Shown: in pieces, positions 1-64,000 of the stretch | How positions within the stretch are numbered: the stretch's first letter is position 1 | How the letters are laid out: each line of letters begins with the position of its first letter | Assembly: GCA_041879355.1 (NCBI GenBank) | Contig: CP089922.1 | Coordinates: 2,912,498 to 2,976,497, forward strand | Direction of reading: 5' to 3' | DNA length: 64,000 nt | Source: Cyanobacteria bacterium LVE1205-1 | GTDB lineage: Bacteria > Cyanobacteriota > Cyanobacteriia > CAIUCS01 | Notes under the pieces: model-generated | Database searches by the model: none | Seen by the model: the letters and a program-made list of their open reading frames with translations, nothing else | Told to the model about the DNA's origin: nothing | Translations under genes and position numbers: made by a program

Positions 1-133
1 TTGGGCTCTTGCCGGCAAAAAAGTAGATGCTGTGCACAAGTCGAACAATCCCCATACAAAAATCATGAACAGTAAGTGCCCCATTCCATGGACGGCGTTA
101 GCGATGAAAACGGTCGGCTGATTTTGTTTCATG
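1..133 (-). CDS. Partial CDS (5' end only; continues beyond window start). Hypothetical membrane protein.
   Basis: The reverse complement of 1-133 translates to MKQNQPTVFIANAVHGMGHLLFMIFVWGLFDLCTAS..., a hydrophobic helix, with no stop before the window edge. No family was recognised. Confidence 0.3.
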
Positions 134-675
134 GGGTACTTGAGGGAATTTAATGGACTACAACAGTTTTTCAGGAACAACCTCACACCAGAAGCATTCC
201 TTTTGGTTCTAAAAACCAAGAACTACTTCAATTTTAAACCCATCTCTCCATAAAACTTGTCAATTAAATTGCAAACTATTGCAATTCATGAATATGAGTA
301 AAGAGACAAAAGATTAAGGGGAGTTAAATGCTAGTTTCATAGTTAGGTGCAACGAAGGCTAGCTCCTTACAGCTTTCGGTTAAGGAACTATCAGGAATTG
401 GGTCTGTACCTCCTACCCATATCCGGTTATCACACAATTTTATTCAATCTTCTTGAATTTTCTAATGGGGCTATCAACGGGGTACTTCAGTCAAAACGGA
501 AGGGTTCAGTCTGGGTGCTCTGTAGAGTCAAGCTGAATAGTTCAGACGAACTCGGGGAAGTCTTGAATAAAGTAATAAGGTTATAACCATCTTGTCCTAT
601 AGTTGTTTATAGTTTATCTGTTCACTTTTGCTAAATTTATTTTCTCTTCAAGACGAAATCACCTCTGATTTCGTC

Positions 676-1605
676 TTATTGTGCATTTGGAGGCAAAATT
701 TCCAAGGTTCCGTGATGGGAATCTAAATGTGCCATTAGCCCCACAGGCAATGCTGCGTTCGGTCCATCATGCCCAAAGGGTAACCCAGAGACAATCGGGA
801 TGGATAAATCCCCCAGGCGATCTTGTAATACCTCCGCCACGGATAAACTGGGTTCGGATGTATGGCATCGGGTAAATCGTCCTAGGGCAATCCCCCGAAC
901 CCCGGTCAAGGCTCCCGTCATGCGCCACTGGCTTAACATGCGATCCAGTCGATAGGGCGGTTCGAGTTCGTCTTCAAGTGCTAGAATCACATTCTTTAAA
1001 TCGGGTTGGATAGGGGTATGGAGAATGGAGGTGGCAACGGCTAAATTCCCCGGGAGCAGTAACCCGGTAGCATGGGTGGGAGCTGATGGGTTATACCACC
1101 CCTCTCCCGTTAAAATTGGCAGGGGTTGGATGCCTTCTACCCAATTGATTAATCGGTCTACAGACCATTGGGGTTCCAACCCCAATGTACTAAGTAATGG
1201 ACCATGAACCCCTGAGATACCCTGGGTTGCCAACCCCCATAGTAACGCCGTAATGTCTGAAAATCCTATTATCCATTTGGGTGACACCGACGGCCACTGC
1301 CAATCTTCAAGCAGTCGATTCCCTCCATAGCCCCCCCACCCACACAGTATCCCTCGACAGTCTGGATCAAGAAGAGCTGCTAATAATTGGTGACGACGAT
1401 GGGAGTCAGTTCCTGCCAGGTAACCCCACTGTTCTTCAACCCCTGCCATAATTTCGACTTCATACCCCCGGGATCGCCATCGGTGAACCCCTTGCCAAAC
1501 AGGAGATTCTGATGATAACCCCCCTGTTCGGGATACCCCGCTAGGGGCAATAACTCGTAATCGATCGCCCGGTTGGAGGGGAGCAGGGCAATGGCAAGGC
1601 AACAT
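676..1605 (-). CDS. LD-carboxypeptidase (peptidase S66, LdcA/MccF-like muramoyltetrapeptide carboxypeptidase)
   Basis: 309 aa ORF. It carries the GFSDITALL nucleophile-elbow motif and the overall S66 layout (GYGG...LEDWQW). Confidence 0.7.
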   Translation of the reverse strand: MLPCHCPAPLQPGDRLRVIAPSGVSRTGGLSSESPVWQGVHRWRSRGYEVEIMAGVEEQWGYLAGTDSHRRHQLLAALLDPDCRGILCGWGGYGGNRLLEDWQWPSVSPKWIIGFSDITALLWGLATQGISGVHGPLLSTLGLEPQWSVDRLINWVEGIQPLPILTGEGWYNPSAPTHATGLLLPGNLAVATSILHTPIQPDLKNVILALEDELEPPYRLDRMLSQWRMTGALTGVRGIALGRFTRCHTSEPSLSVAEVLQDRLGDLSIPIVSGLPFGHDGPNAALPVGLMAHLDSHHGTLEILPPNAQ

Positions 1606-1622
1606 AGGAGAGATGCTAGGGG

Positions 1623-2930
1623 CTAATGGGGTAATTGGTATTGTTGAATAATCCGTTGAGCGAAGGCAGGAATGTGCTGAGCTAGTTTTTCTGGATAATG
1701 CCGTTGGGTATACAAAAAATTACGGGTGAAATGAGAATCGATTGAAAATCTTGCGTATTCTAACCCTTTAGGTCCAATTTTTTCAATCACAATGCCAATC
1801 AAATGGGCAACCCACATGGGTAAGGTTACCCCTTGGTCGTAGGCAGGAATACTTTGTTGTACTGCTCCATGGCGATCGCCCTGGGAGGTAACTGGCTGGA
1901 AGTCTAACTCATCTTTCACTAATTCCACCATGGATCGTCCCCAATCATTCCGAACCACCATCCATTGCCAACCAAATGGAGCACCCATGTAGCCCACCAC
2001 TAAATCTGCCAATCCGTTTACATAATCAAAACAAGTCATGCAGGAGGGCGCGAATATATCCTTCAGCTGGTTGGTTTTTAATCCGAAGAAAGGGACTGTC
2101 TCTTCAGAACCATCTTCATGCTTAAAGTGAACCTTGAAATCTTGCATAAATTCATAATGAACCACGGTTTGGGGTGAGCGACTGGTGGTATCAAGGAACG
2201 TTTGTAACCCAGCTCTAGTAACATTATCTACACAAGGAGTACCCAGGATATAGAGTTGTTCCAAGCCTAATTGATCTTCCACTGCCCGTAAAGCCTGAAT
2301 TTGACATCCAACCCCAATGACCAGTAATCGCTTTAACCCTGATTGTTCAATTTCCTCGAGTACTGAAAGGTTAGGGGAAAGGGTTGGTTTATTCACCCGG
2401 GCAGCGAGAACCTCATCAGCCGTTCGGGCAATAATGGGGCGAGGCTGGAACCGATCTTCTTTGGTATTTTGAACACAAACCACCCCCTCCACCAAGTTTT
2501 GATTGAGCATGGCAATGGCAATGGAACTGACAATGCCAGTCCACTGAGCTCCGGGAATGGGGTGATGCTTCCGAGCTGCCATCATTTCCTGATGTACCCC
2601 AAAGTAAACGTCATCCCAGTTGTTTAAATCTCGAGTACGACCGTGGGACTTTGTTTCTAGGGGGACAAATTGTTGATTGAGAAAGGCACAGGCATCCTTG
2701 ACATAATGAATATAATAGGTATCGCAAAGACCGCACTCGCTACACAAGGCTTTTGCCGGACGACGGCTAGATGATTTTAGTGCTCTGGCTTTTTTATGGC
2801 GAGGGCTGCCGGTGCTGACAACCCCTGTTGGTGGGGAGATTTCTGGTTCATTAGAACAATTCATAGTCGTTAATGGTAGGGAGGGCATAAAACCGTGAAG
2901 ACTATTCATCATGGAAATTAGAATTGTCAT
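1623..2930 (-). CDS. FrhB-family (coenzyme F420 hydrogenase/dehydrogenase beta-subunit-like) Fe-S flavoprotein. Possibly the ferredoxin-dependent 8-vinyl reductase BciB-type.
   Basis: 435 aa ORF with an N-terminal Cys cluster (CSECGLCDTYYIHY) and length typical of cyanobacterial FrhB homologues. The specific function is inferred. Confidence 0.5.
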   Translation of the reverse strand: MTILISMMNSLHGFMPSLPLTTMNCSNEPEISPPTGVVSTGSPRHKKARALKSSSRRPAKALCSECGLCDTYYIHYVKDACAFLNQQFVPLETKSHGRTRDLNNWDDVYFGVHQEMMAARKHHPIPGAQWTGIVSSIAIAMLNQNLVEGVVCVQNTKEDRFQPRPIIARTADEVLAARVNKPTLSPNLSVLEEIEQSGLKRLLVIGVGCQIQALRAVEDQLGLEQLYILGTPCVDNVTRAGLQTFLDTTSRSPQTVVHYEFMQDFKVHFKHEDGSEETVPFFGLKTNQLKDIFAPSCMTCFDYVNGLADLVVGYMGAPFGWQWMVVRNDWGRSMVELVKDELDFQPVTSQGDRHGAVQQSIPAYDQGVTLPMWVAHLIGIVIEKIGPKGLEYARFSIDSHFTRNFLYTQRHYPEKLAQHIPAFAQRIIQQYQLPH

Positions 2931-3427
2931 CCTATTTTATCGAAAAATTGGGTTTAAAACCCCGTGCTTCCAGCTAAGGCTGGCTTGCCAGCGCATTTCC
3001 ATGCAGTGTCAAGACTCACCGTTGCTTTAGCTCGGTGAGTATGTCAAGAACATTCCCCATCTTGTTTATATTTGGTTACATAAATGACCATATTTCTGTC
3101 ACATTATTAAAATAAATAACTGGAATGGACTCGGTTTGATCAAATATCTTTCAAATCGTTACTAATTCTGGATTTTACCGTTCCAGATCTGCCAAATTAC
3201 TCTTAAAATAAAGCATTGAACGCTCTAGCAAACTAGAGTTCCCTTAATTTTAAGGATTACTGTTAAGTTTTTGGAGGGAACTATCGTTCTTTATCCGTAA
3301 TTTAGAGTAATATGGTTCATCTTGATTGATGATCTGTATATTAACTAGAAAGAGTCATTCTACCTAGGTAATTGTCAGGGGTGAACCAAGTTTTGTTTAT
3401 TATGTAGCTACATTTGAGGAACTCTGT

Positions 3428-3706
3428 ATGAATAAAGGTGAATTGGTTGATGCGATCGCCAAGAAAGCTGATGTGACCAAAAAGCAAGCCGATGCTGTTT
3501 TGACTGCTGCCCTAGAAGTTATTATTGAAGCGGTTTCATCTGACCAAAAGGTAACGCTAGTGGGCTTTGGCTCCTTTGAGCCACGTAAACGTCAGGCAAG
3601 AGAAGGACGGAATCCTAAGACTGGAGAAACCATGCAAATTCCTGAGACAATTGTGCCTGCATTTTCCGCTGGTAAATTGTTCAAGGAAAGTGTATCAAAG
3701 CAATAG
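3428..3706 (+). CDS. hup: HU family DNA-binding protein
   Basis: 92 aa. MNKGELVDAIA...GFGSFEPRKRQAREGRNPKTGETMQIPE is the canonical HU/IHF fold signature. It follows a long AT-rich leader. Confidence 0.9.
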   Translation: MNKGELVDAIAKKADVTKKQADAVLTAALEVIIEAVSSDQKVTLVGFGSFEPRKRQAREGRNPKTGETMQIPETIVPAFSAGKLFKESVSKQ

Positions 3707-3781
3707 GGGTTTGCAATCAGGGGTGATTTATTCATTGGTAATGGTATTACCCTGATTCAACAGGTACTGATCATCAGGAAT

Positions 3782-4357
3782 GTGCGGAAAGTTGGGAAAC
3801 CGAGTCTTTTTAGAGCGTGGAGGAACGACGACACCAGCGAATTTATTCGCCTACCGCCTTTAAGCCTGAGAATATTAGTTGGTCATCCTTTATCGTGGAT
3901 GGGCGCAAACTTGAATCTATTAACCAGTGGTTCAACAAAGAGAATGCGGCGTTGCAGTCTATTAAAGACTTACAGGGAATTAAGCAACTCACCCAATGTC
4001 AATCGAGACTGTATATTAACCGCAGCAGCCAAGTTAGAGACGATTTAAACAAGGCGGCTAGACTGATTATCCACCATCGACACTAAAATTGAACGGCTGA
4101 TTGTGGGCTTCAATATTGGGATGAAAGATGGTATCAATAGTCGCAATCATCAAAACGTTGTCCAGATCCCATTTCATTCTTTGAGAAACACGCTTAAATC
4201 TCTCTGTGAGGGATATGGGTTAGTCTATCAAGAACAAGAGGAATCGTATAAAGGATATTTGATTAATTCAGATACTAACGGTGCTGCGAATATTGGACGT
4301 AACAGTAAGCAGAATGGTTTTACCAGACTGTCTATAGGCTATTTGGCACAGTCGTGA
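3782..4357 (+). mobile_element. tnpB: Degraded IS200/IS605-family TnpB (OrfB) remnant. C-terminal part is present, split over three frames.
   Basis: Three ORFs (3782-4048, 3817-4086, 4103-4357). The third ends ...DTNGAANIGRNS..., the RuvC-III-like TnpB C-terminal signature. No intact N-terminus and no tnpA. Confidence 0.55.
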
Positions 4358-4558
4358 AGAATCAAGGTCTACTCAGGCTTTGTGTTCTTCAGAATCCCCG
4401 TCTCTTCAGAGCGGAGAGTGGCAAATAGGTTCATCAGTTTATTTTTTTGATGAAACCGGAGCGCATCTGTCAAGGCTGACTCCGGTTTTAAGTCTGGGGA
4501 GATGAAGTTAATGTATTGAACTTCCCAGTTAGTCTATTCAACTCTTACGGTTGTTTTT

Positions 4559-5601
4559 ATGTCCCCCTCCCATGGTGGAAACTTGTCTTGGGCTGCGTCT
4601 CTAGCTGGATGTAGTCCATCCCATCTGCTTGATTTTTCAGCTAGTATCAACCCCATGGGTCCCCCCGAAGCAGTATTGGTTGCCATTCAAAATAGTTTAC
4701 AACAGTTATTATCCTACCCCAATCCTGATTATTCCCAATTATGTGACGCAATTGCGGATTATCATGGTCTATCACCCCAGTGGGTTCTGCCTGGAAACGG
4801 ATCAGCGGAACTTCTCACCTGGGCTGGGAGAGAATTGGCTGCATTGCCCCAAACCCATTTATTTACCCCTGCCTTTGGAGACTACTTTCGAGCAATTCGG
4901 GCTTTTGAGGGTCAGATTGTTACCCACCCTCTAACACCACCCTTTCTTCAAATACCCAAACTACCCAATGGTTCAGGTCAATCGGGTTTATTGATTAACA
5001 ATCCCCATAACCCCACCGGGCTGTTACGAACCTGTGATGAACTATTGCCTTATTTGAATCAATTTGCCTTAGTGGTGGTAGATGAAGCATTTATGGATTT
5101 TCTACCCCTGAAGAACAGCAAAGCCTCATTGATTCCATTGAGCAATATCCAAATTTAGTTATTCTACGATCGTTCACAAAATTCTATAGTTTGCCTGGAT
5201 TACGAATTGGTTATGCCATCGCCCATCCCGATCGCCTTCGGTTATGGCGAACTTGGCGAGACCCCTGGCCAGTGAATCAGTTAGCCGTGGCGGCGGCGAT
5301 CGCTGCTTTGCAATCTAAAGAATTCCAAGCCAAAACTTGGATTTGGTTAAACAATACCCGTTGTCAATTGTGGCAGAGTTTAAACGATATTCCCCATTTC
5401 ACCCCCTATCCCAGTTCAGCCAACTATATCCTAGTCAATTCCCATTTTTCTGTTGGTCAATTACAACTACGGTTATTAAAACACCATCAGATTTTAATTC
5501 GTGACTGCATCAGTTTCCCAGAATTGGGGGATCACTTTTTCCGTATTGCCGTTCGCACCCTAGAAGACAATCAAAGGTTAATCAATGCCATTTTAGGGTA
5601 A
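4559..5601 (+). CDS. cobD: Threonine-phosphate decarboxylase CobD (class I/II aminotransferase fold). Frameshifted at a C-run near 5105-5108.
   Basis: N-terminal HGGN motif, NNPHNPTG, and RSFTKFYSLPGLRIGY (the PLP-lysine region). Frame 1 from 5086 reads FSTPEEQQSLIDSIEQYPNLVILRSF, which continues the 4559 frame after a single-base indel in CCCC. Confidence 0.75.
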
Positions 5602-6411
5602 AGGTTTCTTGCCAGGAATCCCAACGGGGCGTGGATAGGTTAAGGGGGTGGGTTGGCTTTTGCGAATGTAAAGACAATGGCGTTGTCCGCTAGTCAATGG
5701 AGTAGTGGTGGTTGTTACCTCCTCCAATTGTCCTCCTAATAACTGGAGGACTTGTACCAAGGTTCCCTCCTCTTCAGTAGTCCATTGCCCCCGATAGAAA
5801 ATTGCCATTCCATCTAATTTCAACAAGGGAAGTGCATATTCGGCGCATAGGGCAACCCCACCCACCGCTCGAATTAAAGCTAAATTATACTGTCCCCGAT
5901 GGAGAGGTTCTTGACCTACGGATTCAGCCCGCCCCAACAGGAGTTGGGTATGTTGTAGGTTTACTGTCCTGACCAGTTCAGATAAACAATCTATTTTTTT
6001 GCGAGTAGCGTCTAGTAACGTGATATACCAATCTGGAAAGGCAATAGCCACCGGAATCCCAGGAAACCCCCCTCCGGTTCCAATATCAATTACGTTCCAT
6101 GGGGCTAATGGTAGAGTAAAGTTGGGTGTGGATGTATGGTAATCCACTGGTTCGTCTATTCCATGGGTCTGCTGTCTTCTGCCAAGGTTTGCAAGCCAAG
6201 GACTGACACCATAAAGTGAATCCCATAGATGTTTTTCTAAAAATTCTTCTGGTTTAGTAATTCGAGTCAGATTCAAGTAACGATTTGTTAAAATTAAAGT
6301 ATCGTAGAGGATCTTAAATTGGGTTATTTGGGTCAGGGTTGGCTGCCAGTACAACCAAGCTTCTAAATGTTGTTGCCACAGTTTTTCATCCCATGGAAGC
6401 GGTAATGGCAT
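5593..6411 (-). CDS. rsmG: 16S rRNA (guanine527-N7)-methyltransferase RsmG (GidB)
   Basis: 272 aa with the IDIGTGGGFPGIPVAIAFPD SAM-binding motif and a C-terminal extension. Confidence 0.85.
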   Translation of the reverse strand: MPLPLPWDEKLWQQHLEAWLYWQPTLTQITQFKILYDTLILTNRYLNLTRITKPEEFLEKHLWDSLYGVSPWLANLGRRQQTHGIDEPVDYHTSTPNFTLPLAPWNVIDIGTGGGFPGIPVAIAFPDWYITLLDATRKKIDCLSELVRTVNLQHTQLLLGRAESVGQEPLHRGQYNLALIRAVGGVALCAEYALPLLKLDGMAIFYRGQWTTEEEGTLVQVLQLLGGQLEEVTTTTTPLTSGQRHCLYIRKSQPTPLTYPRPVGIPGKKPLP

Positions 6412-6469
6412 CTATTGAATCCTTATATCGATAATTTTCTATGTTGTTTATTCGTGCAGATGGGGTCTA

Positions 6470-8207
6470 GTGAGAACAGTTATGGTAAGTTTTTTGTGCC
6501 GGGTAGGGTTAGGAATTGGGGTTTCAATGACTGTCATGGGAACCTCTACCATCGTTTTAGCCAATGAACATTCCAATTTAACCATTGACCATATTCCCGA
6601 CCCTTCATTTCCACCGAATGAAGAGTTGGGCATCCCCTCCTTAAAAGCCGTAAATTTCACCACTACGGGGATAACACCAACTGTTCAGGCTCAGCATCGT
6701 TCCATAAAAGAAAATCAATCATCCACAGTGTCATCTTCTGATATTAGACCCCACTTGGTGGTTCAGTCTACCCAACGAACCGATACTTCTCCCAGTTCAC
6801 TGAATAATCCAAATTTACTTGAATCCCCCACCCAACCCATTGAGGTGAAAATTCAGCGTACCCAGGCAATTACCCTCCAAGAGTCCATCAATTTAGCTCG
6901 TCGTAATAATCCTTCATTACAAATTAGTGCCTTACAACTAGAACGGAGTCGCTCCGCTGTCACAGAGGCTAAGTCAACCCTGTTTCCTACAGTCAGTTTT
7001 CAAACTGCCGTCACTCGGGAAGTAAGTGCCACAACTCAATTAGTCAATACCCGTCTGCAATTAAATGGAGGAACCCCAATATCCACTGGTTCAGGGATTG
7101 GTATTATTAGCGGTGATCCGAACGTCAATCGGTTCTTAAATAGTACCTTAGAACTCAGTTATGCCTTATTCACTTCAGGAAAAAGAGATGCAACAATTCG
7201 GGCGGCTGAAGGGCAGTTGCGTATTAGTCAATTAGACTATCAAATCCGCATGGCAGAATTACAGCTTGACATCACTGAAGACTATTACGGCTTGCAAGAT
7301 GCCAATGAAAGCGTCCGTATCGCCAAAGCCGCGGTTACCAATGCTGAAAAAAGCCTAGGGGATGCCCAAGCCCTGGAGCGAGCTGGAGTTGGGACACGAT
7401 TTGCTGTTTTACAGTCCCAGGTTCAATTAGCCAATGCCCGACAAGAATTAGTCCGGGCAGAAAGTAAGCAAGTCATTGCTGGTCGTCAACTTGTTCAACG
7501 ACTGAACTTATCCCAAGATGTGGATATTACCGCAGCTGATAAGGTGGATTTAGCCGGTCAATGGAAACTTGGGTTGGAAGAATCAATTGTGTTGGCATTT
7601 CAAAACAGAGCTGAATTACAGAAACAACTACTGCAAAGTCAGGTTAGTCTACAACAAGCCCGGGCGGCTCTTGCCGCTGTCCGCCCTCAAATTAATGTTT
7701 TTGCCCGATATAACCTTGCAAATAATCTAGACGATAATATTGGATTTGAAGACGGGTATGCAGTAGGGGCTCAACTCACTTGGAATATTTTTGATGGGGG
7801 TAACGCCCAAGCACGCCTTGAACAACAACAACTCAATGCCCGAATCGCAAATACAACGTTTGCCGAAACCCGAAATCAGATTCGCTTTCAGGTCGAACAG
7901 TCCTTTAGTAATCTAGTAGCAAATAAAAAATATTGACACTGCCACCTTAGCCCTCGATCAAGCAAAGGAATCTTTGCGGTTAGCCCGCTTACGGTTTCAG
8001 GCTGGGGTGGGAACCCAAACTGAGGTGATTGATGCTGAAACAGATCTAACTCGGGCAGAAGGTAATCGGGTCAAAGCTATATTGGATTACAATCGAGCCA
8101 TGGCTTCCCTACAACGTGCTACGGCTAGTTTTACAGCAGGGGGTAGAATTGAAAGATGGTCTTTAGGTAGTTTAACTGTTTCAGTGCGTTTGTTCTGTAC
8201 TCTTTAA
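6470..8207 (+). CDS. TolC-like outer-membrane efflux protein. Frameshifted in an A6 run at 7925-7930.
   Basis: ORFs 6470-7936 and 7974-8207. Both show TolC-family repeats (QLE..R......A...LFPTVS; LRLARLRFQAGVGTQTEVIDAETDL). The reading frame is restored by a 1-nt indel in AAAAAA. Confidence 0.6.
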
Positions 8208-8211
8208 TGCC

Positions 8212-8930
8212 ATGGTGATGAGTTCAACCCCTTCGGTAACCAATACAAATTTAACGGCGATCGCAGTCCAGAACCTCAGCCATTATTTTGGTCGTGGTCA
8301 GTTACGAAAACAAGTTTTATACAATATTAATTTCACGATTTCATCGGGGGAAATCGTTATTCTCACTGGTCCTTCAGGTTCAGGGAAAACCACCTTACTC
8401 ACCTTATTGGGTGGTTTACGTTCTGCCCACGAAGGTAGTTTGAAAATCCTAGGGGAAGAAATGTGTGAAGCCAGTCAGCGGCAATTATTCCGCATCCGCC
8501 CCCACATTGGCTATATTTTTCAGTCCCATAACTTATTAAAGTCATTGACTGCACGACAAAATGTGCGCATGTCCCTAGAATTACACCCAACCATCCCCCA
8601 CCCGGATATTCGGGCGGCTGCAATGCTAGAAGCAGTAGGACTAAAGGATCGGGTAGATTACTATCCTGACCAATTATCGGGGGGCAAAAGCAACGGGTCG
8701 CCATCGCCCGCGCCCTTGTTAGTCATCCTAAAATCGTATTAGCTGATGAACCAACGGCTTCCTTGGATAAGAAATCAGGTCGTGATGTAGTGAATATTTT
8801 GCAACAACTTAGCAAGGAACAAGGGTGTACCATTTTGTTAGTTACCCATGACAACCGGATTCTAGACATTGCCGATCGTATCTTTTATATGGAAGATGGA
8901 AAACTCAGCGCCCAACAAATTGATCCATGA
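8212..8930 (+). CDS. ABC transporter ATP-binding protein (DevA/MacB-type). Frameshifted in a G6 run at 8679-8684.
   Basis: Walker A GPSGSGKTTLLTLLGGL. After the G-run the alternative frame gives [28 protein letters not shown]...LLVTHD, ending in TGA at 8928-8930. Confidence 0.75.
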
Positions 8931-9003
8931 AAATTTAGTAGTCCTTAACCAGTAAGGATGGGAATTGGTTGGGAGGATGGGGGTAGCACCCCTACGACCC
9001 CTC

Positions 9004-10233
9004 CTAAATCCTTTCTGATAACACCAGACGATGAGCACGCCATGTCCAAATTCCCACGCCAGTGACAATAGCACTGATAATCCATAGGACAACCCGTAGT
9101 CCTAAAATATCCGTTAAAGGACCGGCGATTGCCAGTGGAAGACTCAAGGCAATATTAATAACATTATTTTGAAACCCAAATATTTTTCCTCGCAGACCTT
9201 CCGGTGTTTGTTGTTGAATTAACGTCTGCATGGGTAAGCCAATGAAGGATGCCCCAATGCCTAATACTACGGACAAACCCAGACTGAGGTACAAGTGAGT
9301 TATAAATGTAAAGGTAGTCAATGCAAACGCCATCATTAAAAATCCATACAAGGGTAAGGGCAGGTGGTGAAAACGACTTCCCCAATGTCCTAACCCACCG
9401 GCACCTAAAACCATTCCAATGCCAGCTGCTGCCAACAAAAACCCAAACTGGGTTGGCTTGAGTCCAACTTCTTCAGCTAAATTAATGGTCAGAACGGTTA
9501 AGGCTGCAAAAACGGAATAAAGAATCATGAGTTGCAACAGTGCATTACTCACCAACCGGTCCTTTTTTAGATAGCGGAGTCCATCCTTAAAATCTGTCCA
9601 AGGGTGGATTTTAAATCCCTCTGAGCCATGAATTGTTTCATTCACTGGCAAGCCATAGAAGACTAGGGCAGATAGGATATAAAGAACAGCAACAATACAA
9701 ACCGGACCAAATTCACCCAACTGGGTTGCAAAGGTCAATAAGGGTTCACCCACTGCAAACCCCACCACCATTGACCCCATCATGGTGGTGGTAAATAGGG
9801 CATTTGCTGATAAAAGTCCTGATTTTTCAACTAATAATGGAATGGCAGTTTGTTCAGCCGGGGCAAAAAATTGAGTCAAGACCGATTCCATAAACCCCAG
9901 GAGAATCAAAACTAAAAATACTTTTGGTAAAAATATCAGACCTAAAGTCATTAGTCCGCGCCAAAGGTTACAGTGTATTAGTATTTGGCGTTTGGAGTAA
10001 CGATCTACTATTACCCCAGCCAAGGACCCTAACAGGATGGCTGGTATGGTAATGGCTACCATTAAAACTGAACGTCGAGAATTTTCCAGATCCGGTGAGG
10101 GGAGATATTCTACTAATAAAGCAATCAATAGGACAAAAAAAACCTTATCTGCAATTTGAGATAGAATTTGTCCAATCCAAAGGGTCAGGAATGGGCGATT
10201 TTTCAATAATTGCCAAAAACCGATTTCAGTCAT
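9004..10233 (-). CDS. MFS transporter
   Basis: 409 aa with about 12 predicted hydrophobic helices and an MFS-like N-terminus (LLKNRPFLTLWIGQILSQIADK). Confidence 0.7.
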   Translation of the reverse strand: MTEIGFWQLLKNRPFLTLWIGQILSQIADKVFFVLLIALLVEYLPSPDLENSRRSVLMVAITIPAILLGSLAGVIVDRYSKRQILIHCNLWRGLMTLGLIFLPKVFLVLILLGFMESVLTQFFAPAEQTAIPLLVEKSGLLSANALFTTTMMGSMVVGFAVGEPLLTFATQLGEFGPVCIVAVLYILSALVFYGLPVNETIHGSEGFKIHPWTDFKDGLRYLKKDRLVSNALLQLMILYSVFAALTVLTINLAEEVGLKPTQFGFLLAAAGIGMVLGAGGLGHWGSRFHHLPLPLYGFLMMAFALTTFTFITHLYLSLGLSVVLGIGASFIGLPMQTLIQQQTPEGLRGKIFGFQNNVINIALSLPLAIAGPLTDILGLRVVLWIISAIVTGVGIWTWRAHRLVLSERI

Positions 10234-10286
10234 GGGAGGTTGGTCATAAATGATGATGAATGATAAATGTGGGAGATTATGGTGGT

Positions 10287-10874
10287 TCAGCCATTACTGC
10301 AATTAAAACGATAGGTGTATTTCTTGGGTTGTATGTTTTGATAATACCCAATTTGGCAGTGCAAAAAGTGATCAGCTGTCGTGGCTTGGGGAGGAGTATC
10401 AGGTCTGACATGTACTCCCCGGACGGCATGGGGCGATCGCCATAACTGCATATGGGGAACAGCGGGATCTGCATAAAAGTTATCCGTTGGACAGGTCAAT
10501 AAGGTACAACTCCAATGGGTAAAGAAGTCATGGCTCAAGTAATGAATTGGAAACGTCCGCTCCATGGGATGGGGAACACCCCAGCCATCTAATGCAATCA
10601 AAGCCACAACAGAACCATGTTGGCGATGCCATTGGGAGGCTGCCGTCATTGCTCCCACCACCCCCGCACTAAAGGCAATCAATAATAAGGAATGGGATGG
10701 ATCCAAACAATTCCTCAGGTACTGATGAACATGATAGCCAGAGTAGGGGGGATGGGTGGGGGTGGGTAATACCAAATATGAATAGGGTCTTTGATCCATT
10801 CCCATACTCACCAGAAACTGCCCAGTTGCATCGGCAGAATGAATGCCGGGACAGATTAACACAGTCATCACCAC
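10287..10874 (-). CDS. Hypothetical protein (possible alpha/beta-hydrolase-like)
   Basis: 195 aa ORF. It has an AFSAGV (G-x-S-x-G-like) motif but no family was recognised. Confidence 0.3.
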   Translation of the reverse strand: MVMTVLICPGIHSADATGQFLVSMGMDQRPYSYLVLPTPTHPPYSGYHVHQYLRNCLDPSHSLLLIAFSAGVVGAMTAASQWHRQHGSVVALIALDGWGVPHPMERTFPIHYLSHDFFTHWSCTLLTCPTDNFYADPAVPHMQLWRSPHAVRGVHVRPDTPPQATTADHFLHCQIGYYQNIQPKKYTYRFNCSNG

Positions 10875-10889
10875 CAGTCCATATTCCCA

Positions 10890-12080
10890 TTATAAGTTGA
10901 AACGTTGTCGGTCTAAAAGAAGCACTGTATTCAGTAAAACATTTGCTCCCTGTACACATTGTTCAGGGGACGTGTATTCAGTTTCAGCATGACTTACACC
11001 ATGATGACTAGGGACAAAAATCATGCCCATCTCCGTTAGTTTAGCCATTTCTTGGGCATCATGTCCGGCTCGACTGGGTAAGTGGGTATGGGATAAATTT
11101 AACAACTCGCAAGCCTCTTCAATTGCCAACTGAATAGATCCACTTGCCAATGCTGGCTGATTGTTTAAGACGGGTTGCAGATTGATTTTAGTTTGGGTAT
11201 GGTGAGCGATTCCATAGATGTCAGATTCCAATGTTGCCATCAAGTCATCTAAATTATTTTCTGATAAATCTCGAATATCCAGGGACATTTCCACAAAACC
11301 TGGAATAGTATTGGGGACGTTGGGTTTCACTTCAATTTTACCCACCGTTGCCACTTGATTACCGGGTAAATTACCAAGGCGGTTTATATCCAAAATCACC
11401 TGGGCAGCCGCAATAAGGGCATCATGACGGAGGGGCATTGGGGTAGTACCGGCATGACTGGACTCCCCTTCAATGGTAATTCTATAACGCCGTTGCCCCA
11501 CCACCCCGGTCACAATCCCAATGGAAGTGCCAGCCTGTTCCAGAACTGGTCCCTGTTCAACATGGAGTTCTAAAAAGGCAGTGAGGGTGTGGGGATCCCG
11601 TTTGGCTTGGTGAATTTGTTGCCAATTGCCCCCAATGCTATTTAAACAGGTTTGAATGTCTTTACCCTCTATCAATCCATAGGAGTCCAGATTTGGGTTA
11701 ATGTGACCCGCCATGGCTTTGCTGCCAATCATGGTGCCTTCTTCATCGGTGAAGACCATAACTTCCAGCGGATGGTTGAGGGGGAGTGACTGCTCTTGAC
11801 AAGAGCGGACTACTTCTAAAGCCGCTAATACCCCATACACTCCGTCATAATGTCCGGCATTGGGAACCGTATCAAGGTGAGAGCCCATGGCAATGGCGGG
11901 TCGATGGGAATGGCGACTGGGGTAATAGCCAATGATATTGCCACCCCCATCAACCCTAACCCCCATGCCGGCTTCAACCATCCATTGTTGGATGAGTTGC
12001 CGTGCTTGTCGGTCTTCTCCACTATAGGCTAACCGTTGTACCCCCCATTGGGGAGTTGACCAATGGTGGCAAGGGTCATG
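10890..12080 (-). CDS. M20-family amidohydrolase (allantoate amidohydrolase / N-carbamoyl-L-amino-acid hydrolase type). Frameshifted in a C6 run at 12041-12046.
   Basis: Fits the M20/AmaB pattern with a dimerisation domain. The true N-terminus MTLATIGQLPNGGYN(R)LAYSGEDRQARQ is recovered by a 1-nt indel in the homopolymer. Confidence 0.75.
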   Translation of the reverse strand, partial: HDPCHHWSTPQWGVQRLAYSGEDRQARQLIQQWMVEAGMGVRVDGGGNIIGYYPSRHSHRPAIAMGSHLDTVPNAGHYDGVYGVLAALEVVRSCQEQSLPLNHPLEVMVFTDEEGTMIGSKAMAGHINPNLDSYGLIEGKDIQTCLNSIGGNWQQIHQAKRDPHTLTAFLELHVEQGPVLEQAGTSIGIVTGVVGQRRYRITIEGESSHAGTTPMPLRHDALIAAAQVILDINRLGNLPGNQVATVGKIEVKPNVPNTIPGFVEMSLDIRDLSENNLDDLMATLESDIYGIAHHTQTKINLQPVLNNQPALASGSIQLAIEEACELLNLSHTHLPSRAGHDAQEMAKLTEMGMIFVPSHHGVSHAETEYTSPEQCVQGANVLLNTVLLLDRQRFNL

Positions 12081-12165
12081 ATAGTGGATAGGAGGCGATC
12101 GCCATTAATAAAATAGGCTGACCCTAGGGAGTTGTTCATAATGTTAAAGATTGGGGGAATTGGGA

Positions 12166-12285
12166 AATAATGGATCCAGAGTATTCCAATGTTGCACGTT
12201 TGCCCTCATTCCTAACCCCTTCCCTTAAAAAGGGAGAAATGGAAAACGAATTTAGGGTGAAGGCTGCAAAATTGGGATGCACCCT
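12166..12285. repeat. MITE family B copy (diverged). Its ends resemble GAGTATTCCAATGTTGCACG and GCTGCAAAATTGGGATGCACC.
   Basis: It shares the GCAAAATTGGGAT(G/A)(C/T)AC terminal sequence and GGCAAACGTGCAA subterminal sequence with copies at 56021-56110 and 60148-60276, and the palindrome at 29903-29936. Confidence 0.5.
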
Positions 12286-12302
12286 GATGGATCCTTCATA
12301 CC

Positions 12303-13411
12303 CTAAAAAGGGGGAACCTCCACCCAAGACCTGCGGTGGTCCGACTCACGGGCAAGATCCATTAAAAGTTGGGAATAAACCCCTTCTTTCAAGGAAGGAA
12401 CCGGGTTCTGTCCAGATTCAATTGCCTCCACCCATCTATCGATCATCCCAATGAAGGGGGCAAGCCGCCCATCCCCATAGGTTTGGGGGAATGACAATCG
12501 TTCCGGGATATGAACCTCTGTTAAATTATCCTCCCCAGTGGCTGTCCAAAGCTGAAACCCATGGACATAATCGTTTTGATTGCCACTGCCTAGAATAATG
12601 GTGCCGCGATCGCCATATACCTCAACCCAATGCCCCCGACCATGGTGGGTAACAGCACTCAGATTAATGTGACAGGGAACCCCATCCATCAACTCCAAGG
12701 TAAGACTAGCACTATCCTCTGCATCAACGGTTTTCATCTCCCCCGTCAGGGGATCGGGGCGAGTTGGGATAGAGGTGGATAGAAAAGCGGAGAGCCGTTT
12801 TATTCCACCAAATAACCAATGGACATAATCAAAGGTATGGGAACCCAAGGCACCGAGGCAACCTCCCCCCAGATTCTTACTAGAGTACCAGTTCCAGGCT
12901 CGCATGGGATTGGAACGACTGGACATGAGCCAGTCTATTTGAATGAGCCGTTTTTTCCCCACAAAACCACTGTCTAACAGCTCTGCCAAATATTGCCAGG
13001 CAGGAACAGCCCGATACTCAAAGTCAACCAACACCCGAACCCCCTCCTTGATAGCTAATTGATGGAGTTCCTGCGCTTCCGGGGTTGTCAACGTGACTGG
13101 TTTTTCCAGCAACAAATGTTTGCCAGCCCCGATGATGGCTTTCCCCATCTCGTAATGGAGAAATGGGGGGTGGACAGACTAACTGCCTGCACCTGAGGGA
13201 GTGCTAGTAAGTTGGAGAGATGGGCACAGGCATGGGGAATTTCATAGGTGTTTGCAATTGCCTTTGCCGTTTCCATTTCCCGGTGATAAACTGCCACAAC
13301 GTGGGTATGGGGATGAAGTTGGAAGCCAGGAATATGGACTTTTTGTCCAAATCCCGTACCCACCACACCGACTCCTACAGTAAGTTGTTTAGAGGGTGAC
13401 ATAGTTCCCAT
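12303..13411 (-). CDS. Gfo/Idh/MocA-family NAD(P)-dependent oxidoreductase. Frameshifted in a G6 run at 13165-13170.
   Basis: Rossmann N-terminus VGVVGTGFGQKVHIPGF. After frame correction it reads TPHFLHYEMGKAIIGAGKHLLLEKP, the canonical EKP motif. Confidence 0.75.
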
Positions 13412-13501
13412 AGTTGTTTAGAGACACAAGGGTAGACTGTTCCGATAATCAGGTAAGGGTTGCATTTTGCATGTTGCCATCATGGGAATTGGGGCGGTAT
13501 T

Positions 13502-14343
13502 TCAATCAAAGTCAGGGCAACCAGGGATATCGACTAAAATCAGGGGACGTTTTTCCAGAAATGCCTCTTTACCCTCACTTCCCTCTTCGGTCATGTAATA
13601 CAGTAAAGTTGCATTTCCTGCTAATTCCTGGAGTCCTACCTGCCCATCACAGTCAGCATTAAAGGCAGACTTGAGACAACGGATGGCAATTGGGCTTTTT
13701 TCTAAAATTTCCAGTGCCCACCGAACTCCTTCTGGTTCCAATTGTTCTATGGGAACCACTGCATTGACCAACCCCATTTCTAATGCTTGCACTGCATTGT
13801 ATTGACGACAAAGATACCAAATCTCCCGTGCCTTTTTCTGTCCAACAATTCGTGCCAAGTAACTGGCACCAAACCCTCCATCAAAACTACCGACTTTCGG
13901 TCCAGTTTGTCCAAAAATGGCATTCTCAGCGGCTATGGTTAAATCACAAAGGAGATGAAGCACATGTCCCCCCCAATGGCATACCCGGCAACCAAGGCAA
14001 TCACCACTTTAGGGATGGAACGGATTAATCGTTGCAGATCCAGTACATTTAATCGTGGCACACCCGACTCATCCACATATCCTGCCTGTCCCCTGACACC
14101 TTGATCCCCTCCTGCACAAAAAGCATACTGACCATCCCTATGGGGTCCCCCACCCGTCAGTAAAATTACCCCAATTCGTTGGTCATCCCTAGCATTTCCA
14201 AATGCTTCACACAGTTCTACCACAGTATGGGGGCGAAAAGCATTACGCTTATGGGGGCGGTTTATGGTAATTTTGGCTATCCCATCTGCCTTTTCGTAAC
14301 TAATATCTTCATAAACTTTGGCGATTTGCCATTGAATTTGCAT
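13502..14343 (-). CDS. menB: 1,4-dihydroxy-2-naphthoyl-CoA synthase MenB (phylloquinone pathway). Frameshifted in a C7 run at 13968-13974.
   Basis: Crotonase fold with the characteristic MenB residues ([31 protein letters not shown] after correction). Confidence 0.85.
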
Positions 14344-14437
14344 AAGAAAATCAACAAAGCTTGTAAATGGTTGATATTATCCCTGTTTTCAATGTCACCG
14401 GTTCAATAACTGTTACTTTTCTTGATGAGTCCATCCC

Positions 14438-15886
14438 ATGACTACCCCAAATACCCCGTTTTCAAGTCCCTTAAGTTCCCAGTGTCATCCCCCATCGGAT
14501 TCCATACTCCCCTTCCATATTCCATCATTGTTAAAGCGTTATCGTTCTGGTCAGTCTAGCCCACCGCAAATCATTCGGATGGTGTATGAGCGGATTCGCC
14601 AGTATGGTGATCCTGCGATTTGGATCACCCTCGCTTCATTGGAAGACAGCCTGAAACAGGCAGAATCCATTACTGGGCAAACTGACCTACCCCTTTATGG
14701 AATCCCGTTTGCCATCAAAGACAACATTGATTGGAGCGGGGCACCCACCACCGCTGGTTGTCCCCGTTATACCTACTTCCCTGACCATTCAGCCCCAGTG
14801 GTGGAGCGATTAATTGCAGCCGGTGCTATTGCCATTGGTAAAACCAATTTAGACCAATTTGCCACAGGTCTGGTTGGAACCCGAACCCCCTATGGCGTTT
14901 GCCGCAACCCTTTCCATGCTGATTATATTCCCGGCGGGTCTAGTAGTGGTTCCGCCTGCGCCGTTTCCGCAGGCTTAGTGAGTTTTGCCCTTGGAACGGA
15001 CACAGCCGGTTCTGGTCGGGTTCCAGCAGCCTTTACGAATATTGTGGGGTTAAAACCAAGTTGCGGACGTATCAGTACCCGAGGGCTAGTACCAGCGGTT
15101 CGCACCCTGGATTGCGTCTCAATTTTTACCTTAACCGGTGAGGAAGCGGCGGAAGTTTTGGCAGTGGCTGGACAGTTTGATCCATTGGATCCATTTGCCA
15201 AACCCATACCAGTGTATGAATTACCCAGTTTGAATCAATTGCGGGTTGGAGTACCCTACCCGCATCAGTTAAACTTCTTTAACAATTCTGATGCAGAAAC
15301 TAACTATGCCAATGCCCTAAATGTTCTTAAAGACAGAGGGGCTACCTTTCATGAGTTTGACTTTGACCCATTTCATGCCACTGCATTGATGCTCTATGAA
15401 GGGGCGTGGGTTGCAGAACGTACCGCTGCCGTGGGGGAATTCATCAATACCCAATCCGAAGGGGAAACCAACTCTATTGTGCGTTCAATTATCAATGGTG
15501 GCTATGGATATCGGGCAATGGATGCCTTTCAAGACTACTATCGGTTGATGGAGTACCGTCGTCAAGCCCAGTCAACCTGGGGGTTGGTGGATATTTTGGC
15601 ACTGCCGACCACAGGCACCATTTATACAGTAAAGGACATTGCCAATCATCCGTTGGAATTGAATCGAAATTTAGGACGGTATACCAACTTTGTTAACTTA
15701 ATGGATCTATCAGCCGTTTCAGTTCCCAGTGGGTTTCAGGCAAATGGATTGCCAACGGGAATTACTTTTATGGCACAATCGGGATACGATGAAGCTTTGT
15801 GCAAGCTTAGTCAGGAATTTCAACACATGATGAACTTGCCGGTTGGTGCCCTCCATGTGATACCTTATTCCACAGTTGTATCTTAA
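14438..15886 (+). CDS. Allophanate hydrolase, N-terminal amidase-signature (AS) domain
   Basis: 482 aa. GKTNLDQFATGLVG...GGSSSGSACAV...GTDTAGSGRVPAAF is the AS-family signature. It ends at TAA 15884-15886. Confidence 0.7.
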   Translation: MTTPNTPFSSPLSSQCHPPSDSILPFHIPSLLKRYRSGQSSPPQIIRMVYERIRQYGDPAIWITLASLEDSLKQAESITGQTDLPLYGIPFAIKDNIDWSGAPTTAGCPRYTYFPDHSAPVVERLIAAGAIAIGKTNLDQFATGLVGTRTPYGVCRNPFHADYIPGGSSSGSACAVSAGLVSFALGTDTAGSGRVPAAFTNIVGLKPSCGRISTRGLVPAVRTLDCVSIFTLTGEEAAEVLAVAGQFDPLDPFAKPIPVYELPSLNQLRVGVPYPHQLNFFNNSDAETNYANALNVLKDRGATFHEFDFDPFHATALMLYEGAWVAERTAAVGEFINTQSEGETNSIVRSIINGGYGYRAMDAFQDYYRLMEYRRQAQSTWGLVDILALPTTGTIYTVKDIANHPLELNRNLGRYTNFVNLMDLSAVSVPSGFQANGLPTGITFMAQSGYDEALCKLSQEFQHMMNLPVGALHVIPYSTVVS

Positions 15887-15898
15887 TCTGTCTTTCCT

Positions 15899-16309
15899 AT
15901 GGTGCATCCATCTGATCAAATGGTGAAAGTTGCTGTTGTTGGTGCTCACCTGACAGGACAACCCCTCAATTATCAACTAACGGATGAGGGGGCAATATTG
16001 ATTCAAACGACTAGAACGAAGTCAATCTATAAGCTATATGCCATTGAAGGAGTCATACCAAAGCCAGGTTTGGTCAGGCAGGGAGAGGGGAGGGGGTGGG
16101 CAATTGAAGTAGAAGTTTGGGAGATTTCCGTAACAGGGTTCGGTCGTTTTGTAGTCCAAATTCCACCCCCTCTAGGGATGGGTAATGTAATCTTAGAGGA
16201 TGATCACGTTGTTAAAGGCTTTATCTGTGAACCGTATGCAATAATAAATGGGACTGAAATTTCCCACTTCGGGAGTTGGAGGACATACCTGTCCAACCAA
16301 GGGCAGTAG
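15899..16309 (+). CDS. Allophanate hydrolase C-terminal domain. Same frame as 14438-15886, separated by a single TAA.
   Basis: KVAVVGAHLTGQPLNYQL...GFICEPYAI matches the C-terminal (gamma-glutamyl cyclotransferase-like) domain normally fused to the AS domain. Confidence 0.55.
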   Translation: MVHPSDQMVKVAVVGAHLTGQPLNYQLTDEGAILIQTTRTKSIYKLYAIEGVIPKPGLVRQGEGRGWAIEVEVWEISVTGFGRFVVQIPPPLGMGNVILEDDHVVKGFICEPYAIINGTEISHFGSWRTYLSNQGQ

Positions 16310-16382
16310 ATAAAATTTTGCCGTAATGCAGTATTCGTTGGTGCATCCTCAATTTATATCCTATTCCAATTGAATTGTAATA

Positions 16383-16814
16383 ATGATGGTTATGAAAGTA
16401 ATCGGTGGGTTCATAGGCTTAACAATTGTGGGAACGGCGGTTACCTCAATTGCAACGAACCCTGGCAAACCAGCCTATTTTCAGTTTGCTGAAGACCAAT
16501 TGATCAACCAGATTAAGACAGAGGGTTGTCCCGGGCTGACGGAAACCGTAAAGGAACTCATTAATGTGCAAATATCAGGGTTAACGTCCCAATGTCACTC
16601 CTTTGTGGATGTTAACCGGGGGCAGTTTAAGGACTTTGTGATAAATCACACTGAGCGTCAGAATTACGTTATGTTTAGTTTATATAAAACTAATTTGGCT
16701 CTCAGTGATTTTCTGCCTTTCGTACCCAAGGAAATCGCACCCCGTTACTATTCTGAAACGGTGGGTATTTTTAATTCGTTTTATATTTATAAAACCGAGG
16801 AACGACAAAGCTAA
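16383..16814 (+). CDS. Hypothetical membrane-anchored protein
   Basis: 143 aa with an N-terminal TM helix (VIGGFIGLTIVGTAVTSIA). No family was recognised. Confidence 0.4.
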   Translation: MMVMKVIGGFIGLTIVGTAVTSIATNPGKPAYFQFAEDQLINQIKTEGCPGLTETVKELINVQISGLTSQCHSFVDVNRGQFKDFVINHTERQNYVMFSLYKTNLALSDFLPFVPKEIAPRYYSETVGIFNSFYIYKTEERQS

Positions 16815-16840
16815 GGGAGGAAGTGCCCAACTTGTTCAAA

Positions 16841-17697
16841 TTAACCTTTTACTCCACTGCTGATGTCGGTGGGGACAATATATCGCTGCATAACCAGGAA
16901 AAAAAGTAAAATGGGAGTAATGGATATGATTGAACCAGCGGCAATCAGACGCCAATCTAGGGAGAAAGCACTGGCTAGGGTCGCCACTCCCAAGGGTAAG
17001 GTATAGGATTCGGGGCGATCGAGTACGATTAGGGGCCAGAGAAAGTCACTCCAAGAGCCAATGAATACAAAAATCGCTAGTGTAATGAGGGCTGGACGGA
17101 TGGCAGGAATCATAATATGCCACCATATTCCTAATTCTGTACATCCATCCATACGGGCTGCTTCTTCTAATTCCTTCGGAACCCCTTGGAATGCCTGACG
17201 TAAAAGAAAGATACCAAATGCTGAGGTAATGGAGGGGAAGATTAATCCCAAATAGGTATTCCTTAGCCCCAGTTGAACTGTGAGAATAAATAGGGGAATC
17301 ATCACGATCTGAAAAGGGATGAGGATGGTGGATACGATTAATGAAAAAATCGCATTTCTTCCCTTAAAGTGAAGCCGAGCTAATGGATATGCCGCTAAGG
17401 AACAAAAAATTAGATTCAACGTTACGGTTAACCCTGATACAAGGGTGCTATTCAATAGATAGCGACCAAAGGGATAGGATTGCCAAACGGTGATGAAATT
17501 ATGAAATGTTGGGTGGCGGGGCAAAAATTGGGGGGAAATTGAAAAATATCCTCTGTGGGCGCTTTAAGGGAGGTACTGAGCAGCCAGATTAAGGGCAATA
17601 ACATAACGACGGCGATCGCCCCCAAAAGCCCATACAATCCTAAGATTGAAACAAAACGATGGGCTGAAGAAGGTTTGGGTTGGAGGGGGGATGGCAT
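16841..17697 (-). CDS. ABC transporter permease (carbohydrate-type, MalG-like). Frameshifted near the G-runs at 17518-17535.
   Basis: Two ORFs (17452-17697 N-terminal TM segment; 16841-17524). The EAA-loop region is AARMDGCTELGIWWHIMIPAIRPAL. Confidence 0.7.
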
Positions 17698-17753
17698 GGA
17701 ACCGGAATCAAAGGGACTATCAATTCAAACCTAATTAAGCCGTCGAAGCAGGA

Positions 17754-18380
17754 AGATCAACCATTAACCTGAAATAGACAATTCATGGAAACGGGAACGT
17801 ACATCATCAAGGGTAAAGACAGATTGAAAATTTAAGTCATGGTGGCTGTAAAGCTCCTTTCCCCCTGTTGCCGGTCCACAAGGCATAAAATCTGGCGAAC
17901 CCCATACCCTGCTGCCTGCAAACGTTCAACAGCGATCAATGCGGACTTGCCAGTGGTGACCACATCTTCCAATACCACCACCTCTGTACCCGCAGTAAGG
18001 GCTGGACCCTCAATAAATGCTTGAGTTCCATGCTCCTTTGATGCTTTACGAACGATGAGAGGGGTAATGGATCGCTGTTGGTAAGCAGCCACCACACTGA
18101 CAGCCGTAACCAAGGGGTCAGCCCCCAAAGTTAACCCTGCCACTGCTTCAACTGAAGACGATATTAATGATAACAATATTCTTCCCACAGCTACACCCCC
18201 TTGGGGATGTAACGTTACCTGCTTACCATTAATATAATAGGAACTTCGTTGCCCCGACGAAAGAAGAAAGTCTCCCTCCCGATAGGCAACTTGGCAAAAA
18301 AGATCCAATAGTTGTTGACGTAACTCAAGTAAATCACCCTGAACGGGGAATTGAGGCAGAGGATAGAATGGGGAAGACAT
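17754..18380 (-). CDS. pyrE: Orotate phosphoribosyltransferase PyrE. C-terminus frameshifted in a C5 run at 17871-17875.
   Basis: PRPP-binding motif VVVLEDVVTTGKS. The alternative frame after the C-run gives ...ELYSHHDLNFQSVFTLDDV, a PyrE-like C-terminus. Confidence 0.8.
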
Positions 18381-18405
18381 TCAGTTTAAGAGTTTCTCAC
18401 AGAAT

Positions 18406-18696
18406 TTAAGGATTTTCGGAAGAGTCAAAATGGTCGCTCTGGGGTTGCAAAGACTTTTCTAGGGATAGTCGCTGTTCAGCATTCCGAAGAAAATATCCAC
18501 CCATCATGGCACCCGCCAACAATCGACCTAAGTTTTCCCGATTGGTAGTGATCATGACATCAAAATGTTCGGAAGGCAAATGCCCTAACATACCCACGAT
18601 ATTTTGCTCCATCGCTTGTAACACTTCAGGGGAACTGGGTTTAGACAACTGGGATATGGTTTCAGGATGCATGGATTGAATATAGTGCCACAGCAT
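18406..18696 (-). CDS. Hypothetical protein (DUF760-like cyanobacterial small protein)
   Basis: 96 aa ORF (...QNIVGMLGHLPSEHFDV...). The family assignment is from memory only. Confidence 0.4.
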   Translation of the reverse strand: MLWHYIQSMHPETISQLSKPSSPEVLQAMEQNIVGMLGHLPSEHFDVMITTNRENLGRLLAGAMMGGYFLRNAEQRLSLEKSLQPQSDHFDSSENP

Positions 18697-18884
18697 CCCC
18701 CCTGTTCAACGTCAGCGGATGGAAAGTCTGGTTTTTGGTTTGGTGTATTATTCACTTCGCATTCCCCGTGATTAATAGGTATGGTTGTTCATGTCAATCA
18801 TTGTTTATTAATGTATCAGGGAGAGTTGAATCCATCATTGAGTAGAACCGAACAGAGAGGATCGGATTCACTAAAAGAGAAGGT

Positions 18885-19334
18885 TTATTCGTATAGCCAT
18901 GAAGTTAGAGAGGGTTGCCAATCAACCAATTCTTCCTCTTGAAACCACAAACTAATTTCTTGCTGAGCCGTAGGGATGGCATCGGAGCCGTGAATTAAAT
19001 TACGTCCCACACTGACTCCAAAGTCACCCCGAATGGTTCCTAATTCAGCATTTAATGGATTGGTTGCTCCAATTATTTTCCGGGCAGCAGCGACAACACC
19101 TTCTCCTTCCCAAACCATTGCTACAACTGGACTGGAGGTAATAAAGGTGATCAGGCTATTAAAAAAAGGACGGTCTCGATGGATGGCGTAATGGTTTTCA
19201 GCCAGGGTTTGACTTACCTTGACTAATTTCAACCCAATTAATGTAAACCCTTTTGCCTCAAATCGACGGATTACTTCGCCTACAAGTTTGCGTTGTACGC
19301 CATCGGGCTTAATTGCAATAAAAGTACGTTCCAA
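18885..19334 (-). CDS. ndk: Nucleoside diphosphate kinase
   Basis: 149 aa. [15 protein letters not shown]...NLIHGSDA carries the NDK active-site His motif. Confidence 0.95.
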
Positions 19335-19439
19335 AGAATGACTCCTTGAACAAGAAAATTTCGTACTTAATTATACCATTCACCAAGGAACTTTTTACCT
19401 TCTGTTGAACTCTCCCTCTGTTAAAACGAGAGGGATTCT

Positions 19440-20478
19440 AAAACAAAATCGCCAGTGAAATGGGGATTCACGCAACCCAGATTACTCAATGGAAAAAACA
19501 GGCTCAGGAAGGACTCAAGGAGATCTTTGCGGATCGCCGAGGGAAGAGCCAGAGCCAGGAACCCTTAATTGAGAACCTTTACCAGAACATTGGTCGGCTC
19601 CAAGTGGAACTGGAGTGGTTGCAAAAAATCTGGTCTTACCTCTTGAATCAAAGCGGGAACTCATTGAACCCGCAAACCGAGAGATCAGCATTGTGCGTCA
19701 GTGCGAATTGCTGGGACTCAATCGAAGTAGCGACTACTACGAAGCAGCCAGGGAAAGCTCACATAAGGAGTACCTGATGGGAAAGTTGGATGAGCAGTAT
19801 ACCCAAACTCCCTTCTACAGGGTATTGGGAATGACGGAAGTCCTGCGAGCCCAAGGAGAAGAGGTCAATCCTAAACAAGTCCGTCGTCTACTCAGGGTAA
19901 TGGGTTTAGAAGCTATCTATCCCAAACCCAAAATCTCATCGCTAGGTGAGAATAGTCGTCGCTATCCCTATCTGCTCAGGGAAAAAGCCATTGAGCGTCC
20001 GAACCACGTTTGGAGTACTGACATCACATACATTCCACTGGACAAGGGATTTATTTACCTTGTAGCGGTGATTGACTGGTACAGCCAGTATGTCCTCTCA
20101 TGGGAAGTCTCCAATACCCTGGATGTCCACTTTTGTCTGGATGTTCTGGAAAGTACTCTCTCTCAAGGGATGCCAGAGATTTTCAATACCGACCAGGGCA
20201 GCCAATTTACCAGTCTTGCTTTTACTGACCGTCTACTCAAAGGAGGGATAACAATCAGTTAGGATGGGCGTGGTCGAGCCCTAGACAACATTTTTGTGGA
20301 ACGGATTTGGCACTCATTGAAATACGAGGAGCTGTACCTAAAGTCCTACAGGTCTGTGCCAGAGGCAATTCAAGGGATTGGGGACTATTTCAGATTTTAT
20401 AACCACGATCGTTTACATCAGTCGTTGGATTATCAGACACCGGCTATGGTTCACAGAAAAGGCAATGCCTCCTTGTAA
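19440..20478 (+). mobile_element. IS3-family insertion sequence remnant. orfA is 5'-truncated, and orfB (DDE integrase) is internally frameshifted.
   Basis: ORF 19460-19777 is an orfA leucine-zipper part (GIHATQITQWKK...LQVELEWLQK). ORFs 19615-20262 and 20296-20478 are the DDE core (HVWSTDITYIP...DNIFVERIWHSLKYEE). About the first 30 aa of orfA and the left inverted repeat are missing. Confidence 0.75.
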
Positions 20479-20518
20479 TGGATTCGCATTGGGTCTTCCT
20501 GTCCTATGTCCAGCATCA

Positions 20519-20640
20519 ACCAGCAAATACCTTACAAGGAGGTGATGTAATAATGTAACACCAACAACACATGCACTGCTAAGCGAGATTACTTCTTAAA
20601 TTCACTCTTTTTCTGTCTTGACATTGGGGAGTACCATGGG
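20519..20640. repeat. 120-bp repeat element, copy 1. It carries an AGGAGG ... ATG-TAA start-stop motif.
   Basis: About 80% identical to 33537-33655. It begins CCTTACAAGGAGGTGATGTAATAATGTAACA and ends TTGGGGAGTACCAT. Confidence 0.5.
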
Positions 20641-20774
20641 GGGAGGTTGCTTAAAGAGAGGAGTATTAAAGTATTAAGGATGTTAGTCGGTGGTGGCGGT
20701 GATTCTTGTTCCATTAATTAACCAGCGAAATTCAATAACATAAAAATAGACCAAATTAGAGGAAAAAATCATCT

Positions 20775-21404
20775 ATGGCAACTACATCCGAAGACGTATG
20801 GCGACTTTTAGCCGAATTAGCAACTGCTCAAGCTGAATTAACTGCTTCTCAAAAAGAAACTGACCTACTATTGAAGGAAGTCAGTCAACAACAGAAGGAA
20901 AACGAGCGACGACAACAGGAAAATGCCCAACAACAGAGGGAAAATGCCCAACAACTCAAAGAATTAGGACGGCAAATTGGTGGACTTGGTGCCAAATTCG
21001 GCAGCTTTACCGAAGGACTTGCCCTTCCTTCAATGGAAACGATTCTCAGACAACGGTTGGGTATGGAAGTGATCAGTCCCAGTGTGCGAGTGAGTAAAGA
21101 TGGAAAACACCTAGAAATTGATGTTCTTGCCTATACTAATGGTGAGCTAAATACTGCCTATATCGTCGAGGTTAAAAGTCATGGTAGAGAGGAATCCATT
21201 ACACAATTAATAAGTATTTTGCAACGGTTTCGCAGCTTTTTCCCTGAACACAAAGATAAAAAACTCTATGGCATATTAGCGGCGGTGGATTTATCCCCAG
21301 AATTACGGGAAAAAATTCTACAAGAAGGGTTTTATGTGGCTCGGATTCATGACCAGGTATTTGAATTAGATATTCCCGATACTTTTCAACCTCAAGCTTA
21401 TTAA
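20775..21404 (+). CDS. Paralog 1. N-terminal coiled coil plus C-terminal Hjc-like PD-(D/E)xK nuclease-fold domain (possibly DUF3782-type). Function unknown.
   Basis: 209 aa. The N-terminus is heptad-rich with (QQQRENA)n. The C-terminus reads HLEIDVLAYTNGELNTAYIVEVKSH, matching D-x15-E-x-K of PD-(D/E)xK nucleases. Confidence 0.6.
   Translation: MATTSEDVWRLLAELATAQAELTASQKETDLLLKEVSQQQKENERRQQENAQQQRENAQQLKELGRQIGGLGAKFGSFTEGLALPSMETILRQRLGMEVISPSVRVSKDGKHLEIDVLAYTNGELNTAYIVEVKSHGREESITQLISILQRFRSFFPEHKDKKLYGILAAVDLSPELREKILQEGFYVARIHDQVFELDIPDTFQPQAY
20911..20951 (+). repeat. In-frame 21-bp tandem repeat (CAACAGAGGGAAAATGCCCAA), 2 units
   Basis: It encodes (Q)QQRENA within paralog 1. The same array has 4 units in paralog 2. 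Confidence 0.8.
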
Positions 21405-21504
21405 AACATCAAAGGCGATCGCTTTCACCCTGATGTTGTGAGGGATGATTGCTTGTATTTAGCGGTAAATATCCTTTCAATACCCAATATCAAGAACAAT
21501 CACC

Positions 21505-21659
21505 CTGGTTGACTGACAAAAGTTGTACGCCCTCACCCCCAACCCCTCTCCTAGGGGGCGAGGGGAGCCGAGCCACCCCTCCGCTTCCCTCGCCCATCGG
21601 GCGAGGGCTAGGGTGAGGGCTTTCAGGGTTTTGGCTGAGAAGTTTTGTCAGTCAATCAG
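21505..21659. mobile_element. MITE family A, copy 1. 17-bp TIRs CTG(G/A)TTGACTGACAAAA; 9-bp TSD ACAATCACC at 21496-21504 and 21660-21668.
   Basis: The TIRs were read directly. The internal sequence is a long GC-rich palindrome (CCCTCACCCC...GGGTGAGGG). It is absent from the otherwise identical downstream region of paralog 2. Confidence 0.7.
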
Positions 21660-21901
21660 ACAATCACCTTTTTTGTTTCCATGCAATTAGTTTCTCCAGC
21701 GAGTGGGGTTAATTGACAATGGACAATAGATAACTATTCACTATTCACCAAAAAGGCGATCCCAGGGGGGAGGTTGCTTAAAGAGAGGAGTATTAAAGTA
21801 TTAAGGATGTTAGTTGGTGGTGGCGGTGATTCTTGTCCCATTGATTAACCAGCGAAATTCAGTAACATAAAAATAGACCAAATTAGAGGAAAAAATTATC
21901 T

Positions 21902-22573
21902 ATGGCAACTACATCCGAAGACGTATGGCGACTTTTAGCCGAATTAGCAACTGCTCAAGCTGAATTAACTGCTTCTCAAAAAGAAACTGACCTACTATTG
22001 AAGGAAGTCAGTCAACAACAGAAGGAAAACGAGCGACGACAACAGGAAAATGCCCAACAACAGAGGGAAAATGCCCAACAACAGAGGGAAAATGCCCAAC
22101 AACAGAGGGAAAATGCCCAACAACTCAAAGAATTAGGACGGCAAATTGGTGGACTTGGTGCCAAATTCGGCAGCTTTACCGAAGGACTTGCCCTTCCTTC
22201 AATGGAAACGATTCTCAGACAACGGTTGGGCATGGAAGTGATCAGTCCCAGTGTGCGAGTGAGTAAAGATGGAAAACACCTAGAAATTGATGTTCTTGCC
22301 TATACTAATGGTGAGCTAAATACTGTTTATGTCGTCGAGGTTAAAAGTCATGCTAGAGAGGAATCCATTACACAATTAATAAGTATTTTGCAACGGTTTC
22401 GTAGCTTTTTCCCTGAACACAAAGATAAAAAACTCTATGGCATATTAGCGGCGGTGGATTTATCCCCAGAATTACGGGAAAAAATTCTACAAGAAGGGTT
22501 TTATGTGGCTCGGATTCATGACCAGGTATTTGAATTAGATATTCCCGATACTTTTCAACCTCAAACTTATTAA
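21902..22573 (+). CDS. Paralog 2 of the coiled-coil / PD-(D/E)xK-like gene (tandem duplicate)
   Basis: 223 aa, near-identical to 20775-21404 including about 135 bp of upstream sequence. It differs by 2 extra 21-bp repeat units and a few substitutions (A->V, I->V, G->A next to the EVK motif; A->T at the C-terminus). Confidence 0.6.
   Translation: MATTSEDVWRLLAELATAQAELTASQKETDLLLKEVSQQQKENERRQQENAQQQRENAQQQRENAQQQRENAQQLKELGRQIGGLGAKFGSFTEGLALPSMETILRQRLGMEVISPSVRVSKDGKHLEIDVLAYTNGELNTVYVVEVKSHAREESITQLISILQRFRSFFPEHKDKKLYGILAAVDLSPELREKILQEGFYVARIHDQVFELDIPDTFQPQTY
22037..22120 (+). repeat. In-frame 21-bp tandem repeat, 4 units (1 imperfect + 3 perfect)
   Basis: GACAACAGGAAAATGCCCAA followed by 3x CAACAGAGGGAAAATGCCCAA. 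Confidence 0.8.
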
Positions 22574-22935
22574 AACATCAAAGGCGATCGCTTTTGGTCT
22601 GATGTTGTGAGGGATGATTGCTTGTATTTAGTAGTAAATATCTTTTCAATTAGTTTCCCCAGCGAGTGGGAACCAGATACTCCAGCAATCGGAACTGACG
22701 TTGAATATGAATGGACAACATTATCTCCGCCTTTCCAATCACTCCCAAAACCAATATAGTTTATACTATCAACCAATGAATACTGAATTTATTAAGAAAT
22801 TTAATATATACACGGACACTTTATAGTATTAACACGGTTTAATTTAAGGCTGATTGGGTTCAGGGGTTAAGTTTAACTTGATTAAAAAAGCGATTGCCCT
22901 AGGAGTCAACCATCAAAGCTGGGATTCTAAAACAG

Positions 22936-24086
22936 TTATTCCATCAACGCTTCTTTCAATGCCTCAATAATCCGAGTATTAGCTTTGGGAAAGGGGAAAT
23001 CGGTTAATTGCTCTAAGGTTACCCAGCGGATTTCATCACATTCTAGGGGTTGGGGCTCCCCACTCAAATATTGACAATGGTGGACATATAACGTAACCCA
23101 AAAGTGGCTATAGGTATGATCAATGGTTATCAGGGGATCCCCCACTGTCACCAGAATGCCTAATTCCTCTTGGATTTCCCGATGAATGCATTCCTCTACG
23201 GTTTCTCCGGGCTCAATTTTACCTCCAGGGAATTCCCATAAACCGCCTAACAACCCCCCTTGACGACGGCGATCGATTAAGATTTCACCATTCTGGTTTC
23301 GGATAACAGCAACCCCAATGAATTTATGGGGAAGAGTTTGTCTTACTTTGGCTGACGGTATTTCCATCGTTTTTCCTAGAATATGGGCTTGACAGTGGGA
23401 TTGCCATGGGCAACTGGAACAATTGGGATGTTTGGGCAGACAAACTATGGCTCCCAAATCCATTAAGGCTTGGTTGAAATCACGGGGTTGATCCTGAGAT
23501 AACAATTGGTCTGTCAATTTCCAGAGGTCAGGGATAGCTTGATTGACGGGAACAGGCAATGCGATGAGTCGTGCTAAAACTCGTTTGACATTAGTGTCTA
23601 AAATAGATACAGGTTGATTATAAGCACTACTCAAAATGCCTCCTGCTGTTGTTCGACCGATTCCCGGCAAGGTCAATAAGGATTGGAGGTTGGGGGGACT
23701 TCACCAGTATGGCATCGAACCATCTGCTGGGCAGCTTGATGAAGATTGCGGGCACGGGCATAATACCCTAACCCTTCCCATGCTTTTAATACCTGTTGTT
23801 GACTGGCATTGGCTAGACTGATGAGTGTAGGAAATTCAATCAACCAACGATGAAAATATGGAATTACTGTTTTTACCTGGGTTTGCTGTAACATGATCTC
23901 AGAAATCCATATTTTGTATGGATCTTGATTGTGCCGCCATGGCAGATCCCTCCCAAATAGGGTATACCACTGAAGCAATGATTGTTGCAAGTGGGGGATG
24001 GAAGTAGCGTTTAACTGCACTTTATTCATAACAGTTAATTCCTCCCCTGCGGATTCCCTCCCGAGAAATAGTTCCAGAGTTTTCAT
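22936..24086 (-). CDS. mutY: A/G-specific adenine DNA glycosylase MutY (HhH-GPD plus C-terminal NUDIX domain). Frameshifted in a G6 run at 23692-23697.
   Basis: N-terminal part (LLQWYTLFGRDLPWR...ISEIMLQQTQV). C-terminal part has the 4Cys FeS loop (CLPKHPNCSSCPWQSHC) and a NUDIX box (GLWEFPGGKIEPGETVEECIHREIQEELG). The start was chosen at MKTLELF, because the upstream 21 codons of the ORF lie inside a MITE. Confidence 0.8.
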
Positions 24087-24102
24087 AATATGAGTTGCTG
24101 AG

Positions 24103-24256
24103 CTGATTGACTGACAAAACTTCTCAGCCAAAACCCCGAAAGCCCTCACCCTAGCCCTCTCCCGATGGGAGAGGGAACCGGAGGGTGGATCGGCTCCCCT
24201 CGCCCCCTGGGAGAGGGGTTGGGGGTGAGAGCGTACAACTTTTGTCAGTCAACCAG
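24103..24256. mobile_element. MITE family A, copy 2 (inverted relative to copy 1). 9-bp TSD GTTGCTGAG at 24094-24102 and 24257-24265.
   Basis: TIRs CTGATTGACTGACAAAA / TTTTGTCAGTCAACCAG, with an internal GC-rich palindrome homologous to 21505-21659. Confidence 0.7.
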
Positions 24257-24365
24257 GTTGCTGAGTTTGGTGGTACCACTTCACAGCAAAAGTAGCATAC
24301 TATAATTTCAGGTATTCCTCTAATAAATATAAATACCGAAAACGGATGTTAATACGTTTATTTTT

Positions 24366-25915
24366 ATGAAAATAGGTGTGTGGATACTCGGGGATCAACT
24401 CTCCCTCTACGGGTCAGCGATCGCACCCCTACCCGTTGGCAGCCCTGTAATCCTCATTGAATCCCTAAACCATGGGCGATCGCGCCCTTACCATCAGCAA
24501 AAACTTATTTTAGTATGGTCTGCCATGCGTCATTTTGCTATGGAACTCAAGCAACGGGGTTATGACGTAACCTATACTGAAGCGGAAGATTTTTCTACGG
24601 CATTGTCAAACTGGATAACTTTCCAGCAGATTACCCTAGTACGGGTAATGACCCCAACAGATAAACCATTTCGGTCACTGATTCATTCACTTCAACTTTC
24701 CTGTCCCGTAGAACAAGTTGCCAACAATCAATTCCTTTGGAGTTCGGAAGCATTTCTCCAATGGGCAAAGTCACAAAAACGAGTATTAATGGAAAACTTT
24801 TACCGTGAGGGGAGGAAGCGTTTTCAGGTTTTGATGCAGCCCGATGGACAACCGATTGGAAATCAGTGGAATTTTGATAAAGAAAACCGTAAGCCTCCCC
24901 GAAAAGCAGATCCCAACTTCAATCCACCCCCACCCCTTTGGTTTCCTCCCGACTCCATCACCCAAACAGTGATTGAAAAAGTCCATACCCTTGACTTTTC
25001 CGTCTATGGTGACAGTCAACCATTTGGATGGGCTGTCACCCGTACCCAGGCTCTCGCTGTCTTGGAAAACTTTATAGAATACCGTCTCAAGACCTTTGGT
25101 CCCTATGAGGATGCCATGGTTACAGGAGAAGACAGTTTGTGGCATTCACTTCTATCCCCCTACCTTAATCTGGGTTTACTAACGCCGTGGGAAGTTATAC
25201 AGCGGGTTGAGTTGGAATATCATACACGGGAAACCATGGGCGAGCAAAGGATTGCCCTGAATAACATTGAAGGGATGATCAGACAGGTGATGGGTTGGCG
25301 AGAATACATGCGGGGTATTTACGAATGGAGTGACCCCACTTATCCCAATCAAAACTGGTTTAACCATCACCACCCCCTTCCCCCCTTCTTTTGGGATGCC
25401 ACTCAAACTGACATGAATTGTCTACATCAATGCCTTCAACAAACAGAGCGACTGGGGTATGCCCATCATATTCAACGGCTTATGGTATTAAGCAATTTTG
25501 CCCTCATTGCAGGAATTCAACCTCAGGCAATTGAACAATGGTTTCATAGTGCTTATGTAGATGCCTATGATTGGGTGATGCAAACAAATGTTATTGGCAT
25601 GGGACAGTATGCCGATGGGGGGTTCTCGCCTCCAAACCCTATGCCGCTTCTGCCAATTACATCAACAAAATGAGTGATTATTGTAAAGCCTGTCCCTATG
25701 ATCCCAAGTCCCGTATTGGGGAAACTGCCTGTCCCTTTAATTTCTTTTACTGGGATTTTCTCCATCGTCATCGCCAAAAACTCAGTCATCAAGGGCGGAT
25801 GGGTTTCATACTCAAAAATCTGGATCAAATGGATGAGGCAGAACTCAATGGAATTCGTCAGCAGGCTATTCGCTGGCATCAAAGGTACAATAGTCATCCA
25901 TCCACCATGGCATAA
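24366..25915 (+). CDS. FeS-BCP family cryptochrome/photolyase (PhrB-like (6-4) photolyase type). Frameshifted in a G6 run at 25617-25622.
   Basis: N-terminal photolyase-related domain. The C-terminal part has the conserved Cys cluster (DYCKACPYDPKSRIGETACPFN) that binds [4Fe-4S] in this family. Confidence 0.7.
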
Positions 25916-25957
25916 TCCATTCACTCTTTTTAGCCCTTCATTAAACTATCCTCCACC

Positions 25958-27418
25958 ATGTCTCGGACACTCCTTTGGTATCGTACCGATCTTCGCATCC
26001 ATGATCATGAAGCACTCCACCGGGCACTCCTGTCCCATTCCCTACCCATTCCCTATTATTGCGTTGACCCCCGTCATTTTGGTTCTACTTCGTTTGGGTT
26101 TCCTAAGACAGGATCCTTTCGAGCCCAATTTTTGTTAGAAAGTATTACTGATCTCCGCCATTCCCTACGCCAACGGGGCAGTGATTTAATTGTGGAATCA
26201 GGCTTGCCGGAGGTAATGATTCCCAAAATTGTCCAAGAATTGCATATTGAAACCATCACTTGGTCTGTGGCAACTACAGCCGAGGAATTAGCGGTGGAAA
26301 ATGCAGTAAAACAAGCCCTGCTCCCCTTTCATAGGAAAATCCAAACCTATTGGGATACTACTCTTCTCCATCCTGAGGATTTATCATTTACGTTGGATAG
26401 CACGCCTGAATTATTTACCCATTTTCGTAAGCGAATTCAACGGGATGGCATGGTTCGTCCGTGCTGGCCAACACCTTCTCAACTTCCATCTTTGGTTGAC
26501 AGGATTGGGGGAGAATTACCAACTCTAGAGGATTGGGGTTTGCCAATCCCTCAACCCGATTCCCGTCGGGTTCTACCCTTTTGCGGTGGAGAAACGACAG
26601 GTTTACAGCGGTTGAATGACTATATTTGGCGGGGCGATCGCCTGCGTTCCTACAAAGAAACGCGAAATAATATGTTAAATCCTGACGACTCAACCAAGTT
26701 TTCCCCTTGGCTCTCCTACGGATGTCTCTCACCCCGTTACATAGCCGCTGAAGTTACCACCTATGAACAAGAGCGTGTCAAAAATGACTCAACCTACTGG
26801 CTAATCTTTGAGTTATGGTGGCGGGATTATTTTCGGTTTATGAGTGTTAAACATGGCAATAACCTATTCAAACTAGGAGGATTACAACAACTTAGGCTGT
26901 CCTGGAAACAGGATTGGCAACGATTTGAACAGTGGTGTCAGGGATATACAGGGTTTCCATTAGTTGATGCCGCCATGCGTGAACTACGGGGCACTGGATG
27001 GATATCTAACCGCGGGCGACAAAATGTAGCTAGTTTCCTCACTAAAAATTTAGGAATTGATTGGCGTATGGGGGCAGAGTGGTTTGAATCTTTACTCATA
27101 GATTACGATGTGTGTAGTAATTGGGGTAACTGGAACTACACAGCAGGGGTAGGGAATGATGGACGGGGATTCCGTTGGTTTAATATTACAAAACAATCAA
27201 AAGACTACGACCCCCAAGGGGATTACCTGAGATACTGGCTGCCGGAATTAGCATCGTTGCCTGCTGCCTATATTCATGAACCATCAAAGTTAACCCAAGA
27301 GCAACAACTTCGGTATGGTATGCGGATGGGACTCCATTACCCCAAACCAATTGTGGATTTATTTGCTTCTGCTAAGGCGAACGAACGCCATTATGAATCA
27401 ACTGGGGCAATTCATTAA
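25958..27418 (+). CDS. Cryptochrome DASH / DNA photolyase family protein
   Basis: 486 aa with the N-terminal LLWYRTDLRIHDHEAL motif and the FAD-binding domain (TGFPLVDAAMRELRGTGWISNRGRQNVASFL...NWGNWNYTAGVGNDGR). Confidence 0.8.
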   Translation: MSRTLLWYRTDLRIHDHEALHRALLSHSLPIPYYCVDPRHFGSTSFGFPKTGSFRAQFLLESITDLRHSLRQRGSDLIVESGLPEVMIPKIVQELHIETITWSVATTAEELAVENAVKQALLPFHRKIQTYWDTTLLHPEDLSFTLDSTPELFTHFRKRIQRDGMVRPCWPTPSQLPSLVDRIGGELPTLEDWGLPIPQPDSRRVLPFCGGETTGLQRLNDYIWRGDRLRSYKETRNNMLNPDDSTKFSPWLSYGCLSPRYIAAEVTTYEQERVKNDSTYWLIFELWWRDYFRFMSVKHGNNLFKLGGLQQLRLSWKQDWQRFEQWCQGYTGFPLVDAAMRELRGTGWISNRGRQNVASFLTKNLGIDWRMGAEWFESLLIDYDVCSNWGNWNYTAGVGNDGRGFRWFNITKQSKDYDPQGDYLRYWLPELASLPAAYIHEPSKLTQEQQLRYGMRMGLHYPKPIVDLFASAKANERHYESTGAIH

Positions 27419-27818
27419 CCGGTTGGACGGTAATCATAAGGTTTCATTTGATTAAATACTTCAGAGACTTTTAAGTTGAGTTGGCTAAATTCAAATGATG
27501 GGGTATTAGAACAGCAGTTGAATTTACGCCGCAAAGTATTAGTTGACACTCCCGCGCTTAAAACCCGAGGGATTCTAGAGGTTGTCTCGGAGGCTAAAGC
27601 CGTCCACCGAGACGATTTCTAGTTACTCAGTCCGCTATTGCTAAGGATCCGAGAAAATCGAGATTTCGCGGAGTGTCATGCACCACATCTCTCAGAAGAA
27701 GCAAACCCATTACAGGAGAACCCTTCTAAAGAACTGAGAGACAGTCGTTGGTTTTCACCCTCCGGCTGAAGCACGGAGGCTCTCAACTTGGACTAGGTAG
27801 CTGCGGAGAAGTTGGTCG

Positions 27819-29540
27819 TCAATAGGGAACAGCAGATGTACGATGGTGAACAGCGGTCATTTCCTTCGCATCCAGTACCTTACCATGGTTGACGATCGCA
27901 TAAATCAACCAATGGTCGCCACATTGCATTCTGCTGTGAACAGTACATTCCATATAGGATAAAACCTGATCCAAGATTGGACATCCGTTCAGGGCTGTTT
28001 GGGTGGAAACTCCACTCCATAAACCTTCTCCCGGAGTGATGGGTTTAGTAAAATGTCTACGTACATCCCTACCTTCAGCAAGTACATTTAATACCAATGG
28101 GTCTCCCTCCTCCAAAAAAGCATTGATAGCCCGTTCATGGGAAATAGCGATAGTAATCCCTGGTGGGTTAAAGGTAGCCTGAGACACCCATGATGTAAGT
28201 AATGCACTGGCTTCATCTCCACGCTTCGCAGTGACCACACAAAGGGAGCCAATAATCCGTCCAACTGCTTGTTCCGTTCGATCAGACTGAACTTCCGTCA
28301 ATGTCTGACGAGGAGCCTGACTTTTTTTGGCTTTTCTCAATGATTGGGCAAATTCAACCCCTGCTTCCCGACATTGTTCTAACACTAAAGGAGTGGGGGT
28401 AAATTTAATCCGCAAGGTGGTGAACCCCAGGCGATACCCGGCATCCTGCAACCGACCTTCGATTAAATCAATTGCTTCTCCACTCCATCCATATGAACCA
28501 AAAACCCCAGCCAGTTTACTCTTGACAGCACTGGACAAAACTAATCCCAATGCGGTTTGGATTTGAACTGGAGCGTGTCCTGCCAGGGTAGGAGAACCAA
28601 TGATAAAGCCGTCACACCGTTCAATGGTTTCGGTAATGTCAGTGGAATCAGCGAACTCACAATTAATAGACTCTACCTGAACCCCGCTTTCAGTAATCCC
28701 TTGGGCGATCGCGTGAGCCATTTTTGTGGTATTGCCATAGGCAGAAGTATACAATAAGGCGACCCTGACTTCTTGATTTTTTTGTTCCTGACACCAGGTT
28801 CGATAATCATAATTTAAGCGACTCAGACTATAGCGCACCATTGGTCCATGGCTGGGAGCATGGATCTTGGTGGAAAAATCAGCTAGTTTGGTAATTGCAG
28901 CTTCCACTTGTTTGGTTTGGGCTGCATGGAGACAATCAAAGTAAAACCGGCGATCGTCGTCAAGATCCCGCCAGTTTTCATCCAGTATGGGTTGGTCACA
29001 AACATGAACACCAAATAATTTATCCGTGAAAAGGATGCGATTGACTGGATCATAGGTAGCCATGGCATCAGGCCAACGGGGGGTGGGGATGGGGATGAAC
29101 TGTAACTGATGCCCCTCTCCCAAATCAATGGTTTCTTCTCCTCGGACAACCCGAATGTTTAATTCACGATTGCCAATGGTTCCTCTTAGGATTAATTCTG
29201 CGGCACGGGTGCAGACAATTATGGACTGGGGTGCTAATGCAATTAATGAACGTAACGTGAAGCACCGATTAGAATTGACATGACCCAGGATAATGTAATT
29301 CAGTTTTTGTAAATATAAATGTTGTGAAAGCTCTTGCAGAAAAATTTCTGTAAAAGACTCCCCAGGCGGGTCAATCAGGGCAGATTGATTTGCTTGGATT
29401 AAATAGGAATTAGCTGTAGTCCCCCGCTGACGGGAATATTCTTTTTCGAACCGTAGTCGGTTCCAAGAACGCGATCGCAAAACTTGAATTTGAGTACCAA
29501 TTTCACCAAACTGAACATCACGAATTCTTTGGTCTGTCAT
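27819..29540 (-). CDS. Flavodiiron protein (Flv: metallo-beta-lactamase-like + flavodoxin + flavin reductase domains)
   Basis: 573 aa, the three-domain architecture typical of cyanobacterial Flv proteins. The flavodoxin-like region is ...LLYTSAYGNTTKMA.... Confidence 0.8.
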   Translation of the reverse strand: MTDQRIRDVQFGEIGTQIQVLRSRSWNRLRFEKEYSRQRGTTANSYLIQANQSALIDPPGESFTEIFLQELSQHLYLQKLNYIILGHVNSNRCFTLRSLIALAPQSIIVCTRAAELILRGTIGNRELNIRVVRGEETIDLGEGHQLQFIPIPTPRWPDAMATYDPVNRILFTDKLFGVHVCDQPILDENWRDLDDDRRFYFDCLHAAQTKQVEAAITKLADFSTKIHAPSHGPMVRYSLSRLNYDYRTWCQEQKNQEVRVALLYTSAYGNTTKMAHAIAQGITESGVQVESINCEFADSTDITETIERCDGFIIGSPTLAGHAPVQIQTALGLVLSSAVKSKLAGVFGSYGWSGEAIDLIEGRLQDAGYRLGFTTLRIKFTPTPLVLEQCREAGVEFAQSLRKAKKSQAPRQTLTEVQSDRTEQAVGRIIGSLCVVTAKRGDEASALLTSWVSQATFNPPGITIAISHERAINAFLEEGDPLVLNVLAEGRDVRRHFTKPITPGEGLWSGVSTQTALNGCPILDQVLSYMECTVHSRMQCGDHWLIYAIVNHGKVLDAKEMTAVHHRTSAVPY

Positions 29541-29902
29541 AGGTTATAGAAAGGGAGTTATAAAAAAGGAAGTTTATTTTTCTAACCGTACCGCATACCA
29601 TTGGAGAAAATCACCGGGAACAATATTCAATTCACAGGAGGTGTTAATTAAGTATTGTACTTGCTCTTCTACAGTTTAAAACGCTGTAAGTCTTGAGGAA
29701 TTTGGGTTAGATTGGCAGCAGTCAAGACCCCCTCAGTTTATCCCACAATTCAGGCAGGGTTAAGATTTGCTCAGATTCTCCCGATTGTAAGACCAGAAAA
29801 TGGTCTTCGTTATACATTAGTGGATGGGGCATGGGGGTTAAGATAATTCGACTGAATTATTACTAGGATATGTGAGGATATAAAAGACCTTCATAAACGA
29901 GA

Positions 29903-29936
29903 GTATCCCAATTTTGTGCAAAATTGGGATGTAGCC
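29903..29936. repeat. MITE family B minimal copy: two abutting TIRs (GAGTATCCCAATTTTGTG / GCAAAATTGGGATGTAGC) forming a palindrome
   Basis: The perfect inverted repeat CCCAATTTT-GTGC-AAAATTGGG matches the termini of the 12166, 56021 and 60148 elements. Confidence 0.45.
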
Positions 29937-30067
29937 TCATGAACCTTCTCTGGATAGAGAAGCACTTAAAAAAGGTTGGCTCCGTCTTCTTTAACGGGGA
30001 AGTAACCCTGACTTGTGTGGAGGGTACAGCAGTAGACTATCCCAGTAACCCAGTGAGTAACGAAAAA

Positions 30068-31371
30068 ATGCAGCTTGTTTCCAGACGTAAATTCATTCTA
30101 ACTGCTGGTGCCACCTCAGTCTCTTCCTTTTTGTTCCATGGGTGTGGAACAAAAAGCCCAATAAGCACCCCTAGCCCATCTCTGGTAAAGGCAACGGGTA
30201 ACTCTCCTGAAATCAATACTGCCACCCTTGGCTTTATTGCCTCCCTAGACTGTGCCCCCCTAGTAATCGCCTTCGAGAAAGGGTTTTTTGCGAAACATGG
30301 CATGACCAATGTGAAATTACAACAACAGGATTCCTGGTCTATTATTCGAGATGATTTGGAACTGGGGGAGAAAAGGGGGGAGTGGATGGAGCCCATGTCC
30401 CTACCCCTATTCCCTATTTACTATCTGCTGGCAAAATCTCTAAAGGGAAAGCACCGGTTCCCATGGGCATCCTAGCCAGGTTAAATACTAACGGACCGGG
30501 AATATGCTTGGCAAAGGACTATCAAACTCTGAGTTCCGGGCTCAATGCCCAACTGTTACAGCCTAGAATAATGGAAATGAGAGGGACAGGTAAAGAATTC
30601 AGGTGTGCAGTGACATCTTTGGGAGGCACTCACGATTTATGGTTACGGTACTGGCTGGCAGCAAATGGAATCAATCCTATCAGTGATGTTAGTATCATGG
30701 TTCTCCCATCCCAGCAAATTATCACTGCTATGAAAGATAAAACCGTGGATGTCTGTTGTGTCGATGAACCTTTTCTAACTCAACTCATGAGTCAGGGCGT
30801 AGGGTCAACCCTTGCCACAACTGGCGAACTATGGAAGAACCATCCTGAAAAAGCATTTACTATGCGTGCTGATTGGATCAATCGGTATCCCAAGGCAACC
30901 CAATCCCTGTTGATAGCGGTAATGGAGGCGCAGATGTGGTGTGATAAACCAGAGAATCATCTGGAACTAGAAAAAATAATCACCAGTGCACCCTACAGAG
31001 TTACATCAGGGGAGGGAATTCTCCATCAGTTGCAAGGTCAATTTAATTTTGCCAATAACCGTTCCTTCAAAAATGAAGAACTACGGATAAAATTTTGGGA
31101 TGGTTTCTCTTCCTTCCCCTTCAAGAGCCATGATTCCTGGTTTATTGCTGAAAATATCCGCTGGGGAAACTTGGTCGAGGCAAATCTGAAATTCATTGAT
31201 CAAGTGAATCGGTCTGATGTGTGGATTGAAGCCGCCAAGGCTCTTGGGGAAGAAGGACTGATTCCACCCGATACCCTATCTCGTGGAGTGGAGACTTTTT
31301 TTGATGGGCTTAATTTTGATCCTACTAACCCATCTGATTACTTGAACCAATTGACCATCAAAAAAGTATGA
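30068..31371 (+). CDS. NrtA/CmpA-family periplasmic substrate-binding protein (nitrate/cyanate/bicarbonate ABC transporter type), with a Tat-like signal. Frameshifted near the G-runs at 30364-30380.
   Basis: RRKFILTAGA twin-arginine motif. LGFIASLDCAPLVIAFEKGFFAKHG then (after frame correction) DGAHVPTPIPYLLSAGKISKGKAPVPMGILARLNTNG, as in NrtA. No nrtBCD genes are adjacent. Confidence 0.7.
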
Positions 31372-31383
31372 ATTTCTAGGGTG

Positions 31384-31932
31384 TTACGTGTGTATCCAAA
31401 ATTCTCCACTATCCCGAAACTTGACCGTTCCCCCCTTTGAACTGACCGTAATCCCAACTACTGTATACTGCTGACTTTCGATATAAAATTGACTACCAAG
31501 GGTGACTTTAATATCCCTAGCTTGGGATAAATATAAATCAAGAGCTACAATATTTTGAAGCTGATTCATTTCAATTGGCATCAAAGCGCAATCAGGAATT
31601 TCGTAGAACGATAGCTGAAGTATTGGGTAGCTTGCCAGAATCTCTGCTCCATGGTGCCGTATTAACTCATAGGATCCCCGGACATGCTGAATCAATCCTC
31701 TTTCGTAAGTCAACTGAAAGAATGATGAAGGGGCATCTAGCTGAGGATACTGTTCCAAAAAAATCTTTTCTTCATATAAGTCAAGCCCCCTCCTGCTCCC
31801 ATCTCCCCTGCGATCGCGGCGAGCCCGATTTAATTGCAATTCCATCAAAGCATTGGGGGCTTGCTCCAACCACTCCCATCGTAATCGGTCTTCCTGTGGA
31901 TTTTTCAGCACTCCTTCATAATAGGTATTCAT
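31384..31932 (-). CDS. Hypothetical protein
   Basis: 182 aa ORF with no recognised motifs. Confidence 0.4.
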   Translation of the reverse strand: MNTYYEGVLKNPQEDRLRWEWLEQAPNALMELQLNRARRDRRGDGSRRGLDLYEEKIFLEQYPQLDAPSSFFQLTYERGLIQHVRGSYELIRHHGAEILASYPILQLSFYEIPDCALMPIEMNQLQNIVALDLYLSQARDIKVTLGSQFYIESQQYTVVGITVSSKGGTVKFRDSGEFWIHT

Positions 31933-31990
31933 CGGGGGTATCCCAGTTATTATGGTATAAAATAACTCTTATTTCTCTTCAGTTTCGCCC

Positions 31991-33235
31991 ATGCCCCCCT
32001 TCCTAAAAATTATCCAAACCCCTAAAATGGCAGCCCTATTGCTTTTGGGGTTTTCCTCTGGGCTACCCCTGTTTCTCACAAGTAGTACGTTACAAGCCTG
32101 GATGAAAGATGCCAATGTGGACTTGGGAACCATTGGCTGGTTTAGCTTAGCAGGTTTACCCTACACCTTAAAGTTTTTTTGGTCACCCTTGTTAGACCGA
32201 TTTGTCCCTCCAGTTTTAGGTCGTCGTCGGGGCTGGTTAATCATCACCCAAATACTACTATTGGTCTCTATCGCCCCATTCGGATGGCATAATCCTGCTC
32301 AAGCCCTGCAATTAATTGCCCTAAATGCCATACTCATCTCTTTTTTAAGTGCAACCCAGGATATTGCCGGGGATGCCTATCGCACTGATATCCTCAGCCC
32401 CCATGAACTTGGATTTGGCGCCTCTACCTGGGTATTAGGTTATCGAATTGCCATTTTAATCTCTAGTTCCCTTGCTCTGGTTTTAGCAGATTACCTTCCT
32501 TGGTCTGTGGTTTATGGATTAATGGCACTTTTAATGGGAGTCGGGATTGTCACCACCCTTTGGGCACCAGAACCCGCTTCTGCTGTCCAACCTCCGGATT
32601 CAGTCATAGAAGCAGTGAAGTTACCCTTTATGAACTTTTTTACGAAGTTCGGACTTACACCCGCCTTCGTCCTGTTGGTATTTATTCTTCTTTACCGTTT
32701 GGGAGACTCTTTAGTTAGTAATATGGCAACTCCTTTCTTGCTAGATATAGGCTATAGCAAGACTGAAATTGGAGCAGTACGGGGAACAACCGGGTTTCTA
32801 GCTACCACCCTAGGGGTGTTGGGGGGTGGATTGTTTTATACCAAACTAGGGCTTTCCATTTCACTGTGGACCTTTGGGTTGTTACAGGCACTGAGTAATC
32901 TGGCTTACTATGTTCTTTCCATCCAGTCAACGAGTGCCTTAGCCTTGACTGCTGCAATCAATATTGAGAATTTTTGTGCTGGCTTAGTTACGGCTGTGTT
33001 CGCAGCATTTTTGATGAGTTTATGTGATCAACGGTTTTCAGCAACCCAGTACGCCCTGCTGTCCAGTTTGATGGCTGTGGGGGGCATTGTTTTGGCTTCT
33101 CCTGCTGGTGAATTAGCCAAACAGACTGGATGGTCTTCATTTTTTCTGATTACGGTTGTAACAGCCATACCTGGTTTATTGTTGTTACCCTTGGTTACTC
33201 GTTGGGCATCCCCTGTGGATACATGGAAGGACTGA
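31991..33235 (+). CDS. ampG: AmpG-family MFS permease (muropeptide transporter-like)
   Basis: LLLGFSSGLPLFLTSSTLQAWMKD and G(R/K)RRGW in loop 2-3 are hallmark AmpG features. About 12 TM segments. Confidence 0.65.
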   Translation: MPPFLKIIQTPKMAALLLLGFSSGLPLFLTSSTLQAWMKDANVDLGTIGWFSLAGLPYTLKFFWSPLLDRFVPPVLGRRRGWLIITQILLLVSIAPFGWHNPAQALQLIALNAILISFLSATQDIAGDAYRTDILSPHELGFGASTWVLGYRIAILISSSLALVLADYLPWSVVYGLMALLMGVGIVTTLWAPEPASAVQPPDSVIEAVKLPFMNFFTKFGLTPAFVLLVFILLYRLGDSLVSNMATPFLLDIGYSKTEIGAVRGTTGFLATTLGVLGGGLFYTKLGLSISLWTFGLLQALSNLAYYVLSIQSTSALALTAAINIENFCAGLVTAVFAAFLMSLCDQRFSATQYALLSSLMAVGGIVLASPAGELAKQTGWSSFFLITVVTAIPGLLLLPLVTRWASPVDTWKD

Positions 33236-33536
33236 GGTTCCCTGAACTCTAGGGCAACCGCACCCAAGACTTTATATATCAATAAAAGCTAATTCCCAGT
33301 TATAATACTCCCTATATTTCGGACAGGCTAATAAGAGAGTCTCGCTGCTAATAGACTAAGAAACTATACGGAGGATATTGCAAGCCATGCAGCGAAAATG
33401 ATATAAGCAAGTAGCGGTGTATAATTGAATATAAGATGTGGGGCGGTTGTTCTAGCCGTAAATAGGCTGGAAGCATGTTCCACTATCTAACAGTTGATTA
33501 CTTGGAGCCATGGCAGTTTCCTGTCTTCTGTCGAGT

Positions 33537-33655
33537 CAAACTGCTAATACCCTACAAGGGGGTGATGTAATGAATGTAACATCAAGGACTAATGTCCTAC
33601 TCAGCGAAATTACTGCTTAAATGTATTCTTGCTGTCTTGATATTGGGGAGTACCA
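33537..33655. repeat. 120-bp repeat element, copy 2
   Basis: CCCTACAAGGGGGTGATGTAATGAATGTAACA...TTGGGGAGTACCAT. See 20519-20640. Confidence 0.5.
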
Positions 33656-33750
33656 TACAGATTCGGTACTTGAAAGCTTTTTATGAAAGGCTCTCATTGG
33701 AATATCTATTCTGTGAAGGCAGTCAATTACTATAAAGCCGTCCTAAAAGG

Positions 33751-34626
33751 ATGGAGTTTCTACCCATTTTTCTGATGAACCAATCCTTTCAGTGGGATAG
33801 AGGGTGGCAGGGTCAACTTAGGTTGGTTTATGCTAAGAAATCTGACTCAACCTACTTAACCCATGCCTACCACCATGCACCGTTTAAGATACAACGTTCC
33901 TTTTACCCTGAAGGGAAAAGTATCTGTCATAACATCATATTACACACCGCTGGAGGTATGGTGGGAGGCGATCGCCTTTCAACTGACATTCACCTTCATC
34001 CCCATTCCCAAGTCTTAACAACAACAGCCACAGCAAATAGAATCTATCGCAGCAATGGTCCATTATCAGCCCATCATGTCCATATTAAGATGGACGAAGG
34101 GGCAACTTTAGAATATTTGCCCCAGGAAACAATTATCTTTAACGGTGCCAATTATCAACAAACGTTACGAATTGAACTAGGAACTGGTTCTAAATTCATC
34201 GGATGGGAAATTTATAGATTTGGACGGACAGCCAGGGGCGAGAAATTTATTCAGGGGGAAATGCGGTCTCAAACAGAACTATGGCAGGATAAAGTTCCCC
34301 TATGGATAGACCGACAATATGTCCCCGGCAATGAACATATATTTCATAGTGCTCATGGGTTAAACGGTTGTCCCGTTGTTGGCACCTTAGTATTTGTGGG
34401 TATGCCAGTGGATTCCGACTTGGTCAGTCAAGCCCAATCCCTCATCACTTCACACCCATCTTCCGGGGTGACTCGGTTAGAGCAGGGATTATTATGTAGG
34501 TTCCGGGGTCACTCTACCTCAGAAGTTAAACAATGGTTTATGAATGTCTGGAAAATTTTACGTTCAAATTACTTGAGTTATGACATAATTAAAACTCAAA
34601 CTATCCCTCGGGTTTGGCAACTATGA
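33751..34626 (+). CDS. ureD: Urease accessory protein UreD (UreH)
   Basis: 291 aa. LRLVYAKKSDSTYLTHAYHHAPFKIQRSFYPEG...HTAGGMVGGDRL is UreD-typical. Confidence 0.8.
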   Translation: MEFLPIFLMNQSFQWDRGWQGQLRLVYAKKSDSTYLTHAYHHAPFKIQRSFYPEGKSICHNIILHTAGGMVGGDRLSTDIHLHPHSQVLTTTATANRIYRSNGPLSAHHVHIKMDEGATLEYLPQETIIFNGANYQQTLRIELGTGSKFIGWEIYRFGRTARGEKFIQGEMRSQTELWQDKVPLWIDRQYVPGNEHIFHSAHGLNGCPVVGTLVFVGMPVDSDLVSQAQSLITSHPSSGVTRLEQGLLCRFRGHSTSEVKQWFMNVWKILRSNYLSYDIIKTQTIPRVWQL

Positions 34627-34743
34627 CCGAACCTGTATAACTTCGTTCTTTAATTTTTTTTCTATCCCCCGAGCCATACTTTTTTTATAGTAGGTTTTAT
34701 ATTAGGATAACTCCAGCTTCTCGTAGTAATGTAGGACGAATTA

Positions 34744-35046
34744 ATGAATTTAACTCCCCAGGAAAAAGATAAATTATTAATCTTTACTGCTGCAATGGTT
34801 GCAGAAAGGAGAAAAAATAGAGGGTTGAAGCTGAATCATCCAGAGGCAGTGGCTTATATTTCGGCTGCAATTTTAGAAGGTGCAAGAGATGGGCGTACCG
34901 TGGCAGAGTTGATGAGTTATGGTACCACATTGCTGACCCACAATGATGTTATGGAGGGGATTGCCCAAATGATCCATGAAGTGCAGGTTGAGGCAACGTT
35001 TCCCGACGGAACAAAGTTGGTGACGGTACATAACCCTATCAACTGA
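34744..35046 (+). CDS. ureA: Urease gamma subunit UreA
   Basis: 100 aa. [37 protein letters not shown] is near-invariant UreA. Confidence 0.9.
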
Positions 35047-35079
35047 GCTTGAAATCTAAGCCAGAGTTGGAAAATCATT

Positions 35080-36541
35080 TTAGTTGATTTTTGGATGTCT
35101 GACATTGTTGAAGAAAACGATGGGGGATGCTGGGGCTTGCACCCAATGCAGATGTAAGTAAGAAGCATGGAGGTTTGCCATAGACCATCCATCTCCCTTG
35201 GTCAATTGTCCAGTATTAGGGTTTTGAAATTGAAAAATTGGTTGACTGGGGATGGTATCTGTTTGGGAGCGATGGAATTCATGACCTTGGATAAGAGATC
35301 CATGGGTGATCATAGGGGTGTTCAATTGGGCGATCGCCTGACGGTAGCCCAAGGTTAAACCCTTTTTCATTCGGGTCTGGGTAGGCAGTATTCCCACCAT
35401 TGACCATGGTTGATCATTAAAATCTATAATTTGTTCCGTCAGATACATTAATCCTCCACATTCTGCATAGGTGGGGACACCTTGGTGAATTAAGCTGAAT
35501 AAAGTCTGTCTGCCCAGTAAATTTTCAGATAATTCTCTGGCAAATACCTCTGGAAACCCCCCTCCCAAGTAAATCCCTTGGATACCAGACGGTAAACCAG
35601 GATCATCCATGGGACTCCATGGGATTAGTTCTGCCCCCATTGTTGCCAGTGTCTCCAAATTATCAGCGTAATAAAAACTAAACGCAGGATCGTGGGCAAT
35701 GGCAATGGAAGTGGTGGGAAACCGGTGAGGGGGGGTGATTTGGTGTGAAGGTGGCGGAGAAGGGAAGGATTGAGATAACAGGGGAGGAGCAGGGACCAGT
35801 CGAAACAAGTTTGACCTAACTCCCCCAGATGATCGATGAGGACAGGCAGATTGGAAAGTTCTGCTGTGGGAATCAACCCCAAATGTCGGTCAGGGATGGT
35901 AATGGATGATTGTCGACGAATTACCCCAGGATGGGGATATGGAGTGGCTCTAAGGCAGTTTGAAGTAATTCCAGATGGCGATCGCTTCCCACTTGGTTGA
36001 GTATTAGTCCACCAAACTTCAGGCTCGGATCCAGACTGGTGTATCCGTGGACAACAGCAGCAATGGACCCTGACAACCTACTACAGTCTAGAACCATAAC
36101 CACTGGTAAGTCCAGTAAACGGGCAATGTGGGCTGTACTGGCAAAATAATCATAGACAGTCTCCCTTTCCTTCCCATCTGATGGTTCATTTGTGGGCTGA
36201 AATCCATCCTGTTCAATAAAGGAAGGGTTCAATACGTTAGGATTATTCCATGTCGGCTCAACCCCGTCAAATAACCCCATAACCCCTTCAATAAGGGCAT
36301 ATTCCATGCCTTGGGTGTGGGTGGCAAAACAATCTTGCACATACTTTTCAGAGGTCAGCACGGGGTCAAGATTGTAGGAATTCAGACCAGTTACGGCACG
36401 ATGAAACATCGGATCGATATAATCCGGTCCCACCTTAAATGATTGCACCCGATTTGAGTAACGGAGTAAAGCTGCCAAAATAGCTAATGTCACAGTGGTT
36501 TTACCTACTCCACTGCGTTCCCCAGCAATTACAATCGTCAT
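35080..36541 (-). CDS. cobB: Cobyrinic acid a,c-diamide synthase (CobB/CbiA). Two frameshifts, including a G7 run at 35729-35735.
   Basis: N-terminal ATPase domain (GERSGVGKTTVTLAIL) and C-terminal glutaminase domain (ECGGLMYL...HEFH). ORFs 35921-36541, 35625-35882 and 35080-35808 tile one protein. Confidence 0.75.
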
Positions 36542-36550
36542 TTTAGTCTT

Positions 36551-37240
36551 CTAAGTAAGGTGTTGGGTTGGGAGAGTCAGCAACTTTCTGAAAAACAACC
36601 GCCTGGGAGAACCCCATAATTGGGTGAACCAAGGTGGATCTGCCCCTACCAACCGATACCCTAGTTTACGATAGAGAAGTCGAGCTGAACGATTATTTTG
36701 AGCAACGTGGAGACTAATTTCCTGGAATCCCCAACCGAGGGCAATTTGTTCACAACTGGTTAACAACTGGACAGCTACGCCTTGCCGTCGATAATGGTGA
36801 TGAACAGCAAGGTTTGCCAGGTAGGGGCGACCGGGGGTGAACCAGTCCCACCAATTCCCAGTATACATTGATAATTCAACAGTTCCAATTAGGAAAGAAT
36901 CCATGGAGGAATGGGAAAGACCCTCCTGATGGGGGGTAGCGATTGAACGGTGATTGCCAGAATCCATATTCAATGGAGAACAACCAGCGCCATGGTTATT
37001 CATTTGTTTTTTTGTCCATGACTTTTCCGGTTCACCCCTGTCAGGGCTTACTGCCACCAAACAGGTATATCGACTAGAGGATTCCCGCAACCGATGGCGC
37101 AGATCTTCATAAATTCCCAATCGCCATAATGGATACATCCACTGTCCTATGCTGTCATGCTGATGAAAGCTATCGGCAAGGATATTGGTCAACGGGTTTA
37201 AATCTGCCAGTTGAGCAGTACGAATTGTAAATGGAACCAC
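36551..37240 (-). CDS. GNAT family N-acetyltransferase
   Basis: Acetyl-CoA binding motif LAVHHHYRRQGVAVQLL...YRKLGY. Confidence 0.6.
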   Translation of the reverse strand: MVPFTIRTAQLADLNPLTNILADSFHQHDSIGQWMYPLWRLGIYEDLRHRLRESSSRYTCLVAVSPDRGEPEKSWTKKQMNNHGAGCSPLNMDSGNHRSIATPHQEGLSHSSMDSFLIGTVELSMYTGNWWDWFTPGRPYLANLAVHHHYRRQGVAVQLLTSCEQIALGWGFQEISLHVAQNNRSARLLYRKLGYRLVGADPPWFTQLWGSPRRLFFRKLLTLPTQHLT

Positions 37241-37592
37241 GGTAAATCCTAGATGGGAGTAGCCTAATATCTAAATCTGATTGGATCTATTTTTTTCAAC
37301 ATCCATAAAAAGAAAACAGCATTGTTGACCATGTAATAATTGTGACCATGTAATAATAAAGTCACTTCACTTTTTCCCCTAGCGCTTTGGTAACGTTTAA
37401 TTTTAAAATGAATTTTTCCCTTACAACGAGTGCCTAAGGCACTATGGTGATGACAACAAGTCTAAGTTACTCCTCTTGATACCCCCACTAGGGTAAAAAG
37501 GAACTTGGGTTTTGTTTTTAGGAAAGTAAAGCCTGACTTGAGTGATGTTCCACTTTAACAAAATTATATTTTATAGTATCGTTTCTGATTAA

Positions 37593-38191
37593 ATGGTGCG
37601 TTTACCCGATACCCCTCGGCATTCTCAGAAAAATGTTCATTTCCTCCGACCCCGCCGATGTTTCTTACTAGTTGTTATTACTTTAGGTCTTTGGATGGGT
37701 TACAACCATATTTATCATCACTTCCAGGCGCCGCAGGCATTATTAGTATTAGGTGGTTGGTTGGATCGAGAACATTTTGCGGCAAAATTTGCCCTGCAGC
37801 ATCCCCAGTTACCAATTTGGGTTTCTGGGGTAGCAACCGAGAATATTCAGAATGGGTATTTACCGAAGCTGGTGTTGATTTGGGTCGGGTACATCTGGAC
37901 TACAGAGCGGTGGATACAGTTACCAATTTCACCACCCTCGTGGATACCTTCCAATCCCTAGGGATTTCTAACATTTACTTGATTACCTCTGATGAACATA
38001 TGCCTCGTGCCCTAGTCATTGCAACCATTGTCTTAGGTAGTCGTGGTATTGGCTTTAAGCCGGTCATATCCCCTTCTAATCGCCCCCCTGAACCGATTAA
38101 TAAAATAGTACGGGATGGGTTACGAGCATTGATGTGGATGGCTACAGGGTACACTGGCGCTGACTTTAATCCACGATTAAAATCTATTTAA
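37593..38191 (+). CDS. DUF218 (YdcF/ElyC/SanA-like) domain protein. Frameshifted in a G4 run at 37827-37830.
   Basis: LVLGG...ITSDEHMPRA matches the DUF218 core. ORFs 37593-37961 and 37658-38191 overlap. Confidence 0.55.
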
Positions 38192-38193
38192 GG

Positions 38194-39555
38194 TTGGGAA
38201 CTATGAAACCAAATTCCTCGTTGCCACGGATTGAACATAATTCGTTGGGGGTCGTTTCCCGAGCGTCTACAACCAAGTGGTGGATTGGATTCTTAGTTGG
38301 GGTGACGATCATGAATGGCGGGCTAACCTTTTGGCGATTGGGTTTCTCCCCTGCACCTGTGACCAAAGAGTCTCCCTCTGGCGGACCTCCACCCCGCCCA
38401 GTGGAGACTGTAACCCTCCAACAGGGAACAAGTCTCAATAGTTTGCGGTTACTAGGGCAGGTGGAGTCTGTTCAACAATCTGTAGTCCGTGCCCAGACGG
38501 GGGGAGTGGTGAAAACAATCATGGTTAAGGTGGGTGATTCCGTGGCTACCCGCCAGCTTATGGCAGTGTTGGATGATCGAGATCAGTCGTTTAACTTGGA
38601 TGAATTGCAAGCACGACTGACTCAGGAAACAACTAACCTGATCCGCTTAGAACAAGGAACTCGTCCAGAGGTGATTACTCAACGCAGGGCTGCTGTTATT
38701 TCGGCGATCGCCCGGGAACAAGAAGCCCGTGACAGTTGGCAACGAACTTCTGAATTAGTGAAAGAAGGAGCCTTATCTCAGCAATTATTAATTGGAGCTC
38801 GGTCAAATTTAGATAATTTAAGAGGACAACGACTCGGGGCAGAAGCATCATTAGCTGAGGCAGAATCGGGTCCTACCCCAATGGAAATCCAAGTTCAGCA
38901 TGGGAAAGTAAAGGCGGCTAGAGCAGCATTCAACCAAGCTAAACTCATAGTTGAGCGGACTCGAATTATCGCTACCACTGCCGGAGTGGTTCACACTCGT
39001 TTTGTCAGCCAGGGTGACCTGGTGCAGCCTAACTCCCCCATGTTCACCTTAGTTGCAGCAGACAAACTGGATATTTTCTTGGATATTCCCGAAGAAATGA
39101 GTACCCAATTAAAGCCTGGAATCCCTATTCTCTTAACTGCTAGGGCTTTACCAAACTGGCAAAGTCGTACCCAGATTACAGCAATTCTTCCCATCGCTGA
39201 TCCCATTTCCCGTCGCCAACGGGTGCGGGTGGAACTCAATCCGGTGCCGGATGGATTAATTGCCGGCATGGCAGTGACAGGTATGGTGACTTTGGCGGGC
39301 GATCGTCCAAACTTTGTAGTTTCCCGGGATGCTCTTACTTTTCGCAATGGACAGTGGTTTGTCTTTACGATTATGAATGGCAAAGCAAACCAAATTCCTG
39401 TGGAATTAATTGCAGATATGGATGAACAGATGGCCATTTATCAGTCTGGCTTGAAGGAAGGTCAGGCTGTTGTTCTACGGGGTGGGGATGGACTGCGGGA
39501 TGGGATGCCGGTAAAGGAAGTCCAGGCATTGAAAACTATTCCTAATCAAAATTAA
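38194..39555 (+). CDS. HlyD-family membrane fusion protein (DevB-like efflux periplasmic adaptor)
   Basis: 453 aa with an N-terminal TM, a coiled-coil region and C-terminal beta domains (biotinyl-lipoyl-like VVRAQTGGVVKTIMVKVGD). Confidence 0.65.
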   Translation: MGTMKPNSSLPRIEHNSLGVVSRASTTKWWIGFLVGVTIMNGGLTFWRLGFSPAPVTKESPSGGPPPRPVETVTLQQGTSLNSLRLLGQVESVQQSVVRAQTGGVVKTIMVKVGDSVATRQLMAVLDDRDQSFNLDELQARLTQETTNLIRLEQGTRPEVITQRRAAVISAIAREQEARDSWQRTSELVKEGALSQQLLIGARSNLDNLRGQRLGAEASLAEAESGPTPMEIQVQHGKVKAARAAFNQAKLIVERTRIIATTAGVVHTRFVSQGDLVQPNSPMFTLVAADKLDIFLDIPEEMSTQLKPGIPILLTARALPNWQSRTQITAILPIADPISRRQRVRVELNPVPDGLIAGMAVTGMVTLAGDRPNFVVSRDALTFRNGQWFVFTIMNGKANQIPVELIADMDEQMAIYQSGLKEGQAVVLRGGDGLRDGMPVKEVQALKTIPNQN

Positions 39556-39597
39556 TCAGATTAAAACTGTGGACGTACACCACGTTTAAGAAAGAAT

Positions 39598-40455
39598 ATG
39601 AAATTTCGACGATTATTGGTGGTTGGATTCTTCTTGGTGGCGTTGGCAACCATTTTTCAAACGAAAGAACCCCTAACCAAATGGATATGGACTTCTTCTT
39701 CCTATCCCCACTTATTATTTGGAAATCCCACCCACTCCCAAAGGGACTTGGGACAACCCGATAATTATTTAATTGAAAAAAAACAATTTGCCCTATCCTA
39801 CAACCGAACTAACGGAATTCCCAACTGGGTTAGTTGGCAGTTAAATAAGGATTGGCTAGGAGAAGCTCCCCGACAAAATGATTTTCGTCCTGATCCCGAC
39901 TTGCCCGATGCCTGGTCTGTGGTTACGGGGAGGGACTATGGAGGAAGTGGGTTTGATCGGGGGCATTTGGTACCATCTGAGGACCGGGGAGATAGCATTA
40001 GTGATAACTCTTCCACCTTTGTGATGACTAACATTATCCCCATGTCCCCGGATAATAATCGGGGTCCATGGGAAAAACTGGAGAGCTATAGCCGACGTTT
40101 GGTGAATCAGGGTAAGGAGTTATACATTATCGCCGGTGGTGATGGAGAGGGTGGAACAGGGTCACGGGGTCGTAAAACCCGCCTAGGTCGGGGGAAAGTA
40201 TTAGTTCCAGCTAGACTGTGGAAAATAGTAGTTGTGATGGAATCATCACCTGGAACTGCTGGATTGGGAGCGATAAACCCTGATACGCGGGTGATTGCGG
40301 TAGTAATTCCCAATCGGATGGGAATTGCAAATGCTGATTGGCGGGACTTTCGTATTTCCGTGGATGCCCTAGAGGATGCCCTGGGTGTTGATTTTTTATC
40401 AAATCTACCCTCTAAACTACAGGACGTCTTGGAAAAAAGAATTGATAATCGTTGA
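39598..40455 (+). CDS. nucA: DNA/RNA non-specific endonuclease (Serratia/Anabaena NucA family), secreted
   Basis: Signal peptide plus the FDRGHLVPSEDRG catalytic DRGH motif with N at +~30. Confidence 0.8.
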   Translation: MKFRRLLVVGFFLVALATIFQTKEPLTKWIWTSSSYPHLLFGNPTHSQRDLGQPDNYLIEKKQFALSYNRTNGIPNWVSWQLNKDWLGEAPRQNDFRPDPDLPDAWSVVTGRDYGGSGFDRGHLVPSEDRGDSISDNSSTFVMTNIIPMSPDNNRGPWEKLESYSRRLVNQGKELYIIAGGDGEGGTGSRGRKTRLGRGKVLVPARLWKIVVVMESSPGTAGLGAINPDTRVIAVVIPNRMGIANADWRDFRISVDALEDALGVDFLSNLPSKLQDVLEKRIDNR

Positions 40456-40514
40456 CATACTCCCCGATCTAAACGGTGCAGGTATTCTAACTGTTGGTTC
40501 ATAGGGGTTGACTT

Positions 40515-41687
40515 TCATTGGGAACGGACAGACTGCCACAGACGGGCATACTGCTGTTGACTGTTCTCCGTCATTGGGGAAAGCCATTCACACCGATTGA
40601 ACAATTGGGGAGTAGGGTTGAAGATGGAATTTTGTCTAAGGGATGGGGGTAACCTGGATGGGGGGAAAGTTGCCAGCATTGGGGATGCAGCACTGGTAAG
40701 TAAGGATAATTGGACGGCTTGTGGTAATTGCCAACAATAGTTAATCCATCGTTGGGTAAGATCTGGAAAATCAGTGGGTTGACTTGCCCTAACTGGCTTT
40801 ACCCATAGGTCAGCCCATAATGCACTACCAGAAGCGGGAATAACTGCTGCTAATCTACCCTGTGCCAGTAGGGGGATCACATCACTAGACCAACCCACTG
40901 CCAGCCAAGTATCTTCTAATAATAGTGGTTGTAGATAAGTGTCATTGCTGTAAAACCTTGCTTGGTGATGGAGGGCAGTCAGATAGGCTTTCAGATTGGG
41001 GATAGACTCAATCACCGGGGTATTATAGGAATGTCCCAATCGTTTTAGAGTTAGTCCAATGATTTCTCGGGGTTGATTTAATAACGAAATTCGACCTTTT
41101 AATTCGGGTCGCCAGAGATCACCCCAGTCTGATGGAACCCAACCCAGTCGTTCAAATACGTCTTGCCGATAAATTAAAACCGTAGCTCCCCATCGATAAG
41201 GAGCCCCCCATACGGAGCCAGTGGGGGATGGTCGTCCTTGGGAATCTCGATGTACCAGCGATCGCCAAAATTGGGGGAGTTGAGACCAAGCTGGAAAATC
41301 CGTAAAATTGAGGGGGCGGATGACTTGGTGTTGGATTGCTAACGATAACCAATAATCGCCAATTGTGATTAAATCGGGGACTGTGGGGCTTATGGAGGAA
41401 TTAGTCCAGAATGGGGAGAAACCAGTATTGTTTTTCTGACAGCGGGGAGGGCGATGCCAGCTCTCCAATTGTTCATATAAACTACTGAGTTGTTTTTCAC
41501 TACTAACATCCAACTTAACGGATTGGGGCAGTTGTTTCCGAAACTCCTGAAATAAATTTGATGGAATAGAATCCTTCAGCAACCTCACTTGGAAGTGATG
41601 GGAGGCACCGGAATCACATGCAGTTAACAGATAGTCCAGAGCCAATAGCCCGGTTCCAGTTAAAAAAGTGCGACGAGGTAGGAACAT
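40515..41687 (-). CDS. ABC transporter periplasmic substrate-binding protein (family 1; PotD-like, possibly polyamine)
   Basis: 390 aa with a Tat/Sec-type N-terminus (RRTFLTGTGLLAL) and SBP fold-like composition. Specificity not determinable. Confidence 0.45.
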   Translation of the reverse strand: MFLPRRTFLTGTGLLALDYLLTACDSGASHHFQVRLLKDSIPSNLFQEFRKQLPQSVKLDVSSEKQLSSLYEQLESWHRPPRCQKNNTGFSPFWTNSSISPTVPDLITIGDYWLSLAIQHQVIRPLNFTDFPAWSQLPQFWRSLVHRDSQGRPSPTGSVWGAPYRWGATVLIYRQDVFERLGWVPSDWGDLWRPELKGRISLLNQPREIIGLTLKRLGHSYNTPVIESIPNLKAYLTALHHQARFYSNDTYLQPLLLEDTWLAVGWSSDVIPLLAQGRLAAVIPASGSALWADLWVKPVRASQPTDFPDLTQRWINYCWQLPQAVQLSLLTSAASPMLATFPPSRLPPSLRQNSIFNPTPQLFNRCEWLSPMTENSQQQYARLWQSVRSQ

Positions 41688-41702
41688 GAAGGTTACTATG
41701 GA

Positions 41703-41951
41703 TCAGCGATAATCGGTTTCTCGTTGAGGTGCAGGTAATTCAAAATTAGATTGATCCGAAAGATAACGGATAGATTCTTCCTCTAGTCGATGGATTAGAT
41801 AGGGTTCCATCACATGAGTATGACGTAGAGCTGCCAAATAGCCGTCCAAGTAAAAACGGAGGTCATCAAATCGATAACCCCGATTCCATAATTCGGTTAG
41901 AGCATCGGTAAGCTTTTGATAGCACCGAATGGTTTGAGTATCTTGGAGCAT
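41703..41951 (-). CDS. Hypothetical protein (82 aa)
   Basis: ORF only. Confidence 0.3.
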   Translation of the reverse strand: MLQDTQTIRCYQKLTDALTELWNRGYRFDDLRFYLDGYLAALRHTHVMEPYLIHRLEEESIRYLSDQSNFELPAPQRETDYR

Positions 41952-42305
41952 TATTCCCAGGTAAATTTAGTTGGTGGTGGTAAAAAGGTAAGGATGTAAG
42001 AGGAGTCGTAGGGGCAACCCCCCAACCAAGCGTCAAGACTAAACTAGAGGAACTGAGGAATATTCCACAGGAATAACCCACTATAGCTACCCTTCTGAAA
42101 TAAGACTAAAAACGCCCATAAACGCAAATCTTGATAATATGCTACATGGGAGTCTCATTGTGGAAATTACCAGGTATTCCAACTCTATGTTTATATTTTA
42201 ATCCTCTTTCAGTATACCAAATACGGTAATGAAAGGAAGGAGATGATTGCCCTGAAGACGTTGACTATAGCTAGATTAGCGTGAATTCCTTTTCCTTTAC
42301 AGAAT

Positions 42306-43877
42306 ATGACTATTACCTCCACCATCCTCAACACAATCCCTGGCAACCCTTTGGACGGGTTACGGTATGCTGATAGCCGATGGTCACGGTTACGCCAACC
42401 CCCCCGCCCTGAAACTTCAGTTGTTGAAGTAAGCACCACCCCTCTGACTGATATTAATTGGGATATGATTGTCTGTGGGGGAACCCTAGGTATTTTAATC
42501 GCTACTGTCCTTGTGCAACGGGGTTGGAAAGTAGCAATTATCGAACAAACCCTTTTGCAGGGACGAAAACAAGAATGGAATATTTCCCGAACCGAGTTAC
42601 AGGTTTTCATTGAACTGGGTTTATTAACCGATGGGGAATTAGAACAGGCGATCGCATCTAGCTATAACCCTGCCCGTATTTCTTTTTTGGGGGGACCGGA
42701 TTTCTGGATTCGAGATGTACTCAATGTGGGAGTAGATCCATTCTATTTATTATCCCGACTCAAGCAGCGTTTTTTGCAATTTGGGGGGTGTATCTATGAA
42801 CACACAGCCTTTCAAAACCTGATAGTTCACCCGGAAGGGGTCGCCATCCAGGTATTACAGCCCCAAGCCTTAACCTTAAAGACAAGGTTAGTTTTAGACA
42901 TGATGGGGCATTTCTCCCCCATTGCCAGACAAGCCCGTAATTTTCAATCCCCCGATGGTGTATGTTTAGTAGTAGGAACCTGTGCCCAAGGATATACCCA
43001 TAACCAAACTGGAGATTTACTCGTTTCATTCACCCCCATTCAGCACCAGTGTCAATATTTTTGGGAAGCATTCCCAGCCCGAGAAGGTCGAACTACTTAC
43101 TTATTTACCTATTTAGATAACCATCCCCATCCCATCAGCCTGGAATTTTTATTTGAAGAGTATTGCCGTCTACTGCCTGAATATCAAGGGGTAGAACTGA
43201 GCCAACTCCAGTTCCAACGAGCTTTATTTGGATGTTTTCCCTGTTATCGTCAAAGCCCATTACATTCTCCTTGGAACCGTATTTTACCGATTGGTGATAG
43301 CAGCGGCAATCAGTCACCCCTGAGCTTTGGTGGATTTGGAGCCATGATTCGTCATTTAAGTCGGCTTAGCGAGGGGATTCATGAAGCTTTGACTGCTGAT
43401 GTACTAGACCGCAACTCCTTAAATTTACTCCAACCCTATCAACCCAATTTAGCAGTAACCTGGTTATTTCAAAAAACCATGAGCGTCAGTATTGACCAAA
43501 CTTTACCCCCCAATCAAATTAATGAATTGCTCTCCACCGTCTTTCAAGCAATGGATGAATTGGGGGATGAAGTGATGCGACCATTTTTACAAGATGTAAT
43601 TCAATTTCCAGCACTTTACCGGAGTTTACAGTCCACGGGTTTGAATAACCCTAGGGTAATAGCCCGAATTATTCCCCAGGTGGGTATCCCTAATCTCTTA
43701 GACTGGAGTCGTCACTATGGCATCCTTGGGTTATACAGTATCCTTAGCCCAATACTTCAAAAACTGAGCCCTATTACTACCAAACTTTCACCTAAAACCC
43801 GGTATCTCTATCATCGATGGCGAGATGCGGTGCAATATGGAAGTGGTCAGGATTATGACAAAAAACTTGAAAGATAA
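42306..43877 (+). CDS. FAD-dependent oxidoreductase, CruA/CruP lycopene-cyclase-like family
   Basis: Rossmann DMIVCGGTLGILIATVL near the N-terminus. Length and composition resemble cyanobacterial CruP. Assignment is moderate. Confidence 0.5.
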   Translation: MTITSTILNTIPGNPLDGLRYADSRWSRLRQPPRPETSVVEVSTTPLTDINWDMIVCGGTLGILIATVLVQRGWKVAIIEQTLLQGRKQEWNISRTELQVFIELGLLTDGELEQAIASSYNPARISFLGGPDFWIRDVLNVGVDPFYLLSRLKQRFLQFGGCIYEHTAFQNLIVHPEGVAIQVLQPQALTLKTRLVLDMMGHFSPIARQARNFQSPDGVCLVVGTCAQGYTHNQTGDLLVSFTPIQHQCQYFWEAFPAREGRTTYLFTYLDNHPHPISLEFLFEEYCRLLPEYQGVELSQLQFQRALFGCFPCYRQSPLHSPWNRILPIGDSSGNQSPLSFGGFGAMIRHLSRLSEGIHEALTADVLDRNSLNLLQPYQPNLAVTWLFQKTMSVSIDQTLPPNQINELLSTVFQAMDELGDEVMRPFLQDVIQFPALYRSLQSTGLNNPRVIARIIPQVGIPNLLDWSRHYGILGLYSILSPILQKLSPITTKLSPKTRYLYHRWRDAVQYGSGQDYDKKLER

Positions 43878-43965
43878 AAGCCAGACCGAAAAGTGGCTTG
43901 GGGAGATTATTTCCTAAAGCCACTTCAATAGTTAATATTCCGAAATGATACTCGGATCATGGATG

Positions 43966-44286
43966 TTAGTGGCTACTAATAGCGACTTTCGCCGTTTTAT
44001 CAGGGTGCTCTATCATACATCTTAAGCTAGGGAAAAGAAAATGATTCTCCTCCACATACTGGGCACCAAACAACCCCTTCTCAGCCCAAAAGTAGCGGTC
44101 AGTGGTATGCTCGTTGCGTCTTACCAACAGTAAAGCCGGTGGAACTATCCCTTCCGAGTGGATGAACTTACGAGCTGCCGTGACCGGCTTATCCTCACCA
44201 CTCTCAATGCTAAACTGGGGAACTTGTTCAAGGATCCGCCGACCTTCTAAACGCCTACGACTTTTTCGTTTACGTCTTCTTGCCAA
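43966..44286 (-). CDS. Hypothetical basic protein (106 aa)
   Basis: ORF with an arginine/lysine-rich N-terminus. No family recognised. Confidence 0.25.
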   Translation of the reverse strand: MARRRKRKSRRRLEGRRILEQVPQFSIESGEDKPVTAARKFIHSEGIVPPALLLVRRNEHTTDRYFWAEKGLFGAQYVEENHFLFPSLRCMIEHPDKTAKVAISSH

Positions 44287-44719
44287 TCTTACAACCTCCC
44301 AATTTTCGACCGAATTTATGTAACCCTAGTTACAGAAACCATTGAAAGTATATCGATTTAATTTTTAAATTTCAACTTCTTTTAATCCTTTGATACAAAC
44401 TTTTTTACATACTTGTAGGGCTCACCCTAAGACGGTTTAAGGGGGGTAAGCCATAGTCGTCAACCGTAAGTCTGAAATAAATCTAAATAAATTTTATTGC
44501 TTCTATGGCTTGCTTTAAGAAAGTTTGATTCTGCTCCATTTAATTATTTTAGATTTAGCCTCACACAAAAAGGAGCAAGAAAAGCTGTCCAAGAAGAACG
44601 GGGTTTTAGACCCATTCTTCCGATAAGAGATAGGATTCAGGTTATTATGAAACTGTTTGGTAAACTGTTCAGGAACGTGGATCTTTTAAGCTGTAATTCT
44701 TGCAGGTCATGTATGTTTC

Positions 44720-46669
44720 TTGGTAGTTGTCACCCGGGACAGCCATCCCACATTATCTAGTTCCCGATCTTTAGCACCGAATCTCCAGCAAAGTCGAGCT
44801 GCCATGACCCGTCGTACATTTTTTTTACGTTTACTTACCTTCGTAATTGTTTTTCTCTCACTTGCGGGTGGGGGAGGATATTGGCTATGGATTAACAATC
44901 CGTTAAGGTTACTGGTTGGCGGCAACACCACCAGTCTGGTCGCATCCATGTTTATTCCCAATAAAGCTCCCTTGGTTGTATCCTTATTGGTTAATCCTGA
45001 CCGACTGGCGGCACTGCGTCAACTACTTGCAAATCCGGGAGATCGACCACAAGCAAGGCTGGAAACCCAACAAATTAAACAAGGTTTATTAACTTCAACT
45101 GGGTTAGAGTACGAACGGGATATTCAACCCTGGATTGGAAATGAAATCACCATAGCAGTCACAACCCCGGACTTGGACTATAATCCAAGTAATGGTCAAC
45201 AACCTGGCTACTTAATGGTTGTAGAAGCTAGAAATGGGGAACGTGCTAGGCAGTTTTTAGAGTTTTATTGGCAAAGGCAGACTATTGCTGGCTTAAATCT
45301 TCAGTATCAGTCTTATCAAGGTGTTCAGTTAATTTATGGTCTGCCATCAAACCCTCCCCTAAAGGGTGCGGTTAGTATACATCAGAATAATCAAGATCTG
45401 ACTTCCCTTTCCCTCGCTACTGCCGCCGTTACCGACCGTTTCATCCTGTTGGCTAACTCCCCGAAGGTGCTACGGGATGCCATCAATAATGTACAGGTTT
45501 CTAACCTGAATCTTAGCAATTCCCCTCAGTACCAACAAGCACTGAATCACCTCAATACTAATCCTATCGTCCTCAGCTATGTGAATCTAGGGGAACTTTA
45601 TTCATGGCTTGGAGACTATTCCCCCTCAATCAATTCGTCCATCCATGGGAAAACGTCTAAGGACGTGGGAAAACATAGCCCTAATAGGGTAATGGCGCAA
45701 CAACAATCTATGGATCGGGTATTCAAGGTTGGTTCTCATCCCGATGACCTAATTGTGGGTTTATCCGTCAGTCGGGATGGGCTTTTAGCCAATGGTGTCT
45801 GGCAGACTGGATCCGGCTTGGTTGTTAACCCCCCACCGACCCAACTCTCCCATCTATCCAATGGGGTGTCTTATCTGGCAGGAAGTCTTCCCTTGATAAT
45901 TACCAGCAAAGATTTGAACTCCATTTGGGCTGCTTTTAACCAGGAAATCTCAGTCTATCCATCTTGGTTGCAGGGGATTTCCAATTCAGTGACCTCCTTA
46001 TCTCGACAATGGGATGTGGATTTAAGTAAAGATATTGTTAGTTGGATCGGGGATACCTTTGGGTTGGTTCTCCTCCCGAATGAACAGGGGAATTCTTCCT
46101 CGGCAAGTCCCTTTTCCATCGCGAATTGGGTATTTCTGGTAGAACGAACTCCCAAAACGATCTCAGCGATCGCCCAGTTAGACCAACTAGCCACCCAAAA
46201 AGGGTATAGTGTCGGCAAGATAAAAACTGGGGTAAACGAACGAACTGTTTGGGCAAAACTTAACCCGTTGAGCCCAGAATTATCTAACTTAGATGGGAAA
46301 GGTCGCCTTAGTAATTCTATATTAACTGCCCATCTTCAAGGGGTGCATGGTACTGTGGGGGAGTATGAGGCATTTGCCACCTCCATTCCAGGGATTGACC
46401 AAATCAGCCAATCCCTTACTCCAAATACCACGGCAACCATGGGTGGAAAATTACCCCAAAATTTTACTAGCCTTCATCCCTTGAATAATGGCTATGCATT
46501 CATTGATTGGCAAAAATTTAAGCCTCTCCTCATTGAACAGTTTCCTCTCTTCCAATTTGTAGAACTGGCAGGCTATCCCTTATTTAATCATTTGCGATCG
46601 ATTACAGTCGGCGGCGATGGGGGAAATTCTGAAACCCACAAGGGGGTAATGTTGATTCAATTACGGTGA
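44720..46669 (+). CDS. Hypothetical membrane-anchored protein (DUF3352-like). Start probably at MTRRTFFL (about 44807).
   Basis: N-terminal TM (LLTFVIVFLSLAGGGGYWLW) followed by a large extracytoplasmic domain. Confidence 0.45.
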   Translation: MVVVTRDSHPTLSSSRSLAPNLQQSRAAMTRRTFFLRLLTFVIVFLSLAGGGGYWLWINNPLRLLVGGNTTSLVASMFIPNKAPLVVSLLVNPDRLAALRQLLANPGDRPQARLETQQIKQGLLTSTGLEYERDIQPWIGNEITIAVTTPDLDYNPSNGQQPGYLMVVEARNGERARQFLEFYWQRQTIAGLNLQYQSYQGVQLIYGLPSNPPLKGAVSIHQNNQDLTSLSLATAAVTDRFILLANSPKVLRDAINNVQVSNLNLSNSPQYQQALNHLNTNPIVLSYVNLGELYSWLGDYSPSINSSIHGKTSKDVGKHSPNRVMAQQQSMDRVFKVGSHPDDLIVGLSVSRDGLLANGVWQTGSGLVVNPPPTQLSHLSNGVSYLAGSLPLIITSKDLNSIWAAFNQEISVYPSWLQGISNSVTSLSRQWDVDLSKDIVSWIGDTFGLVLLPNEQGNSSSASPFSIANWVFLVERTPKTISAIAQLDQLATQKGYSVGKIKTGVNERTVWAKLNPLSPELSNLDGKGRLSNSILTAHLQGVHGTVGEYEAFATSIPGIDQISQSLTPNTTATMGGKLPQNFTSLHPLNNGYAFIDWQKFKPLLIEQFPLFQFVELAGYPLFNHLRSITVGGDGGNSETHKGVMLIQLR

Positions 46670-46932
46670 ATTACTATTATCTATGTAGATCTTATCAAGA
46701 GTATTGAGAAGTCAACTTAGAAGAAAACAATCAATTTATCAATACTATGATTAGTGTTAGGACAACTTGAAACCCCATCAATGATAAAATTGCCTCCTAG
46801 TATGGCACCACTTACCCTCAATGCCTCTCCTAAACTGTAAGGACAATCTATCAATTAATTGATAGCGTGCTTACTAATTATTAAAATGTCTTTGGTAGTC
46901 CTAAACAAGCAAGAATAGGAATTGGTTAGGGT

Positions 46933-47814
46933 TTGGGGGCAATGCCCCTACCACTCCTCTTAAAACCTTACCTTTTTACCACCACCATGTCTTGTAGTGC
47001 AATTATTCTCACAAAAAATGAAGCTGTGAATTTAAATCGGTGTATGAATTCACTGTATTGGTGCCAGGAAATTTTAGTAATTGATTCAGGTAGTACTGAT
47101 GAAACCGTAAAAATTGCTGAATTCTTAGGTGCAAAGATTTTTATTAACATTCAGCCACCCCCATTTATTATTTCAGAGCAACGTAATTGGGCACTAAAGC
47201 ATTCTAGTATTATGTCTGACTGGGTTTTATTTGTTGACGCTGACGAAGTTGTCCCCCCAGACTTAGCAAAGGAAATTCAATCAATCTGTAATGAAGCAAA
47301 TCCCACCTATGATGCCTATGAACTCACAGCCCGATATCTGTTTTGGGGGAAATGGCTAAAACGAACCCAAGGTTACCCCAATTGGCATCCTCGCCTACTC
47401 CGAAAAGGTTCAACCCACTTTGAAGGAGGAGTGTGGGAACACTTTGCCCATGGTGTCAGGGTAGGTAGATTACTCACACCCTATGACCATTATGCTAATT
47501 CTAAAGGGTGTTCAGATTGGCTCCATCGACACGACCGCTATTCCACTTGGGATGCCGAAAAAGTTGTTGCATTTCTGGAATCTGGTAATACTAAAGACCT
47601 AGGCACAATTCGTAAACGAACCCTTCGTCTTTGGGCTGCTAAATTATGGCCGTTAAGACCTCTGGCTAGATTTATCCAAATGTATTTTTTGCGGCTTGGG
47701 TTTCTTGAAGGATGGAAATCTCTCCTATTTTGTTTAATGTATGCAATGTATGAATTGATAACTGTTATTAAAATCATTGAGCTTCAGCGTAAAAAGTCTG
47801 GGCTTCCCCTTTAA
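46933..47814 (+). CDS. Glycosyltransferase family 2
   Basis: ILTKNEAVNLNRCMNSL...VIDSGSTDET and DADE motifs. Confidence 0.7.
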   Translation: MGAMPLPLLLKPYLFTTTMSCSAIILTKNEAVNLNRCMNSLYWCQEILVIDSGSTDETVKIAEFLGAKIFINIQPPPFIISEQRNWALKHSSIMSDWVLFVDADEVVPPDLAKEIQSICNEANPTYDAYELTARYLFWGKWLKRTQGYPNWHPRLLRKGSTHFEGGVWEHFAHGVRVGRLLTPYDHYANSKGCSDWLHRHDRYSTWDAEKVVAFLESGNTKDLGTIRKRTLRLWAAKLWPLRPLARFIQMYFLRLGFLEGWKSLLFCLMYAMYELITVIKIIELQRKKSGLPL

Positions 47815-47836
47815 TAGTCGTTCTTTTGGGCTGATA

Positions 47837-49041
47837 ATGAAATCACTTGCGATCATTTCCCAATACTTTTATCCCAGTGAGAGTTCCACTGCTCAACTTC
47901 TCACCGACCTTGCACTCAACCTTGCCCGCACTGGTTATTCTGTTGAAGTCTTTACAGGTTCAACCTCCTCTTCTTTAGATTTATCAATTTCACCTGAAAT
48001 TAAAGTCCTCCGTCCTCGTTCTTCCCGACAACAAAAATATTCGATTGTCAGTAAAGTTTTAAGTTCTTTTGCTTTTCTTTGCAGGGGGTTCCTCTATGTA
48101 CTTTCCCTATCCCCATCCACCCCCCTTCTAATTGTTAGTAACCCCCCTACGCCGGAATCTTAGGATTAAGCTTTCGGTATTTTAAACGGGGAAACTATAC
48201 CTTCCTTTTCCAAGATATTTTCCCCGAGTCTGCTAACTTAAGTGGAGTTCTTAAGTCACAAAACATCCTGTTTAGGGTTCTCGATCGTCTGATGAATCTT
48301 ATTTGTCAAAACTCTCAGCATACGATTGTGCTAACGACAGCAATGCAAGCTTACTTATCTCAAAAATATCCCCATCTTTCTTACCACACAGATGTGCACG
48401 TAATAGAAAACTGGGCAGTGGAACCCATCATTCCACAACCAAAGTCATCTAACCCATTTGCCCGAAAACATAAGCTCGATAAAATCTTTACCGTTCTCTA
48501 CTCTGGCAATATCGGTCGTCTCCATGATATTGAAACCATTGCTGAATCGATTTACTTACTTCGTCATGAACCCATACAATTTGTATTTATTGGAGACGGA
48601 CCCAAGCAATATATTTTGATGAATTACTTAAGTAAGTATCAACTCACCAACCTCTTGCTACTCCCTTTCCAACCCCGCCCCCAACTATCCCATACCCTTA
48701 CTGCCTGCGACCTTTCCCTCATGGGTGTTATTCCTGGTGCTGAACACATTATTGCCCCATGCAAACTCTACGGTATGCTTGCCGCAGGGAGAGGTATTGT
48801 CAGTCTGTCTAGTTCGGGATCCTACTTAGAACAATTGCTATCCCAGTATAATTGCGGGGTTAACCTTCCTCCCCAGGACCCTATGAACTTAGCCAGTTGT
48901 ATTCAATCCCTCTCTACTAATCTGGAACGAGTTGCCACCTTGGGTTACAATGCTCATCAGCTTTATAAAGAACGCTATCAAGTAGACCGAGCCATCAGAG
49001 AGTATGAAAACGTTTTAGTTGATCACTTGCCTCATCCATAG
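47837..49041 (+). CDS. Glycosyltransferase family 4 (GT-B). Frameshifted in a C6 run at 48142-48147.
   Basis: A single continuous frame from PPTYAGILGLSFRYFKRGNY through ...LYSGNIGRLHD... to the C-terminus once a 1-nt indel is allowed. Confidence 0.7.
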
Positions 49042-49329
49042 AGGACATAATTTAGGCAGTAGGGTTTACCTGTTAAGCATCTTGCTTCCGGGTGTCCACC
49101 GTTGCTATGAATAGGAATTGATTGTCAAAGGGTGGCTGCCATCAAAACAAGCATTTCCTCATGAAATACCATAAAATTCTATTTATATGCCACTCGATGA
49201 GTCTTTAAAGGAGTACTTAAGGAAGTAAAAATCAAGAGAGTCTCGGAATTATTTACTGATGTGATGCTACAATAAAGGCTTAATGTAAAACACGTCTAAA
49301 TACTAAGAAAATTAATAAGATAGTTTTCA

Positions 49330-49403
49330 GGGCATGTAGCTCAGTTGGATAGAGCATCAGATTCCGGTTCTGAGGGTCGGGGGTTCGAGTCCCTCCATGC
49401 TCG
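49330..49403 (+). tRNA. tRNA-Arg (anticodon CCG)
   Basis: GGGCATG acceptor stem (one G·U pair), D-arm GCTCAGTTGGATAGAGC, anticodon loop TTCCGGT, T-arm GGGGGTTCGAGTCCCTC. No encoded CCA. Confidence 0.9.
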
Positions 49404-49549
49404 TTAGATGGTTTAGTAGTCCTACAATTAGATATATGCAGGGGCTTGCCTCAGCGACAGTAGAAAGCAAGAAATCCTACTCAAAAACTATCGGAATCAG
49501 CCACTTTCCAATGGTCTTTAGTTCTATTGTCGTTGAAAGTTTCAAGCTT

Positions 49550-50821
49550 TCAAAAGAAATCCCAGCAGAAAGGCGGGGAAGTTGTCCACGCCCGATCTAA
49601 TTGGGTCAGACAATTCTCGTTTCCTTCAACCTGAAGCTCACCGGTCCACTTCAGTTGTGCAACCCGACGGAAACCAAAAAATAATTGGGTCAGGTGTTCT
49701 AGGGATAAGGTGATTTGGGGAGAGTCGAAGGACGTTTCGACCCGATGCATTCGACCTTCACTGAAATGAACCGTAAACGGGTCATAAAGAACCTGACTGG
49801 ACTTTGGAGCAATTACTCTAAACGTTATTTGAAATGCTTTCCCCTGAGAAATCGGACGATAATTCATTGCTGCAAAAATATCCACCAGTCGCCACATGAA
49901 CCCAGCCCCAATTTTCCCCAAAGGATGGGTCAGACCAAAATGAAAGGGAGATGACTGTAACTGGGGATTCTGTCGTTGTTCCATCAATAAATTTGGAAAA
50001 AGATCATCGGGATAGGTATTCCAAATAATGGTGGAAACCTGATCCCTCAGGGCAGCAAAAAAACCAAGAATTCCTTTGTAGGCATCCATATTAAGAGCAA
50101 CCCATTCTTGGACAATCACAGTTGGGACACTCCAATTGGATTGGGCTAAAAATTGATAGATAACATAACCCTCAATGGAATAATGGGATGGGTTACCCCG
50201 ATAAATATAAATTTCCCGTCCAGGAATGCAGCGAAGATAGTCATTCCATTGCCAATCCTGACGATGAAGCCAACCATTGTGGGAGACGGCAGCCTCTTCG
50301 TAAGTCGTTGTTAGGGATTCTCGATATAGGGGGTTATAGGGATAAATATTGTTCCGTTGAGCATAGAGGGGAAGGTGGTGACTGGAAATTCGGTATTGAT
50401 GGGATTGCCCCACCCATGCCCATCCAAATTGTCGATAAAATCCATGGTGAAATGGATAAAGCATGGTTAAAGGGATGTGTTCGGCGTGTCCGATATTCAA
50501 ACCATGCTCTATCAATTGTTTTGAAATTCCCTGCCCCCGTTTGTGGGGAGCTACACATATCCCGGCAACCCCGGTAGCAGGAATGGTTTGCCCCATAAAC
50601 CAAACCCTTAAATCAAGGATGGTATAGGCACCTACTGCCAAATTGGTTTGCAGATCAATAGCTAGGTATCGTCGCCGCCCTGGCTGGTCTAGTTGATTAT
50701 GAAACCAATGAGCTTTAATTTGCTCTACGGTTTGTTGGGGGGAAAATGCCAACCGATTTAAGTTAGCAAGTTCAGTTAAGTCATCCTGAGTTGCCAGGCG
50801 GATGTTCAAATGAATGGGCAT
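49550..50821 (-). CDS. GNAT-family acetyltransferase with a C-terminal extension (Eis-like)
   Basis: 423 aa. The N-terminal GNAT motif is ...AVGAYTILDLRVWFMGQTIPATGVAGICVAPHKRGQGISKQLIEHGL. Confidence 0.5.
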   Translation of the reverse strand: MPIHLNIRLATQDDLTELANLNRLAFSPQQTVEQIKAHWFHNQLDQPGRRRYLAIDLQTNLAVGAYTILDLRVWFMGQTIPATGVAGICVAPHKRGQGISKQLIEHGLNIGHAEHIPLTMLYPFHHGFYRQFGWAWVGQSHQYRISSHHLPLYAQRNNIYPYNPLYRESLTTTYEEAAVSHNGWLHRQDWQWNDYLRCIPGREIYIYRGNPSHYSIEGYVIYQFLAQSNWSVPTVIVQEWVALNMDAYKGILGFFAALRDQVSTIIWNTYPDDLFPNLLMEQRQNPQLQSSPFHFGLTHPLGKIGAGFMWRLVDIFAAMNYRPISQGKAFQITFRVIAPKSSQVLYDPFTVHFSEGRMHRVETSFDSPQITLSLEHLTQLFFGFRRVAQLKWTGELQVEGNENCLTQLDRAWTTSPPFCWDFF

Positions 50822-50907
50822 AGATCAGTGTGAATTGTGTTATTTTAGCCGTGATTTACTAAAATGAATCAAGTTGATGCAAAAAAACAAAAATCCTCAA
50901 AACCACT

Positions 50908-51693
50908 ATGTGTCAATTACTTGGAATGAATTGTAATGTACCTACTGATATTTGCTTTTCGTTTGAAGGATTTTGCGCTAGGGGTGGCAAGACTGATGTC
51001 CACAAGGATGGTTGGGGGATTGCATTTTTTGAGGGATTAGGCTGCCGGATATTTCTCGATGATCAGCCATCGGTAAGTTCTGCCATCGCTCAATTCATTC
51101 GTCAATATCCAATTCGGTCAATGAATGTAATTGCTCACATTCGTAAGGCTACCATCGGTCCAGTCGGGCTGGAAAATTGTCATCCTTTCCAGCGGGAACT
51201 GTGGGGACATTATTGGGTATTTGCTCACAATGGGGATCTGCCTACCCTGGTAGATGATAAAACTGGTTTTTATCATCCTGTTGGTCAAACGGATAGTGAG
51301 CGGGCTTTTTGTCATATCCTTAATCAACTAAGAGCTGCCTTCCCCAATACTCAACCCCCCATTGATGTTCTTTATTCAACCTTGCTCCAGATTACCCAAA
51401 CAATCGCCAACCATGGTATTTTCAATTATCTTCTCTCTGATGGTCAGTATTTTTTTGCGTCCTGTTCAACCCGTCTTTACTATCTAATCCGACAATCCCC
51501 ATTTACCTCTGCCCATTTAATCGATGAAGACCTAACTATTGATTTTAGTTCCCTTACCTCTCCCCATGACCGGGTCGCAATCATAGCCACTTCTCCATTA
51601 ACAGATAACGAAGTGTGGACAGCAATCCTTCCTGGTGAGTTGGTAGTGTTTCGAGCAGGTACCTTAGTCAGGGCAACCGCACACGTTTCTTGA
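50908..51693 (+). CDS. Class II (Ntn) glutamine amidotransferase
   Basis: N-terminal MCQLLGMNCN with the catalytic Cys2 context, YafJ-like. Confidence 0.7.
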   Translation: MCQLLGMNCNVPTDICFSFEGFCARGGKTDVHKDGWGIAFFEGLGCRIFLDDQPSVSSAIAQFIRQYPIRSMNVIAHIRKATIGPVGLENCHPFQRELWGHYWVFAHNGDLPTLVDDKTGFYHPVGQTDSERAFCHILNQLRAAFPNTQPPIDVLYSTLLQITQTIANHGIFNYLLSDGQYFFASCSTRLYYLIRQSPFTSAHLIDEDLTIDFSSLTSPHDRVAIIATSPLTDNEVWTAILPGELVVFRAGTLVRATAHVS

Positions 51694-51944
51694 CGCACTA
51701 TATATGGTGTACCTCGCTATTAAAAACACTAGCTTAGAAGATCTTTATTCTCAATAAGCCTTAACTAATGAGAATTTTTGCAATAAGTCACTGGAAATTG
51801 GCTCTTGTTGATATGTTAAGTTTTGGGTGCGGTTGCCCTGGTGCCCTAGTATCTTTATCTCCAGAAAGGAAACAAGATGTTCTATTATATTAAGGTAGAA
51901 TATCTTTTTTCTAGGCTTTATCTAGTTCATTTTGGTTGAAAGGT

Positions 51945-52061
51945 AATTAAGTAATGGAAACCCTTAAAATTGCAGTTTATTTGGTGGTAACTTTTTTTGT
52001 GTCCTTATTCATTTTTGGATTCCTATCCAATGATCCGGCTCGAAATCCAAAAGGAAGGGAT
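51945..52061 (+). CDS. psbI: Photosystem II reaction centre protein I
   Basis: [38 protein letters not shown] (38 aa) matches PsbI nearly residue-for-residue. It is absent from the ORF track because of its length. Confidence 0.9.
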
Positions 52062-52499
52062 TCAGAATAATTAGGATTTTCCAACTGTTACAGTGTAGTT
52101 ATAACTTATTCATTGACGGCTGAGCAAGTTCAGATAGTTAGACTAATGTCTTATCCACCTAGCTGGACACAACACTGAATCAGTGCATACTTTAGTATCC
52201 ATTACTTAACTGGTAAATTAATACTAAGTAAAGTTCAATTCCAAAAACCCGATTGTATTCAATTGGGGCTTATGGCTATGGATTTAAGGTTCGTGATTTC
52301 TGGATGGATGTCATGAATAAGTTGTAATTGCACGTTATTCCCTGATTGTTTTATTGTTACTAATCATTTCAGTAGAAAATAAATGGGATATCTGGCATAC
52401 TGCTAAGACAGTTATGGGCAAATTGCCCTACTTTTGCTAGTTATTTAGAATTATGCCATTACCAATTCCATCACCTGCCCCCCTCCTCCTATTTCAGCT

Positions 52500-55255
52500 T
52501 TGCCAACTGAAACGGTTGAATGTACTCTTAGTAAAAACGATCGCCCAATCACTGTTTGGCAGGGTTCCCCCCGACCGATTCAGTTCACTAAATCAAGTCA
52601 AACAATTGGTAAGGGTGAGGTTTTAACTGATGTCACAACATCTCCTAAGTCCACCAAACCAGTTAATTCTTCCCTAAAGTGCCACTGGAATAGTAATCCC
52701 CTCACCCTATCCCAAGAACCAAAACCTGAATTCTCTGCCCATTCTGTTGGAGCAAGTTTTAATAAAATTAAACCGTCTAAGGTTTCCATAAAGCCTGCTT
52801 CATCACTTGCATCCAACACGCCTTCTAGTTCAGTGTTGCTGCTGGGTCAGTTTACTATTTCAAGTAACAGTGAGCCCATTGCGGTCAATGGTTCCAATCC
52901 CCCTTCCCACTTTGTCAACCCTAAGGAAGGGTTCGTAGCACCATCCCATCTGGTCAATACTCCCCTCTCTCCAACCTTAAACCATTCTGTCAATCCTGCC
53001 GAACTCTCTGGTTCCCCAACCATTCCTACCCAACCTCCCATTCAATCTAATCCTGATTTAGATGTTTCACCCTCTTCCCCTTCAAACACTATTACACCCA
53101 CTCCACAACGAGTCATTGAACTCATTGCTGACCGGCAAGACTATGATGCTGAACGACAAGTGGTTACTGCTGCTGGTGCAGTAACCATGAAGTTTGGTGA
53201 CTCAGTTTTAGTGAGTGATTACCTGCAGATCAATCTTAATGAGCAATTAGCTGTAGCCACTGGAAAAGTTACCCTGACTCGACAGGATCAGATTTTACAA
53301 GGAAAACGCCTTGAGTATAACTACTTGCAAGACCGTGGTCGGGTTTTAAACGGTCGGGGTTCCATTAACCTGCAAACTGCAAACTCAGATTTTAGTTCCA
53401 ATCAACCTAAGGATAGTCAAACTGGTGTCTTCCCTGATTTAGCATTGAGTAGCCGCTTAACCAGGAATCAACCATTCGCCGGGTCAAGTTCGTTGGTTGT
53501 TGACTCTAGTTCCAAGCTTGGTACTACCACGACTCCAACGAATCAAGCCTCTACACGACCTCAAGCTATTACCAGTTCGGGAGACTTGAGCTTTACCGCA
53601 GGGCTGGGCAGCAATTATGCTGATACTAGCGGTGATGGCGGGGGGATTAATCGGCTTAGGTACGAAGCTGAACAGGTTGATTTTAATGCCGATGGTTGGG
53701 ATGCTATTAATGTGAGGGTAACCAATGATCCGTTTTCTCCCCAGAATTTGAATTACGCTCGAACCGGGCTAAGTTGGTAAGATTCAGTCGAACCCAAGAC
53801 GAATTAACAGCATTTGCCCCCAAAATTGTATTTGACCAAAACCAAGTCATACCCTTACCCCGTGCCCGACTATTACTTGACCGGGAAAGACGAAATCCCA
53901 TCCCCCTTGGTATTGGAATAGATGAACGGGATCGGGGTGGTCTTTATGTGGAATGGGCACTGGATCCGTTCCGGGTTGGTGAAAATGGGCGATTTAGTTT
54001 AACGCCTCAATTTTTCATCCAACGGGCGATCGCGGAGCGTAATTTTAATATTGCTGACCCTTCAGTTTATGGAGTTGTTAGTCGTTTTAACTATTCCTTC
54101 AATCCACAGTTGTCCATAGATTCAAACTTTAGTTTGTCCAGTCTTAATCTGGATGACTTTGAAAATCAATTTCGAGCAAATATACAAGCCCGACAGTTGG
54201 TGGGAAACCATGTGTTGGCATTAGATTATAGCTATCGTGATCGACTTTATAATGGTTCCTTAGGATTTCAAGATGTCCAAAGTAGCCTTGGGTTAATTGT
54301 AACTTCTCCAACATTTACCGTTGGTGTTAACCTTCCAATCTATACAATACATCATAGCCTCAGCATTAATTTCCCTCAACAATGGAATGCTGACAGATTG
54401 AGACCAATGGAGAATTTATTGGGATTGGGGTCTCGGCATCGGACTGTATTATTTCCTTATCAACACAACTTCTCTGCTTATGCAGGAGCAAATCTATGGA
54501 AAATGGATGTGTTCCGCTATACCTCCATATTCAACCCATCTAGCACGGTCAACAATGATGGCTTTAATATCTCATACCAAATTGGTGCTCAACTCATTGA
54601 AGCGGATACGGATCGTCCAGAATTATTATCCACCGGTCGGATTAATAACCGGATTGAACTAACCCGGTATCAAGGTAGTTCCACCATCAGTCGTAGTTAT
54701 ATTCTTTGGCAGGGCTCTGCTTTACCCCCAACCCCTGAGGAAGGGCTACGGTTTTCTCCTCGCCCTGTTGTTCCCTATGTGCAATTATTTGGTAGTGTTA
54801 CCGGAACTGGGAGTATTTATAGCCAAGGAGATCATCAGTTTACCCTCAGGGGTACGGTTGGGTTGCAGGGGCAATTTGGGCATTTCTCTCGATCAGCATT
54901 TGATTTTACTGGCTTTAATGTCAGCCTTTCCCGTAGCATTCAGGCTGGTCAGTCTCCCTTTCTCTTTGACCGTGCTGTTGATCCCTATGTGTTATCAGCG
55001 GGGATTATTCAACAAGTCTTTGGTCCTATTCGCATTGGTTTTCAGACATCCATTAATTTGGAAAATATGCAGGAAATCAGCCCCGACTATATCCTGGAAT
55101 ACCAACGACGCAGTTATAGCGTTACTATTCGTTACAACCCTGTTCAACAAATTGGTGCTCTTACATTTCGGGTGAGTGACTTTAACTGGTTTGGCAACTC
55201 AGAGTTGTTTGAAGGCAGTGGTGTAAAATTGGTTGACGATGGACTCCGTCGATAG
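52500..55255 (+). CDS. LptD/OstA-like outer-membrane LPS-assembly protein. N-terminal OstA domain plus C-terminal beta-barrel. Frameshifted near 53766-53780. Start uncertain.
   Basis: OstA-N-like segment ADRQDYDAERQVVTAAGAVTMKFGD...ATGKVTLTRQDQILQGKRLEYN. The downstream ORF is rich in alternating amphipathic beta strands and ends with aromatic residues. Confidence 0.5.
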
Positions 55256-55314
55256 AATAATGAATTATCATGGCTTTACCTTATACTTTCCTATCAATCT
55301 ATCCTTAGACAGTT

Positions 55315-55668
55315 ATGCCCCTCCGTTGGTCCCATAAACCCGATCCCAAAGAACCAGACTATCGTCGTCTTGGAGATCGGCTTAATTTTGTTGTCCATGT
55401 CGCTTTTTTTGCAGCCATGAATTCAGGTTTATGGTTCGTTCGAGAGTTACAAATGGCTGATTGGCAGTGGGTTTTGTGGATTACCCTAGGGTGGATGGGC
55501 ATTCTTTCCATCCATGGAACTTATGTATTTGCCATCGCCAACTATGCCCCATTAGATTTCTCCAGCCCGTCAACAACTAGTAAGGGTTTTGGGCAGACCA
55601 AAGCTAGTGACATCCGCTTAAATGTATCCAAAGGTCTATCTTCTAAGGGTTCATCCCGAGGTAAATAA
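55315..55668 (+). CDS. Hypothetical membrane protein (117 aa)
   Basis: Two predicted TM helices. Confidence 0.35.
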   Translation: MPLRWSHKPDPKEPDYRRLGDRLNFVVHVAFFAAMNSGLWFVRELQMADWQWVLWITLGWMGILSIHGTYVFAIANYAPLDFSSPSTTSKGFGQTKASDIRLNVSKGLSSKGSSRGK

Positions 55669-55703
55669 TTATTCATAATCTCCCACAATAATGTTGGTAT
55701 TTA

Positions 55704-55871
55704 GTGGCTAACTTAAACTCAACCCGCCTTATAGAGTCTCTGGCGGCAGAAATTGGAGATGGGATTTATTTAGATATTGCGAAATGGCGTTTATATTTAT
55801 CCAACGCCCGTTTACACACTATCTTGGCTGAACGTCTATATCCATTAATGGTGGACGGATTCGTGGAATGA
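55704..55871 (+). CDS. Conserved cyanobacterial small protein (DUF3181-like), GTG start
   Basis: VANLNSTRLIESLAAEIGDGIYLDIAKWRLYLSNARLHTILAERLYPLMVDGFVE. Not in the ORF track. The opposite-strand ORF 55766-56104 is MITE-driven. Confidence 0.45.
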   Translation: MANLNSTRLIESLAAEIGDGIYLDIAKWRLYLSNARLHTILAERLYPLMVDGFVE

Positions 55872-56020
55872 ATCCAATGTATTGGAGGTTTTACGTTCAA
55901 TTCCAATTCAATTGGGAGGAGGGCGACATGAACTCCCATTGTTGGAGTTACTGCCCATCCATTGTCAAGTTGATTTAATGAACATCCTTGAAGAGTTTCA
56001 AAAAAATAATCGCTTCTAAG

Positions 56021-56110
56021 GGTGCATCCCAATTTTGCAGCCCTCACCCTAAATCCCTCTCCCTTTTTGGGAGACGAGGTTAGGGGATGAAGGCAAACGT
56101 GCAAAATTAG
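56021..56110. repeat. MITE family B copy (right TIR truncated)
   Basis: GGTGCATCCCAATTTTGCAG ... GAAGGCAAACGTGCAAAATT. Confidence 0.5.
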
Positions 56111-56173
56111 AATATGTTTTTAACCTTAACCCTAAGTCTCCACAGACTGAATGTCCAATTACATGAAAGCAGC

Positions 56174-57447
56174 ATGGTATATCAACCCCCCATAGGAACG
56201 AAAGATTTATTACCTCTGGAAGTGGCTCAAAAAGGCTGGATGGAAGACCGGGTACAAATGGTCTTCCATCGCTGGGGTTATCAGCGCATCATTACATCAA
56301 CTCTTGAACGATTGGATACCCTTAGGGCAGGAGGGGCAGTACGCCCTGAATCAGTATTACAAATTCAAACTGAAGGAGAAGCTTTAGGACTACGTCCTGA
56401 GTTGACTGCTTCCATCGCTCGTACCGCAGTCACTCGCATGGCAGGTGCTCCCCTTCCTCAACGACTCTACTATATTGCCAATGTGTTTCGGCGTTTGAGG
56501 GGGAGGGCATTAACGGTAGTCAGGAATTATTCCAAGCAGGGGTAGAACTTTTAGGAGGGAATGGTCTGCCGGCAGATAGCGAAATTCTCTTGGTGTTGTT
56601 GGACTGTTTAAGCACGCTGGGTTTACGTCATTGGTGCATCGTGTTAGGAGAAGCTGAACTAACCCGATCCTTGCTCATGCCCTTTCCTGATAATGTGAGA
56701 AATGGGGTGCGTCGGGCGATCGCCCATTTAGATCGGGTATGCTTAGAAACAATGCCCATGGCTGAGGAATTAAGAAAAAGAGCCTTAATACTGTTAGACC
56801 TGCGGGGGGAACCAACGAAGGTTATTCAAACGTTAAATGGACTGGACTTAAATCCAAACCAACGGGGATTGGTTAACCGCTTAAAAGCTTTAGCTGAACT
56901 GTTTACAGAAAATACAACCCTCCTCCAATATGAGACGGTTTCCTCTCCTACAACCACCTTAATTCTAGACCTTAGCTTAATTCAGACCTTTGATTACTAT
57001 ACAGGTATTGTTTTTGAGGTGATCAGTGATATTGAAACAGGTCAACGGATATTAGGACAGGGGGGTCGGTATGACCAGCTATTAGGGCATTATCATCCCC
57101 AAGGTAAAGGCTATTCAGGGATTGGATTTTGTTTAAATGTGGAAGAGTTACAACAGGCTTTACTAAAACTAAATCAACTCCCCCAGGAAATCCCTCCCAT
57201 TGACTGGTTGGTGGTTCCTACCACTAACCAATCCCGAAGTGCGGCTTTCGCCTATGCCCAGGACTTAAGGAAGAACCCCCATCCACTGAGGGTGGAGGTT
57301 TATTTGGAGGAAGATCTTGAACCTGCTTCAGTGCGGGACTATGCCCACGGACGTAACATAAAACGCATTGCTTGGGTGGAAGATGGACCGTCAGGTGCCC
57401 TTGAGAATCGCAGCCAGCCATTCGTGGAGATTGTCAACGATAGGTAG
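56174..57447 (+). CDS. hisZ: ATP phosphoribosyltransferase regulatory subunit HisZ. Frameshifted in a G5 run at 56499-56503.
   Basis: MVYQPPIGTKDLLP N-terminus and the HisRS-like core. The alternative frame after the G-run continues into 56590-57447. Confidence 0.8.
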
Positions 57448-57485
57448 GAATTAATTTATCCACCATAAACCAATGGGTGCCGGAA

Positions 57486-57590
57486 TCATTTCTCCCGGGA
57501 ATCTAAGAATTGCACCAACATTAAATATAGAAATGCTAAAAATAAAGAAATTCCGCCTGTGGTGATAGCAACAATCTTTGAAAACTCCAT
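57486..57590 (-). CDS. Candidate 34-aa single-TM peptide (unassigned)
   Basis: MEFSKIVAITTGGISLFLAFLYLMLVQFLDSREK lies in the convergent hisZ/hisA intergenic region. It has the composition of a small thylakoid subunit but no confident match. Confidence 0.2.
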   Translation of the reverse strand: MEFSKIVAITTGGISLFLAFLYLMLVQFLDSREK

Positions 57591-57736
57591 TTTTTACCCA
57601 TCAGTTTCTAAGGTTATAGTTTAATCATACTGAGTTTGATAGGGATTTCCATAAATCCCCTTAAATTATGGAGAGGACACCTAATATCTTCCCCAAGCAG
57701 AGAACCTGTTGTTTAATTAAGCAAATGAAGAAGATA

Positions 57737-58504
57737 TCATCTCTGGGGGACATCCTGCCAACGCCCTGATCCAATGGCTCGTAATGCTTCTTTAAAGATT
57801 ACATCACCAGTGTATAGGGCTCGTCCTACTATCACTCCGGTAACCCCTAAGGGTTCCAACGTTAAAAGGCTTAGGAGATCACTGGTGGAACCCACTCCTC
57901 CAGAGGCAATGACAGGGATTGATAGGACGTGAACCAGTTTTCTAAGGGCATCCTGATTAACCCCCTCCAAGGTGCCATCCCGTTGAATATCGGTATAAAT
58001 AATACCTGACACCCCTATTTGTGCCATTGCTTCAGCTAAATCAGAGGCGAAAACAGCAGATGTTTTCACCCATCCTCGAGTTGCTACCTTACCGTCACGG
58101 GCATCAATTCCAACTAAAATTTTTCCTGGAAATTCCCCACATAGCTGACGGACAAAATCTGGGTTTTCTACAGCGGCAGTCCCAATAATTACCTGATGCA
58201 CCCCGAGATCAAAGAGGGCGGCAACGGAAGCGCGATCGCGTAAACCGCCCCCCACTTGAATTTCAACTGACCCAGATTGGGACTTTAATGTCTTTACAAT
58301 GGATCCAATGACAGATAAATTAACTGGGTATCCAGCCTTAGCACCATCCAAATCAACGATGTGTAAACGTTGAGCACCTTCATGTACCCACCGTTGGGCA
58401 ACTATCACAGGATCACAACTAAAGGTTTCCACCTGTTCATAATTTCCCTGATAGAGCCGGACACAACTACCATTCAGTAAATCAATTGCGGGAATAATAT
58501 CCAT
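57737..58504 (-). CDS. hisA: ProFAR isomerase HisA
   Basis: [17 protein letters not shown]...VGGGLRD...[15 protein letters not shown], a TIM-barrel. Confidence 0.9.
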
Positions 58505-58522
58505 AATGATGAAATTAGAGGG

Positions 58523-58900
58523 TCAGCCATCAGACTGATGATTTTGTAATTGTTCTAATTCTTTTCTGAGGGCTGCCAACTGTGCAGTTAATTCTTGTAA
58601 ATCCGACTGTGTATCCGTGTCAGCAACGGGAGTGGCGGTGGCATTTACTGTTGTTGGCTGGGATCCTTGAACAAGACCAGATTGAGCCAAGATATGATCC
58701 ACAAAATTACGAGCCTCTTGTTCCGTTAATTCACCTTTCACTGCCAATTCCTCTGTAAATTCAGTGGGATTTTGAAATAGTTTGGTAAAGTTTTCATCCC
58801 GTTTTTGGGAATCCTGAAGACTTTCAATGAGGGAAGAAGTTGCTCCTAAAGCAACGCGCACACCTTTTTGGGCAAGTTGGGGTAGTGTTTCGGGGTTCAT
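58523..58900 (-). CDS. Hypothetical protein with a C-terminal coiled coil (125 aa)
   Basis: ORF only. Confidence 0.35.
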   Translation of the reverse strand: MNPETLPQLAQKGVRVALGATSSLIESLQDSQKRDENFTKLFQNPTEFTEELAVKGELTEQEARNFVDHILAQSGLVQGSQPTTVNATATPVADTDTQSDLQELTAQLAALRKELEQLQNHQSDG

Positions 58901-59102
58901 TGGTTGACTCGGTTGGGGTTTTAGGATTCAGGTTAAGGGTATGTCAATGGTATCAACAGCGGACAGGTTAAATTCTAGTCTATGGTAGTCACTATTGACA
59001 CTCCTCCAGTAAATGGGTTGGTGGCTCAGCCCGCTGGCTCCTCCCCTAGGGGGGAATGAACCGATACCCATCGTATTGTATACCGTCATTGGCTTTAACA
59101 CC

Positions 59103-60014
59103 CTATGAGATAGTGGATGGTTCAAGCTGAGTTAATGTTGGCAACCAGTCCAAGATTAATTGATTTACAATCTGGGGACATTCATCATGGGGGCAATGAC
59201 CGGCATTAGGGATGGGAATAAATTGAATTGCCTTGGCTTGGGCATATTCCTGATAAATATTGCTACTAGTAATGGGAGTCCATGGGTCAGAGTCACCCCA
59301 TAGCACTAACAACGGGCGATGGATCATGGGCAGCAAGTCATTAGGACTAGGTCCAGGGGGAGCAGTTACAATTGATGCGAATACCTTCTGGGCTCCAGGA
59401 TGACAAGATGGTTCATAGAGCATATCCACCAATTCATCAGTTACCGCTTCATGGTCGCAATATACTTGTAACAATGTCTCACGAATCCGACCCCTTTGTC
59501 GAATAAAATTAAAGAGTAGAGGTCCTGTCAAAGGGGATTTGACTAACTGAGCAAAACACTGCATTACCCACCTCATCATGGGATTGAATTCACTGGGACG
59601 GTGACTCAACCCACCGGCACTGTTAATTAACACTGCCCCCAAGGATACCCGGGGATGGTGACTAACAACCATAAGGCTGAGGAGTGCCCCAATTGAATTC
59701 CCCACAAAAACCGTAGGCGAGCCAATGTGGTCTTGCCAAAAATCAATGATTAAACGTTCCCAAAGCTGCAGACTGTAATCTACTGGAGCCTTATCAGAAT
59801 CACCAAAACCTAGCAGGTCAATGGCAAATACTTTATAACCTGCTGCGGACAACACTGGAATATTTTTTCGCCAGTGACCGATGCAGGCTCCAAAACCATG
59901 GATCAATAACAGGGGGATACCACTTCCCGTTACCGAATAAACAATTTGATGACCTTCCCACCACCAAAAATGCTTTTCTAATTGATCTAAAGTACTGGGC
60001 ACTTCTAATATCAC
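59103..60014 (-). CDS. Alpha/beta-fold hydrolase
   Basis: HGFG...GNSIGALL nucleophile elbow, and a His near the C-terminus. Confidence 0.7.
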   Translation of the reverse strand: MILEVPSTLDQLEKHFWWWEGHQIVYSVTGSGIPLLLIHGFGACIGHWRKNIPVLSAAGYKVFAIDLLGFGDSDKAPVDYSLQLWERLIIDFWQDHIGSPTVFVGNSIGALLSLMVVSHHPRVSLGAVLINSAGGLSHRPSEFNPMMRWVMQCFAQLVKSPLTGPLLFNFIRQRGRIRETLLQVYCDHEAVTDELVDMLYEPSCHPGAQKVFASIVTAPPGPSPNDLLPMIHRPLLVLWGDSDPWTPITSSNIYQEYAQAKAIQFIPIPNAGHCPHDECPQIVNQLILDWLPTLTQLEPSTIS

Positions 60015-60147
60015 GGCAAATTTCCAATATGACTAGAATTATTAAGATTTATAAATTTATTATACATAATTTATGGTTTTCAGTCCAGGTGGCGCAATCT
60101 TCCCGTTGATTCCATTGTCTCTCCCGCAAGGAGGGGGAGATTGGAAG

Positions 60148-60276
60148 GAGTACATCCCAATTTTGTAGTCCTCTCCCCAAGTCCCTCTCGAGAGGGACTT
60201 GGAATCTGCTTCCCCTTCTCCCTTTCTGGGAGAAGGGATTAGGGGATGAGGGCAAACTTGCAAAATTGGGATACTC
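60148..60276. mobile_element. MITE family B, most complete copy. About 20-bp TIRs GAGTACATCCCAATTTTGTAG / CTTGCAAAATTGGGATACTC.
   Basis: The TIRs are reverse complements. The interior has two hairpins (CCAAGTCCCTCTCGAGAGGGACTTGG; CCTTCTCCCTTTCTGGGAGAAGG). Confidence 0.55.
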
Positions 60277-60563
60277 TCTTTGAAAGTACAGAAAGAGAAT
60301 AAGCCATCTGCAGATTTGGATAAACTGTTAAGAATCACCCTACTTCTAGGACAGTGAGTATGTCAAAATCATATAAAATCAAGGAGAAGTTCTTAGTAAC
60401 CACTAACGCTTTCCCATTCTTGGGTCTAAAAACTACTTTTTCATCGCAACCGTTCACTTCCCCTGGAAATGGAGTTGGCAGGTGTAGTCCGCGTCCCTTT
60501 CTATGGGGGAAAATGTGAACAATTCCATCCATCAATTCCTAATTTAGTAAAAGGTAAAAACCT

Positions 60564-60793
60564 ATGATTCAACGCGGTTCTAAAGTCCGTATTCTTCGCA
60601 AAGAATCCTACTGGTATAACGAAGTGGGCACTGTTGCATCCGTAGACCAAAGCGGAATCAAATATCCAGTAATTGTCCGTTTTGATACGGTCAACTACAA
60701 CGGATTCAGTGGTAGTGCCGGGGAGTTAATACCAACAACTTTGCTACCACTGAACTAGTGGAAGTTGCACCACCTCCAGCGAAGAAAAAATAA
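60564..60793 (+). CDS. psaE: Photosystem I subunit IV PsaE. C-terminus frameshifted in a G4 run at 60720-60723.
   Basis: [45 protein letters not shown]. The corrected frame gives ...[24 protein letters not shown]. Confidence 0.85.
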
Positions 60794-61013
60794 ATCCCAA
60801 GGGTACCGTTGCTTTTTAATTTCAGGCTAAAACTTCATGAAAACCAAGTTTTAGTCTGAAATTTTATGAACGAGGGTTTCGCAGTGTCCATAAGACCCAT
60901 GGAAGCCGAAACAATCAGCTGTAAAAATGGGAAGCCCATACTCCACCGTCTAAGTGAGGGTTAGGAGAATGTTACAATAAAAAAACCTTTGCCCCCAATC
61001 ATGTTTAGCCGGA

Positions 61014-62138
61014 ATGTCCAGCCAATCTTCTATTCTGAGTTCTGTTACCCCTAATATTCGTCGTCGGGTTGTGTTTCCTTTTACTGCCATCGTTGGACAA
61101 GAGGAAATGAAATTAGCATTGATACTAAATATCATTGACCCCAAAATTGGAGGTGTGATGATTATGGGCGATCGCGGCACTGGAAAATCAACCACTATCC
61201 GTGCCCTTGCCGATTTACTGCCAGAAATTGACGTAGTAGCTGAAGATCCATTTAATAGTCATCCCCACGATCCTGAATTAATGGGGGATGCTGTCAGGCA
61301 GCAAATCGAAAACGGGCACTCTCCAACCATTACTCGTAAAAAAGTCACCATGGTGGATTCTCCCCTAGGAGCTACTGAAGACAGGGTGTGTGGCACCATT
61401 GATATTGAAAAAGCCCTTTCTGAGGGAGTTAAAGCGTTTGAACCGGGATTACTGGCTCGCGCTAATCGCGGTATTTTGTATGTGGATGAAGTGAACCTAT
61501 TGGACGACCACCTGGTGGATGTCCTTTTAGATGCAGCGGCATCGGGCTGGAACACCGTGGAACGGGAAGGAATTTCCATCCGTCATCCTGCCCGATTTGT
61601 ACTGGTCGGTTCAGGAAATCCAGAAGAGGGAGAGTTACGTCCCCAACTTTTAGACCGGTTTGGGATGCACGCTGAAATTCGAACCGTTAAGGAGCCCGAA
61701 CTAAGAGTACAAATTGTTGAACAACGGACTGAATTTGATCACAATCCGGTTCAGTTCCTTTCCCATTATCAAACAGAACAAAACACCCTACAGCAAAAGA
61801 TCCTGAATGCCCAATCCCATTTGTCTGCCATCACGTTAGAGTATGACCTGCGGGTGCTCATCTCCCGTGTTTGTTCTGAATTGGATGTGGACGGATTAAG
61901 AGGGGATATTGTGACTAACCGTGCTGCTAAAGCATTAACGGCATTTGAAGGGAGACGTGAAGTGACCACGGATGACATTCAACGGGTCATCACCCTTTGT
62001 TTACGCCATCGGTTACGAAAGGATCCTCTTGAGTCCATCGATTCTGGGCAAAAAGTGTTGAAAACATTTTACCGGGTCTTTGGACTAGAAGACTCCATTG
62101 GGTCGGTTACCCACAACAGCAGTATTAAAAAGAAATAG
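61014..62138 (+). CDS. chlI: Magnesium chelatase ATPase subunit ChlI
   Basis: FPFTAIVGQEEMKLAL...GDRGTGKST, an AAA+ protein. Confidence 0.9.
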   Translation: MSSQSSILSSVTPNIRRRVVFPFTAIVGQEEMKLALILNIIDPKIGGVMIMGDRGTGKSTTIRALADLLPEIDVVAEDPFNSHPHDPELMGDAVRQQIENGHSPTITRKKVTMVDSPLGATEDRVCGTIDIEKALSEGVKAFEPGLLARANRGILYVDEVNLLDDHLVDVLLDAAASGWNTVEREGISIRHPARFVLVGSGNPEEGELRPQLLDRFGMHAEIRTVKEPELRVQIVEQRTEFDHNPVQFLSHYQTEQNTLQQKILNAQSHLSAITLEYDLRVLISRVCSELDVDGLRGDIVTNRAAKALTAFEGRREVTTDDIQRVITLCLRHRLRKDPLESIDSGQKVLKTFYRVFGLEDSIGSVTHNSSIKKK

Positions 62139-62154
62139 TCTTCATTTGGTTAAT

Positions 62155-63297
62155 TTAACTGGACACCAAAGCTTCATTCAGGTAAAACGCTACCTTTTGC
62201 TGTTGTTCCTCCGTCAATTCTGGAAACATGGGTAATGAAATGACCTCGCGACACACTTGTTCGGCAATTGGAAAATGACCAGCGCCATAGCCTAAAGATT
62301 GGTAAACAGACTGTAGATGTAAGGGTAAAGGGTAATAAATCATTGAACCAACACCGTGATTTAGCAGGAACTGACGCACATGATCCCGATGGTTACCCTG
62401 CCCTGTGACCATTGATTCTGTGACCCGAATGGTATACTGATTCCAGACGCTCTGCCCTTTCTTGAGAACCTCTGGTAGTGCTATCCCCGATATATGCTCA
62501 AGTTGTTGCTGATACCGATTGGCAGCTACGGTTCGATGATAGTTCCAATCAGGTAAGTATTTTAATTTAATCTGTAAAATAGCTGCCTGTAACGCATCTA
62601 ACCGGCTATTGACCCCAATTTCCTCGTGGTAATACCGGGTCTTACTACCATGTTCCTGTAACATTCTCACTTTAGCCGCAAGGTGGGGGTCATTGGTTGT
62701 AATGGCACCTCCATCGCCACAGCCTCCCAAATTCTTAGTGGGGTAAAAACTGAAGCAACCGATATGTCCTATACTTCCCACAGATTGATTTGCCCAAACT
62801 GCCCCTGCAGACTGGGCGCAGTCTTCAACTACATAAAGATTATGGCTTCTGGCAGTTTGCATTAAAGCAGACATATCTACAGGTTGACCAAATAAATGCA
62901 CTGGTATCACTGCCCGGGTACGGTCAGTAATGGCATCTTCAATTTTGGTAACATCCATATTGAAGGTGTGGGGATTAATATCGACAAAAACCGGGGTTGC
63001 CCCCACGGCGCTAATAACCTCAGCAGTGGCAAAAAATGTGAAAGGGGTGGTGATTACCTCATCCCCGGAACCAATTTGTAGCGCTCTCAGGGCTAAATAA
63101 AGGGCATCAGTACCTGAATTGCAGGCTACACATTCTGAAACACCCACATAATCGGCAAACATTCGTTCAAATGAACGAACCGTTTCTCCCCCAATGTAAG
63201 CACCCGAAGCTAGTACTGCCAACACTGCTCTTTCTATTTCCAGTTGAATTGTTTTATATTGGGATACCAAATCCAACAGAGGAATTTTATTCACCAA
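62155..63297 (-). CDS. DegT/DnrJ/EryC1/StrS-family PLP-dependent sugar aminotransferase
   Basis: 380 aa with family-typical segments (GDEVITTPFTFFAT; SFYPTKNLG). Confidence 0.8.
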   Translation of the reverse strand: MVNKIPLLDLVSQYKTIQLEIERAVLAVLASGAYIGGETVRSFERMFADYVGVSECVACNSGTDALYLALRALQIGSGDEVITTPFTFFATAEVISAVGATPVFVDINPHTFNMDVTKIEDAITDRTRAVIPVHLFGQPVDMSALMQTARSHNLYVVEDCAQSAGAVWANQSVGSIGHIGCFSFYPTKNLGGCGDGGAITTNDPHLAAKVRMLQEHGSKTRYYHEEIGVNSRLDALQAAILQIKLKYLPDWNYHRTVAANRYQQQLEHISGIALPEVLKKGQSVWNQYTIRVTESMVTGQGNHRDHVRQFLLNHGVGSMIYYPLPLHLQSVYQSLGYGAGHFPIAEQVCREVISLPMFPELTEEQQQKVAFYLNEALVSS

Positions 63298-63489
63298 TAA
63301 CCTCCTGTTCTTACTATTGTTAATAGTTTATCTTTTTGACATCCAATTGAACAATTTCTGGGGAGCAACATCACTGGTTTTAGAGGATTTTCACTCCTAT
63401 TTTGATTAGCATGGCTATTCACCACACATACATGCTCGAGCTTTTATTCAGGATCCTGAGATTAAACTGTTCTAAACTAGGACCTTGAG

Positions 63490-64000
63490 CTACCCCATAA
63501 CAGACATACAGTGGCAAAAGATGCTCTTCCCTAGGATGGCAATATCTTGACCCTGAGCTTTACTCCACTCTACTAGCATCTGGGTTCTTTTCTCCTCCGT
63601 ATACCCACGGTTTGAACAAACGTCCATTAACCACTGCTCAAATGAATGATTGAGTTGACAAGACTCAGCAGTATCAGATAAAAAAATGCCTTGAAATTGT
63701 GAAACGAAAACCCTGAACCAATTACTAAGACATGTTGTCGACTCAGCCCCTTGAGGGCACGCCCAATTTTGATGAGATAAGAGGAATCTAGGGTATTTAC
63801 GAGCGACATCTGAACACATGGAATGGTTGCCCCTGGGTACATAATTTTGAGTGGAACGAAAACACCGTGATCAAACCCCCTGGTTGGATCTAGTTTTGCA
63901 TCAATGACCTTAACCACTGGGGAGAATTGTTGCGTCGTCACTGGAATTATGCTCTAGGGTAGAGATACTGGTTACTTCGTACCATACTTGAACCTAGTGC
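63490..64000 (-). CDS. Class III extradiol ring-cleavage dioxygenase (YgiD/DODA-like). Partial (N-terminus beyond the window). Frameshifted.
   Basis: RGFDHGVFVPLKIMYPGATIPCVQMSL and ...LVIGSG..HN, then the 63490-63819 frame (...FEQWLMD...). Confidence 0.5.

Follow-up and report, generated by a model that had tools for sequence, protein, structure and literature searches.

Interrupted genes at mononucleotide runs in a 64-kb window of the Cyanobacteria bacterium LVE1205-1 genome: very probably consensus errors of a long-read assembly

The window analysed here, a stretch of 64,000 nucleotides from the metagenome-assembled genome of Cyanobacteria bacterium LVE1205-1, contains roughly 61 genes, about 23 of which are affected by changes of reading frame (Table 1). 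Multiple gene breakage had already been recognised in a preliminary description of this DNA, where the count was set too low, at a minimum of about 18. Several single Pfam domains are divided between adjacent ORFs, such as Aminotran_1_2 (profile positions 2-193 and 223-361), ECH_1 (2-104 and 106-245) and GFO_IDH_MocA (2-72 and 80-120), and the OEP domain and HhH-GPD plus NUDIX_4 are likewise split over neighbouring ORFs. Core genes are among those hit, in the window psaE, hisZ, hisA and the menB-like gene.

Table 1. Frame-changing sites in the window and the corresponding run lengths in independent same-species assemblies
Gene or product	Position	Window	Independent assemblies	Effect or remark
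cobD-like, class I/II aminotransferase (4559-5601, + strand)	5105-5108	C4	C5 in 6/6	gene split; repaired 347 aa
OEP/TolC-like	7925-7930	A6	A8 in 6/6	first break
OEP/TolC-like	8139-8143	G5	G6 in 7/7	second break
devA-like ABC ATPase, 239 aa	8679-8684	G6	G7 in 7/7 and in sister assembly	split; error private to window
M20 peptidase	12041-12046	C6	C7 in 7/7	truncated; repaired 416 aa
Gfo/Idh/MocA oxidoreductase, 369 aa	13165-13170	G6	G7 in 6/6	split
MenB-like enoyl-CoA hydratase	13543-13546	G4	G5 in 6/6	C-terminus altered
MenB-like, 277 aa	13968-13974	C7	C8 in 6/6	split
malG-like ABC permease, 285 aa	17530-17535	G6	G7 in 6/6	split
pyrE-like phosphoribosyltransferase, 205 aa	17861-17865	C5	C6 in 6/6	truncated
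DUF760	18703	T	TT in 6/6	directly after a C6 run; 96 aa vs 116 aa
IS3-family transposase (19460-20262)	19623-19628	A6	A7 or A8	run at start of orfA/orfB overlap; may be natural
mutY (HhH-GPD / NUDIX_4 fragments)	23692-23697	G6		at fragment junction; G7 expected from protein continuity, outside independent-assembly coverage
DPRP/FeS-BCP photolyase-related, 516 aa	25617-25622	G6	G7 in 6/6	split
CRR7	29675-29677	T3	T4 in 8/8 and in sister assembly	error private to window
CRR7	29728-29732	C5	C6 in 8/8	repaired 86 aa
nrtA-like NMT1_2 substrate-binding protein, 451 aa	30364-30368	G5	G6 in 8/8	split
cobB-like CbiA/GATase_3, 487 aa in references	35142-35144	C3	C4 in 12/12	first of three breaks
cobB-like	35781-35784	G4	G5 in 11/11	second break
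cobB-like	35924-35927	C4	C5 in 12/12	third break
DUF218, 199 aa	37827-37830	G4	G5 in 12/12	split
Hypothetical protein, 521/523 aa	43860-43865	A6	A7 in 2/2	last residues only changed
GT4 glycosyltransferase, 401 aa	48142-48147	C6	C7 in 3/3	split
lptD-like DUF3769/OstA_2	52478-52483	C6	C7 in 5/5	N-terminal break
lptD-like	53739-53742	C4	C5 in 5/5	main break; repaired 934 aa
DUF3181, 104 aa	55860-55861	TT	single T (GGATCG) in 4/5, in L176 and in sister assembly	insertion private to window; breaks gene
hisZ, 424 aa	56499-56503	G5	G6 in 4/4	split
hisA	57745-57749	G5	G6 in 4/4	C-terminus altered, 255 aa vs 262 aa
psaE	60720-60723	G4	G5 in 1/1 (one reference only)	C-terminus corrupted
LigB/ygiD-like (63.3-64.0 kb, minus strand, runs off window end)	63680-63686	A7		at frame change; A8 expected from protein continuity

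The window DNA was aligned to over 20 independent assemblies (from ENA, JGI, NCBI and Logan) that belong to the same species and share 96-99% nucleotide identity with it. These assemblies come from distinct samples and represent strains about 2% diverged, so that most sites were compared within the species and not within the strain; their k141- and NODE-type contig names suggest a short-read origin. Window proteins were matched exactly on the 3.28 Mb contig of LVE1205-1 at NCBI and on contig Ga0496538_1292 of JGI 3300045937, which is apparently a second assembly of the same sample (sister assembly). In this sister assembly psbB is also hit, just outside the window.

Where the window shows fragments, the independent assemblies contain single intact genes. 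At 26 sites the window lacks one base of a mononucleotide run (at one of them, two bases), and every independent assembly covering each of them has the longer run and the intact gene. One additional gene-disrupting site consists of the extra T at 55860, where the sister assembly, the Logan contig L176 and four of the five other references have a single T. Once these 27 sites are repaired, the ORFs match the reference gene lengths, up to start-codon choice, and repaired PsaE matches the 76-aa protein of the reference L179 residue for residue. The A6 at 43860-43865 may be either an error or a real difference. Two further genes were assessed from protein continuity. The addition of one G to mutY gives an unbroken alignment to MutY structures (residues 32-379 against 6q0c). 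The ygiD-like gene, identified by its LigB hit and lying outside independent-assembly coverage, has at least two frame changes, the second of them near 63545-63560, outside any run of at least four bases.

The proposal that conserved genes are interrupted at homopolymer runs was borne out by this DNA alignment at most of the sites listed in the preliminary description, and the runs named there for the cobD, tolC-like, devA-like, M20, Gfo, menB, malG-like, FeS-BCP, nrtA-like, DUF218, GT4, hisZ and psaE genes were correct. In three other cases the gene was correctly named but the site was not: the pyrE break lies 10 nt from the position first given (17871-17875, which reads CCGGT), the G7 of cobB at 35729-35735 is G7 in all references, and the lptD-like break placed at about 53766 is in fact about 28 nt away, with another one in the N-terminal part. 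It had also been stated that every site falls in a run of at least four bases, which holds for most of them but not for C3 at 35142, T3 at 29675, T1 at 18703 and T2 at 55860. Sites absent from the earlier list are those at 8139-8143, 13543-13546, 18703, 29675-29677, 29728-29732, 43860-43865, 52478-52483, 55860 and 57745-57749. The comparison with orthologues in relatives that had been recommended, run here on the same-species assemblies, supports the earlier reading as systematic indel error rather than pseudogenisation.

The defects follow a defined pattern. The gene-disrupting sites comprise 26 shortenings and one insertion, and G/C runs account for 20 of the 26 short sites. Although G/C runs of at least four bases make up about 4% of the sequence, 19 of the 27 gene-disrupting sites verified against references fall in them, and such clustering is therefore not due to chance; runs of at least three bases hold 25 of the 27, the remaining two being T1 at 18703 and TT at 55860. 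Among runs of three bases in the window, 2 of 1120 G/C runs (0.2%) and 2 of 1329 A/T runs (0.2%) are shorter than in the references. These proportions are 8/347 (2.3%) and 2/414 (0.5%) for four bases, 6/105 (5.7%) and 0/134 (0%) for five, and 7/41 (17%) and 2/39 (5%) for six, respectively, whilst one of the three G/C runs of seven bases is short, this length having no A/T entry. Seen from the references, seven of the nine G/C runs that are seven long read as six in the window. Shortening affects G and C runs about equally. On this reading the consensus under-calls mononucleotide runs by one base, far more for G/C than for A/T and increasingly with length, and each lost base shifts the reading frame and leads ORF callers to split or truncate the gene. 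Judged from this profile, the platform that best fits would be Oxford Nanopore of the R9.4 type with little or no short-read polishing. The error rate at runs truly five long, about 7%, exceeds what a polished nanopore consensus would normally show and points to low coverage or weak polishing.

Selection provides further evidence. The run-shortening indels disrupt a gene in 26 of 31 cases, close to the coding fraction of 84%, whereas only one of the 16 other inter-strain indels does so (Fisher p = 3e-7). The other coding indels are of 3, 6 and 12 bp and in frame, and the remaining inter-strain indels are intergenic, in frame or within mobile-element remnants. The broken housekeeping genes carry run-length changes only, of one base and once of two bases; neither nonsense mutations nor larger deletions were found in the affected genes by alignment to the references, and lesion types other than run-length changes are confined to mobile-element remnants. 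Broken genes have a pN/pS ratio of 0.20 and intact genes one of 0.15, although this comparison says little about very recent events.

Window and sister assembly disagree at seven positions, all of them indels and five of them differences in run length. The window is in error at 8679, 29675 and 55860, where the sister is intact, and the sister is in error at 892, 15433 and 31182. Same-strain evidence is limited to two sites, 48142 and 55860. At the former, the two GT4 fragments match the NCBI-annotated halves XGB39281.1 and XGB39282.1, and the exact repaired protein (P0270), which differs by at least nine residues from every reference compared, is found in a Logan assembly. At the latter, the Logan contig L176 is otherwise equal to the window and lacks the extra T. 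The 249-aa GT4 fragment (P0277) is also encoded on one other JGI contig, which could be a recurrence of the systematic error or a genuine allele. Exact look-up of eight other repaired proteins gave no match, a result that is uninformative either way.

Taken at the level of the sequence comparisons, the gene interruptions in the window are very probably not mutations but errors in the consensus of a long-read assembly. This judgement is based on the longer run and intact gene carried by the independent assemblies at every testable site, on the nature of the defects (nearly all one-base shortenings, concentrated in G/C runs and commoner in longer ones), on their incidence in coding DNA, which is close to background when other inter-strain indels spare genes, on the seven indel sites at which the sister assembly disagrees, and on the existence of the exact repaired GT4 protein, with the strain's own residues, in an independent assembly. 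The interruptions are a known type of sequencing artefact and not a biological feature or gene loss.

Other explanations have been considered. The lineage could be in genome decay, either as a symbiont-like organism or as a mismatch-repair-deficient mutator losing single bases in G/C runs. Mismatch-repair defects raise homopolymer indel rates, most of the frameshifts are common to both available assemblies of the genome and mutY itself looks broken; a MutY defect, however, leads to G:C to T:A changes, not to indels. Genuine decay is very unlikely given the single kind of lesion, the core genes among those hit (including psbB), a pN/pS of affected genes far below 1, the intact form in all independent assemblies covering a site and in the sister at three of the seven disputed sites, and the intact same-strain GT4 allele. 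There is similarly little probability that one population truly carries the shortened G/C runs, being a mismatch-repair-type mutator, possibly polyploid, that has dozens of one-base frameshifts in core genes and survives thanks to intact chromosome copies or expression slippage. Were the loci phase-variable or the population heterogeneous, slipped-strand mispairing would keep both run lengths side by side, and the consensus would have taken the shorter allele. A mixed population could also yield the differences observed between sister and window. Nevertheless, tracts of 3-7 bases are below the typical length of contingency tracts, the genes affected have housekeeping roles rather than surface or restriction functions, the in-frame length is the only one seen at the listed sites in more than 20 independent populations and the direction is always shortening, which makes this possibility highly improbable.

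Finally, the frameshifts could be real and yet be compensated when the genes are expressed, through programmed ribosomal frameshifting or transcriptional slippage. The frame changes do coincide with potentially slippery runs, and one locus, the IS3-family transposase, has the classic layout, with orfB in the -1 frame overlapping orfA. On the other hand, in relatives at 96-99% identity one uninterrupted frame codes for each of these proteins, with no conserved recoding; long A tracts and slippery heptamers are not involved, the runs being short G/C tracts of 3-7 bases; run lengths differ between the two assemblies; and recoding would be required separately in about 23 unrelated housekeeping genes. 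The probability of such an explanation for the window is negligible.

Consensus error has practical rather than biological significance. The density of indel errors in the window amounts to about 45-50 per 100 kb of a public genome, and more than one third of the window genes are fragmented, shortened or labelled as pseudogenes. If the sequence were used uncorrected, psaE, hisZ, hisA, the menB-like gene and cobalamin genes would wrongly seem to be lost, pseudogenes would be overcounted and protein databases would take up spurious short 'hypothetical proteins'. The sites in Table 1, apart from the IS3 run, can be used as a checklist for polishing, and the contrast between coding-blind and gene-sparing indels offers a simple test of artefact versus decay when reads are unavailable.

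In comparison with known systems, the window resembles the pseudogene-rich genomes of symbionts and recently host-restricted bacteria in its many frameshifted conserved genes, but it shows one type of lesion, has core photosynthesis and biosynthesis genes hit and keeps purifying selection intact; besides, no other assembly of the species has its lesions, and these are inconsistent between two assemblies of the same genome. The likeness to IS3-family elements with programmed -1 frameshifting (the orfA/orfB overlap and the A6 run) is limited to one mobile-element gene and does not extend to housekeeping genes. Even there, the zero-frame codons CAA AAA ATC at the A6 run form no canonical slippery heptamer, although the frame offset may be natural. 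Nanopore reads are known to understate homopolymer length, C and G runs being worse than A and T runs (PMC8486125), and homopolymer indels persist into consensus sequences, where they fragment gene calls (PMC9262707). The window differs from this system in that its errors begin already at runs truly 4-5 long and in that one of them, at 55860, is an insertion in a TT overlapping a GATC site. In other respects it is alike, being deletion-biased, rising with run length and worse in G/C than in A/T as in the published R9.4-type profile (PMC8486125), with gene calls fragmented as in nanopore-derived metagenome-assembled genomes (PMC9262707).

The gene interruptions found in the window are almost certainly a known artefact of long-read consensus sequences and not a biological feature. 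Pfam searches revealed single domains spread across neighbouring ORFs, and the same genes are single ORFs in every independent assembly. About 30 indel errors are present in 64 kb, and about 23 of roughly 61 genes are affected. The preliminary description, which had preferred systematic indel error to pseudogenisation, is supported on this point, whereas some of its coordinates and its count of about 18 genes needed correction.

The species is frequent in freshwater metagenomes, and over 20 further samples (ENA, JGI, NCBI and Logan) supplied syntenic contigs, which show 96-99% DNA identity to the window (G+C about 44%), the references being diverged by about 2%. The k141 and NODE names of many of them point to short-read assemblers. 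All independent contigs combined cover positions 1-20150 and 24313-61805. Other searches contributed less: the best match of the genome contig scan was a 4.8 kb contig with 82% protein identity, unfit for comparison at the DNA level, and the metagenome contig scan gave only three close contigs, all of them short (L092, L093 and L158). A homologue search with the C-terminal lptD-like fragment yielded a single match, at 80% identity. When hisA, ChlI and the acetyltransferase were looked up exactly, the JGI sister assembly was the sole match. For UreA, chosen to reach Logan contigs of the same strain around 35142, all matches were long reference contigs, and the 573-aa flavodiiron ORF had no exact match, probably because of a differing start codon. 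Literature searches on LVE1205-1, the JGI identifiers and the SRA run found no paper describing the genome or the sequencing platform.

All indels between window and references were listed from a base-level alignment. At 26 sites every assembly with coverage has a longer run than the window, the difference being one base (two at 7925-7930). The runs proposed from the sequence alone were present for most sites, 13 of them exactly right. The genes named as pyrE, cobB and lptD-like are indeed broken, at other positions than those proposed, and the G7 run suggested for cobB is correct as it is. That list was also incomplete, since about nine more sites lie in tolC-like, menB, DUF760, CRR7, a 523-aa hypothetical protein, lptD-like, DUF3181 and hisA. 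Position 61362 was rejected as a run error: its correction broke ChlI, and the differences at 61358 and 61362 are a pair of real substitutions seen in one reference. When bases were restored at the 26 sites and one extra T was removed, ORF lengths equalled those of the reference genes, up to the choice of start codon; after repair, PsaE has exactly the sequence of a reference PsaE, and CRR7 is back at 86 aa.

Features of the window, with selected sites (run in brackets) and lengths in the references
Feature	Position	Length in references (aa)	Remark
Aminotransferase (cobD-like)		347	
OEP/TolC-like		540/562	
ABC ATPase (devA-like)	8679	239	
M20 peptidase		416/436	
Gfo/Idh/MocA		369	
MenB-like		277	
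ABC permease (malG-like)		285	
Phosphoribosyltransferase (pyrE-like)	17861-17865 (C5)	205	
DPRP/FeS-BCP		516	
NMT1_2 (nrtA-like)		451	
CbiA/GATase_3 (cobB-like)	35142; 35781; 35924	487	
DUF218		199	
GT4		401	
DUF3769 (lptD-like)	52478-52483 (C6); 53739-53742 (C4)	934	
HisZ		424	
HisA		262	
PsaE		76	site rests on one reference
mutY	23692-23697 (G6)		
ygiD-like	63680-63686 (A7); near 63545-63560		minus strand
TnpB (OrfB_IS605) remnant	3864-4349	161	5-bp non-homopolymer deletion in window at 4075
IS3-family transposase (HTH_21, rve, rve_3)	19460-20478		A6 run at 19623-19628; in-frame TAG in integrase domain at 20260-20262
Non-syntenic segment	20200-24312		
DUF3782 paralogues	20886-21481; 22055-22650		596-bp direct repeat, 96% identity
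Inverted repeat, 159 bp	21501-21659; 24103-24261		
Hypothetical protein	31384-31932	334-335 (all references)	182 aa in window
AmpG-region indel cluster	33222-33273; 33496-33498		

Two further genes were judged from the window sequence. mutY belongs to a stretch of 4 kb (20.2-24.3 kb) without synteny in other strains; addition of one G to its run fuses the HhH-GPD and NUDIX_4 fragments, and residues 32-379 of the product align to MutY structures, unbroken across the junction. The ygiD-like gene, of the LigB family (63.3-64.0 kb), extends past the window end and contains at least two frame changes, one at the A7 run and a second outside any run of at least four bases. The breaks in both genes would be consistent with one-base losses.

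By exact look-up, proteins of the window were located on the 3.28 Mb LVE1205-1 contig at NCBI and on one contig of the sister assembly. The latter (JGI 3300045937, contig Ga0496538_1292, 659 kb), apparently from the same sample, has 99.97-99.995% identity to the window and is not the same sequence. Window and sister assembly show seven differences, each an indel: the window is in error in the devA-like gene and at 29675 and 55860, the sister assembly at 892 (S66 peptidase broken), 15433 (amidase broken) and 31182, and 24179 was assigned to neither side. Beyond the window end, sister contig L173 carries psbB (PF00421; 16951-18412) as two parts of 196 and 292 aa, and an ABC permease (13398-15011) in three pieces, so fragmentation goes on outside the window, up to photosystem II. 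The Logan contigs of SRR17230300 agree fully with the window, even at the strain-specific indels near 33222-33273 (L090), except that L176 is without the extra T at 55860. This insertion, the sole one among the errors, converts GGATCG into GGATTCG at 55855-55865, in overlap with a GATC site. As this motif is a common methylation target in cyanobacteria, the error may stem from methylation-related base-calling or polishing.

The two GT4 halves are annotated separately at NCBI (XGB39281.1 and XGB39282.1), which identifies the window as the NCBI version of the sequence. After repair, GT4 differs by at least nine residues from every reference compared, yet it has an exact counterpart in a Logan assembly (P0270). 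Same-strain confirmation covers two sites only. Exact look-up of nine repaired proteins matched GT4 and none of the other eight, misses which are uninformative. The 249-aa C-terminal GT4 fragment recurs, with three residues changed, on a 7650 bp contig of a further JGI assembly (P0277). Either this systematic error arose in a second long-read assembly too, or the split allele is real.

Real genome decay, in which the genes would be truly lost, is highly improbable: the lesions are of one type only, core genes are among those broken, the window and the sister assembly disagree, and an intact same-strain allele exists. Selection argues in the same direction. Among run-shortening indels, which occur irrespective of coding status, 26 of 31 disrupt genes, near the coding fraction of 84%, against one of 16 other indels, in which the window is longer or several bases differ (Fisher's exact test, p = 3e-7). 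The exception is the T at 55860, private to the window; most of the remainder fall between genes, three keep the frame (3, 6 and 12 bp), and two lie in the TnpB remnant and the IS element. Thus real strain differences have been filtered by selection and run shortenings have not. An internal control is given by the small non-homopolymer indels at the AmpG C-terminus (414 vs 418 aa) and downstream, which are real strain differences; L090 matches the first part of the cluster exactly, up to the contig end at 33329. Purifying selection persists, with pN/pS of 0.20 in affected and 0.15 in intact genes, a set in which CRR7 was counted in the wrong frame (one substitution only), and these low values also speak against decay, if weakly so for very recent events. 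Phase variation is no more probable than decay, and recoding during expression is less probable still; against both stand the in-frame genes and the unanimous run lengths in all other populations.

The IS3-family transposase at 19460-20262 is the one locus where a run-associated frame offset may be natural. Relative to orfA, its orfB lies in the -1 frame; the offset coincides with the A6 run, which is A7 or A8 in references, and may be a programmed frameshift. The element borders the non-syntenic segment, and several short-read contigs stop nearby; the segment, containing two DUF3782 genes, mutY and the inverted repeat, is probably a strain-specific rearrangement adjoining the IS element. In the hypothetical protein shortened in the window, 456 bp (152 codons) are absent in frame, with the junction near 31518/31519, either as a real deletion or as an assembly collapse; L090 begins downstream of this junction. 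The TnpB remnant, short even in references, is a genuine mobile-element pseudogene, in contrast to the housekeeping genes.

The consensus artefact is also recognised in its error profile, for which every run of at least three bases was compared with the reference consensus.

Runs shorter in the window than in the reference consensus (shorter/total), by run length in the window
Run length	G/C	A/T
3	2/1120	2/1329
4	8/347	2/414
5	6/105	0/134
6	7/41	2/39
7	1/3	

By reference length, G/C runs are under-called in about 0.6% of 4-mers, 7.5% of 5-mers, 15% of 6-mers and seven of nine 7-mers, as is the single 8-mer. G and C runs are affected about equally, and only two G/C runs, both intergenic, exceed their reference length in the window. 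In nanopore sequencing homopolymer length is underestimated, deletions prevail with longer runs, and C/G runs are called worse than A/T runs (PMC8486125); homopolymer indels persist into consensus sequences and fragment gene calls in metagenome-assembled genomes (PMC9262707). The run-shortening profile of the window is this published nanopore pattern.

Follow-up and report, generated by a model that had tools for sequence, protein, structure and literature searches.

The coiled-coil stalk catalogued as DUF3782 belongs to a family of prokaryotic PD-(D/E)XK endonucleases (Hartmann et al., 2016, eLife 5:e11861, PMC4786415), and the two adjacent genes analysed in this work are members of that family, each with a predicted helical stalk and a small nuclease-type domain. 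The family and its stalk-plus-endonuclease architecture were already known, and tandem copies with different stalk lengths are typical of it. The preliminary description of this DNA, which knew of no annotated function, has to be amended in this respect: the genes fall into a Pfam family described as stalked endonucleases, and our literature search found no experiment on any DUF3782 member. The described proteins have the same stalk and C-terminal nuclease core, and nothing essential differs in the copies from the window, by which we mean the whole 64-kb stretch of DNA that was analysed; the crenarchaeal members carry nonad or beta-layer insertions, whereas the bacterial members in the window have plain heptads without them. 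The papers that we found to cite DUF3782 mention neither tandem arrays, nor modular heptad shuffling, nor a shared leader.

Several other described systems resemble these proteins in part. NucS/EndoMS, a mismatch and flap endonuclease (PDB 2vld, 5gke), has only 15-22% sequence identity to the window proteins; it is a single-copy repair gene whose product carries an N-terminal beta-barrel for DNA binding and dimerisation, whereas the window proteins carry a helical stalk. The CRISPR ancillary effectors Can2, Card1 and Cdn1 possess a CARF sensor and are activated by cyclic oligoadenylate, whereas the window locus has neither CARF nor a CRISPR neighbourhood. The archaeal Holliday-junction resolvase Hjc, which works as a dimer, likewise presents D...E-x-K on a small PD-(D/E)XK core, but it has no stalk, is absent from the top structural matches and scores below the Pfam threshold. 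The likeness to CoCoNuTs (Bell et al., 2024, eLife 13:RP94800) lies in the occurrence of coiled coils and nucleases in conflict systems and in a similar-sounding name; CoCoNuTs (coiled-coil nuclease tandems) are, however, systems of several genes built on the McrB GTPase and McrC, and their "tandem" denotes nuclease domains that share a single large helicase protein, whereas in the window whole small genes are in tandem, and no McrB, McrC or helicase gene of a CoCoNuT or McrBC Type IV restriction system lies within 10 kb on either side of the pair. Nor does the window hold a partner ORF corresponding to the conserved cognate partner of Type II toxin-antitoxin (TA) systems, the sole link to these being a leader common to TA operons.

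The pair consists of two head-to-tail units on the forward strand, at 20638-21707 and 21765-22670, which form direct repeats and are both composed of a 137-nt leader, an ORF and a common 3' flank. Copy 1 of the gene (20775..21404), recognised by its PF12644 match and by heptad parsing, encodes a protein of 209 aa with eight stalk heptads and a PD-(D/E)XK domain, and copy 2 (21902..22573) a protein of 223 aa with ten stalk heptads and the same type of domain. The units align without gaps except for a single 42-nt indel, with a start-to-start spacing of 1127/1169 nt, and the proteins are identical at 205 of 209 positions, plus a 14-aa gap. A BLAST search with unit 1 across the 64-kb window matched only unit 1 itself and unit 2, so that the repeat is far beyond chance. 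The coordinates of both ORFs and their near-identical tandem arrangement agree with the preliminary description, as does the common upstream sequence, estimated there at about 135 bp and measured here as 137 nt with five differences between the copies; the unit length of about 1.1 kb given at that time also counted the MITE and the 57-nt spacer between the units, and the homologous part of each unit is really about 860-906 bp.

Membership of the family is clear from the Pfam model DUF3782 (PF12644), which matches copy 1 with 31.6 bits and copy 2 with 28.6 bits against a gathering threshold of 24.4 bits, and the closest relatives carry the NCBI name "DUF3782 domain-containing protein". The motif D-x15-E-x-K can be read in both copies (D130-x15-E146-x-K148 in copy-2 numbering), and E94, E128, D130, E146 and K148 each reach a conservation of 90% or more in a set of 120 sequences with 32-73% identity to the query; a glutamate on helix alpha-1 followed by D...(D/E)-x-K, here E94 with D130, E146 and K148, is the catalytic arrangement of the superfamily. 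In the AlphaFold model (pLDDT 94.6) a helix spanning residues 5-108 is followed by the order beta-beta-beta-alpha-beta-alpha-beta-beta; the predicted structure contains the alpha-beta-beta-beta-alpha-beta core fold of PD-(D/E)XK enzymes, and the stalk, which begins at a conserved N-terminal cap (MATTSEDVWRLL), is modelled as passing unbroken into helix alpha-1 of a minimal core without a specificity domain. A conserved C-terminal domain behind a helical stalk of variable length is the architecture of DUF3782-type endonucleases. HMM searches and structure prediction therefore bear out the heptad coiled coil and PD-(D/E)xK fold that had been read from the letters, while the term "Hjc-like" does not survive as a family assignment: among solved structures the closest folds are those of NucS/EndoMS, AF1548 and Can2/Card1, the core also resembles the effector domains of Cdn1, Shedu, HamA and NucC, and the Hjc model (PF01870) reached only 12.5 bits (E 0.15, copy 2 only) against a cutoff of 21.1 bits. 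The NucS/EndoMS model NCBIfam NF003270 gave 15.3 bits against a cutoff of 216, the N-terminal part of the window proteins being one long helix, and NERD (PF08378) gave 13.0 and 15.6 bits against 22.1. Searching the sequences of all PDB chains, whether with one protein or with a profile of the family, returned coiled-coil noise only. A weak precomputed match of some relatives to PF26618 (DUF8196) was discarded, having no counterpart in the Pfam search and no mention in the literature search, and the annotation "Chordopoxvirus fusion protein" was likewise not found in the literature search.

The two copies differ most conspicuously in the stalk. TRF detected a 21-bp in-frame repeat array of 3.3 units in copy 1 (20886..20955, forward strand) and of 5.3 units in copy 2 (22013..22124, forward strand), and the alignment shows the difference to be two additional perfect 21-bp units, encoding two extra RENAQQQ heptads; the in-frame repeat expansion noticed earlier is thus real. 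Copy number and repeat length also vary among relatives when these are surveyed. Protein lengths equal 6 mod 7 in 119 of the 120 closest clusters, the stalks of 112 proteins contain 6-13 heptads each, drawn from a vocabulary of 41 and combined into 53 architectures, and the N-terminal part ranges from 5 to 154 aa among 116 representatives. Sequence variation in the family is concentrated in the stalk and not in the nuclease domain. The core of the stalk is very polar, with T/V/L/N at position 3 and Q/L at position 7 of the heptad (N and Q, respectively, in the expanded heptads), so that a lone stable helix, or a coiled coil that associates only weakly, is conceivable. Variation in heptad number may be neutral slippage without functional meaning. 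A parallel exists in Type I restriction, where the HsdS subunits of EcoR124I and EcoR124II reportedly differ in having TAEL twice or three times in a coiled-coil spacer. The HsdS spacer separates two DNA-recognition domains, and its slippage-driven repeat number alters the geometry of the nuclease complex, a consequence that has been proven. The likeness is that of a short in-frame repeat varying by slippage within a helical spacer; the stalk in the window instead separates a short N-terminal cap from a nuclease head.

Apart from the 42-bp (2 x 21 bp) in-frame expansion, the coding sequences differ by seven nucleotide substitutions, which amount to two synonymous changes and four replacements (A128V, resulting from two adjacent nucleotide changes, I130V, G137A and A208T in copy-1 numbering). 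The count of four replacements against two synonymous changes, and the position of three of the four replacements close to E-x-K, had been given correctly in the preliminary description, which placed them within ten residues, and the distance is in fact within five; the diversification near the catalytic site that it read from them did not stand up. All four replacements are conservative, dN/dS between the copies is about 0.44 (p = 0.42 against neutrality), the ratio in other arrays, from Microcystis, is 0.05-0.3, and the 120 closest clusters show hardly any variation in the nuclease domain. Purifying selection acts on the nuclease head, and adaptive change at the active site of the window pair is unsupported. 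A hypervariable patch marked by the three clustered replacements was also considered and rejected: the family conserves these positions, and the 120 closest clusters hold no second instance of the copy-2 variant TVYVVEVKSHAR.

Conservation extends to the non-coding parts of the units. The leaders of copy 1 (20638..20774) and copy 2 (21765..21901), both on the forward strand, are 96.5% identical in alignment, and their first 86 nt or so form a conserved portable 5' element which recurs upstream of other DUF3782 arrays and of TA operons, an element of about 90 nt being common to the Phd/YefM, ParD and MNT antitoxin operons. A scan for sigma-70 promoters and terminators had no hit within the leaders, and shuffled sequences contained more sites; a consensus RNA fold of 28 leader copies gave no supported structure (-2.2 kcal/mol, one covarying pair). 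The same fold led us to reject an integron gene cassette, the leader having no attC-like hairpin. The small ORFs of 62-69 aa called upstream of the arrays in Microcystis are probably spurious; they overlap the leader element. The 3' flank of copy 1 (21405..21495, forward strand, delimited by alignment with copies 2 and 3) contains the HIP1 palindrome GCGATCGC, and that of copy 2 (22574..22670, forward strand, defined by alignment within the repeat family) is free of the MITE; HIP1 palindromes are common throughout these genomes, with 27 in the window. The first 77 nt or so of the 3' flank of copy 1 are 88-91% identical to the 3' flanks of Microcystis homologues, which is comparable to or higher than the protein identity of the genes (74-87%). 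The spacer between the units (21708..21764, forward strand) ends in TTCACCAAAAAGGCGATCCCA, a motif that also precedes the leader of a third copy in this genome and of copies in other genomes. This third copy adjoins IS66 and PDDEXK_9 genes, has a truncated fragment of a further copy just upstream, and is mosaic, with a leader that matches copy 2 and a core that matches copy 1 (runs test P = 0.034). It should be noted that the layout of gene, spacer and leader is found in a sister genome as well. The near-identical tandem described earlier as a recent duplication is therefore confirmed as a tandem and not as a simple recent duplication, given three mosaic copies in the genome and the same layout in the sister genome.

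Database searches identified 3,087 relatives at 90% clustering, and the C-terminal 149 aa alone found 1,304 representative clusters, including 110 at E<=1e-30; relatives at 55-63% identity are present in Thiocapsa and Methylococcaceae. Two to seven copies were held by 13 of 79 loci, two complete Microcystis genomes carry at least eight and at least 15 copies, and tandem arrays are present in finished Microcystis chromosomes. Tandem arrays, which reach six copies, are usual in the family, and so are gene conversion and several copies per genome. In a census of 149 neighbours at 39 loci the neighbours differed at nearly every locus, giving 204 different flanking families, with no conserved partner gene and no family in more than five of the 149; defence families were few (a few TIR, ThsB and Mad), and IS elements adjoin copies. 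In Microcystis the arrays are embedded in TA islets, with whose operons they have the leader in common, and CHAT, GmrSD and HEPN genes are close by; Microcystis is very rich in TA genes, and co-location there may be a base-rate effect. Neither phage records nor PHROGs gave a match, IMG/VR held a single relative, on a Mu-like contig of high GC content and at the contig edge, and the only plasmid match was in Sulfuricystis. The window pair is surrounded by genes of housekeeping and DNA repair (ndk, mutY, a photolyase-related gene and a photolyase), and no TA or defence gene was found within 10 kb.

Taken together, the pair is probably two adjacent DUF3782 cassettes, each made of leader, gene and 3' flank, in an ordinary small array; we infer that such a cassette would be an accessory, horizontally mobile single-gene unit of the toxin-antitoxin or conflict class and not a housekeeping gene. 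The stalks would pair in parallel as a dimer or trimer and so unite two or three nuclease heads, and the assembled heads would use metal ions to cut nucleic acid, DNA being the likeliest substrate. Heptad count may set the spacing between the N-terminal cap and the heads, and slippage of the 21-bp unit would alter the stalk while always keeping the reading frame and the heptad phase. Cassette duplication would produce tandem arrays in which gene conversion holds the heads near-identical while the stalks diverge. A nuclease of this kind, acting alone and with no immunity gene in sight, would have to be kept from self-damage by other means.

A dedicated anti-phage defence or abortive-infection effector, inactive until infection and with stalk variation driven by an arms race with phage inhibitors, is a possible but rather unlikely reading. 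The resemblance of the core to the effector domains of Can2/Card1/Cdn1, Shedu, HamA and NucC speaks for it, together with the multi-copy, strain-variable nature of the family, the Microcystis arrays in TA islets and the few TIR, ThsB and Mad neighbours; yet PADLOC-DB 2.0 gave no significant match (best CARF_PDDEXK, E 0.012, 13.3 bits), no sensor or partner gene conserved across loci was found, the genes around the pair are housekeeping genes, the nuclease surface is kept constant instead of diversifying, slippage alone can account for the stalk changes, and phage collections are essentially free of relatives or counter-genes. On the defence or conflict module proposed in the preliminary description the evidence is divided: the housekeeping locus, the lack of a conserved partner, the scarcity of defence genes and the PADLOC result speak against it, and the Microcystis islets and the leader common to TA operons speak for it. 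That the unit of leader, gene and 3' flank is instead a selfish cassette which spreads itself in a homing- or addiction-like manner, the nuclease serving the element and not the host, we regard as unlikely. The conservation of both non-coding flanks across genera, with a 3' flank that matches Microcystis about as well as the proteins do or better, would fit such an element, as would insertion at varying sites between unrelated genes, the truncated remnant beside copy 3, the exchange of sequence between copies and the leader common to TA cassettes; against it stand the lack of an attached recombinase or target-site signature, arrays with near-identical heads that are atypical of homing endonuclease genes, and HIP1 palindromes in the flanks that are common genome-wide.

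A housekeeping, structure-specific repair or recombination nuclease of NucS/EndoMS or Hjc type, duplicated by chance at this locus, would be in keeping with NucS/EndoMS as the best structural matches, a minimal core, strong purifying selection on the head and the direct adjacency of the pair to mutY, the photolyase-related gene and the photolyase. This is nevertheless very unlikely: with 204 flanking families at 39 loci the repair-gene context is not conserved, the third copy lies beside IS66 and PDDEXK_9 genes, copies per genome range from one to at least 15, the distribution is patchy and crosses phyla, and the NucS and Hjc family models are unmatched. Finally, the source is a metagenome assembly, in which two strain alleles of one gene (with two against four repeats) could have been misplaced in tandem; neighbouring genes do show frameshift-type splits, and the two available assemblies of the organism are three indels apart over 19 kb. 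Such an artefact is extremely improbable, however, since the second, independent assembly agrees base for base (100% identical over 20500-22800, with the exact copy 1 protein), the copies are flanked differently (upstream, an IS3 remnant for one and the spacer for the other; downstream, a MITE and its target-site duplication for copy 1 alone), another genome has a homologous spacer, and finished Microcystis chromosomes hold tandem arrays.

As regards the window itself, our work chiefly corrects the earlier picture: the pair forms a small array such as is typical of this catalogued family, and its neighbours are housekeeping genes. The wider interest of DUF3782 lies in the very large size of the family, in an enzymatic core that is clear in the predictions, in a copy number that reaches at least 15 in one genome of bloom-forming Microcystis, and in the handles that it offers to experiment, namely a constant head on a stalk rebuilt from few heptad modules, exchange between copies and a leader common to TA operons. 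A bolder extension of the cassette reading, which we put forward as speculative and on present evidence improbable, is that DUF3782 arrays are unrecognised single-gene conflict cassettes in which rapidly reshuffled stalks of differing heptad composition would, by their length or sequence, serve identical heads as a ruler or a pairing code, deployed from the 5' module of about 90 nt that drives TA operons in Microcystis and relatives.

The window pair may later have been struck by an IS3 element upstream and by the MITE between the copies, both of which had been noticed earlier and were found again here. The IS3-family remnant (19460..20478, forward strand), identified by its rve and HTH_21 domains and adjoining the leader of copy 1, is made up of broken ORFs, namely a truncated OrfA-like ORF (19460-19777), OrfB (19615-20262) up to an in-frame stop and a C-terminal fragment (20296-20478); no terminal inverted repeats of an intact IS3 element were found. 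In an Rfam scan of 19300-24400 the only matches were two to miRNA models, both below threshold and both on MITE hairpins. The MITE follows copy 1 only and occupies, with its duplication, 21496..21668 (no strand assigned): the 155-bp element (21505-21659) has imperfect terminal inverted repeats of 34 nt and is bordered by a 9-bp target-site duplication, ACAATCACC (21496-21504 and 21660-21668), read from the sequence. A second copy, inverted and 94% identical, lies on the reverse strand between mutY and the photolyase-related gene (24103..24260) and has a 9-bp target-site duplication of its own, GTTGCTGAG.

The two near-identical tandem units, each composed of a leader, an ORF and a 3' flank, are confirmed, and the interpretation placed on them in the preliminary description is supported in part. 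Comparison of the window with itself gave a head-to-tail repeat (20638-20937 against 21765-22064, 98%, spacing 1127), which in gapped alignment becomes two collinear stretches, 20638 to about 21480 and 21765 to about 22650, with a single 42-nt indel; no further match to the unit was found within the 64-kb window. The ORFs, both on the forward strand, are copy 1 (20775-21404, 209 aa) and copy 2 (21902-22573, 223 aa), and their proteins are identical at 205 of 209 positions with one 14-residue gap. The indel consists of two additional perfect 21-bp units (3.3 against 5.3 copies by TRF). Comparison codon by codon found seven differing coding nucleotides and bore out the count of four non-synonymous against two synonymous changes, all four replacements being conservative (A128V, I130V, G137A, and A208T in copy-1 numbering). 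The 137-nt leaders differ at five sites, and the initial ~76 nt of the 3' flanks diverge more than the leaders.

Both mobile-element traces reported next to the pair are present. The IS3-type transposase upstream has rve and HTH_21 domains but is broken by an in-frame stop, and terminal repeats were not found for it. After copy 1 lies a 155-bp MITE (21505-21659) with the 9-bp duplication ACAATCACC on both sides; an inverted second MITE (24103-24260), with its own 9-bp target-site duplication, lies between mutY and a photolyase-related gene. The two are 94% identical and G+C-rich, with imperfect terminal repeats of ~34 nt. Within 10 kb of the pair there are also genes for an amidase/allophanate hydrolase, an ABC permease, a phosphoribosyltransferase, DUF760, ndk, and a photolyase, and none of the genes in that range is a toxin-antitoxin (TA) or defence gene. 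Directly 3' of the pair (22936-27418) the three DNA-repair-type genes mutY, deoxyribodipyrimidine photolyase-related protein, and photolyase follow each other, an adjacency not seen at other DUF3782 loci. The mutY gene (22936-24149, reverse strand) is split into two overlapping ORFs, an HhH-GPD and a NUDIX_4 part, as are the GFO_IDH and enoyl-CoA hydratase genes (12303-13411 and 13502-14343), and the amidase gene (14438-15886) is whole in the window and split in the JGI assembly. The latter shows three indels in 19 kb relative to the window, and some of these frameshifts may reflect faulty assembly rather than true pseudogenes.

The pair represents additional members of an already known family. 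Copy 1 (31.6 bits) and copy 2 (28.6 bits) both exceed the 24.4-bit Pfam threshold for DUF3782, and every match to the NERD, Hjc, NucS, and CARF_PDDEXK models was sub-threshold. DUF3782 has been described as the N-terminal coiled-coil stalks of a prokaryotic PD-(D/E)XK endonuclease family (Hartmann et al., 2016; PMC4786415), beyond which we found no substantive literature on it. Its relatives form 3,087 clusters at 90% identity, mostly from Microcystis and named 'DUF3782 domain-containing protein', and the C-terminal 149 residues as sole query retrieved 1,304 representative clusters. In an alignment of 120 sequences that share 32-73% identity with the query, E94, E128, D130, E146, and K148 are near-invariant, and the AlphaFold model built on this alignment (pLDDT 94.6) has a single helix (5-108) followed by beta-beta-beta-alpha-beta-alpha-beta-beta. 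Foldseek matched this model to NucS/EndoMS, Cdn1, AF1548, Card1, and Can2, each with probability 1.00. The nuclease fold read earlier from the motif is therefore supported computationally, together with its catalytic residues, at the level of the superfamily and not of the Hjc family.

The interest of these proteins comes from the family, where constant heads are carried on reshuffled stalks and the leader is common to TA operons, and not from this pair. Across the 120 closest clusters the last 147 residues hardly vary, and 119 of the protein lengths (195 to 244 aa) equal 6 modulo 7; LNTAYIVEVKSHAR occurs in 87 clusters, the G variant of copy 1 in 15, and the V-V variant of copy 2 in none. Computation shows purifying selection on the nuclease domains of Microcystis arrays (dN/dS 0.05-0.3), and heads within one array are often nearly identical (dS 0.01-0.06) despite unequal stalk lengths. 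The stalks draw on 41 distinct heptads, including KEVSQQQ, AELATAQ, KETDLLL, AELTAAQ, KETDKQL, and KENAQQQ, with ~80% of occurrences from the top ten; there are 6-13 heptads per stalk, in 53 different orders among 112 proteins, and the core is semi-polar (T/V/L/N at position 3, Q/L at position 7). Among 116 distant representatives the region ahead of the conserved part spans 5 to 154 aa, and 67 contain exact internal repeats. The pair in the window has a dN of 0.011 and a dS of 0.026, a ratio of 0.44 (p = 0.42 against neutral expectation, binomial test). Rapid diversification of the repeat is thus borne out, and holds throughout the family; the diversification claimed around the active site is not.

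Tandem arrays are a trait of the DUF3782 family: 13 of 79 fetched loci held two to seven copies, with six in a row as the longest run noted (Microcystis sp. BLCC-F210), and two finished Microcystis genomes carry no fewer than 8 and 15 copies, respectively, counted from fetched loci alone. Copy number thus varies in relatives, as does repeat length. At a BLCC-F210 locus (L017) three close homologues form one array, and ~6 kb away, on the opposite strand, a second array (18422-20950) comprises four copies of a divergent subfamily, ~38% identical to the query. A third copy (195 aa, six heptads) lies on another contig of this organism (Ga0496538_0457; locus L086, 7700-8720). It has the same leader and 3' flank as the pair, with the truncated C-terminal part of yet another DUF3782 gene on its 5' side and an IS66 transposase on its 3' side; PDDEXK_9 and AAA-ATPase-like genes lie nearby. 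The related genome REEB444 shares the gene-spacer-leader layout of the window, with a homologous spacer. At the five informative leader sites the third copy agrees with copy 2 throughout; at the six informative sites of the nuclease core, which include all but the last of the coding differences that separate copies 1 and 2, it agrees with copy 1, and at the final coding site with copy 2 again, the overall pattern being AAAAABBBBBBAABBABBB (runs test, P = 0.034). The three copies are mosaics, and array turnover with gene conversion thus accounts for the near-identical pair better than the recent tandem duplication originally proposed, if that is taken as a single clean event.

The initial ~86 nt of each leader (20638-20723 and 21765-21850, forward strand) correspond to a conserved element of ~90 nt, invariably oriented like the gene that follows it and found at other loci (L003 8025-8093, L001 7099-7167, L008 3707-3765, and L088-L115). 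Microcystis arrays carry it at the first gene only, internal copies retaining just the proximal ~60 nt. In Microcystis and relatives it also lies 5' of Phd/YefM antitoxin, ParD antitoxin, and MNT-type nucleotidyltransferase genes, and of two small genes of other kinds. The element gave no Rfam match, consensus promoter or supported RNA structure. Each leader in the window contains the 8-mer AGTATTAA as an exact tandem pair (20662-20677 and 21789-21804), a tandem not conserved in the Microcystis versions. As a shared 5' module, the conserved element ties DUF3782 cassettes to TA-type cassettes and is the best argument, albeit a soft one, for a conflict-type role.

Most likely, the stalks would associate in parallel, so that two or three minimal nuclease heads come to act side by side in metal-dependent cleavage, the number of heptads fixing stalk length; the oligomerisation, like the substrate and the biological role, is something that we infer. 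A dedicated defence effector is possible but doubtful. Microcystis arrays do lie in islets of Phd/ParE, UPF0175/DUF3368, RelB/ParE, HicAB, and PIN genes. At 39 diverse loci, the two ORFs closest to the gene on either side (149 proteins) matched 204 Pfam families, mostly housekeeping and none represented in more than five proteins. PADLOC detected only scattered defence components among these neighbours: three proteins matched Mad8, two IetA and one ThsB. A conserved partner is therefore lacking, as is a consistent defence island. A housekeeping repair nuclease would fit the resemblance to NucS and the adjoining mutY and photolyase genes, but the context is not conserved between loci and copy number varies, which makes this reading improbable. 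A selfish cassette is an unlikely description of these genes. That the pair is an assembly artefact is very hard to credit, since the flanks of the two copies are distinct, the MITE has its own target duplication, arrays also occur in finished genomes, and two assemblies of this metagenome-assembled cyanobacterium (JGI Ga0496538_1292; NCBI 'Cyanobacteria bacterium LVE1205-1') agree, being identical over 20500-22800.

Phage and plasmid collections are almost without relatives. The sole relative on a viral contig (L087, 730-1254; IMG/VR UViG_3300044951_002702; 174 aa, with ~3 heptads) lies at the very edge of that contig and may be host flank. About 0.5 kb downstream of it comes a small ORF, and beyond this are ORFs resembling a terminase large subunit and a portal protein, which belong to a high-GC Mu-like element. 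Relatives that are 55-63% identical across their whole length, in some cases paired, are present in Thiocapsa, Thiocystis, and Methylococcaceae (L048, L053-L060, L065-L067, and L072), Gammaproteobacteria of freshwater habitats, and this distribution suggests horizontal transfer between phyla.

Follow-up and report, generated by a model that had tools for sequence, protein, structure and literature searches.

The right-hand end of an IS3-family insertion sequence in two decayed copies in a cyanobacterial genome, with a candidate start-stop core

The closest described systems to the locus reported here are the insertion sequences IS911 and IS2, which have an orfA/orfB transposase with its frameshift window, imperfect terminal inverted repeats, and promoter hexamers split between the ends, the −35 at the right and the −10 at the left, so that they are united when the ends abut (PMC3299598). 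For IS2 it has been shown experimentally that the circle junction builds a strong promoter for the second transposition step (PMC3299598), and for IS911 the original paper on its junction promoter is cited there. The element described here resembles both in all of these features but differs in that its two hexamers are exact consensus, its tips are TA...TA instead of TG...CA, and orfB is followed by a 3' untranslated region (UTR) of 100–250 nt, whereas theirs runs into the right inverted repeat (IRR). Further relatives, ISPpy1 from Psychrobacter maritimus pKLH80 and unnamed IS3 elements of Moraxella osloensis, have near-identical tips (TATAATACTCCC... and ...GACATTGGGGAGTACCTTA or ...ACATTA) and OrfB proteins of ~59–60% identity; unlike the present element, their orfB stops ~30 nt from the end, and they have neither the long 3' UTR nor the Shine-Dalgarno (SD)/start-stop core that is discussed below.

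That core has its nearest counterpart in the start-stops of E. coli, such as those in yecJ and hslR, which consist of an SD-like sequence, an AUG and an immediate stop, and for which retapamulin Ribo-seq gave measured occupancy with a small effect on the host gene (bioRxiv 10.1101/520783). The E. coli start-stops lie inside genes and out of frame, whereas the candidate motif described here lies in the 3' UTR of a transposase gene. Since a start-stop permits no peptide, any function of such a site must lie in ribosome binding itself.

The repeat and its two copies

A preliminary description of the window, which is the whole 64,000-nucleotide stretch of DNA that was analysed, had proposed a 120-bp repeat in two copies about 80% identical. 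The identity was borne out by local alignment, with 114 of 143 columns (79.7%) identical between 20496-20637 and 33518-33656 (a MAFFT view was also made), and the repeat is real, but its start had been placed too far to the right, as the likeness begins ~20 nt further left and extends over ~140 bases. The proposed common 3' end was also correct: the 14-mer TTGGGGAGTACCAT is exact in both copies, occurs in the 64-kb window only at 20624-20637 and 33643-33656, and is the tip of the right inverted repeat. When an intact relative was compared with the window by BLAST, copy 1 was matched with E = 5e-42 and copy 2 with E = 8e-84, and thus the likeness of the copies is homology and not chance. The repeat is not free-standing: an IS3-family insertion sequence ends in these ~140 bp, and two decayed copies of it are present. 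We give a probability of about 0.93 to the reading that the repeat consists of the 3' UTR and the right inverted repeat at the right-hand terminus of such an element. An IS-derived end had been among the options first offered, and indeed the repeat forms the conserved terminus of intact IS3-family elements elsewhere (loci L040, L042 and L025); this removes a false lead, since what might have been a new regulatory RNA is the end of a transposon.

Copy 1 had been placed between an IS3 remnant and a pair of duplicated genes, and was found to be that remnant's own end. The remnant, type 1, is a 5'-truncated and frameshifted IS3-family copy on the plus strand (19442-20637), which shares 93.6% identity with L042 over 1202 nt and 81% with the intact IS of L040. 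Its plus-strand pieces were placed on the 369 positions of the NCBIfam model NF033516 (transpos_IS3), with an orfA fragment (19460-19777) at positions 24-86 and two pieces of orfB, 19615-20262 and 20296-20478, at positions 87-304 and 317-368; the middle ORF piece scored 167.7 bits against a cutoff of 160, and the transposase fragments also match Pfam rve and HTH_21. As OrfB reaches profile position 368 of 369, orfB ends naturally at 20478 (stop codon 20476-78), and the repeat region begins directly after it. The 3' untranslated right end (20479-20637, plus strand) therefore comprises copy 1 and ~20 nt upstream of it. The same tail of 159–161 nt follows orfB in L002, L042, L025, L043 and L028, and the tail adjoins the orfB stop in the window, in these independent loci and in L040. 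In copy 1 a dead, 5'-truncated IS has thus kept its right end intact, and the annotation is corrected in that 20479-20637 belongs to the IS3 remnant; no intact IS copy was seen within the window.

The whole element could be followed in relatives. A metagenome scan with the core pattern, followed by BLAST, recovered L042, L025 and L040, of which the first two are ~93% identical to the window IS over ~1200 nt and have the left end present, while L040 holds, at its positions 721-2185, an element of ~1465 bp with intact orfA (102 aa) and orfB (293 aa), whose overlap lies at an A10 run. HTH_Tnp_1 and rve domains are carried by the relatives. In L042, L025 and L040 the repeat region comes after orfB, and the element ends in GGGGAGTACCAT(A) and starts with TATAATACTCCC.... 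The two-frame transposase of the IS3 family is present (orfA with HTH, orfB with DDE rve, an A-rich overlap), and so are the terminal inverted repeats, which are imperfect and expected to span ~20–40 bp in this family. IS3-family tips are usually 5'-TG...CA-3', but here they read TATAAT... and ...CCAT(A). The same tips are found in ISPpy1 and the Moraxella relatives, which NCBI annotates as IS3 family, and L049 ends in ...CCTCA; the TA...TA tips are a peculiarity of the clade and no ground for exclusion from the family. Target-site duplications of 3–4 bp are expected in the family. Duplications of 3 bp surround L059 (GAC) and L064 (AAC), and none was found round the window copies, L042, L025 or L044; varied boundary choices gave inconsistent results. 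The A-run in the orfA/orfB frameshift window (~19625) has different lengths, A6 in the window, A8 in L025, A9 in L042 and A10 in L040, which could be due to decay, to assembly error, or to transcriptional slippage being used instead of ribosomal frameshifting. Three copies of an 87%-related IS (L044, L045 and L047) have three different left flanks and a right flank that is identical over >150 nt; passenger DNA, a preferred target repeat or recombinant contigs may explain it.

The right boundary of the element was placed in two ways. A scan with TTGAYATTGGGGAGTACCAT over one genome per species gave 10 matches, 7 of them in a single Prochlorotrichaceae metagenome-assembled genome (MAG). Six of these seven lie 32–33 nt from a contig end, and all six carry the last 52–53 nt of copy 1 without a difference, with flanks after ACCAT that differ (seven flanks); identical ends with differing flanks are the signature of a multi-copy repeat bounded at ...ACCAT. 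The seventh match, L002, has a partial orfB, a stop codon and the 161-nt tail followed by unrelated DNA, as in the window. In addition, a tandem duplicate in the window (from 21765) matches the sequence from 20638 on and not before, which independently places the boundary after ACCAT. The last base of the IS is ambiguous, either ACCAT or ACCATA.

Copy 2 (33518-33656, plus strand) does lie upstream of ureD, at 95 nt, as had been described, but it belongs to a longer stretch of IS origin, beginning at 33301. This unit, type 2 (33301-33656, plus strand), is a 356-bp internal-deletion derivative of a sister IS with both ends and no transposase. In BLAST against L040, 33301-33405 corresponds to IS positions 2-106 (89.5%) and 33406-33656 to positions 1199-1465 (85%), so that most of orfA and orfB has been deleted internally. 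What is left comprises, on one side, the left repeat, a leader and orfA as far as its start and six codons and, joined to this, the last orfB codons, a 248-nt 3' UTR and the right repeat. The orfA start codon and its first six codons, identified by sequence comparison with intact relatives, occupy 33387-33405 on the plus strand up to the deletion junction at 33405/33406, and as a result of a C-to-T change this start now reads ATG CAG CGA AAA TGA. Copy 2 is the right part of this derivative, which has lost nearly all of orfA and orfB, and 33301-33656 is to be annotated as a previously unrecognised IS deletion derivative upstream of ureD; the unit may be a mere in-place deletion. No target-site duplication was found round 33301-33656, where the flanks are AGT and CAG. 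An unrelated 50-nt repeat (33251-33300), inverted at 51790-51839 with 86% complementarity, has its end precisely at 33300, in agreement with the left boundary of the IS. From this pair an "empty site" for copy 2 had been considered and was dropped, since the repeat merely ends at the IS boundary; a reading of the region upstream of copy 2 as the inverted-repeat partner of the 3' block was likewise rejected, as the true left end lies 215 nt further upstream.

It is very improbable, in our view, that the repeat exists in its own right as a mobile or regulatory unit, whether as a MITE family or as a small RNA gene, and lies beside IS3 remnants by chance. Such a unit would be in keeping with copy 2 being found without transposase in front of ureD, and with the several deletion derivatives that exist in metagenomes (L019 and L023); however, all copies found are connected with orfB or with IS ends, no target-site duplication flanks copy 2, and the deletion junctions of L019 and L023 differ from that of copy 2, which argues against a single amplified MITE. 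The type 2 unit is like MITE-like IS derivatives in being short, in having both inverted repeats and no transposase, and in being mobilisable in trans in principle. It differs from them in its missing target-site duplication and in that no amplification with the same junction was seen: instead of many like copies with target-site duplications the window has one copy only. The proposal of a small regulatory RNA found no support either. Rfam 15 at gathering thresholds returned one tRNA only over the whole window and nothing over 20400-20800 at E <= 10, promoter and terminator scans were negative within both copies, the short ORFs of the two strands lack conservation, and no copy was found apart from the IS. 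Two such ORFs, of 41 aa on the minus strand (20589-20714) and of 47 aa on the plus strand (33592-33735), were set aside as neither is common to both copies, and the idea that the core holds a −10-like sequence (TGTAAT or TAACAT) was given up for want of both conservation and a −35. Searching both copies by blastn against 72,556 plasmids gave no match.

Inverted repeats and putative split promoter hexamers

The IRR of copy 1 lies at 20612-20637 on the plus strand with TTGACA at 20618-20623, a placement based on the MAG contig ends, the tandem duplicate and Proteobacteria; in copy 2 it lies at 33631-33656 with TTGATA at 33637-42. The IRR tip also follows an IS3 orfB in the proteobacterial loci L009 (a Nitrosomonadales MAG), L064 and L065, and is present in Moraxella osloensis plasmids and in ISPpy1 of Psychrobacter. 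Within the orfB remnant of the L009 contig, at 1150-1190, there is a second, diverged IRR-like sequence (…GGCAATGGGGAGTACCATAC), which suggests nested or rearranged IS copies. The left terminal inverted repeat (IRL), TATAATACTCCCTATATTTCGGACAG, is retained in the window by type 2, copy 1 having lost its left end, and occupies 33301-33326 on the plus strand with TATAAT at the very tip; its start is common to L042, L025, L040, L044–47, L059–61, ISPpy1 and Moraxella. The two tips are imperfect inverted repeats of each other (left TATAATACTCCC, right GGGGAGTACCATA), and ~16 of 26 positions match between the IRL and the reverse complement of the IRR, TATGGTACTCCCCAATRTCAAGACAG. Further inside, a subterminal inverted-repeat block, AGCGAGATTACTTCTTAAA in copy 1 (20582-20600, plus strand) and at 33603-33621 in copy 2, mirrors a left block, AAGAGAGTCTCGCTGC (33333-33348, plus strand), as seen by comparing the ends of L040, L044 and L059; in L059 the left and right blocks match over ~20 nt (GTTAAGATAGAAA(A)TCTGC). 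A reading of CATCAACCAGCAAAT as an IHF site was rejected as it is off the consensus.

The right end thus carries TTGACA (TTGATA in copy 2) 14–15 nt from its tip, and the left tip begins with TATAAT. Nearly all lineages examined, including ISPpy1, Moraxella and ISGlo6, keep the positions of the hexamers, as TTGACA, TAGACA or TGGACA for the −35 and as TATAAT, TATAGT or TATGAT for the −10. By analogy with the IS3 family, the terminal inverted repeat would be the site that the transposase cuts and joins, and the subterminal block, being present at both ends, is probably a second transposase-binding site. Were the ends to abut in a transposition circle or a tandem dimer, a junction spacer of 2–3 bp would give TTGACA-N17/18-TATAAT, a consensus promoter that could drive the transposase. 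We infer both the circle-junction promoter and the binding of transposase for this IS from the sequence of its ends, and the split of TTGACA and TATAAT between them would make this uncharacterised IS3 clade an unusually clear example, at the sequence level, of how a junction promoter is laid out.

The Shine-Dalgarno and start-stop core

Approximately 40 nt of the repeat, the SD/start-stop core, go beyond what the function of an IS end explains. Both copies have the strong SD and the double ATG TAA that had been pointed out, but the spacing given for the first ATG did not hold, as it lies 2 nt after GGAGG. In copy 1 the core spans 20536-20558 on the plus strand, with AAGGAGG at 20536-42 and ATG TAA at 20545-50 and 20553-58, and in copy 2, on the same strand, AAGGGGG at 33556-62 is followed by ATG TAA at 33565-70 and 33574-79, all read from the sequence. 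The copy 1 core contains AAGGAGGTGAT, which is complementary to the usual 3' tail of 16S rRNA. The second ATG is at a workable distance of 10–11 nt after GGAGG or GGGGG in both copies, and in both the second ATG TAA has the form of a start-stop, an SD-like sequence 4–12 nt upstream of an AUG with an immediate stop. It is 85 nt from the IS end in copy 1, and the start-stop ATG is at 84–86 nt in types 1 and 2; the core as a whole sits in the transposase 3' UTR.

Relatives were fetched by OrfB protein similarity alone, which avoids the bias of a search with the core, and gave 11 lineages with 66–87% OrfB identity to L040. Six of the 11 have an SD-like sequence, a spacer of 5–8 nt, an ATG and a stop within 3 codons, with the ATG 86–92 nt from the right end, against 0.02 such lineages predicted by dinucleotide shuffles; as the lineages are related, this test excludes independent chance and indicates shared descent, not selection. 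Strict start-stops are found in L059 (GGGAGGaaagaaATGTAG), L072 (GGGGGGaagatATGTAG) and L056 (GGAGGttcatATGTAG), L049 and L057 have ATG AAT TGA or TAA, and L048 has ATG TAT AAT CAT TAG. The spacers between SD and ATG vary (AAAGAA, AAGAT, TTCAT, AAACT, TGTCGGT and CAATTTTA) while the SD, the ATG and the stop stay. The motif also stands in three frame relations to orfB in L059, L056 and L072, following directly after the orfB stop in the first and coinciding with the last codon plus the stop in the other two. The ancestral arrangement had an SD-like sequence with a start-stop or mini-ORF directly after the orfB stop. In L059 (lineage P0087) the orfB frame, read by eye, is open from the TAA stop to the end of the IS, ~33 codons, so that read-through of the stop codon would continue beyond the element. 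Five of the 11 lineages (P0004, P0060, P0063, P0078 and P0112) have lost the motif or have it in degraded form: in L044 (P0004, 87% OrfB identity) it has become CTG TAA ... ATA TGA, and it is absent in L062, L068, L069 and L071. ISPpy1, Moraxella and ISGlo6 have no such UTR at all, their orfB extending to the IRR, and there is no motif. Its loss in several lineages means that the motif is dispensable.

The region can also fold. A stem-loop is predicted at 20468-20542 on the plus strand, in which the arm 20468-20487 (CCTCCTTGTAA..., the last orfB codons and the stop) pairs with the arm 20523-20542 (...TTACAAGGAGG, the SD), the two being inverted repeats of 85% complementarity. The stem is present in the minimum free energy (MFE) folds of the window copy, of L042, where 19 of 20 pairs form, and of L044, where the arms are different (GCACCTCC/GGAGGTGC) and GCACCUCC pairs with GGAGGUGC. 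In both type 1 and L044 the orfB stop and the SD are held apart by an insertion, and the fold pairs the end of orfB with the SD. The end of orfB, CCUCCUU..., resembles the 16S rRNA tail and is in this sense anti-SD-like, and the predicted pairing has the classical layout of translational coupling. Among the compared lineages no compensatory double changes were found in the hairpin arms, only one-sided substitutions, and the hairpin therefore stays a predicted structure.

One explanation of these observations, which would add to the assignment of the repeat to the IS end and not compete with it, is that translation does take place at the SD and start-stop on the transposase mRNA. The SD would catch ribosomes as they complete orfB, or new 30S subunits, which would start at the ATG and stop at once, and a ribosome kept on the 3' UTR could protect the mRNA or limit translation into flanking genes; in lineages with a long UTR the SD would be masked by its pairing with the end of orfB and exposed only during orfB translation, which would amount to translational coupling. 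The retention of the motif in six OrfB-selected lineages against the shuffle expectation, the divergence of the spacers round a constant SD, ATG and stop, the three frame relations, the orfB-end/SD hairpins in the folds of type 1 and L044, and the existence of working start-stops in E. coli (bioRxiv 10.1101/520783) are all consistent with it. The losses in five lineages and in ISPpy1, Moraxella and ISGlo6, a shuffle result that reflects shared descent only, and the lack of an evident benefit to the IS, however, weigh on the other side, and we regard a working translation site as possible, with the odds against it.

The stem-loop offers a different account, in which GGAGG owes its retention solely to its place as the 3' arm of a structure, in RNA or in single-stranded DNA, that closes over the orfB stop, for example as a 3' stabiliser of the mRNA, and the adjoining ATG-stop codons are incidental in AT-rich sequence. 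Besides the near-complete stem of L042, matching stems of other sequence in L044 and in type 2 (GCCTCC...GGAGGC) speak for it. The short-UTR elements L059, L056 and L072, however, have the SD 3–10 nt after the stop with no partner arm and nevertheless keep SD and ATG, the arms show no compensatory changes between lineages, and the fixed position of the ATG is left unexplained; we consider this account unlikely.

Returning to the translation site, that the SD and mini-ORF after the transposase gene are functional at the level of the clade is, judged from the sequence comparisons, doubtful. Its most elaborate form would be a mostly cyanobacterial IS3 clade in which the SD and a start-stop or mini-ORF of 1–3 codons serve as a translationally coupled "ribosome parking" site, returned by the hairpin to the stop in the long-UTR members, and acting in cis on the transposase mRNA or on outward expression; we consider this proposal rather improbable. 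To our knowledge, insertion sequences have not been described with a regulatory feature of this sort, and if functional the motif would add a new form of cis control to these elements and offer a natural system in which to study bacterial start-stops. In the window itself both copies are relics, and their cores probably do nothing, as copy 1 has no left end and a broken orfB, and copy 2 has no orfB.

Further repeats in the window

The IS remnants lie among other repeats. A tandem duplication of ~1.13 kb (20638-21764 and 21765-~22600) starts exactly at the right end of the type 1 IS, and each unit holds one DUF3782 gene (20775-21404 and 21902-22573), with numbers of QQQRENA repeats that differ. 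The 13-mer GGGATTCTAAAAC is present at the truncation point of the IS (19432-19444) and just past the second DUF3782 gene (22921-22933), with 0.21 occurrences expected by chance, and the block of IS remnant and duplicated genes may be bounded by direct repeats; GGGATTCTAAAAC is also part of a small hairpin-like repeat found at 19409-19440 and 27546-27577. Finally, a palindromic element of ~160 bp is present in two inverted copies, 21501-21659 and 24103-24260, 2.4 kb apart, with related pieces at 12178-12285, 46790-46829, 56019-56114 and 60150-60277, and together with these short dispersed repeats it is probably a separate MITE-like family.

Follow-up and report, generated by a model that had tools for sequence, protein, structure and literature searches.

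Two tandem nuclease genes in a 64-kb window of the genome of Cyanobacteria bacterium LVE1205-1 (the whole stretch of 64,000 nucleotides analyzed here) differ by two in-frame 21-bp units, each encoding one heptad of an N-terminal helical stalk. This difference is one instance of a process that runs through the entire family: the stalks gain, lose, and reshuffle cassettes of seven (less often 11) residues, while change in the nuclease domain is far slower. As the most likely explanation, and one we hold to be quite probable, we infer a tolerated drift in stalk length that is constrained to keep the coiled-coil periodicity, with the two copies as one case of family-wide heptad gain and loss and not as an ON/OFF switch.

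Both genes, like all features below unless stated otherwise, lie on the forward strand and were assigned to the DUF3782 / PD-(D/E)XK nucleases. Copy 1 (20775–21404) is an intact open reading frame of 209 aa with a PF12644 score of 31.6 bits, and copy 2 (21902–22573) is an intact open reading frame of 223 aa with a score of 28.6 bits, both above the gathering cut-off of 24.4 bits. The product of copy 1 has the same sequence as P0003 of ‘Cyanobacteria bacterium LVE1205-1’, and the copy 2 protein is present on contigs from two assemblies. A 42-bp in-frame gap is the sole indel in the pairwise alignment of the two coding sequences. Outside this gap there are seven substitutions in 627 nt (dN 0.008, dS 0.022), and four out of 142 residues of the nuclease domain (hinge included) differ. 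The first 287 nt of the coding sequences contain no substitutions and the flanks differ by 5–9%; the sequences hint at a possible gene conversion of the 5′ half of the copies, with numbers too small to establish it.

The initial annotation counted two versus four copies of a 21-bp repeat. This count holds when the degenerate unit CGACAACAGGAAAATGCCCAA (RQQENAQ) that precedes each exact run is included, which has more than three mismatches to the exact unit, but not for the exact 21-mer CAACAGAGGGAAAATGCCCAA, which has one occurrence in copy 1 (20931–20951) and a head-to-tail run of three in copy 2 (22058–22120). These are its four occurrences in the window, compared to an expectation of zero from dinucleotide-preserving shuffles. 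TRF identified period-21 arrays of 3.3 copies (20886–20955) and 5.3 copies (22013–22124, 86% matches). Displayed in heptad register, the period-21 array of copy 1 comprises six 21-bp units (20850–20975), reading QKETDLL LKEVSQQ QKENERR QQENAQQ QRENAQQ LKELGRQ, while that of copy 2 comprises eight (21977–22144), being the same series but with QRENAQQ three times. In this register copy 1 has its one QRENAQQ unit at 20934–20954, and the three units of copy 2, identical with zero mismatches, lie at 22061–22123, the exact 21-mer positions given above being those in the frame of the initial annotation. Two of these three units make up the 42-bp surplus over copy 1. The longest perfect 21-nt-periodic run measures 17 nt in copy 1 and 59 nt in copy 2, and a run longer than the latter is present in only two of 129 homologues, in line with a recent expansion. 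With its three identical head-to-tail units, each with a length that is a multiple of three, the copy 2 array has the properties of an in-frame VNTR. An antisense ORF over the repeats (22012–22233, minus strand), the product of which repeats CCWAFSL, was rejected as a by-product of the repeat.

Each copy is preceded by a duplicated upstream region, probably containing the promoter and 5′ leader (20636–20774 for copy 1, aligned to 21763–21901 for copy 2, with seven differences in 139 nt). This upstream element is also found 5′ of homologues in Microcystis loci with 80–90% identity, and its proximal block is kept across 122 distinct upstream regions. A promoter/terminator scan predicted fewer sites than in shuffled sequence. 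Between the copies lies a 155-bp MITE-like (miniature inverted-repeat) element with internal inverted arms (21505–21659), which is bounded by the 9-bp target-site duplication ACAATCACC (21496–21504 and 21660–21668). A second, inverted copy of this element is located at 24103–24260, and the related contig L177 has the empty site. Searching positions 19000–24500 against Rfam yielded sub-threshold matches to miRNA models only, located on the MITE hairpins. Immediately 5′ of copy 1 there is a degenerate IS3-type transposase remnant (19460–20478) whose rve/HTH_21 domains are divided between two ORFs (215 and 60 aa). The order of transposase followed by gene is also present in the related contig L176.

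According to published work (Hartmann et al., 2016, eLife, PMC4786415), DUF3782 forms the coiled-coil stalk of PD-(D/E)XK endonucleases. Both genes are predicted to encode such DUF3782 proteins, with an N-terminal heptad helix, a glycine hinge, and a C-terminal PD-(D/E)XK domain with an intact catalytic motif. Residues 5–82 are predicted by AlphaFold2 to form one helix (pLDDT 65–85), and the hydrophobic fraction is 0.48 at heptad position 1, 0.38 at position 4 and at most 0.12 elsewhere. The initial proposal of an in-frame repeat with a 21-bp unit equal to one heptad thus agrees with a predicted continuous helix in which hydrophobic residues are confined to positions 1 and 4. The stalk begins around residue 5 with no globular domain N-terminal to it, and the conserved glycine hinge LKELGxQ-IGGLG connects it to the nuclease domain. 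The hinge (IGGLG) and PD-(D/E)XK domain of copy 1 (142 aa) are encoded at 20976–21401, with the fold evidence coming from copy 2, where the corresponding region (22145–22570) was assigned from an AlphaFold2 model, Foldseek and invariant residues. The domain-only model of 22136–22570, built on 119 diverse sequences, has a pLDDT of 91.4 and a pTM of 0.85, whereas the C-domain was poorly modeled (pLDDT 55) in a full-length AlphaFold2 prediction on a shallow 38-sequence alignment. The best Foldseek matches in the PDB are NucS/EndoMS, Cdn1, AF1548, Card1, Can2, and Bax1, all of which are PD-(D/E)XK nucleases (E-values 1e-4 to 1e-2, TM-scores 0.45–0.53). The residues of the E...D...ExK motif (E128, D130, E146, K148) are invariant in 38 homologues and retained in other phyla. 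The PF12644 score, heptad helix, nuclease-like fold and catalytic residues are those of the DUF3782 stalk-PD-(D/E)XK family. Searches against NCBIfam, PADLOC, PHROGs and PDB sequences returned insignificant coiled-coil noise only. Neither a signal peptide nor an anchor is evident in the proteins, which are of a cytoplasmic nuclease type.

We infer coiled-coil formation, and likewise an oligomeric state, for this stalk. The added QRENAQQ units have Q at position a and N at position d and so bring no hydrophobic core residue, and the expanded segment results in a stretch of 38 residues without L/I/V/M/F/W/Y, an uncommon feature in stable coiled coils. Tuning of oligomer geometry by unit number, as suggested in the initial annotation, appears doubtful on the predicted structure because the N-terminal end of the stalk is free and a hinge lies between the stalk and the nuclease domain. 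Since an N-terminal domain is missing and the hinge is glycine-rich, heptads in the middle of the stalk would alter the stalk length and leave the catalytic domains arranged as they are. A molecular ruler between two domains was rejected as well, given a helix from about residue 5, no N-terminal domain, and the GGLG hinge.

The number of units also varies between related strains, for which orthology of the loci was judged by flanking DNA (94–98% identity). Loci with a copy-1-type flank have alleles of 209 aa (window), 202 aa (L176), and 195 aa (L172), while those with a copy-2-type flank have alleles of 223 aa (window), 202 aa (L177, L175, L173), and 195 aa (L174). Loci with the same flanks therefore occur with 195-, 202-, 209-, and 223-aa alleles, confirming the unit-number polymorphism that was to be looked for according to the initial annotation and corresponding to VNTR polymorphism among alleles of one locus. 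Identical repeat numbers in all other genomes, which would have spoken against the slippage proposal, were not observed: the strain alleles differ and the whole family varies in seven-residue steps. The array of the window resembles a mosaic of a 202-type left part and a 195-type unit. A metagenome DNA scan with the exact pattern of the last unit and right flank gave no match in a collection that evidently does not contain this lineage; the metagenome homologues were gathered by a protein-seeded scan.

The same variation is found across the family. Among 240 unique close homologues (protein lengths of 195, 202, and so on up to 244 aa), stalks span 32–102 residues in steps of seven, less often 11. 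The stalk length equals 7n+4 in 214 out of 240 homologues, another 22 are off by one 11-residue unit and none is off by 1–3 residues. In this set, 33 identical C-domains are each paired with two to seven different stalks. Tandem neighbor pairs elsewhere have unequal stalk lengths in 20 out of 24 cases, with C-domains that are 91–100% identical, and one pair combines C-domains without any difference in 426 nt with stalks that are one heptad apart. Lag-7 self-identity is 0.23 in representatives at 50% identity versus a background of about 0.07. Most arrays consist of diverged cassettes, the longest periodic run being shorter than 21 nt in 115 out of 129 homologues. The family counts about 1200 clusters at 50% identity and is multicopy in bloom-forming Microcystis, often in toxin-antitoxin islands. 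Carriage by phages or plasmids is not supported, with no homologue in the phage collection and a single one (47% identity) in the plasmid collection.

The resemblance to slipped-strand length variation noted initially is borne out: the difference between the copies has the signature of slippage or unequal exchange, and the perfect units of copy 2 are the expected product. The ancestral unit pair QQENAQQ (A) and QRENAQQ (B) would supply 17-nt direct repeats at 21-nt spacing. Misalignment during replication, or unequal exchange, would then double exactly one period to give A-B-B, and a second step from A-B-B to A-B-B-B would lead to copy 2. This second duplication would be favored because of the longer identity in A-B-B. 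Replication slippage, unequal crossing-over, and gene conversion would result in the same product and are indistinguishable here. The copy 2 stalk would be 14 residues longer (about 2.1 nm from helix geometry), and the added units would keep the reading frame and heptad phase and leave the hinge and nuclease domain unchanged.

An artefactual origin of the two-unit difference, either through a short repeat being collapsed or expanded during assembly or through a falsely duplicated gene, is extremely unlikely. The window does belong to a long contig derived from a metagenome, and there are indications of uncertain homopolymer lengths: the assemblies differ by one base at 24180, and mutY is interrupted at a C6 run. 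However, arrays of 42 and 84 bp are well inside single reads, and the copies can be told apart by seven coding and 14 flanking substitutions, the MITE insertion, and different outer flanks. The JGI contig L083, from another assembly of this organism, agrees with the window across 8630 bp, the homopolymer base at 24180 being the only exception, and also contains one versus three exact units, so that the two assemblies, which probably share reads, are concordant on both arrays. In addition, the junction of copy 1 and copy 2 is independently present in a related strain (L177), and dozens of other genomes have the same kind of difference. Alternatively, the array could be a contingency locus, i.e., a hypermutable tract in which the unit number switches often within a population and produces reversible phenotypic states. 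Three perfect 21-bp units indeed form a slippage-prone tract, unit numbers are unequal between strains, and there is a precedent in the heptad-encoding VNTR of NeuO (PMC3046976). Nevertheless, this is very improbable. Phase variation, which had been raised in the initial annotation, is ruled out in its ON/OFF sense, as a unit divisible by three is frame-neutral; no frameshifted variant was found, and both copies and 240 out of 240 homologues are in frame, without the change in frame or promoter spacing that defines phase-variable loci. Most cassettes are diverged and perfect runs short. The recurrence of identical alleles on many contigs makes fast switching unlikely: allele P0068 is present on at least 24 contigs from different samples, and the NIES-843-type triplet of 209/216/230 is identical in four sources.

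Stalk length and cassette make-up might instead be selected to differ between co-resident paralogues, which has some, though a rather small, chance of being correct. One possible reason would be self-assembly with the own kind, as a register mismatch of 14 residues would disfavor mixed coiled coils; another would be recognition of different partners or targets by the variable stalk in a defense role. Tandem arrays of near-identical nuclease domains with unlike stalks recur in Microcystis and Methylococcaceae, up to seven different stalks share one identical C-domain, and the Microcystis copies reside in toxin-antitoxin or defense-type islands beside ParE, HicAB, MNT-HEPN, PIN, and NB-ARC genes. 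Moreover, indels that break the periodicity are essentially absent despite the CAA/CAG runs in the stalks, indicating structural constraint on the stalk, although a mutational bias, with slippage in 21-bp steps, could partly preserve the periodicity. On the other hand, equal stalk lengths occur in four out of 24 tandem pairs, compared to about 13% predicted for random pairs (hand calculation from the length counts of the 240 homologues), so equal lengths are not avoided beyond chance. Also, there is no significant match to PADLOC defense models, no homologue in phages, no partner gene, and no N-terminal domain. It is likewise improbable that DUF3782 nucleases are stand-alone effectors associated with defense islands, with the stalk as a fast-evolving module whose diversity among tandem paralogues is maintained by recombination of 21-bp cassettes. 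If true, the stalk would set the specificity of self-assembly or the recognition of partners or invaders, and the genes would combine a conserved nuclease with a repeat-based system of diversification.

The length-variable heptad stalk has several known counterparts. In streptococcal M proteins and the stalks of trimeric autotransporters, intragenic recombination, or slippage, of in-frame repeats alters the length of an alpha-helical coiled coil while the periodicity is kept. These proteins are secreted or exposed on the surface and face immune selection, in contrast to the cytoplasmic nuclease-type proteins in multicopy tandem arrays described here. Among the closest systems are the DUF3782 stalk endonucleases themselves, which belong to the same family and have an N-terminal repetitive stalk followed by PD-(D/E)XK; tandem peptide repeats in the stalk are a shared trait (PMC4786415). 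The repeats described there are nonads (9 residues) forming beta-layers in members from archaea and Thermosinus, and the Tcar0761 stalk has 14 near-perfect ones. Bacterial members were stated to be without such periodicities. Polymorphism in heptad number, tandem paralogue arrays, and allelic variation are not described in that study and were found here in cyanobacterial and gammaproteobacterial members. The poly-psi domain of the polysialate O-acetyltransferase NeuO is similar in being a variable N-terminal array of identical heptads (RLKTQDS) before a catalytic domain, with a number that varies between natural isolates via strand slippage (PMC3046976). It differs in its 7-nt DNA unit, its ON/OFF switching of the frame and an activity that scales with heptad number. 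In the present copies variable heptads also precede the catalytic domain, but the 21-nt unit never leaves the frame, units are mostly diverged and alleles are stable across samples. Finally, the TAEL repeats of type IC HsdS (two versus three in EcoR124I/II) are short, in-frame repeats in a helical coiled coil of a nuclease-associated protein, and their number differs between close variants by unequal exchange or slippage (PMC3874165). The HsdS unit of four residues (12 bp), however, lies between two DNA-recognition domains and is a ruler altering the recognized spacer, whereas the present stalk, with a free N-terminus and a flexible hinge, spaces no two domains.

Lengthening of a coiled coil by in-frame repeat slippage is a familiar process, and the finding itself is therefore unsurprising. 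For annotation, it means that variants of these genes differing in length by 7n residues should be taken as real alleles and not as errors. Less familiar is a large nuclease-fold family in which a very conserved catalytic domain is combined with a stalk that varies between alleles, paralogues, and phyla. These genes offer a natural series of stalk lengths for probing the role of the stalk, as well as a clean system for comparing the rates of heptad indels with those of point substitution and gene conversion.

Two tandem DUF3782 genes, copy 1 (20775-21404, plus strand, 209 aa) and copy 2 (21902-22573, plus strand, 223 aa), are both intact and contain arrays of 21-bp units. Tandem Repeats Finder delimits period-21 arrays of 3.3 copies in copy 1 (20886-20955) and 5.3 copies in copy 2 (22013-22124). 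The exact 21-mer reported in the initial annotation occurs four times in the window, once at 20931-20951 and three times contiguously at 22058-22120, against an expectation of zero in dinucleotide-preserving shuffles. The repeat is thus genuine, and the earlier description is right except for its count of two versus four units, which, given the array extents, includes one degenerate unit per gene; the perfect units number one and three. A 42-bp gap is the sole indel in the pairwise alignment of the coding sequences, confirming that copy 2 has two more in-frame units than copy 1.

Both proteins match Pfam DUF3782 above the cut-off, while no significant match was found among NCBIfam, PADLOC and PHROGs models or PDB sequences. 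DUF3782 has been described as the coiled-coil stalk of a prokaryotic PD-(D/E)XK endonuclease family (Hartmann et al., 2016; PMC4786415), and the architecture predicted here agrees with this. AlphaFold2 predicts residues 5-82 of copy 2 as one continuous helix, which a nearly invariant hinge (LKELGxQ-IGGLG) connects to the nuclease domain. The C-terminal 145 residues, modeled with 119 diverse homologues, reach a pLDDT of 91.4, and the best PDB matches of this domain are all PD-(D/E)XK nucleases (NucS/EndoMS, Cdn1, AF1548, Card1, Can2, and Bax1). No variation occurs at residues E128, D130, E146, and K148; the model places D130 and the E146-x-K148 triplet on consecutive beta strands, in keeping with the canonical motif.

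With the register counted from the hinge, hydrophobic residues concentrate at heptad positions 1 (fraction 0.48) and 4 (0.38) and are scarce at the others; roughly half of the core positions are polar (Q at a, T or N at d). Between residue 26 and the hinge, the stalk consists of related 21-bp units in succession. Because QRENAQQ lacks hydrophobic residues, the stretch free of L/I/V/M/F/W/Y is longer in copy 2 (38 residues) than in copy 1 (24 residues). Reading frame and heptad phase are both preserved, and the 14 extra helical residues would add about 2.1 nm to the predicted stalk (~0.15 nm per residue). That they tune oligomer geometry, as had been proposed, is doubtful because the far end of the stalk is free and the glycine hinge decouples the nuclease domain; the units could alter the length or stability of the stalk but not the arrangement of the heads. 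The TAEL repeats of HsdS, in contrast, form a true ruler between two domains (PMC3874165). A repetitive stalk is already known in this family from Tcar0761, where it is built of nonads.

The duplicated segment (20636-21481 and 21763-22650) comprises ~139 bp upstream, the gene, and ~77 bp downstream. Apart from the indel, the copies differ at 7 of 627 coding positions (dN 0.008, dS 0.022), and the initial 287 nt are free of substitutions. The flanks are more diverged (7/139 upstream, 7/77 downstream), which may reflect gene conversion within the coding region, although the numbers are small and fall short of proof. A 155-bp MITE-like element between the copies (21505-21659) ends in inverted repeats (CTGGTTGACTGACAAAAG...) and is flanked by a 9-bp target-site duplication (ACAATCACC); a second copy with 94-95% identity is found in inverse orientation immediately upstream of mutY (24103-24260). 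The related contig L177 has the same junction between copies 1 and 2 without the element, so the tandem pair is older than the insertion and is no assembly artefact. In contigs L173-L175, the element occupies a different position in the same locus. A JGI contig from this organism equals the window across 8630 bp, including both arrays, but for one base in a G-run at 24180, suggesting that one data set was assembled or polished twice and that the homopolymer length is uncertain.

The pair is located between an IS3-family transposase remnant (19460-20478) next to ndk and mutY (22936-24149, minus strand). The remnant has its rve integrase core divided between ORFs of 215 and 60 aa and is therefore unlikely to be active; the related contig L176 shows the same order of transposase and DUF3782 gene. 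In mutY, a frameshift within a C6 run (23692-23697) separates an HhH-GPD ORF from a NUDIX_4 ORF, and C7 would restore ...GEVPPNLQSLLTLPGIGR...; the interruption reflects either a homopolymer error in the assembly or a real site of inactivation or slippage in a gene for mutation avoidance. The ~140 bp preceding each copy (20636-20774 and 21763-21901) recur ahead of DUF3782 genes at many Microcystis loci with 80-90% identity between genera and a well-conserved proximal block (AAATTC...TAATAGACCAAATTAGAGGAAAAAAT.ATCT-ATG). This stretch has no Rfam match and probably represents promoter and leader.

Contigs from other samples with flanks 94-98% identical to those of the window genes were taken as matching loci. 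Next to the copy-1-type flank, which adjoins the IS3 remnant, the proteins are 209 (window), 202 (L176), and 195 aa long (L172), and next to the copy-2-type flank 223 (window), 202 (L177, L175, and L173), and 195 aa (L174). Unit number is therefore polymorphic rather than uniform among strains at same-flank loci. The best 120 homologues measure 195, 202, 209, 216, 223, 230, 237, or 244 aa. Among 240 unique close homologues, stalks range from 32 to 102 residues and 214 have lengths that are congruent modulo 7; 22 are offset by one 11-residue unit, three fit two or three such units, and in one (contig L109) 6 residues are duplicated. No stalk among the 240 differs by 1-3 residues, despite CAA/CAG runs. 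In some lineages (Snowella and Merismopediaceae-type; L031, L047, L110, L133, L141, L144, and others), 11-residue units (TDRQLKELGKQ, LKEQLKETDRQ; one to three copies) replace heptad expansion.

A familiar mutational process accounts for the two-unit difference. The window array resembles the left part of a 202-type stalk (QxENERR QQE...) joined in register to a 195-type unit (...NAQQ QRENAQQ) and then expanded. The QQENAQQ and QRENAQQ units share 17 nt at 21-nt spacing; misalignment of these repeats would duplicate exactly one period, giving a second QRENAQQ, and the longer identity would then favor another step. Copy 2 is exactly what such stepwise duplication would yield, in line with the slipped-strand-type variation initially suggested, slippage, unequal crossing-over, and conversion being equally compatible routes. 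Only two of 129 homologues have a perfect periodic run longer than the 59 nt of copy 2, which indicates a recent expansion; most arrays are older, diverged cassettes.

Phase variation, also suggested initially, is excluded in its ON/OFF form by the 21-bp unit length. The closest functional analogue, the poly-psi domain of NeuO, has N-terminal heptads whose number varies by slippage (PMC3046976), but its 7-nt unit also permits frameshift switching, which is impossible here. High-frequency switching is unlikely, since the same 230-aa allele recurs without change on 24 or more contigs and four sources give an identical 209/216/230 triplet for Microcystis NIES-843. Selected diversification of the stalks would fit the contrast with the nuclease domains: 33 identical C-domain sequences each pair with 2-7 different stalks, and 24 tandem neighbor pairs in other genomes, with nuclease domains 91-100% identical, differ in stalk length in 20 cases and in stalk sequence in 23, one pair having no difference in 426 nt of the nuclease domain and yet standing one heptad apart. 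However, random pairs, computed from the length counts of the 240 homologues, share a length only ~13% of the time, so neighbors are as unlike as random pairs and no more. The near-absence of periodicity-breaking indels indicates that coiled-coil periodicity is structurally important, whereas the broad spread suggests that length itself is weakly constrained. We therefore favor, with good confidence, stepwise duplication with tolerated length drift, and consider selected diversification improbable.

Relatives extend well beyond this locus. A search with just the nuclease domain yields 1195 clusters at 50% identity, whose N-terminal self-identity is 0.23 at lag 7, 0.135 at lag 11, and ~0.07 at other lags. 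In the gammaproteobacterial Thiocapsa and Methylococcaceae, family members have QETDRRM-type arrays before a domain 73-80% identical to the cyanobacterial one, while their stalks (L049, L054-L060, L066-L068) are unrelated in detail, which suggests horizontal transfer across phyla. A 118-bp piece of the C-terminal coding region directly upstream of an intact copy (L171:4738-4855) is a relic of a lost tandem partner. In Microcystis (L164-L170, including NIES-843, AP009552), the genes lie within toxin-antitoxin islands (ParE/Phd, UPF0175/DUF3368, MNT/HEPN, HicAB, RelB, and PIN), adjoining NB-ARC or CHAT proteins, with one to three copies at the same island depending on the strain. No homologue was found in the phage collection and only one in the plasmid collection. 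A role in defence or as a toxin is a plausible conjecture. In the literature searched, where two papers mention DUF3782, we found no account of variation in heptad number or of tandem paralogues with unlike stalks, and the feature draws attention to a large nuclease family, still uncharacterised, whose stalk is unusually plastic.

What the first reader, a model, noticed from the sequence alone, without database searches (positions are those of the whole stretch)
21496..21668. MITE family A: about 155 bp with 17-bp TIRs and 9-bp target-site duplications, in two copies
Copy 1 (21505-21659, TSD ACAATCACC) and copy 2 (24103-24256, TSD GTTGCTGAG, opposite orientation) share the TIRs CTG(G/A)TTGACTGACAAAA and an internal long GC-rich hairpin. 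Perfect 9-bp TSDs and absence from the sister duplicate indicate recent transposition. A 9-bp TSD suggests mobilisation by an IS1/IS630-unrelated transposase present elsewhere in the genome. Copy 2 supplies a spurious 21-codon N-terminal extension to mutY, and potentially a transcribed hairpin in its 5' region.
Basis: seen in the sequence. Interest (0 to 1): 0.55.

Follow-up and report, generated by a model that had tools for sequence, protein, structure and literature searches.

The report
IS4-type cyanobacterial MITE, two copies
Two copies of a 155-bp non-coding "hitch-hiker" transposon (a MITE) carry the same end sequences as a 1.3-kb IS4-family insertion sequence found in other cyanobacteria; one copy landed recently just upstream of the DNA-repair gene mutY. 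It is a real mobile element of a well-known, ordinary kind.

Summary
Copy 1 (21505-21659, +) and copy 2 (24103-24256, -) are 95% identical. Similarity stops exactly at the 17-bp inverted ends CTGRTTGACTGACAAAA, and each copy is flanked by a perfect 9-bp duplication.

Six contigs from 98%-identical relatives carry a precise empty site for copy 2: one GTTGCTGAG and no element. This shows a recent insertion.

The same ends, including an asymmetric 18th base, bound 1321-1361-bp insertion sequences in Nodosilinea, Synechocystis PCC 6803 pSYSM, Acaryochloris and others. These have 9- or 10-bp duplications and encode a DDE transposase. It hits Pfam DDE_Tnp_1, best matches NCBI's IS4 model, and is distantly collinear with IS10 transposase.

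Further family-A copies exist elsewhere: four more sites at 94-98% identity, and at least 12 sites of a 174-bp variant, mostly with perfect 9-bp duplications. Pooled duplications give GNTNNNANC, which resembles the Tn5 target.

No transposase lies in the 64-kb window, so a partner in this genome is untested. The sister duplicate is not a clean empty site. The GC-rich hairpin core is unrelated to the IS interior and also occurs without these ends in other bacteria.

Verdict: a genuine MITE, a new member of a known kind, of low interest.

The parts
21496..21504 (.). Left target-site duplication of copy 1 (ACAATCACC)
   Evidence: Identical 9-mer at 21660-21668, directly abutting the element ends (D15, 6).
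21505..21659 (+). MITE family A copy 1, 155 bp, in the spacer between two tandem DUF3782 genes
   Evidence: 95% identical to copy 2 from end to end. 94-98% identical to copies in L153 and L172-L175.
21505..21521 (+). Copy 1 terminal inverted repeat, 'G-side' end (CTGGTTGACTGACAAAA followed by G)
   Evidence: Its first 21 nt are identical to one end of the full-length IS in L105.
21529..21620 (+). GC-rich hairpin core of copy 1: outer inverted repeat CCCTCACCCC/GGGTGAGGG plus inner hairpins CCCTCKCCC-N-GGGMGAGGG
   Evidence: Fold; repeats I5 and D3. The core matches other cyanobacteria and some proteobacteria without these TIRs.
21643..21659 (-). Copy 1 terminal inverted repeat, 'C-side' end (CTGATTGACTGACAAAA followed by C)
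   Evidence: Its first 20 nt match one end of the IS in L082, allowing for the R position.
21660..21668 (.). Right target-site duplication of copy 1 (ACAATCACC)
24094..24102 (.). Left target-site duplication of copy 2 (GTTGCTGAG)
   Evidence: Relatives L117, L118, L120, L121, L122 and L126 carry this 9-mer once (GAGTTGCTGAG in four, GAATTGCTGAG in L121/L122) and no element.
24103..24256 (-). MITE family A copy 2, 154 bp, inverted relative to copy 1. It lies in the divergent spacer between mutY (-) and a DPRP photolyase-related gene (+), 16 nt upstream of the mutY ATG at 24086
   Evidence: Absent from six relatives that are 98% identical in the flanks.
24257..24265 (.). Right target-site duplication of copy 2 (GTTGCTGAG)
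24087..24149 (-). Spurious 21-codon upstream extension of the mutY ORF. It starts at a GTG inside copy 2 and reads through the element end and the duplication
   Evidence: ORF 23673-24149. The JGI gene call of 137 aa starts at the ATG.

Best explanation
[quoted passage not shown] Each carries only the two ends that a transposase recognises, CTGRTTGACTGACAAAA, wrapped around a GC-rich hairpin core. The same ends belong to a roughly 1.32-kb insertion sequence of the IS4 family, with IS10-like size, CT ends and 9-bp duplication. That IS encodes a DDE transposase and occurs in many non-heterocystous cyanobacteria and on Synechocystis and Acaryochloris plasmids.

The likely mechanism is that such a transposase, supplied in trans, binds both MITE ends, excises the element and inserts it at a staggered 9-bp cut. 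Repair of that cut produces the 9-bp duplication.

Shown here: the anatomy, the true insertion of copy 2 since divergence from 98%-identical relatives, a multi-copy family, a full-length IS with identical ends and the same duplication length, and a shared target preference. Inferred: the cut-and-paste chemistry (by analogy with Tn10/Tn5), mobilisation in trans, and any effect on mutY expression.

The two window copies differ by 5% while the host differs from MITE-free relatives by only 2%. They therefore probably came from different source copies, which implies more copies in this genome.
For: - Exact boundaries, 17-bp TIRs and two perfect 9-bp duplications.
- A precise empty site for copy 2 in six related contigs, which are 98% identical in flanking DNA.
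- Full-length elements with the same TIRs: L077 (1323 bp, duplication GCTTGATAC), L082 (1543 bp, GGTGCGGCA), L105, L095, L059, Synechocystis pSYSM (L127, 1321 bp) and Acaryochloris pREC4 (L128, 1361 bp, 10-bp duplication).
- The asymmetric base 18 (G at one end, C at the other) is shared by the IS and the MITE, with up to 21/21 identity to IS ends.
- The transposase hits PF01609 DDE_Tnp_1 above its cut-off. Its best NCBIfam match is 'IS4 family transposase'. It aligns collinearly with IS10/ISVsa5 transposase through D, D and E.
- Size, CT ends and 9-bp duplication match the IS10 subgroup row of Table 1 in PMC2266710.
- More family-A copies: L153, L172/173, L174 and L175 at 94-98% identity, plus at least 12 sites of a 173-176-bp variant, mostly with perfect 9-bp duplications.
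- Among 79 TIR pairs in all loci, 33 have exact 9-bp duplications, 6 have 10 bp and 1 has 8 bp.
- 24 unique duplications give a symmetrised GNTNNNANC.
- A family-A MITE (L100) and the end of an IS (L032) occur in the same Nodosilinea MAG.
Against: - No transposase homologue and no further TIR lie in the 64-kb window. The rest of the source genome could not be searched, so an active partner in this organism is not shown.
- The MITE interior is unrelated to the IS interior; only about 20 nt at each end match. It is therefore not a simple internal-deletion derivative.
- The transposase scores below NCBI's IS4 cut-off (112 against 152 bits). It has Q in place of the K of the YREK motif. Its similarity to IS10 is weak: 19% identity, E = 0.004.
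- No empty site was found for copy 1; the sister duplicate lacks 206 nt rather than 164.
- No transposition assay exists.
Confidence: 0.9

Rival explanations
1. The copies are inert fossils. They were inserted by an IS4-type transposase that is no longer in this genome or visited only transiently, so the family is not currently mobile here.
For: No transposase or further TIR lies in the window. Several full-length IS copies elsewhere are frameshifted or interrupted: L059, L082 and L127.
Against: Copy 2 inserted after divergence from relatives that differ by only 2%. Both duplications and all four TIRs are intact. Only about 64 kb of a genome that includes a 659-kb contig was examined.
Confidence: 0.25
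2. The elements are REP/REPIN-like palindromes spread by a RAYT (Y1) transposase, or by some process acting on the GC-rich hairpin core. On this reading the TIRs are incidental.
For: The core occurs without these TIRs in Pseudanabaena (inside a methyltransferase CDS), in Leptolyngbya BL0902 and in Sulfitobacter. A related single-hairpin element sits at window 56026-56113.
Against: Similarity between the copies runs through and stops exactly at the TIRs. The missing segment in relatives is exactly TIR-to-TIR plus 9 bp. REPINs are not known to make 9-bp duplications (my own knowledge). Other MITEs with the same TIRs have quite different cores yet the same 9-bp duplication.
Confidence: 0.03
3. 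The sequence is a functional structured RNA or terminator that was duplicated with its surroundings, not a mobile element.
For: The fold is very stable. Three base pairs show compensatory changes across 19 family members. Copy 1 lies just downstream of a gene.
Against: There is no Rfam match at E below 0.05 apart from chance miRNA hits. No terminator- or promoter-like site lies in either copy. The flanks of the two copies are unrelated. The two copies are in opposite orientations. There is a precise empty site with a target duplication. Covariation is weak, with a covariation term of about 0.
Confidence: 0.02

Closest known systems
IS4 family, IS10 subgroup (IS10/Tn10; De Palmenaer, Siguier & Mahillon 2008, PMC2266710) as the autonomous partner type
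   Same: The partner IS is 1321-1330 bp (subgroup range 1200-1350), has 5'-CT ends and mostly makes a 9-bp duplication. It encodes a single DDE transposase of 369-382 aa with PF01609, collinear with IS10/ISVsa5 transposase through D-D-E and Y-x2-R-x3-E.
   Different: It shares only 19% identity with IS10 transposase and falls below the NCBIfam IS4 cut-off. The K of YREK is Q in all four cyanobacterial copies aligned. Some members make 10-bp duplications. Its hosts are cyanobacteria and Chloroflexota rather than proteobacteria. The sources I could read annotate it only as 'transposase', with no IS name.
Tn5/IS50 (IS4 family, IS50 subgroup)
   Same: Both have CTG ends and a 9-bp duplication. The symmetrised target profile G1/T3/A7/C9 resembles the Tn5 consensus GNTYWRANC, which I cite from my own knowledge of Goryshin et al. 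1998.
   Different: No sequence-level hit to any solved transposase, Tn5 included, at E up to 1. The partner IS is shorter than the 1350-1550 bp given for the IS50 subgroup.
Nezha (Zhou, Tran & Xu 2008) and Muzha (Chen et al. 2009), MITEs of Anabaena variabilis / Nostoc PCC 7120
   Same: All are cyanobacterial MITEs of about 130-170 bp with TIRs shared with a full IS (ISNpu3-like for Nezha), flanking direct repeats, a very stable predicted fold, and recent mobility inferred from empty versus filled sites (PMC3184786).
   Different: The one Nezha copy documented in text I could read has a 10-bp repeat (CATTATCTAC) and is 138 bp (PMC6042816). The host here is not a Nostocales member but a Leptolyngbya/Oculatellaceae-like 'Synechococcales' lineage. 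I could not obtain the Nezha, Muzha or ISNpu3 sequences, so identity is neither shown nor excluded.
Chunjie (Geobacter uraniireducens MITE)
   Same: TIRs of about 21 bp, 9-bp direct repeats and a stable fold (PMC3184786).
   Different: Chunjie is A+T-rich, 178-235 bp and from a deltaproteobacterium. No sequence relation was tested.

Membership tests
MITE (prokaryotic miniature inverted-repeat transposable element) | Small (well under about 500 bp) and non-coding | tested here: met
   155 and 154 bp. The only ORFs are short mechanical ones that run out into the flanks.
MITE (prokaryotic miniature inverted-repeat transposable element) | Terminal inverted repeats at the exact limits of inter-copy similarity | tested here: met
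   17-bp CTGRTTGACTGACAAAA at all four ends, and similarity ends there.
MITE (prokaryotic miniature inverted-repeat transposable element) | Target-site duplication, and an empty site in related genomes | tested here: met
   Both copies have perfect 9-bp duplications. Copy 2 has a precise empty site in six relatives. Copy 1 has no clean empty site.
MITE (prokaryotic miniature inverted-repeat transposable element) | Multiple dispersed copies | tested here: met
   Two copies in the window. Four further sites at 94-98% identity: L153, L172/173, L174 and L175. At least 12 sites of the 174-bp variant. The copy number in the source genome itself is unknown.
MITE (prokaryotic miniature inverted-repeat transposable element) | An autonomous element with the same TIRs and the same duplication length | tested here: met
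   L077, L082, L105, L095, L059, L127 and L128. These are all in other organisms; none lies in the 64-kb window.
MITE (prokaryotic miniature inverted-repeat transposable element) | Mobilisation in trans by that element's transposase | not testable with these tools
   This needs a transposition assay. The only supporting observation is co-occurrence of an IS end (L032) and a MITE (L100) in one Nodosilinea MAG.
IS4 family (partner IS) | DDE transposase of the DDE_Tnp_1 type | tested here: met
   PF01609 at 30.6 bits against a cut-off of 23. D, D and E align with IS10 D97, D161 and E292.
IS4 family (partner IS) | Reaches a curated IS4 family model | tested here: inconclusive
   NF033591 is the best hit (E = 2.5e-32, 112 bits) but falls below the curated cut-off of 152.
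IS4 family (partner IS) | Complete Y-(2)-R-(3)-E-(6)-K motif | tested here: inconclusive
   Y, R and E are present with the right spacing. The K position is Q (YGLRFDIEETFLDDQ) in L077, L105, L095 and L128.
IS4 family (partner IS) | Duplication of about one helical turn (8-13 bp), against 4-6 bp in IS701, ISH3 and IS1634 | tested here: met
   33 TIR pairs with exactly 9 bp, 6 with 10 bp and 1 with 8 bp. Criteria are from PMC2266710.
IS10 subgroup of IS4 | 1200-1350 bp, 5'-CT ends, 9-bp duplication (Table 1 of PMC2266710) | tested here: met
   1321-1330 bp (1361 in L128), CTG ends, mostly 9 bp.
IS10 subgroup of IS4 | Transposase clusters with IS10-like transposases | tested here: inconclusive
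   Only a pairwise comparison was done: 19% identity over 296 aa, E = 0.004. No phylogeny or clustering against ISfinder was possible.
Nezha / ISNpu3-related MITEs | TIR and sequence identity with Nezha or ISNpu3 | not testable with these tools
   The papers (PMID 18035045, PMC2950511, PMC2527708) are not held. The reference copy NC_007413:2978180-2978317 lies outside the readable collections. A full-text search for the TIR found no relevant paper.

The most novel reading that the evidence does not exclude
Family A is a chimera. Its GC-rich double-hairpin core (outer CCCTCACCCC/GGGTGAGGG, inner CCCTCKCCC-N-GGGMGAGGG) would be a separate, very widely distributed module that spreads by its own route. 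It occurs without these TIRs in Pseudanabaena (inside a coding sequence), in Leptolyngbya and even in alpha-, beta- and gammaproteobacteria. On this reading it was captured between minimal IS4-type ends, perhaps because a self-pairing core brings the two ends of a very short element together for synapsis. The 20-nt GTAGCTTGCTTCCCGGAGG insert, which appears once in the 174-bp variants and twice in the 195-bp variants, hints that still smaller units move within these MITEs.
Probability: 0.25. Interest if true: 0.45.

Novelty: new member of a known kind. Interest (0 to 1): 0.2.

Why it matters
- **Annotation.** The finding explains a spurious 21-codon extension of mutY and marks two intergenic segments as mobile DNA rather than host regulatory sequence.
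- **Strain marker.** The copy-2 insertion is a clean presence/absence marker separating this strain from 98%-identical relatives.
- **mutY expression.** Copy 2 sits 16 nt upstream of the mutY start codon. If transcription starts upstream of the element, it places a hairpin of about -89 kcal/mol in the leader. That could alter expression of an anti-mutator gene, but this is untested.
- **Reusable profile.** The work links a widespread and, in the sources I could read, unnamed IS4-type IS of cyanobacteria and Chloroflexota to a set of MITE families with varied cores. It gives a profile for finding them: the TIR, base-18 asymmetry, a 9-bp duplication and the GNTNNNANC target.
- **Scope.** None of this changes what is known about how MITEs work.

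Tried and rejected
- **Rfam.** Only sub-threshold chance matches to miRNA families, so no known RNA family.
- **BLAST against plasmids.** No full-length copy. Only the GC-rich core matched, which is what first showed that the core and the TIRs have separate distributions.
- **Sister DUF3782 duplicate as an empty site.** Rejected. It lacks 206 nt bounded by CAAT repeats, so it does not show the pre-insertion state.
- **Exact-protein look-ups of both DUF3782 proteins.** They returned only the source contig, with a near-duplicate place not shown, so copy 1 has no empty site.
- **Initial Nostoc/Anabaena guess (my assumption from HIP1 and the repeat style).** Rejected. The best relatives are a 'Synechococcales' MAG at 95% and an Oculatellaceae MAG at 71%.
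- **Transposase in the window and in loci L131-L168.** None found.
- **Solved structures by sequence.** No hit at E up to 1.
- **Promoter and terminator scan.** Nothing in either copy. The counts did not exceed those from shuffles.
- **Covariation over 19 family members.** The structure is conserved, but only 3 pairs show compensatory changes and the covariation term is about 0. This says nothing about function.
- **Literature.** The Nezha, Wolk 2010 and Elhai 2008 papers are not held. Full-text searches for the TIR and for core motifs found nothing relevant. A search on Synechocystis ISY names did not name the pSYSM element.
- **mutY and DPRP as pseudogenes.** Rejected as the likelier reading. 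Both frameshifts are G6-versus-G7 homopolymer differences from a 98%-identical relative.

Full report
**Observation.** Copy 1 occupies 21505-21659 and copy 2 occupies 24103-24256 in the opposite orientation. Aligned, they are 95% identical over 155/154 bp, and the similarity stops exactly at the terminal bases.

The 17-mer CTGRTTGACTGACAAAA is found four times in the 64-kb window even with three mismatches allowed, and only at the four element ends. Each copy is bracketed by a perfect 9-bp direct repeat: ACAATCACC for copy 1 and GTTGCTGAG for copy 2. The interior is 61% G+C in a 44% G+C window. It folds into a long hairpin of -97 and -89 kcal/mol, z = -9.4 and -6.9. Rfam has no family for it.

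**Proof of insertion.** Downstream of the second DUF3782 gene the sequence lacks 206 nt (21482-21687) bounded by CAAT, not the 164 nt of element plus duplication.

A much better control exists. The neighbouring DPRP protein identified close relatives at 95% protein identity, labelled as a 'Synechococcales' MAG. The next best hit is Oculatellaceae at 71%, so the host is not a Nostoc. Contigs carrying that protein were recovered. They are 98% identical to the window in flanking DNA.

All six that were aligned read ...ATATGAGTTGCTGAG|TTTGG... at the copy-2 site (L121 and L122 read GAATTGCTGAG). That is one copy of the 9-mer and no element. The window differs by exactly the 154-bp element plus a second GTTGCTGAG. 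Copy 2 is therefore a true transposition that happened after about 2% divergence.

The two window copies differ from each other by 5%. They are therefore unlikely to be parent and daughter, which implies other source copies (inference).

**The autonomous partner.** Most were Leptolyngbyaceae, Nodosilinea, Elainella and Xenococcaceae, with some Chloroflexota.

- In Nodosilinea nodulosa PCC 7104 (L077), two inverted TIRs lie 1323 bp apart. They are flanked by the 9-bp repeat GCTTGATAC and enclose a 382-aa ORF.
- Further full-length copies are L105 (1322 bp), L095 (1325 bp, which is a whole contig), L059 (Moorena, frameshifted) and L082 (1543 bp, duplication GGTGCGGCA).
- Synechocystis PCC 6803 plasmid pSYSM carries a 1321-bp copy with a split ORF, and Acaryochloris marina pREC4 carries a 1361-bp copy.
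- The IS and the MITE share not only the 17-bp TIR but also the asymmetric next base: G at one end and C at the other. Identity to individual IS ends runs up to 21/21 nt. Beyond that the interiors are unrelated.

**The transposase.**

- It matches Pfam DDE_Tnp_1 above the curated cut-off.
- Its best NCBIfam model is 'IS4 family transposase', at 112 bits, which is below the curated 152.
- I recalled an IS10 transposase sequence from memory. Before using it I checked it: it is 100% identical to database copies annotated 'IS4-like element ISVsa5 family transposase'.
- It aligns collinearly with the cyanobacterial protein at 19% identity over 296 aa, E = 0.004, through the two D residues and the IEETF glutamate.
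- The Y-x2-R-x3-E spacing is kept, but the final K of YREK is Q in all four copies aligned.
- Element size (1321-1330 bp), CT ends and a 9-bp duplication match the IS10-subgroup row of Table 1 in De Palmenaer et al. 2008 (PMC2266710).
- Public records call the protein only 'transposase' or 'Transposase DDE domain'.

**The family elsewhere.**

- A metagenome scan with the family-specific left end (TGACTGACAAAAGTTGTACGC) gave 38 loci.
- Most carry a 173-176-bp variant at 12 or more distinct sites. Of 29 TIR pairs, 17 have perfect 9-bp duplications and 8 have a single mismatch.
- L153 carries a 155-bp copy that is 98% identical to copy 2 at a third site.
- A search with a peptide translated from the element found three small called ORFs. 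Their contigs hold three further insertions at 94-97% identity. One of these has the perfect duplication CCATGTGCC.
- Full-length relatives at 81-83% identity occur in Nodosilinea, Tildeniella and Spirulina.
- Other MITEs share the TIRs but have quite different cores.
- Over all loci, 33 TIR pairs have exact 9-bp duplications, 6 have 10 bp and 1 has 8 bp.
- Twenty-four unique duplications give a symmetrised profile of G1 (69%), T3 (54%), A7 (54%) and C9 (69%). This resembles the Tn5 target GNTYWRANC, which I cite from my own knowledge.
- In one Nodosilinea MAG, a family-A MITE (L100) and an IS right end at a contig edge (L032) occur together.

**Mechanism.** The best-supported account is a non-autonomous element moved in trans by the IS4-type transposase of the 1.32-kb IS. 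By analogy with Tn10 and Tn5, this would be cut-and-paste with a 9-bp staggered target cut; that step is inference from established knowledge.

What remains untested is whether this genome holds a partner.

**Consequences for mutY.**

- The ORF list extends mutY by 21 codons from a GTG inside copy 2. The JGI gene call does not use this extension, so it is an artefact of mechanical ORF listing.
- The element lies 16 nt upstream of the ATG at 24086, in the divergent spacer shared with the DPRP gene.
- No promoter- or terminator-like site lies within either copy.
- A structured leader in the mutY transcript is possible but unsupported.
- The apparent split of mutY and the truncation of DPRP are one-base differences in G-runs relative to a 98%-identical relative. 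They are most likely homopolymer sequencing errors.

**The core.** The GC-rich core matches sequences that lack these TIRs:

- a tandem pair in a Leptolyngbya BL0902 plasmid;
- an insertion inside a DNA methyltransferase CDS in Pseudanabaena;
- the bchY-bchZ spacer of Sulfitobacter.

A related single-hairpin element with different flanking inverted repeats lies at window 56026-56113. The MITE therefore looks modular: IS4-type ends around a widely shared palindromic module. This is the basis of the 'novel case', which I rate as unlikely to be more than a curiosity.

**Comparison and verdict.** The element meets every testable criterion of a prokaryotic MITE. It resembles the published cyanobacterial MITEs Nezha and Muzha in size and logic (PMC3184786). 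I could not retrieve their sequences to test identity; the one Nezha copy described in accessible text has a 10-bp repeat (PMC6042816).

It is a genuine, recently active MITE and a new member of a well-known kind. It is useful for annotation and as a strain marker, but it is not surprising. Interest: 0.2.

Noticed in passing
window 24025-24088: A 57-bp segment bounded by the 7-bp direct repeat TTCATAA is present in the window and in relative L118 but absent from L117, L120, L121, L122 and L126. It adds 19 codons (MKTLELFLGRESAGEELTV) and a new ATG to the 5' end of mutY. It predates the MITE insertion, because L118 has it but not the MITE. It may be another tiny insertion.
   Followed up: partly
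window ~23692 (mutY) and ~25617 (DPRP gene); also ~24271: mutY is split into ORFs of 158 and 246 aa, and the DPRP gene is truncated (435 against 516 aa in relatives). Each is caused by a single missing G in a G6/G7 run relative to the 98%-identical L118. Several other genes in the source contig are also split: amidase, NMT1_2 and GATase_3. This pattern points to homopolymer sequencing errors rather than pseudogenes.
   Followed up: partly
window 20638-22670: A DUF3782 gene is present as a near-tandem duplicate (209 and 223 aa, 91-98% DNA identity). The second copy has two extra QQRENAQ repeats (42 nt). The first copy's downstream region carries an extra 42 nt bounded by CAAT, and MITE copy 1 inserted into that segment.
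   Followed up: partly
window 19460-20478: Fragmented IS3-family transposase: an orfA-like ORF and an rve integrase-core ORF in several pieces. It is unrelated to the MITE's partner, since IS3 elements make 3-4 bp duplications (my own knowledge).
   Followed up: no
window 56026-56113: A different small palindromic element. It has a single GC-rich hairpin (CCCTCACCCTAAATCCCTCTCCC...GGGAGA) related to the MITE core, flanked by an imperfect 14-nt inverted repeat containing TGCAAAAT.
   Followed up: partly
L170 (Pseudanabaena galeata pPg_01) 201-298; L171 (Sulfitobacter alexandrii plasmid) 201-330; L169 (Leptolyngbya BL0902 plasmid) 201-297 and from 357: The GC-rich double-hairpin core occurs without the CTGRTTGACTGACAAAA ends. 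It lies inside an annotated DNA methyltransferase CDS, in the bchY-bchZ spacer of an alphaproteobacterium, and twice in tandem in a Leptolyngbya plasmid. Weaker matches occur in Cupriavidus and Thiothrix.
   Followed up: partly
L133, L136, L138, L140 and others (174-bp variants); L137 7699-7893 and L168 4568-4762 (195-bp variants): The 174-bp family-A variants differ from the 155-bp form by a roughly 20-nt insert, GTAGCTTGCTTCCCGGAGG. The 195-bp variants carry a second, similar insert at another position in the element. This suggests a very small unit that inserts within the MITE.
   Followed up: no
L077 3273-4421 and the homologous transposases in L105, L095 and L128: In the transposase of the partner IS, the last residue of the IS4-family YREK motif is Q instead of K (YGLRFDIEETFLDDQ) in all four copies aligned, although the elements make 9-10-bp duplications like canonical IS4 members.
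   Followed up: partly
L014, L020, L033, L064, L112, L128: Six elements with these TIRs, including the full-length Acaryochloris IS, have exact 10-bp rather than 9-bp duplications. The stagger of the target cut is therefore not strictly fixed in this IS group.
   Followed up: no
L008, L022, L031, L033, L036, L037, L042, L045, L074, L094, L098 (Chloroflexota/Anaerolineae); L055 (Sporomusaceae); L060 and L093 (Methylumidiphilus); L069 (SAR324); L109 (Brevibacillus): Exact copies of the 17-bp TIR, several as short TIR pairs with perfect 9-bp duplications (for example L074 and L094), occur well outside the cyanobacteria. This suggests horizontal spread of this IS/MITE group. MAG binning errors were not excluded.
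   Followed up: no
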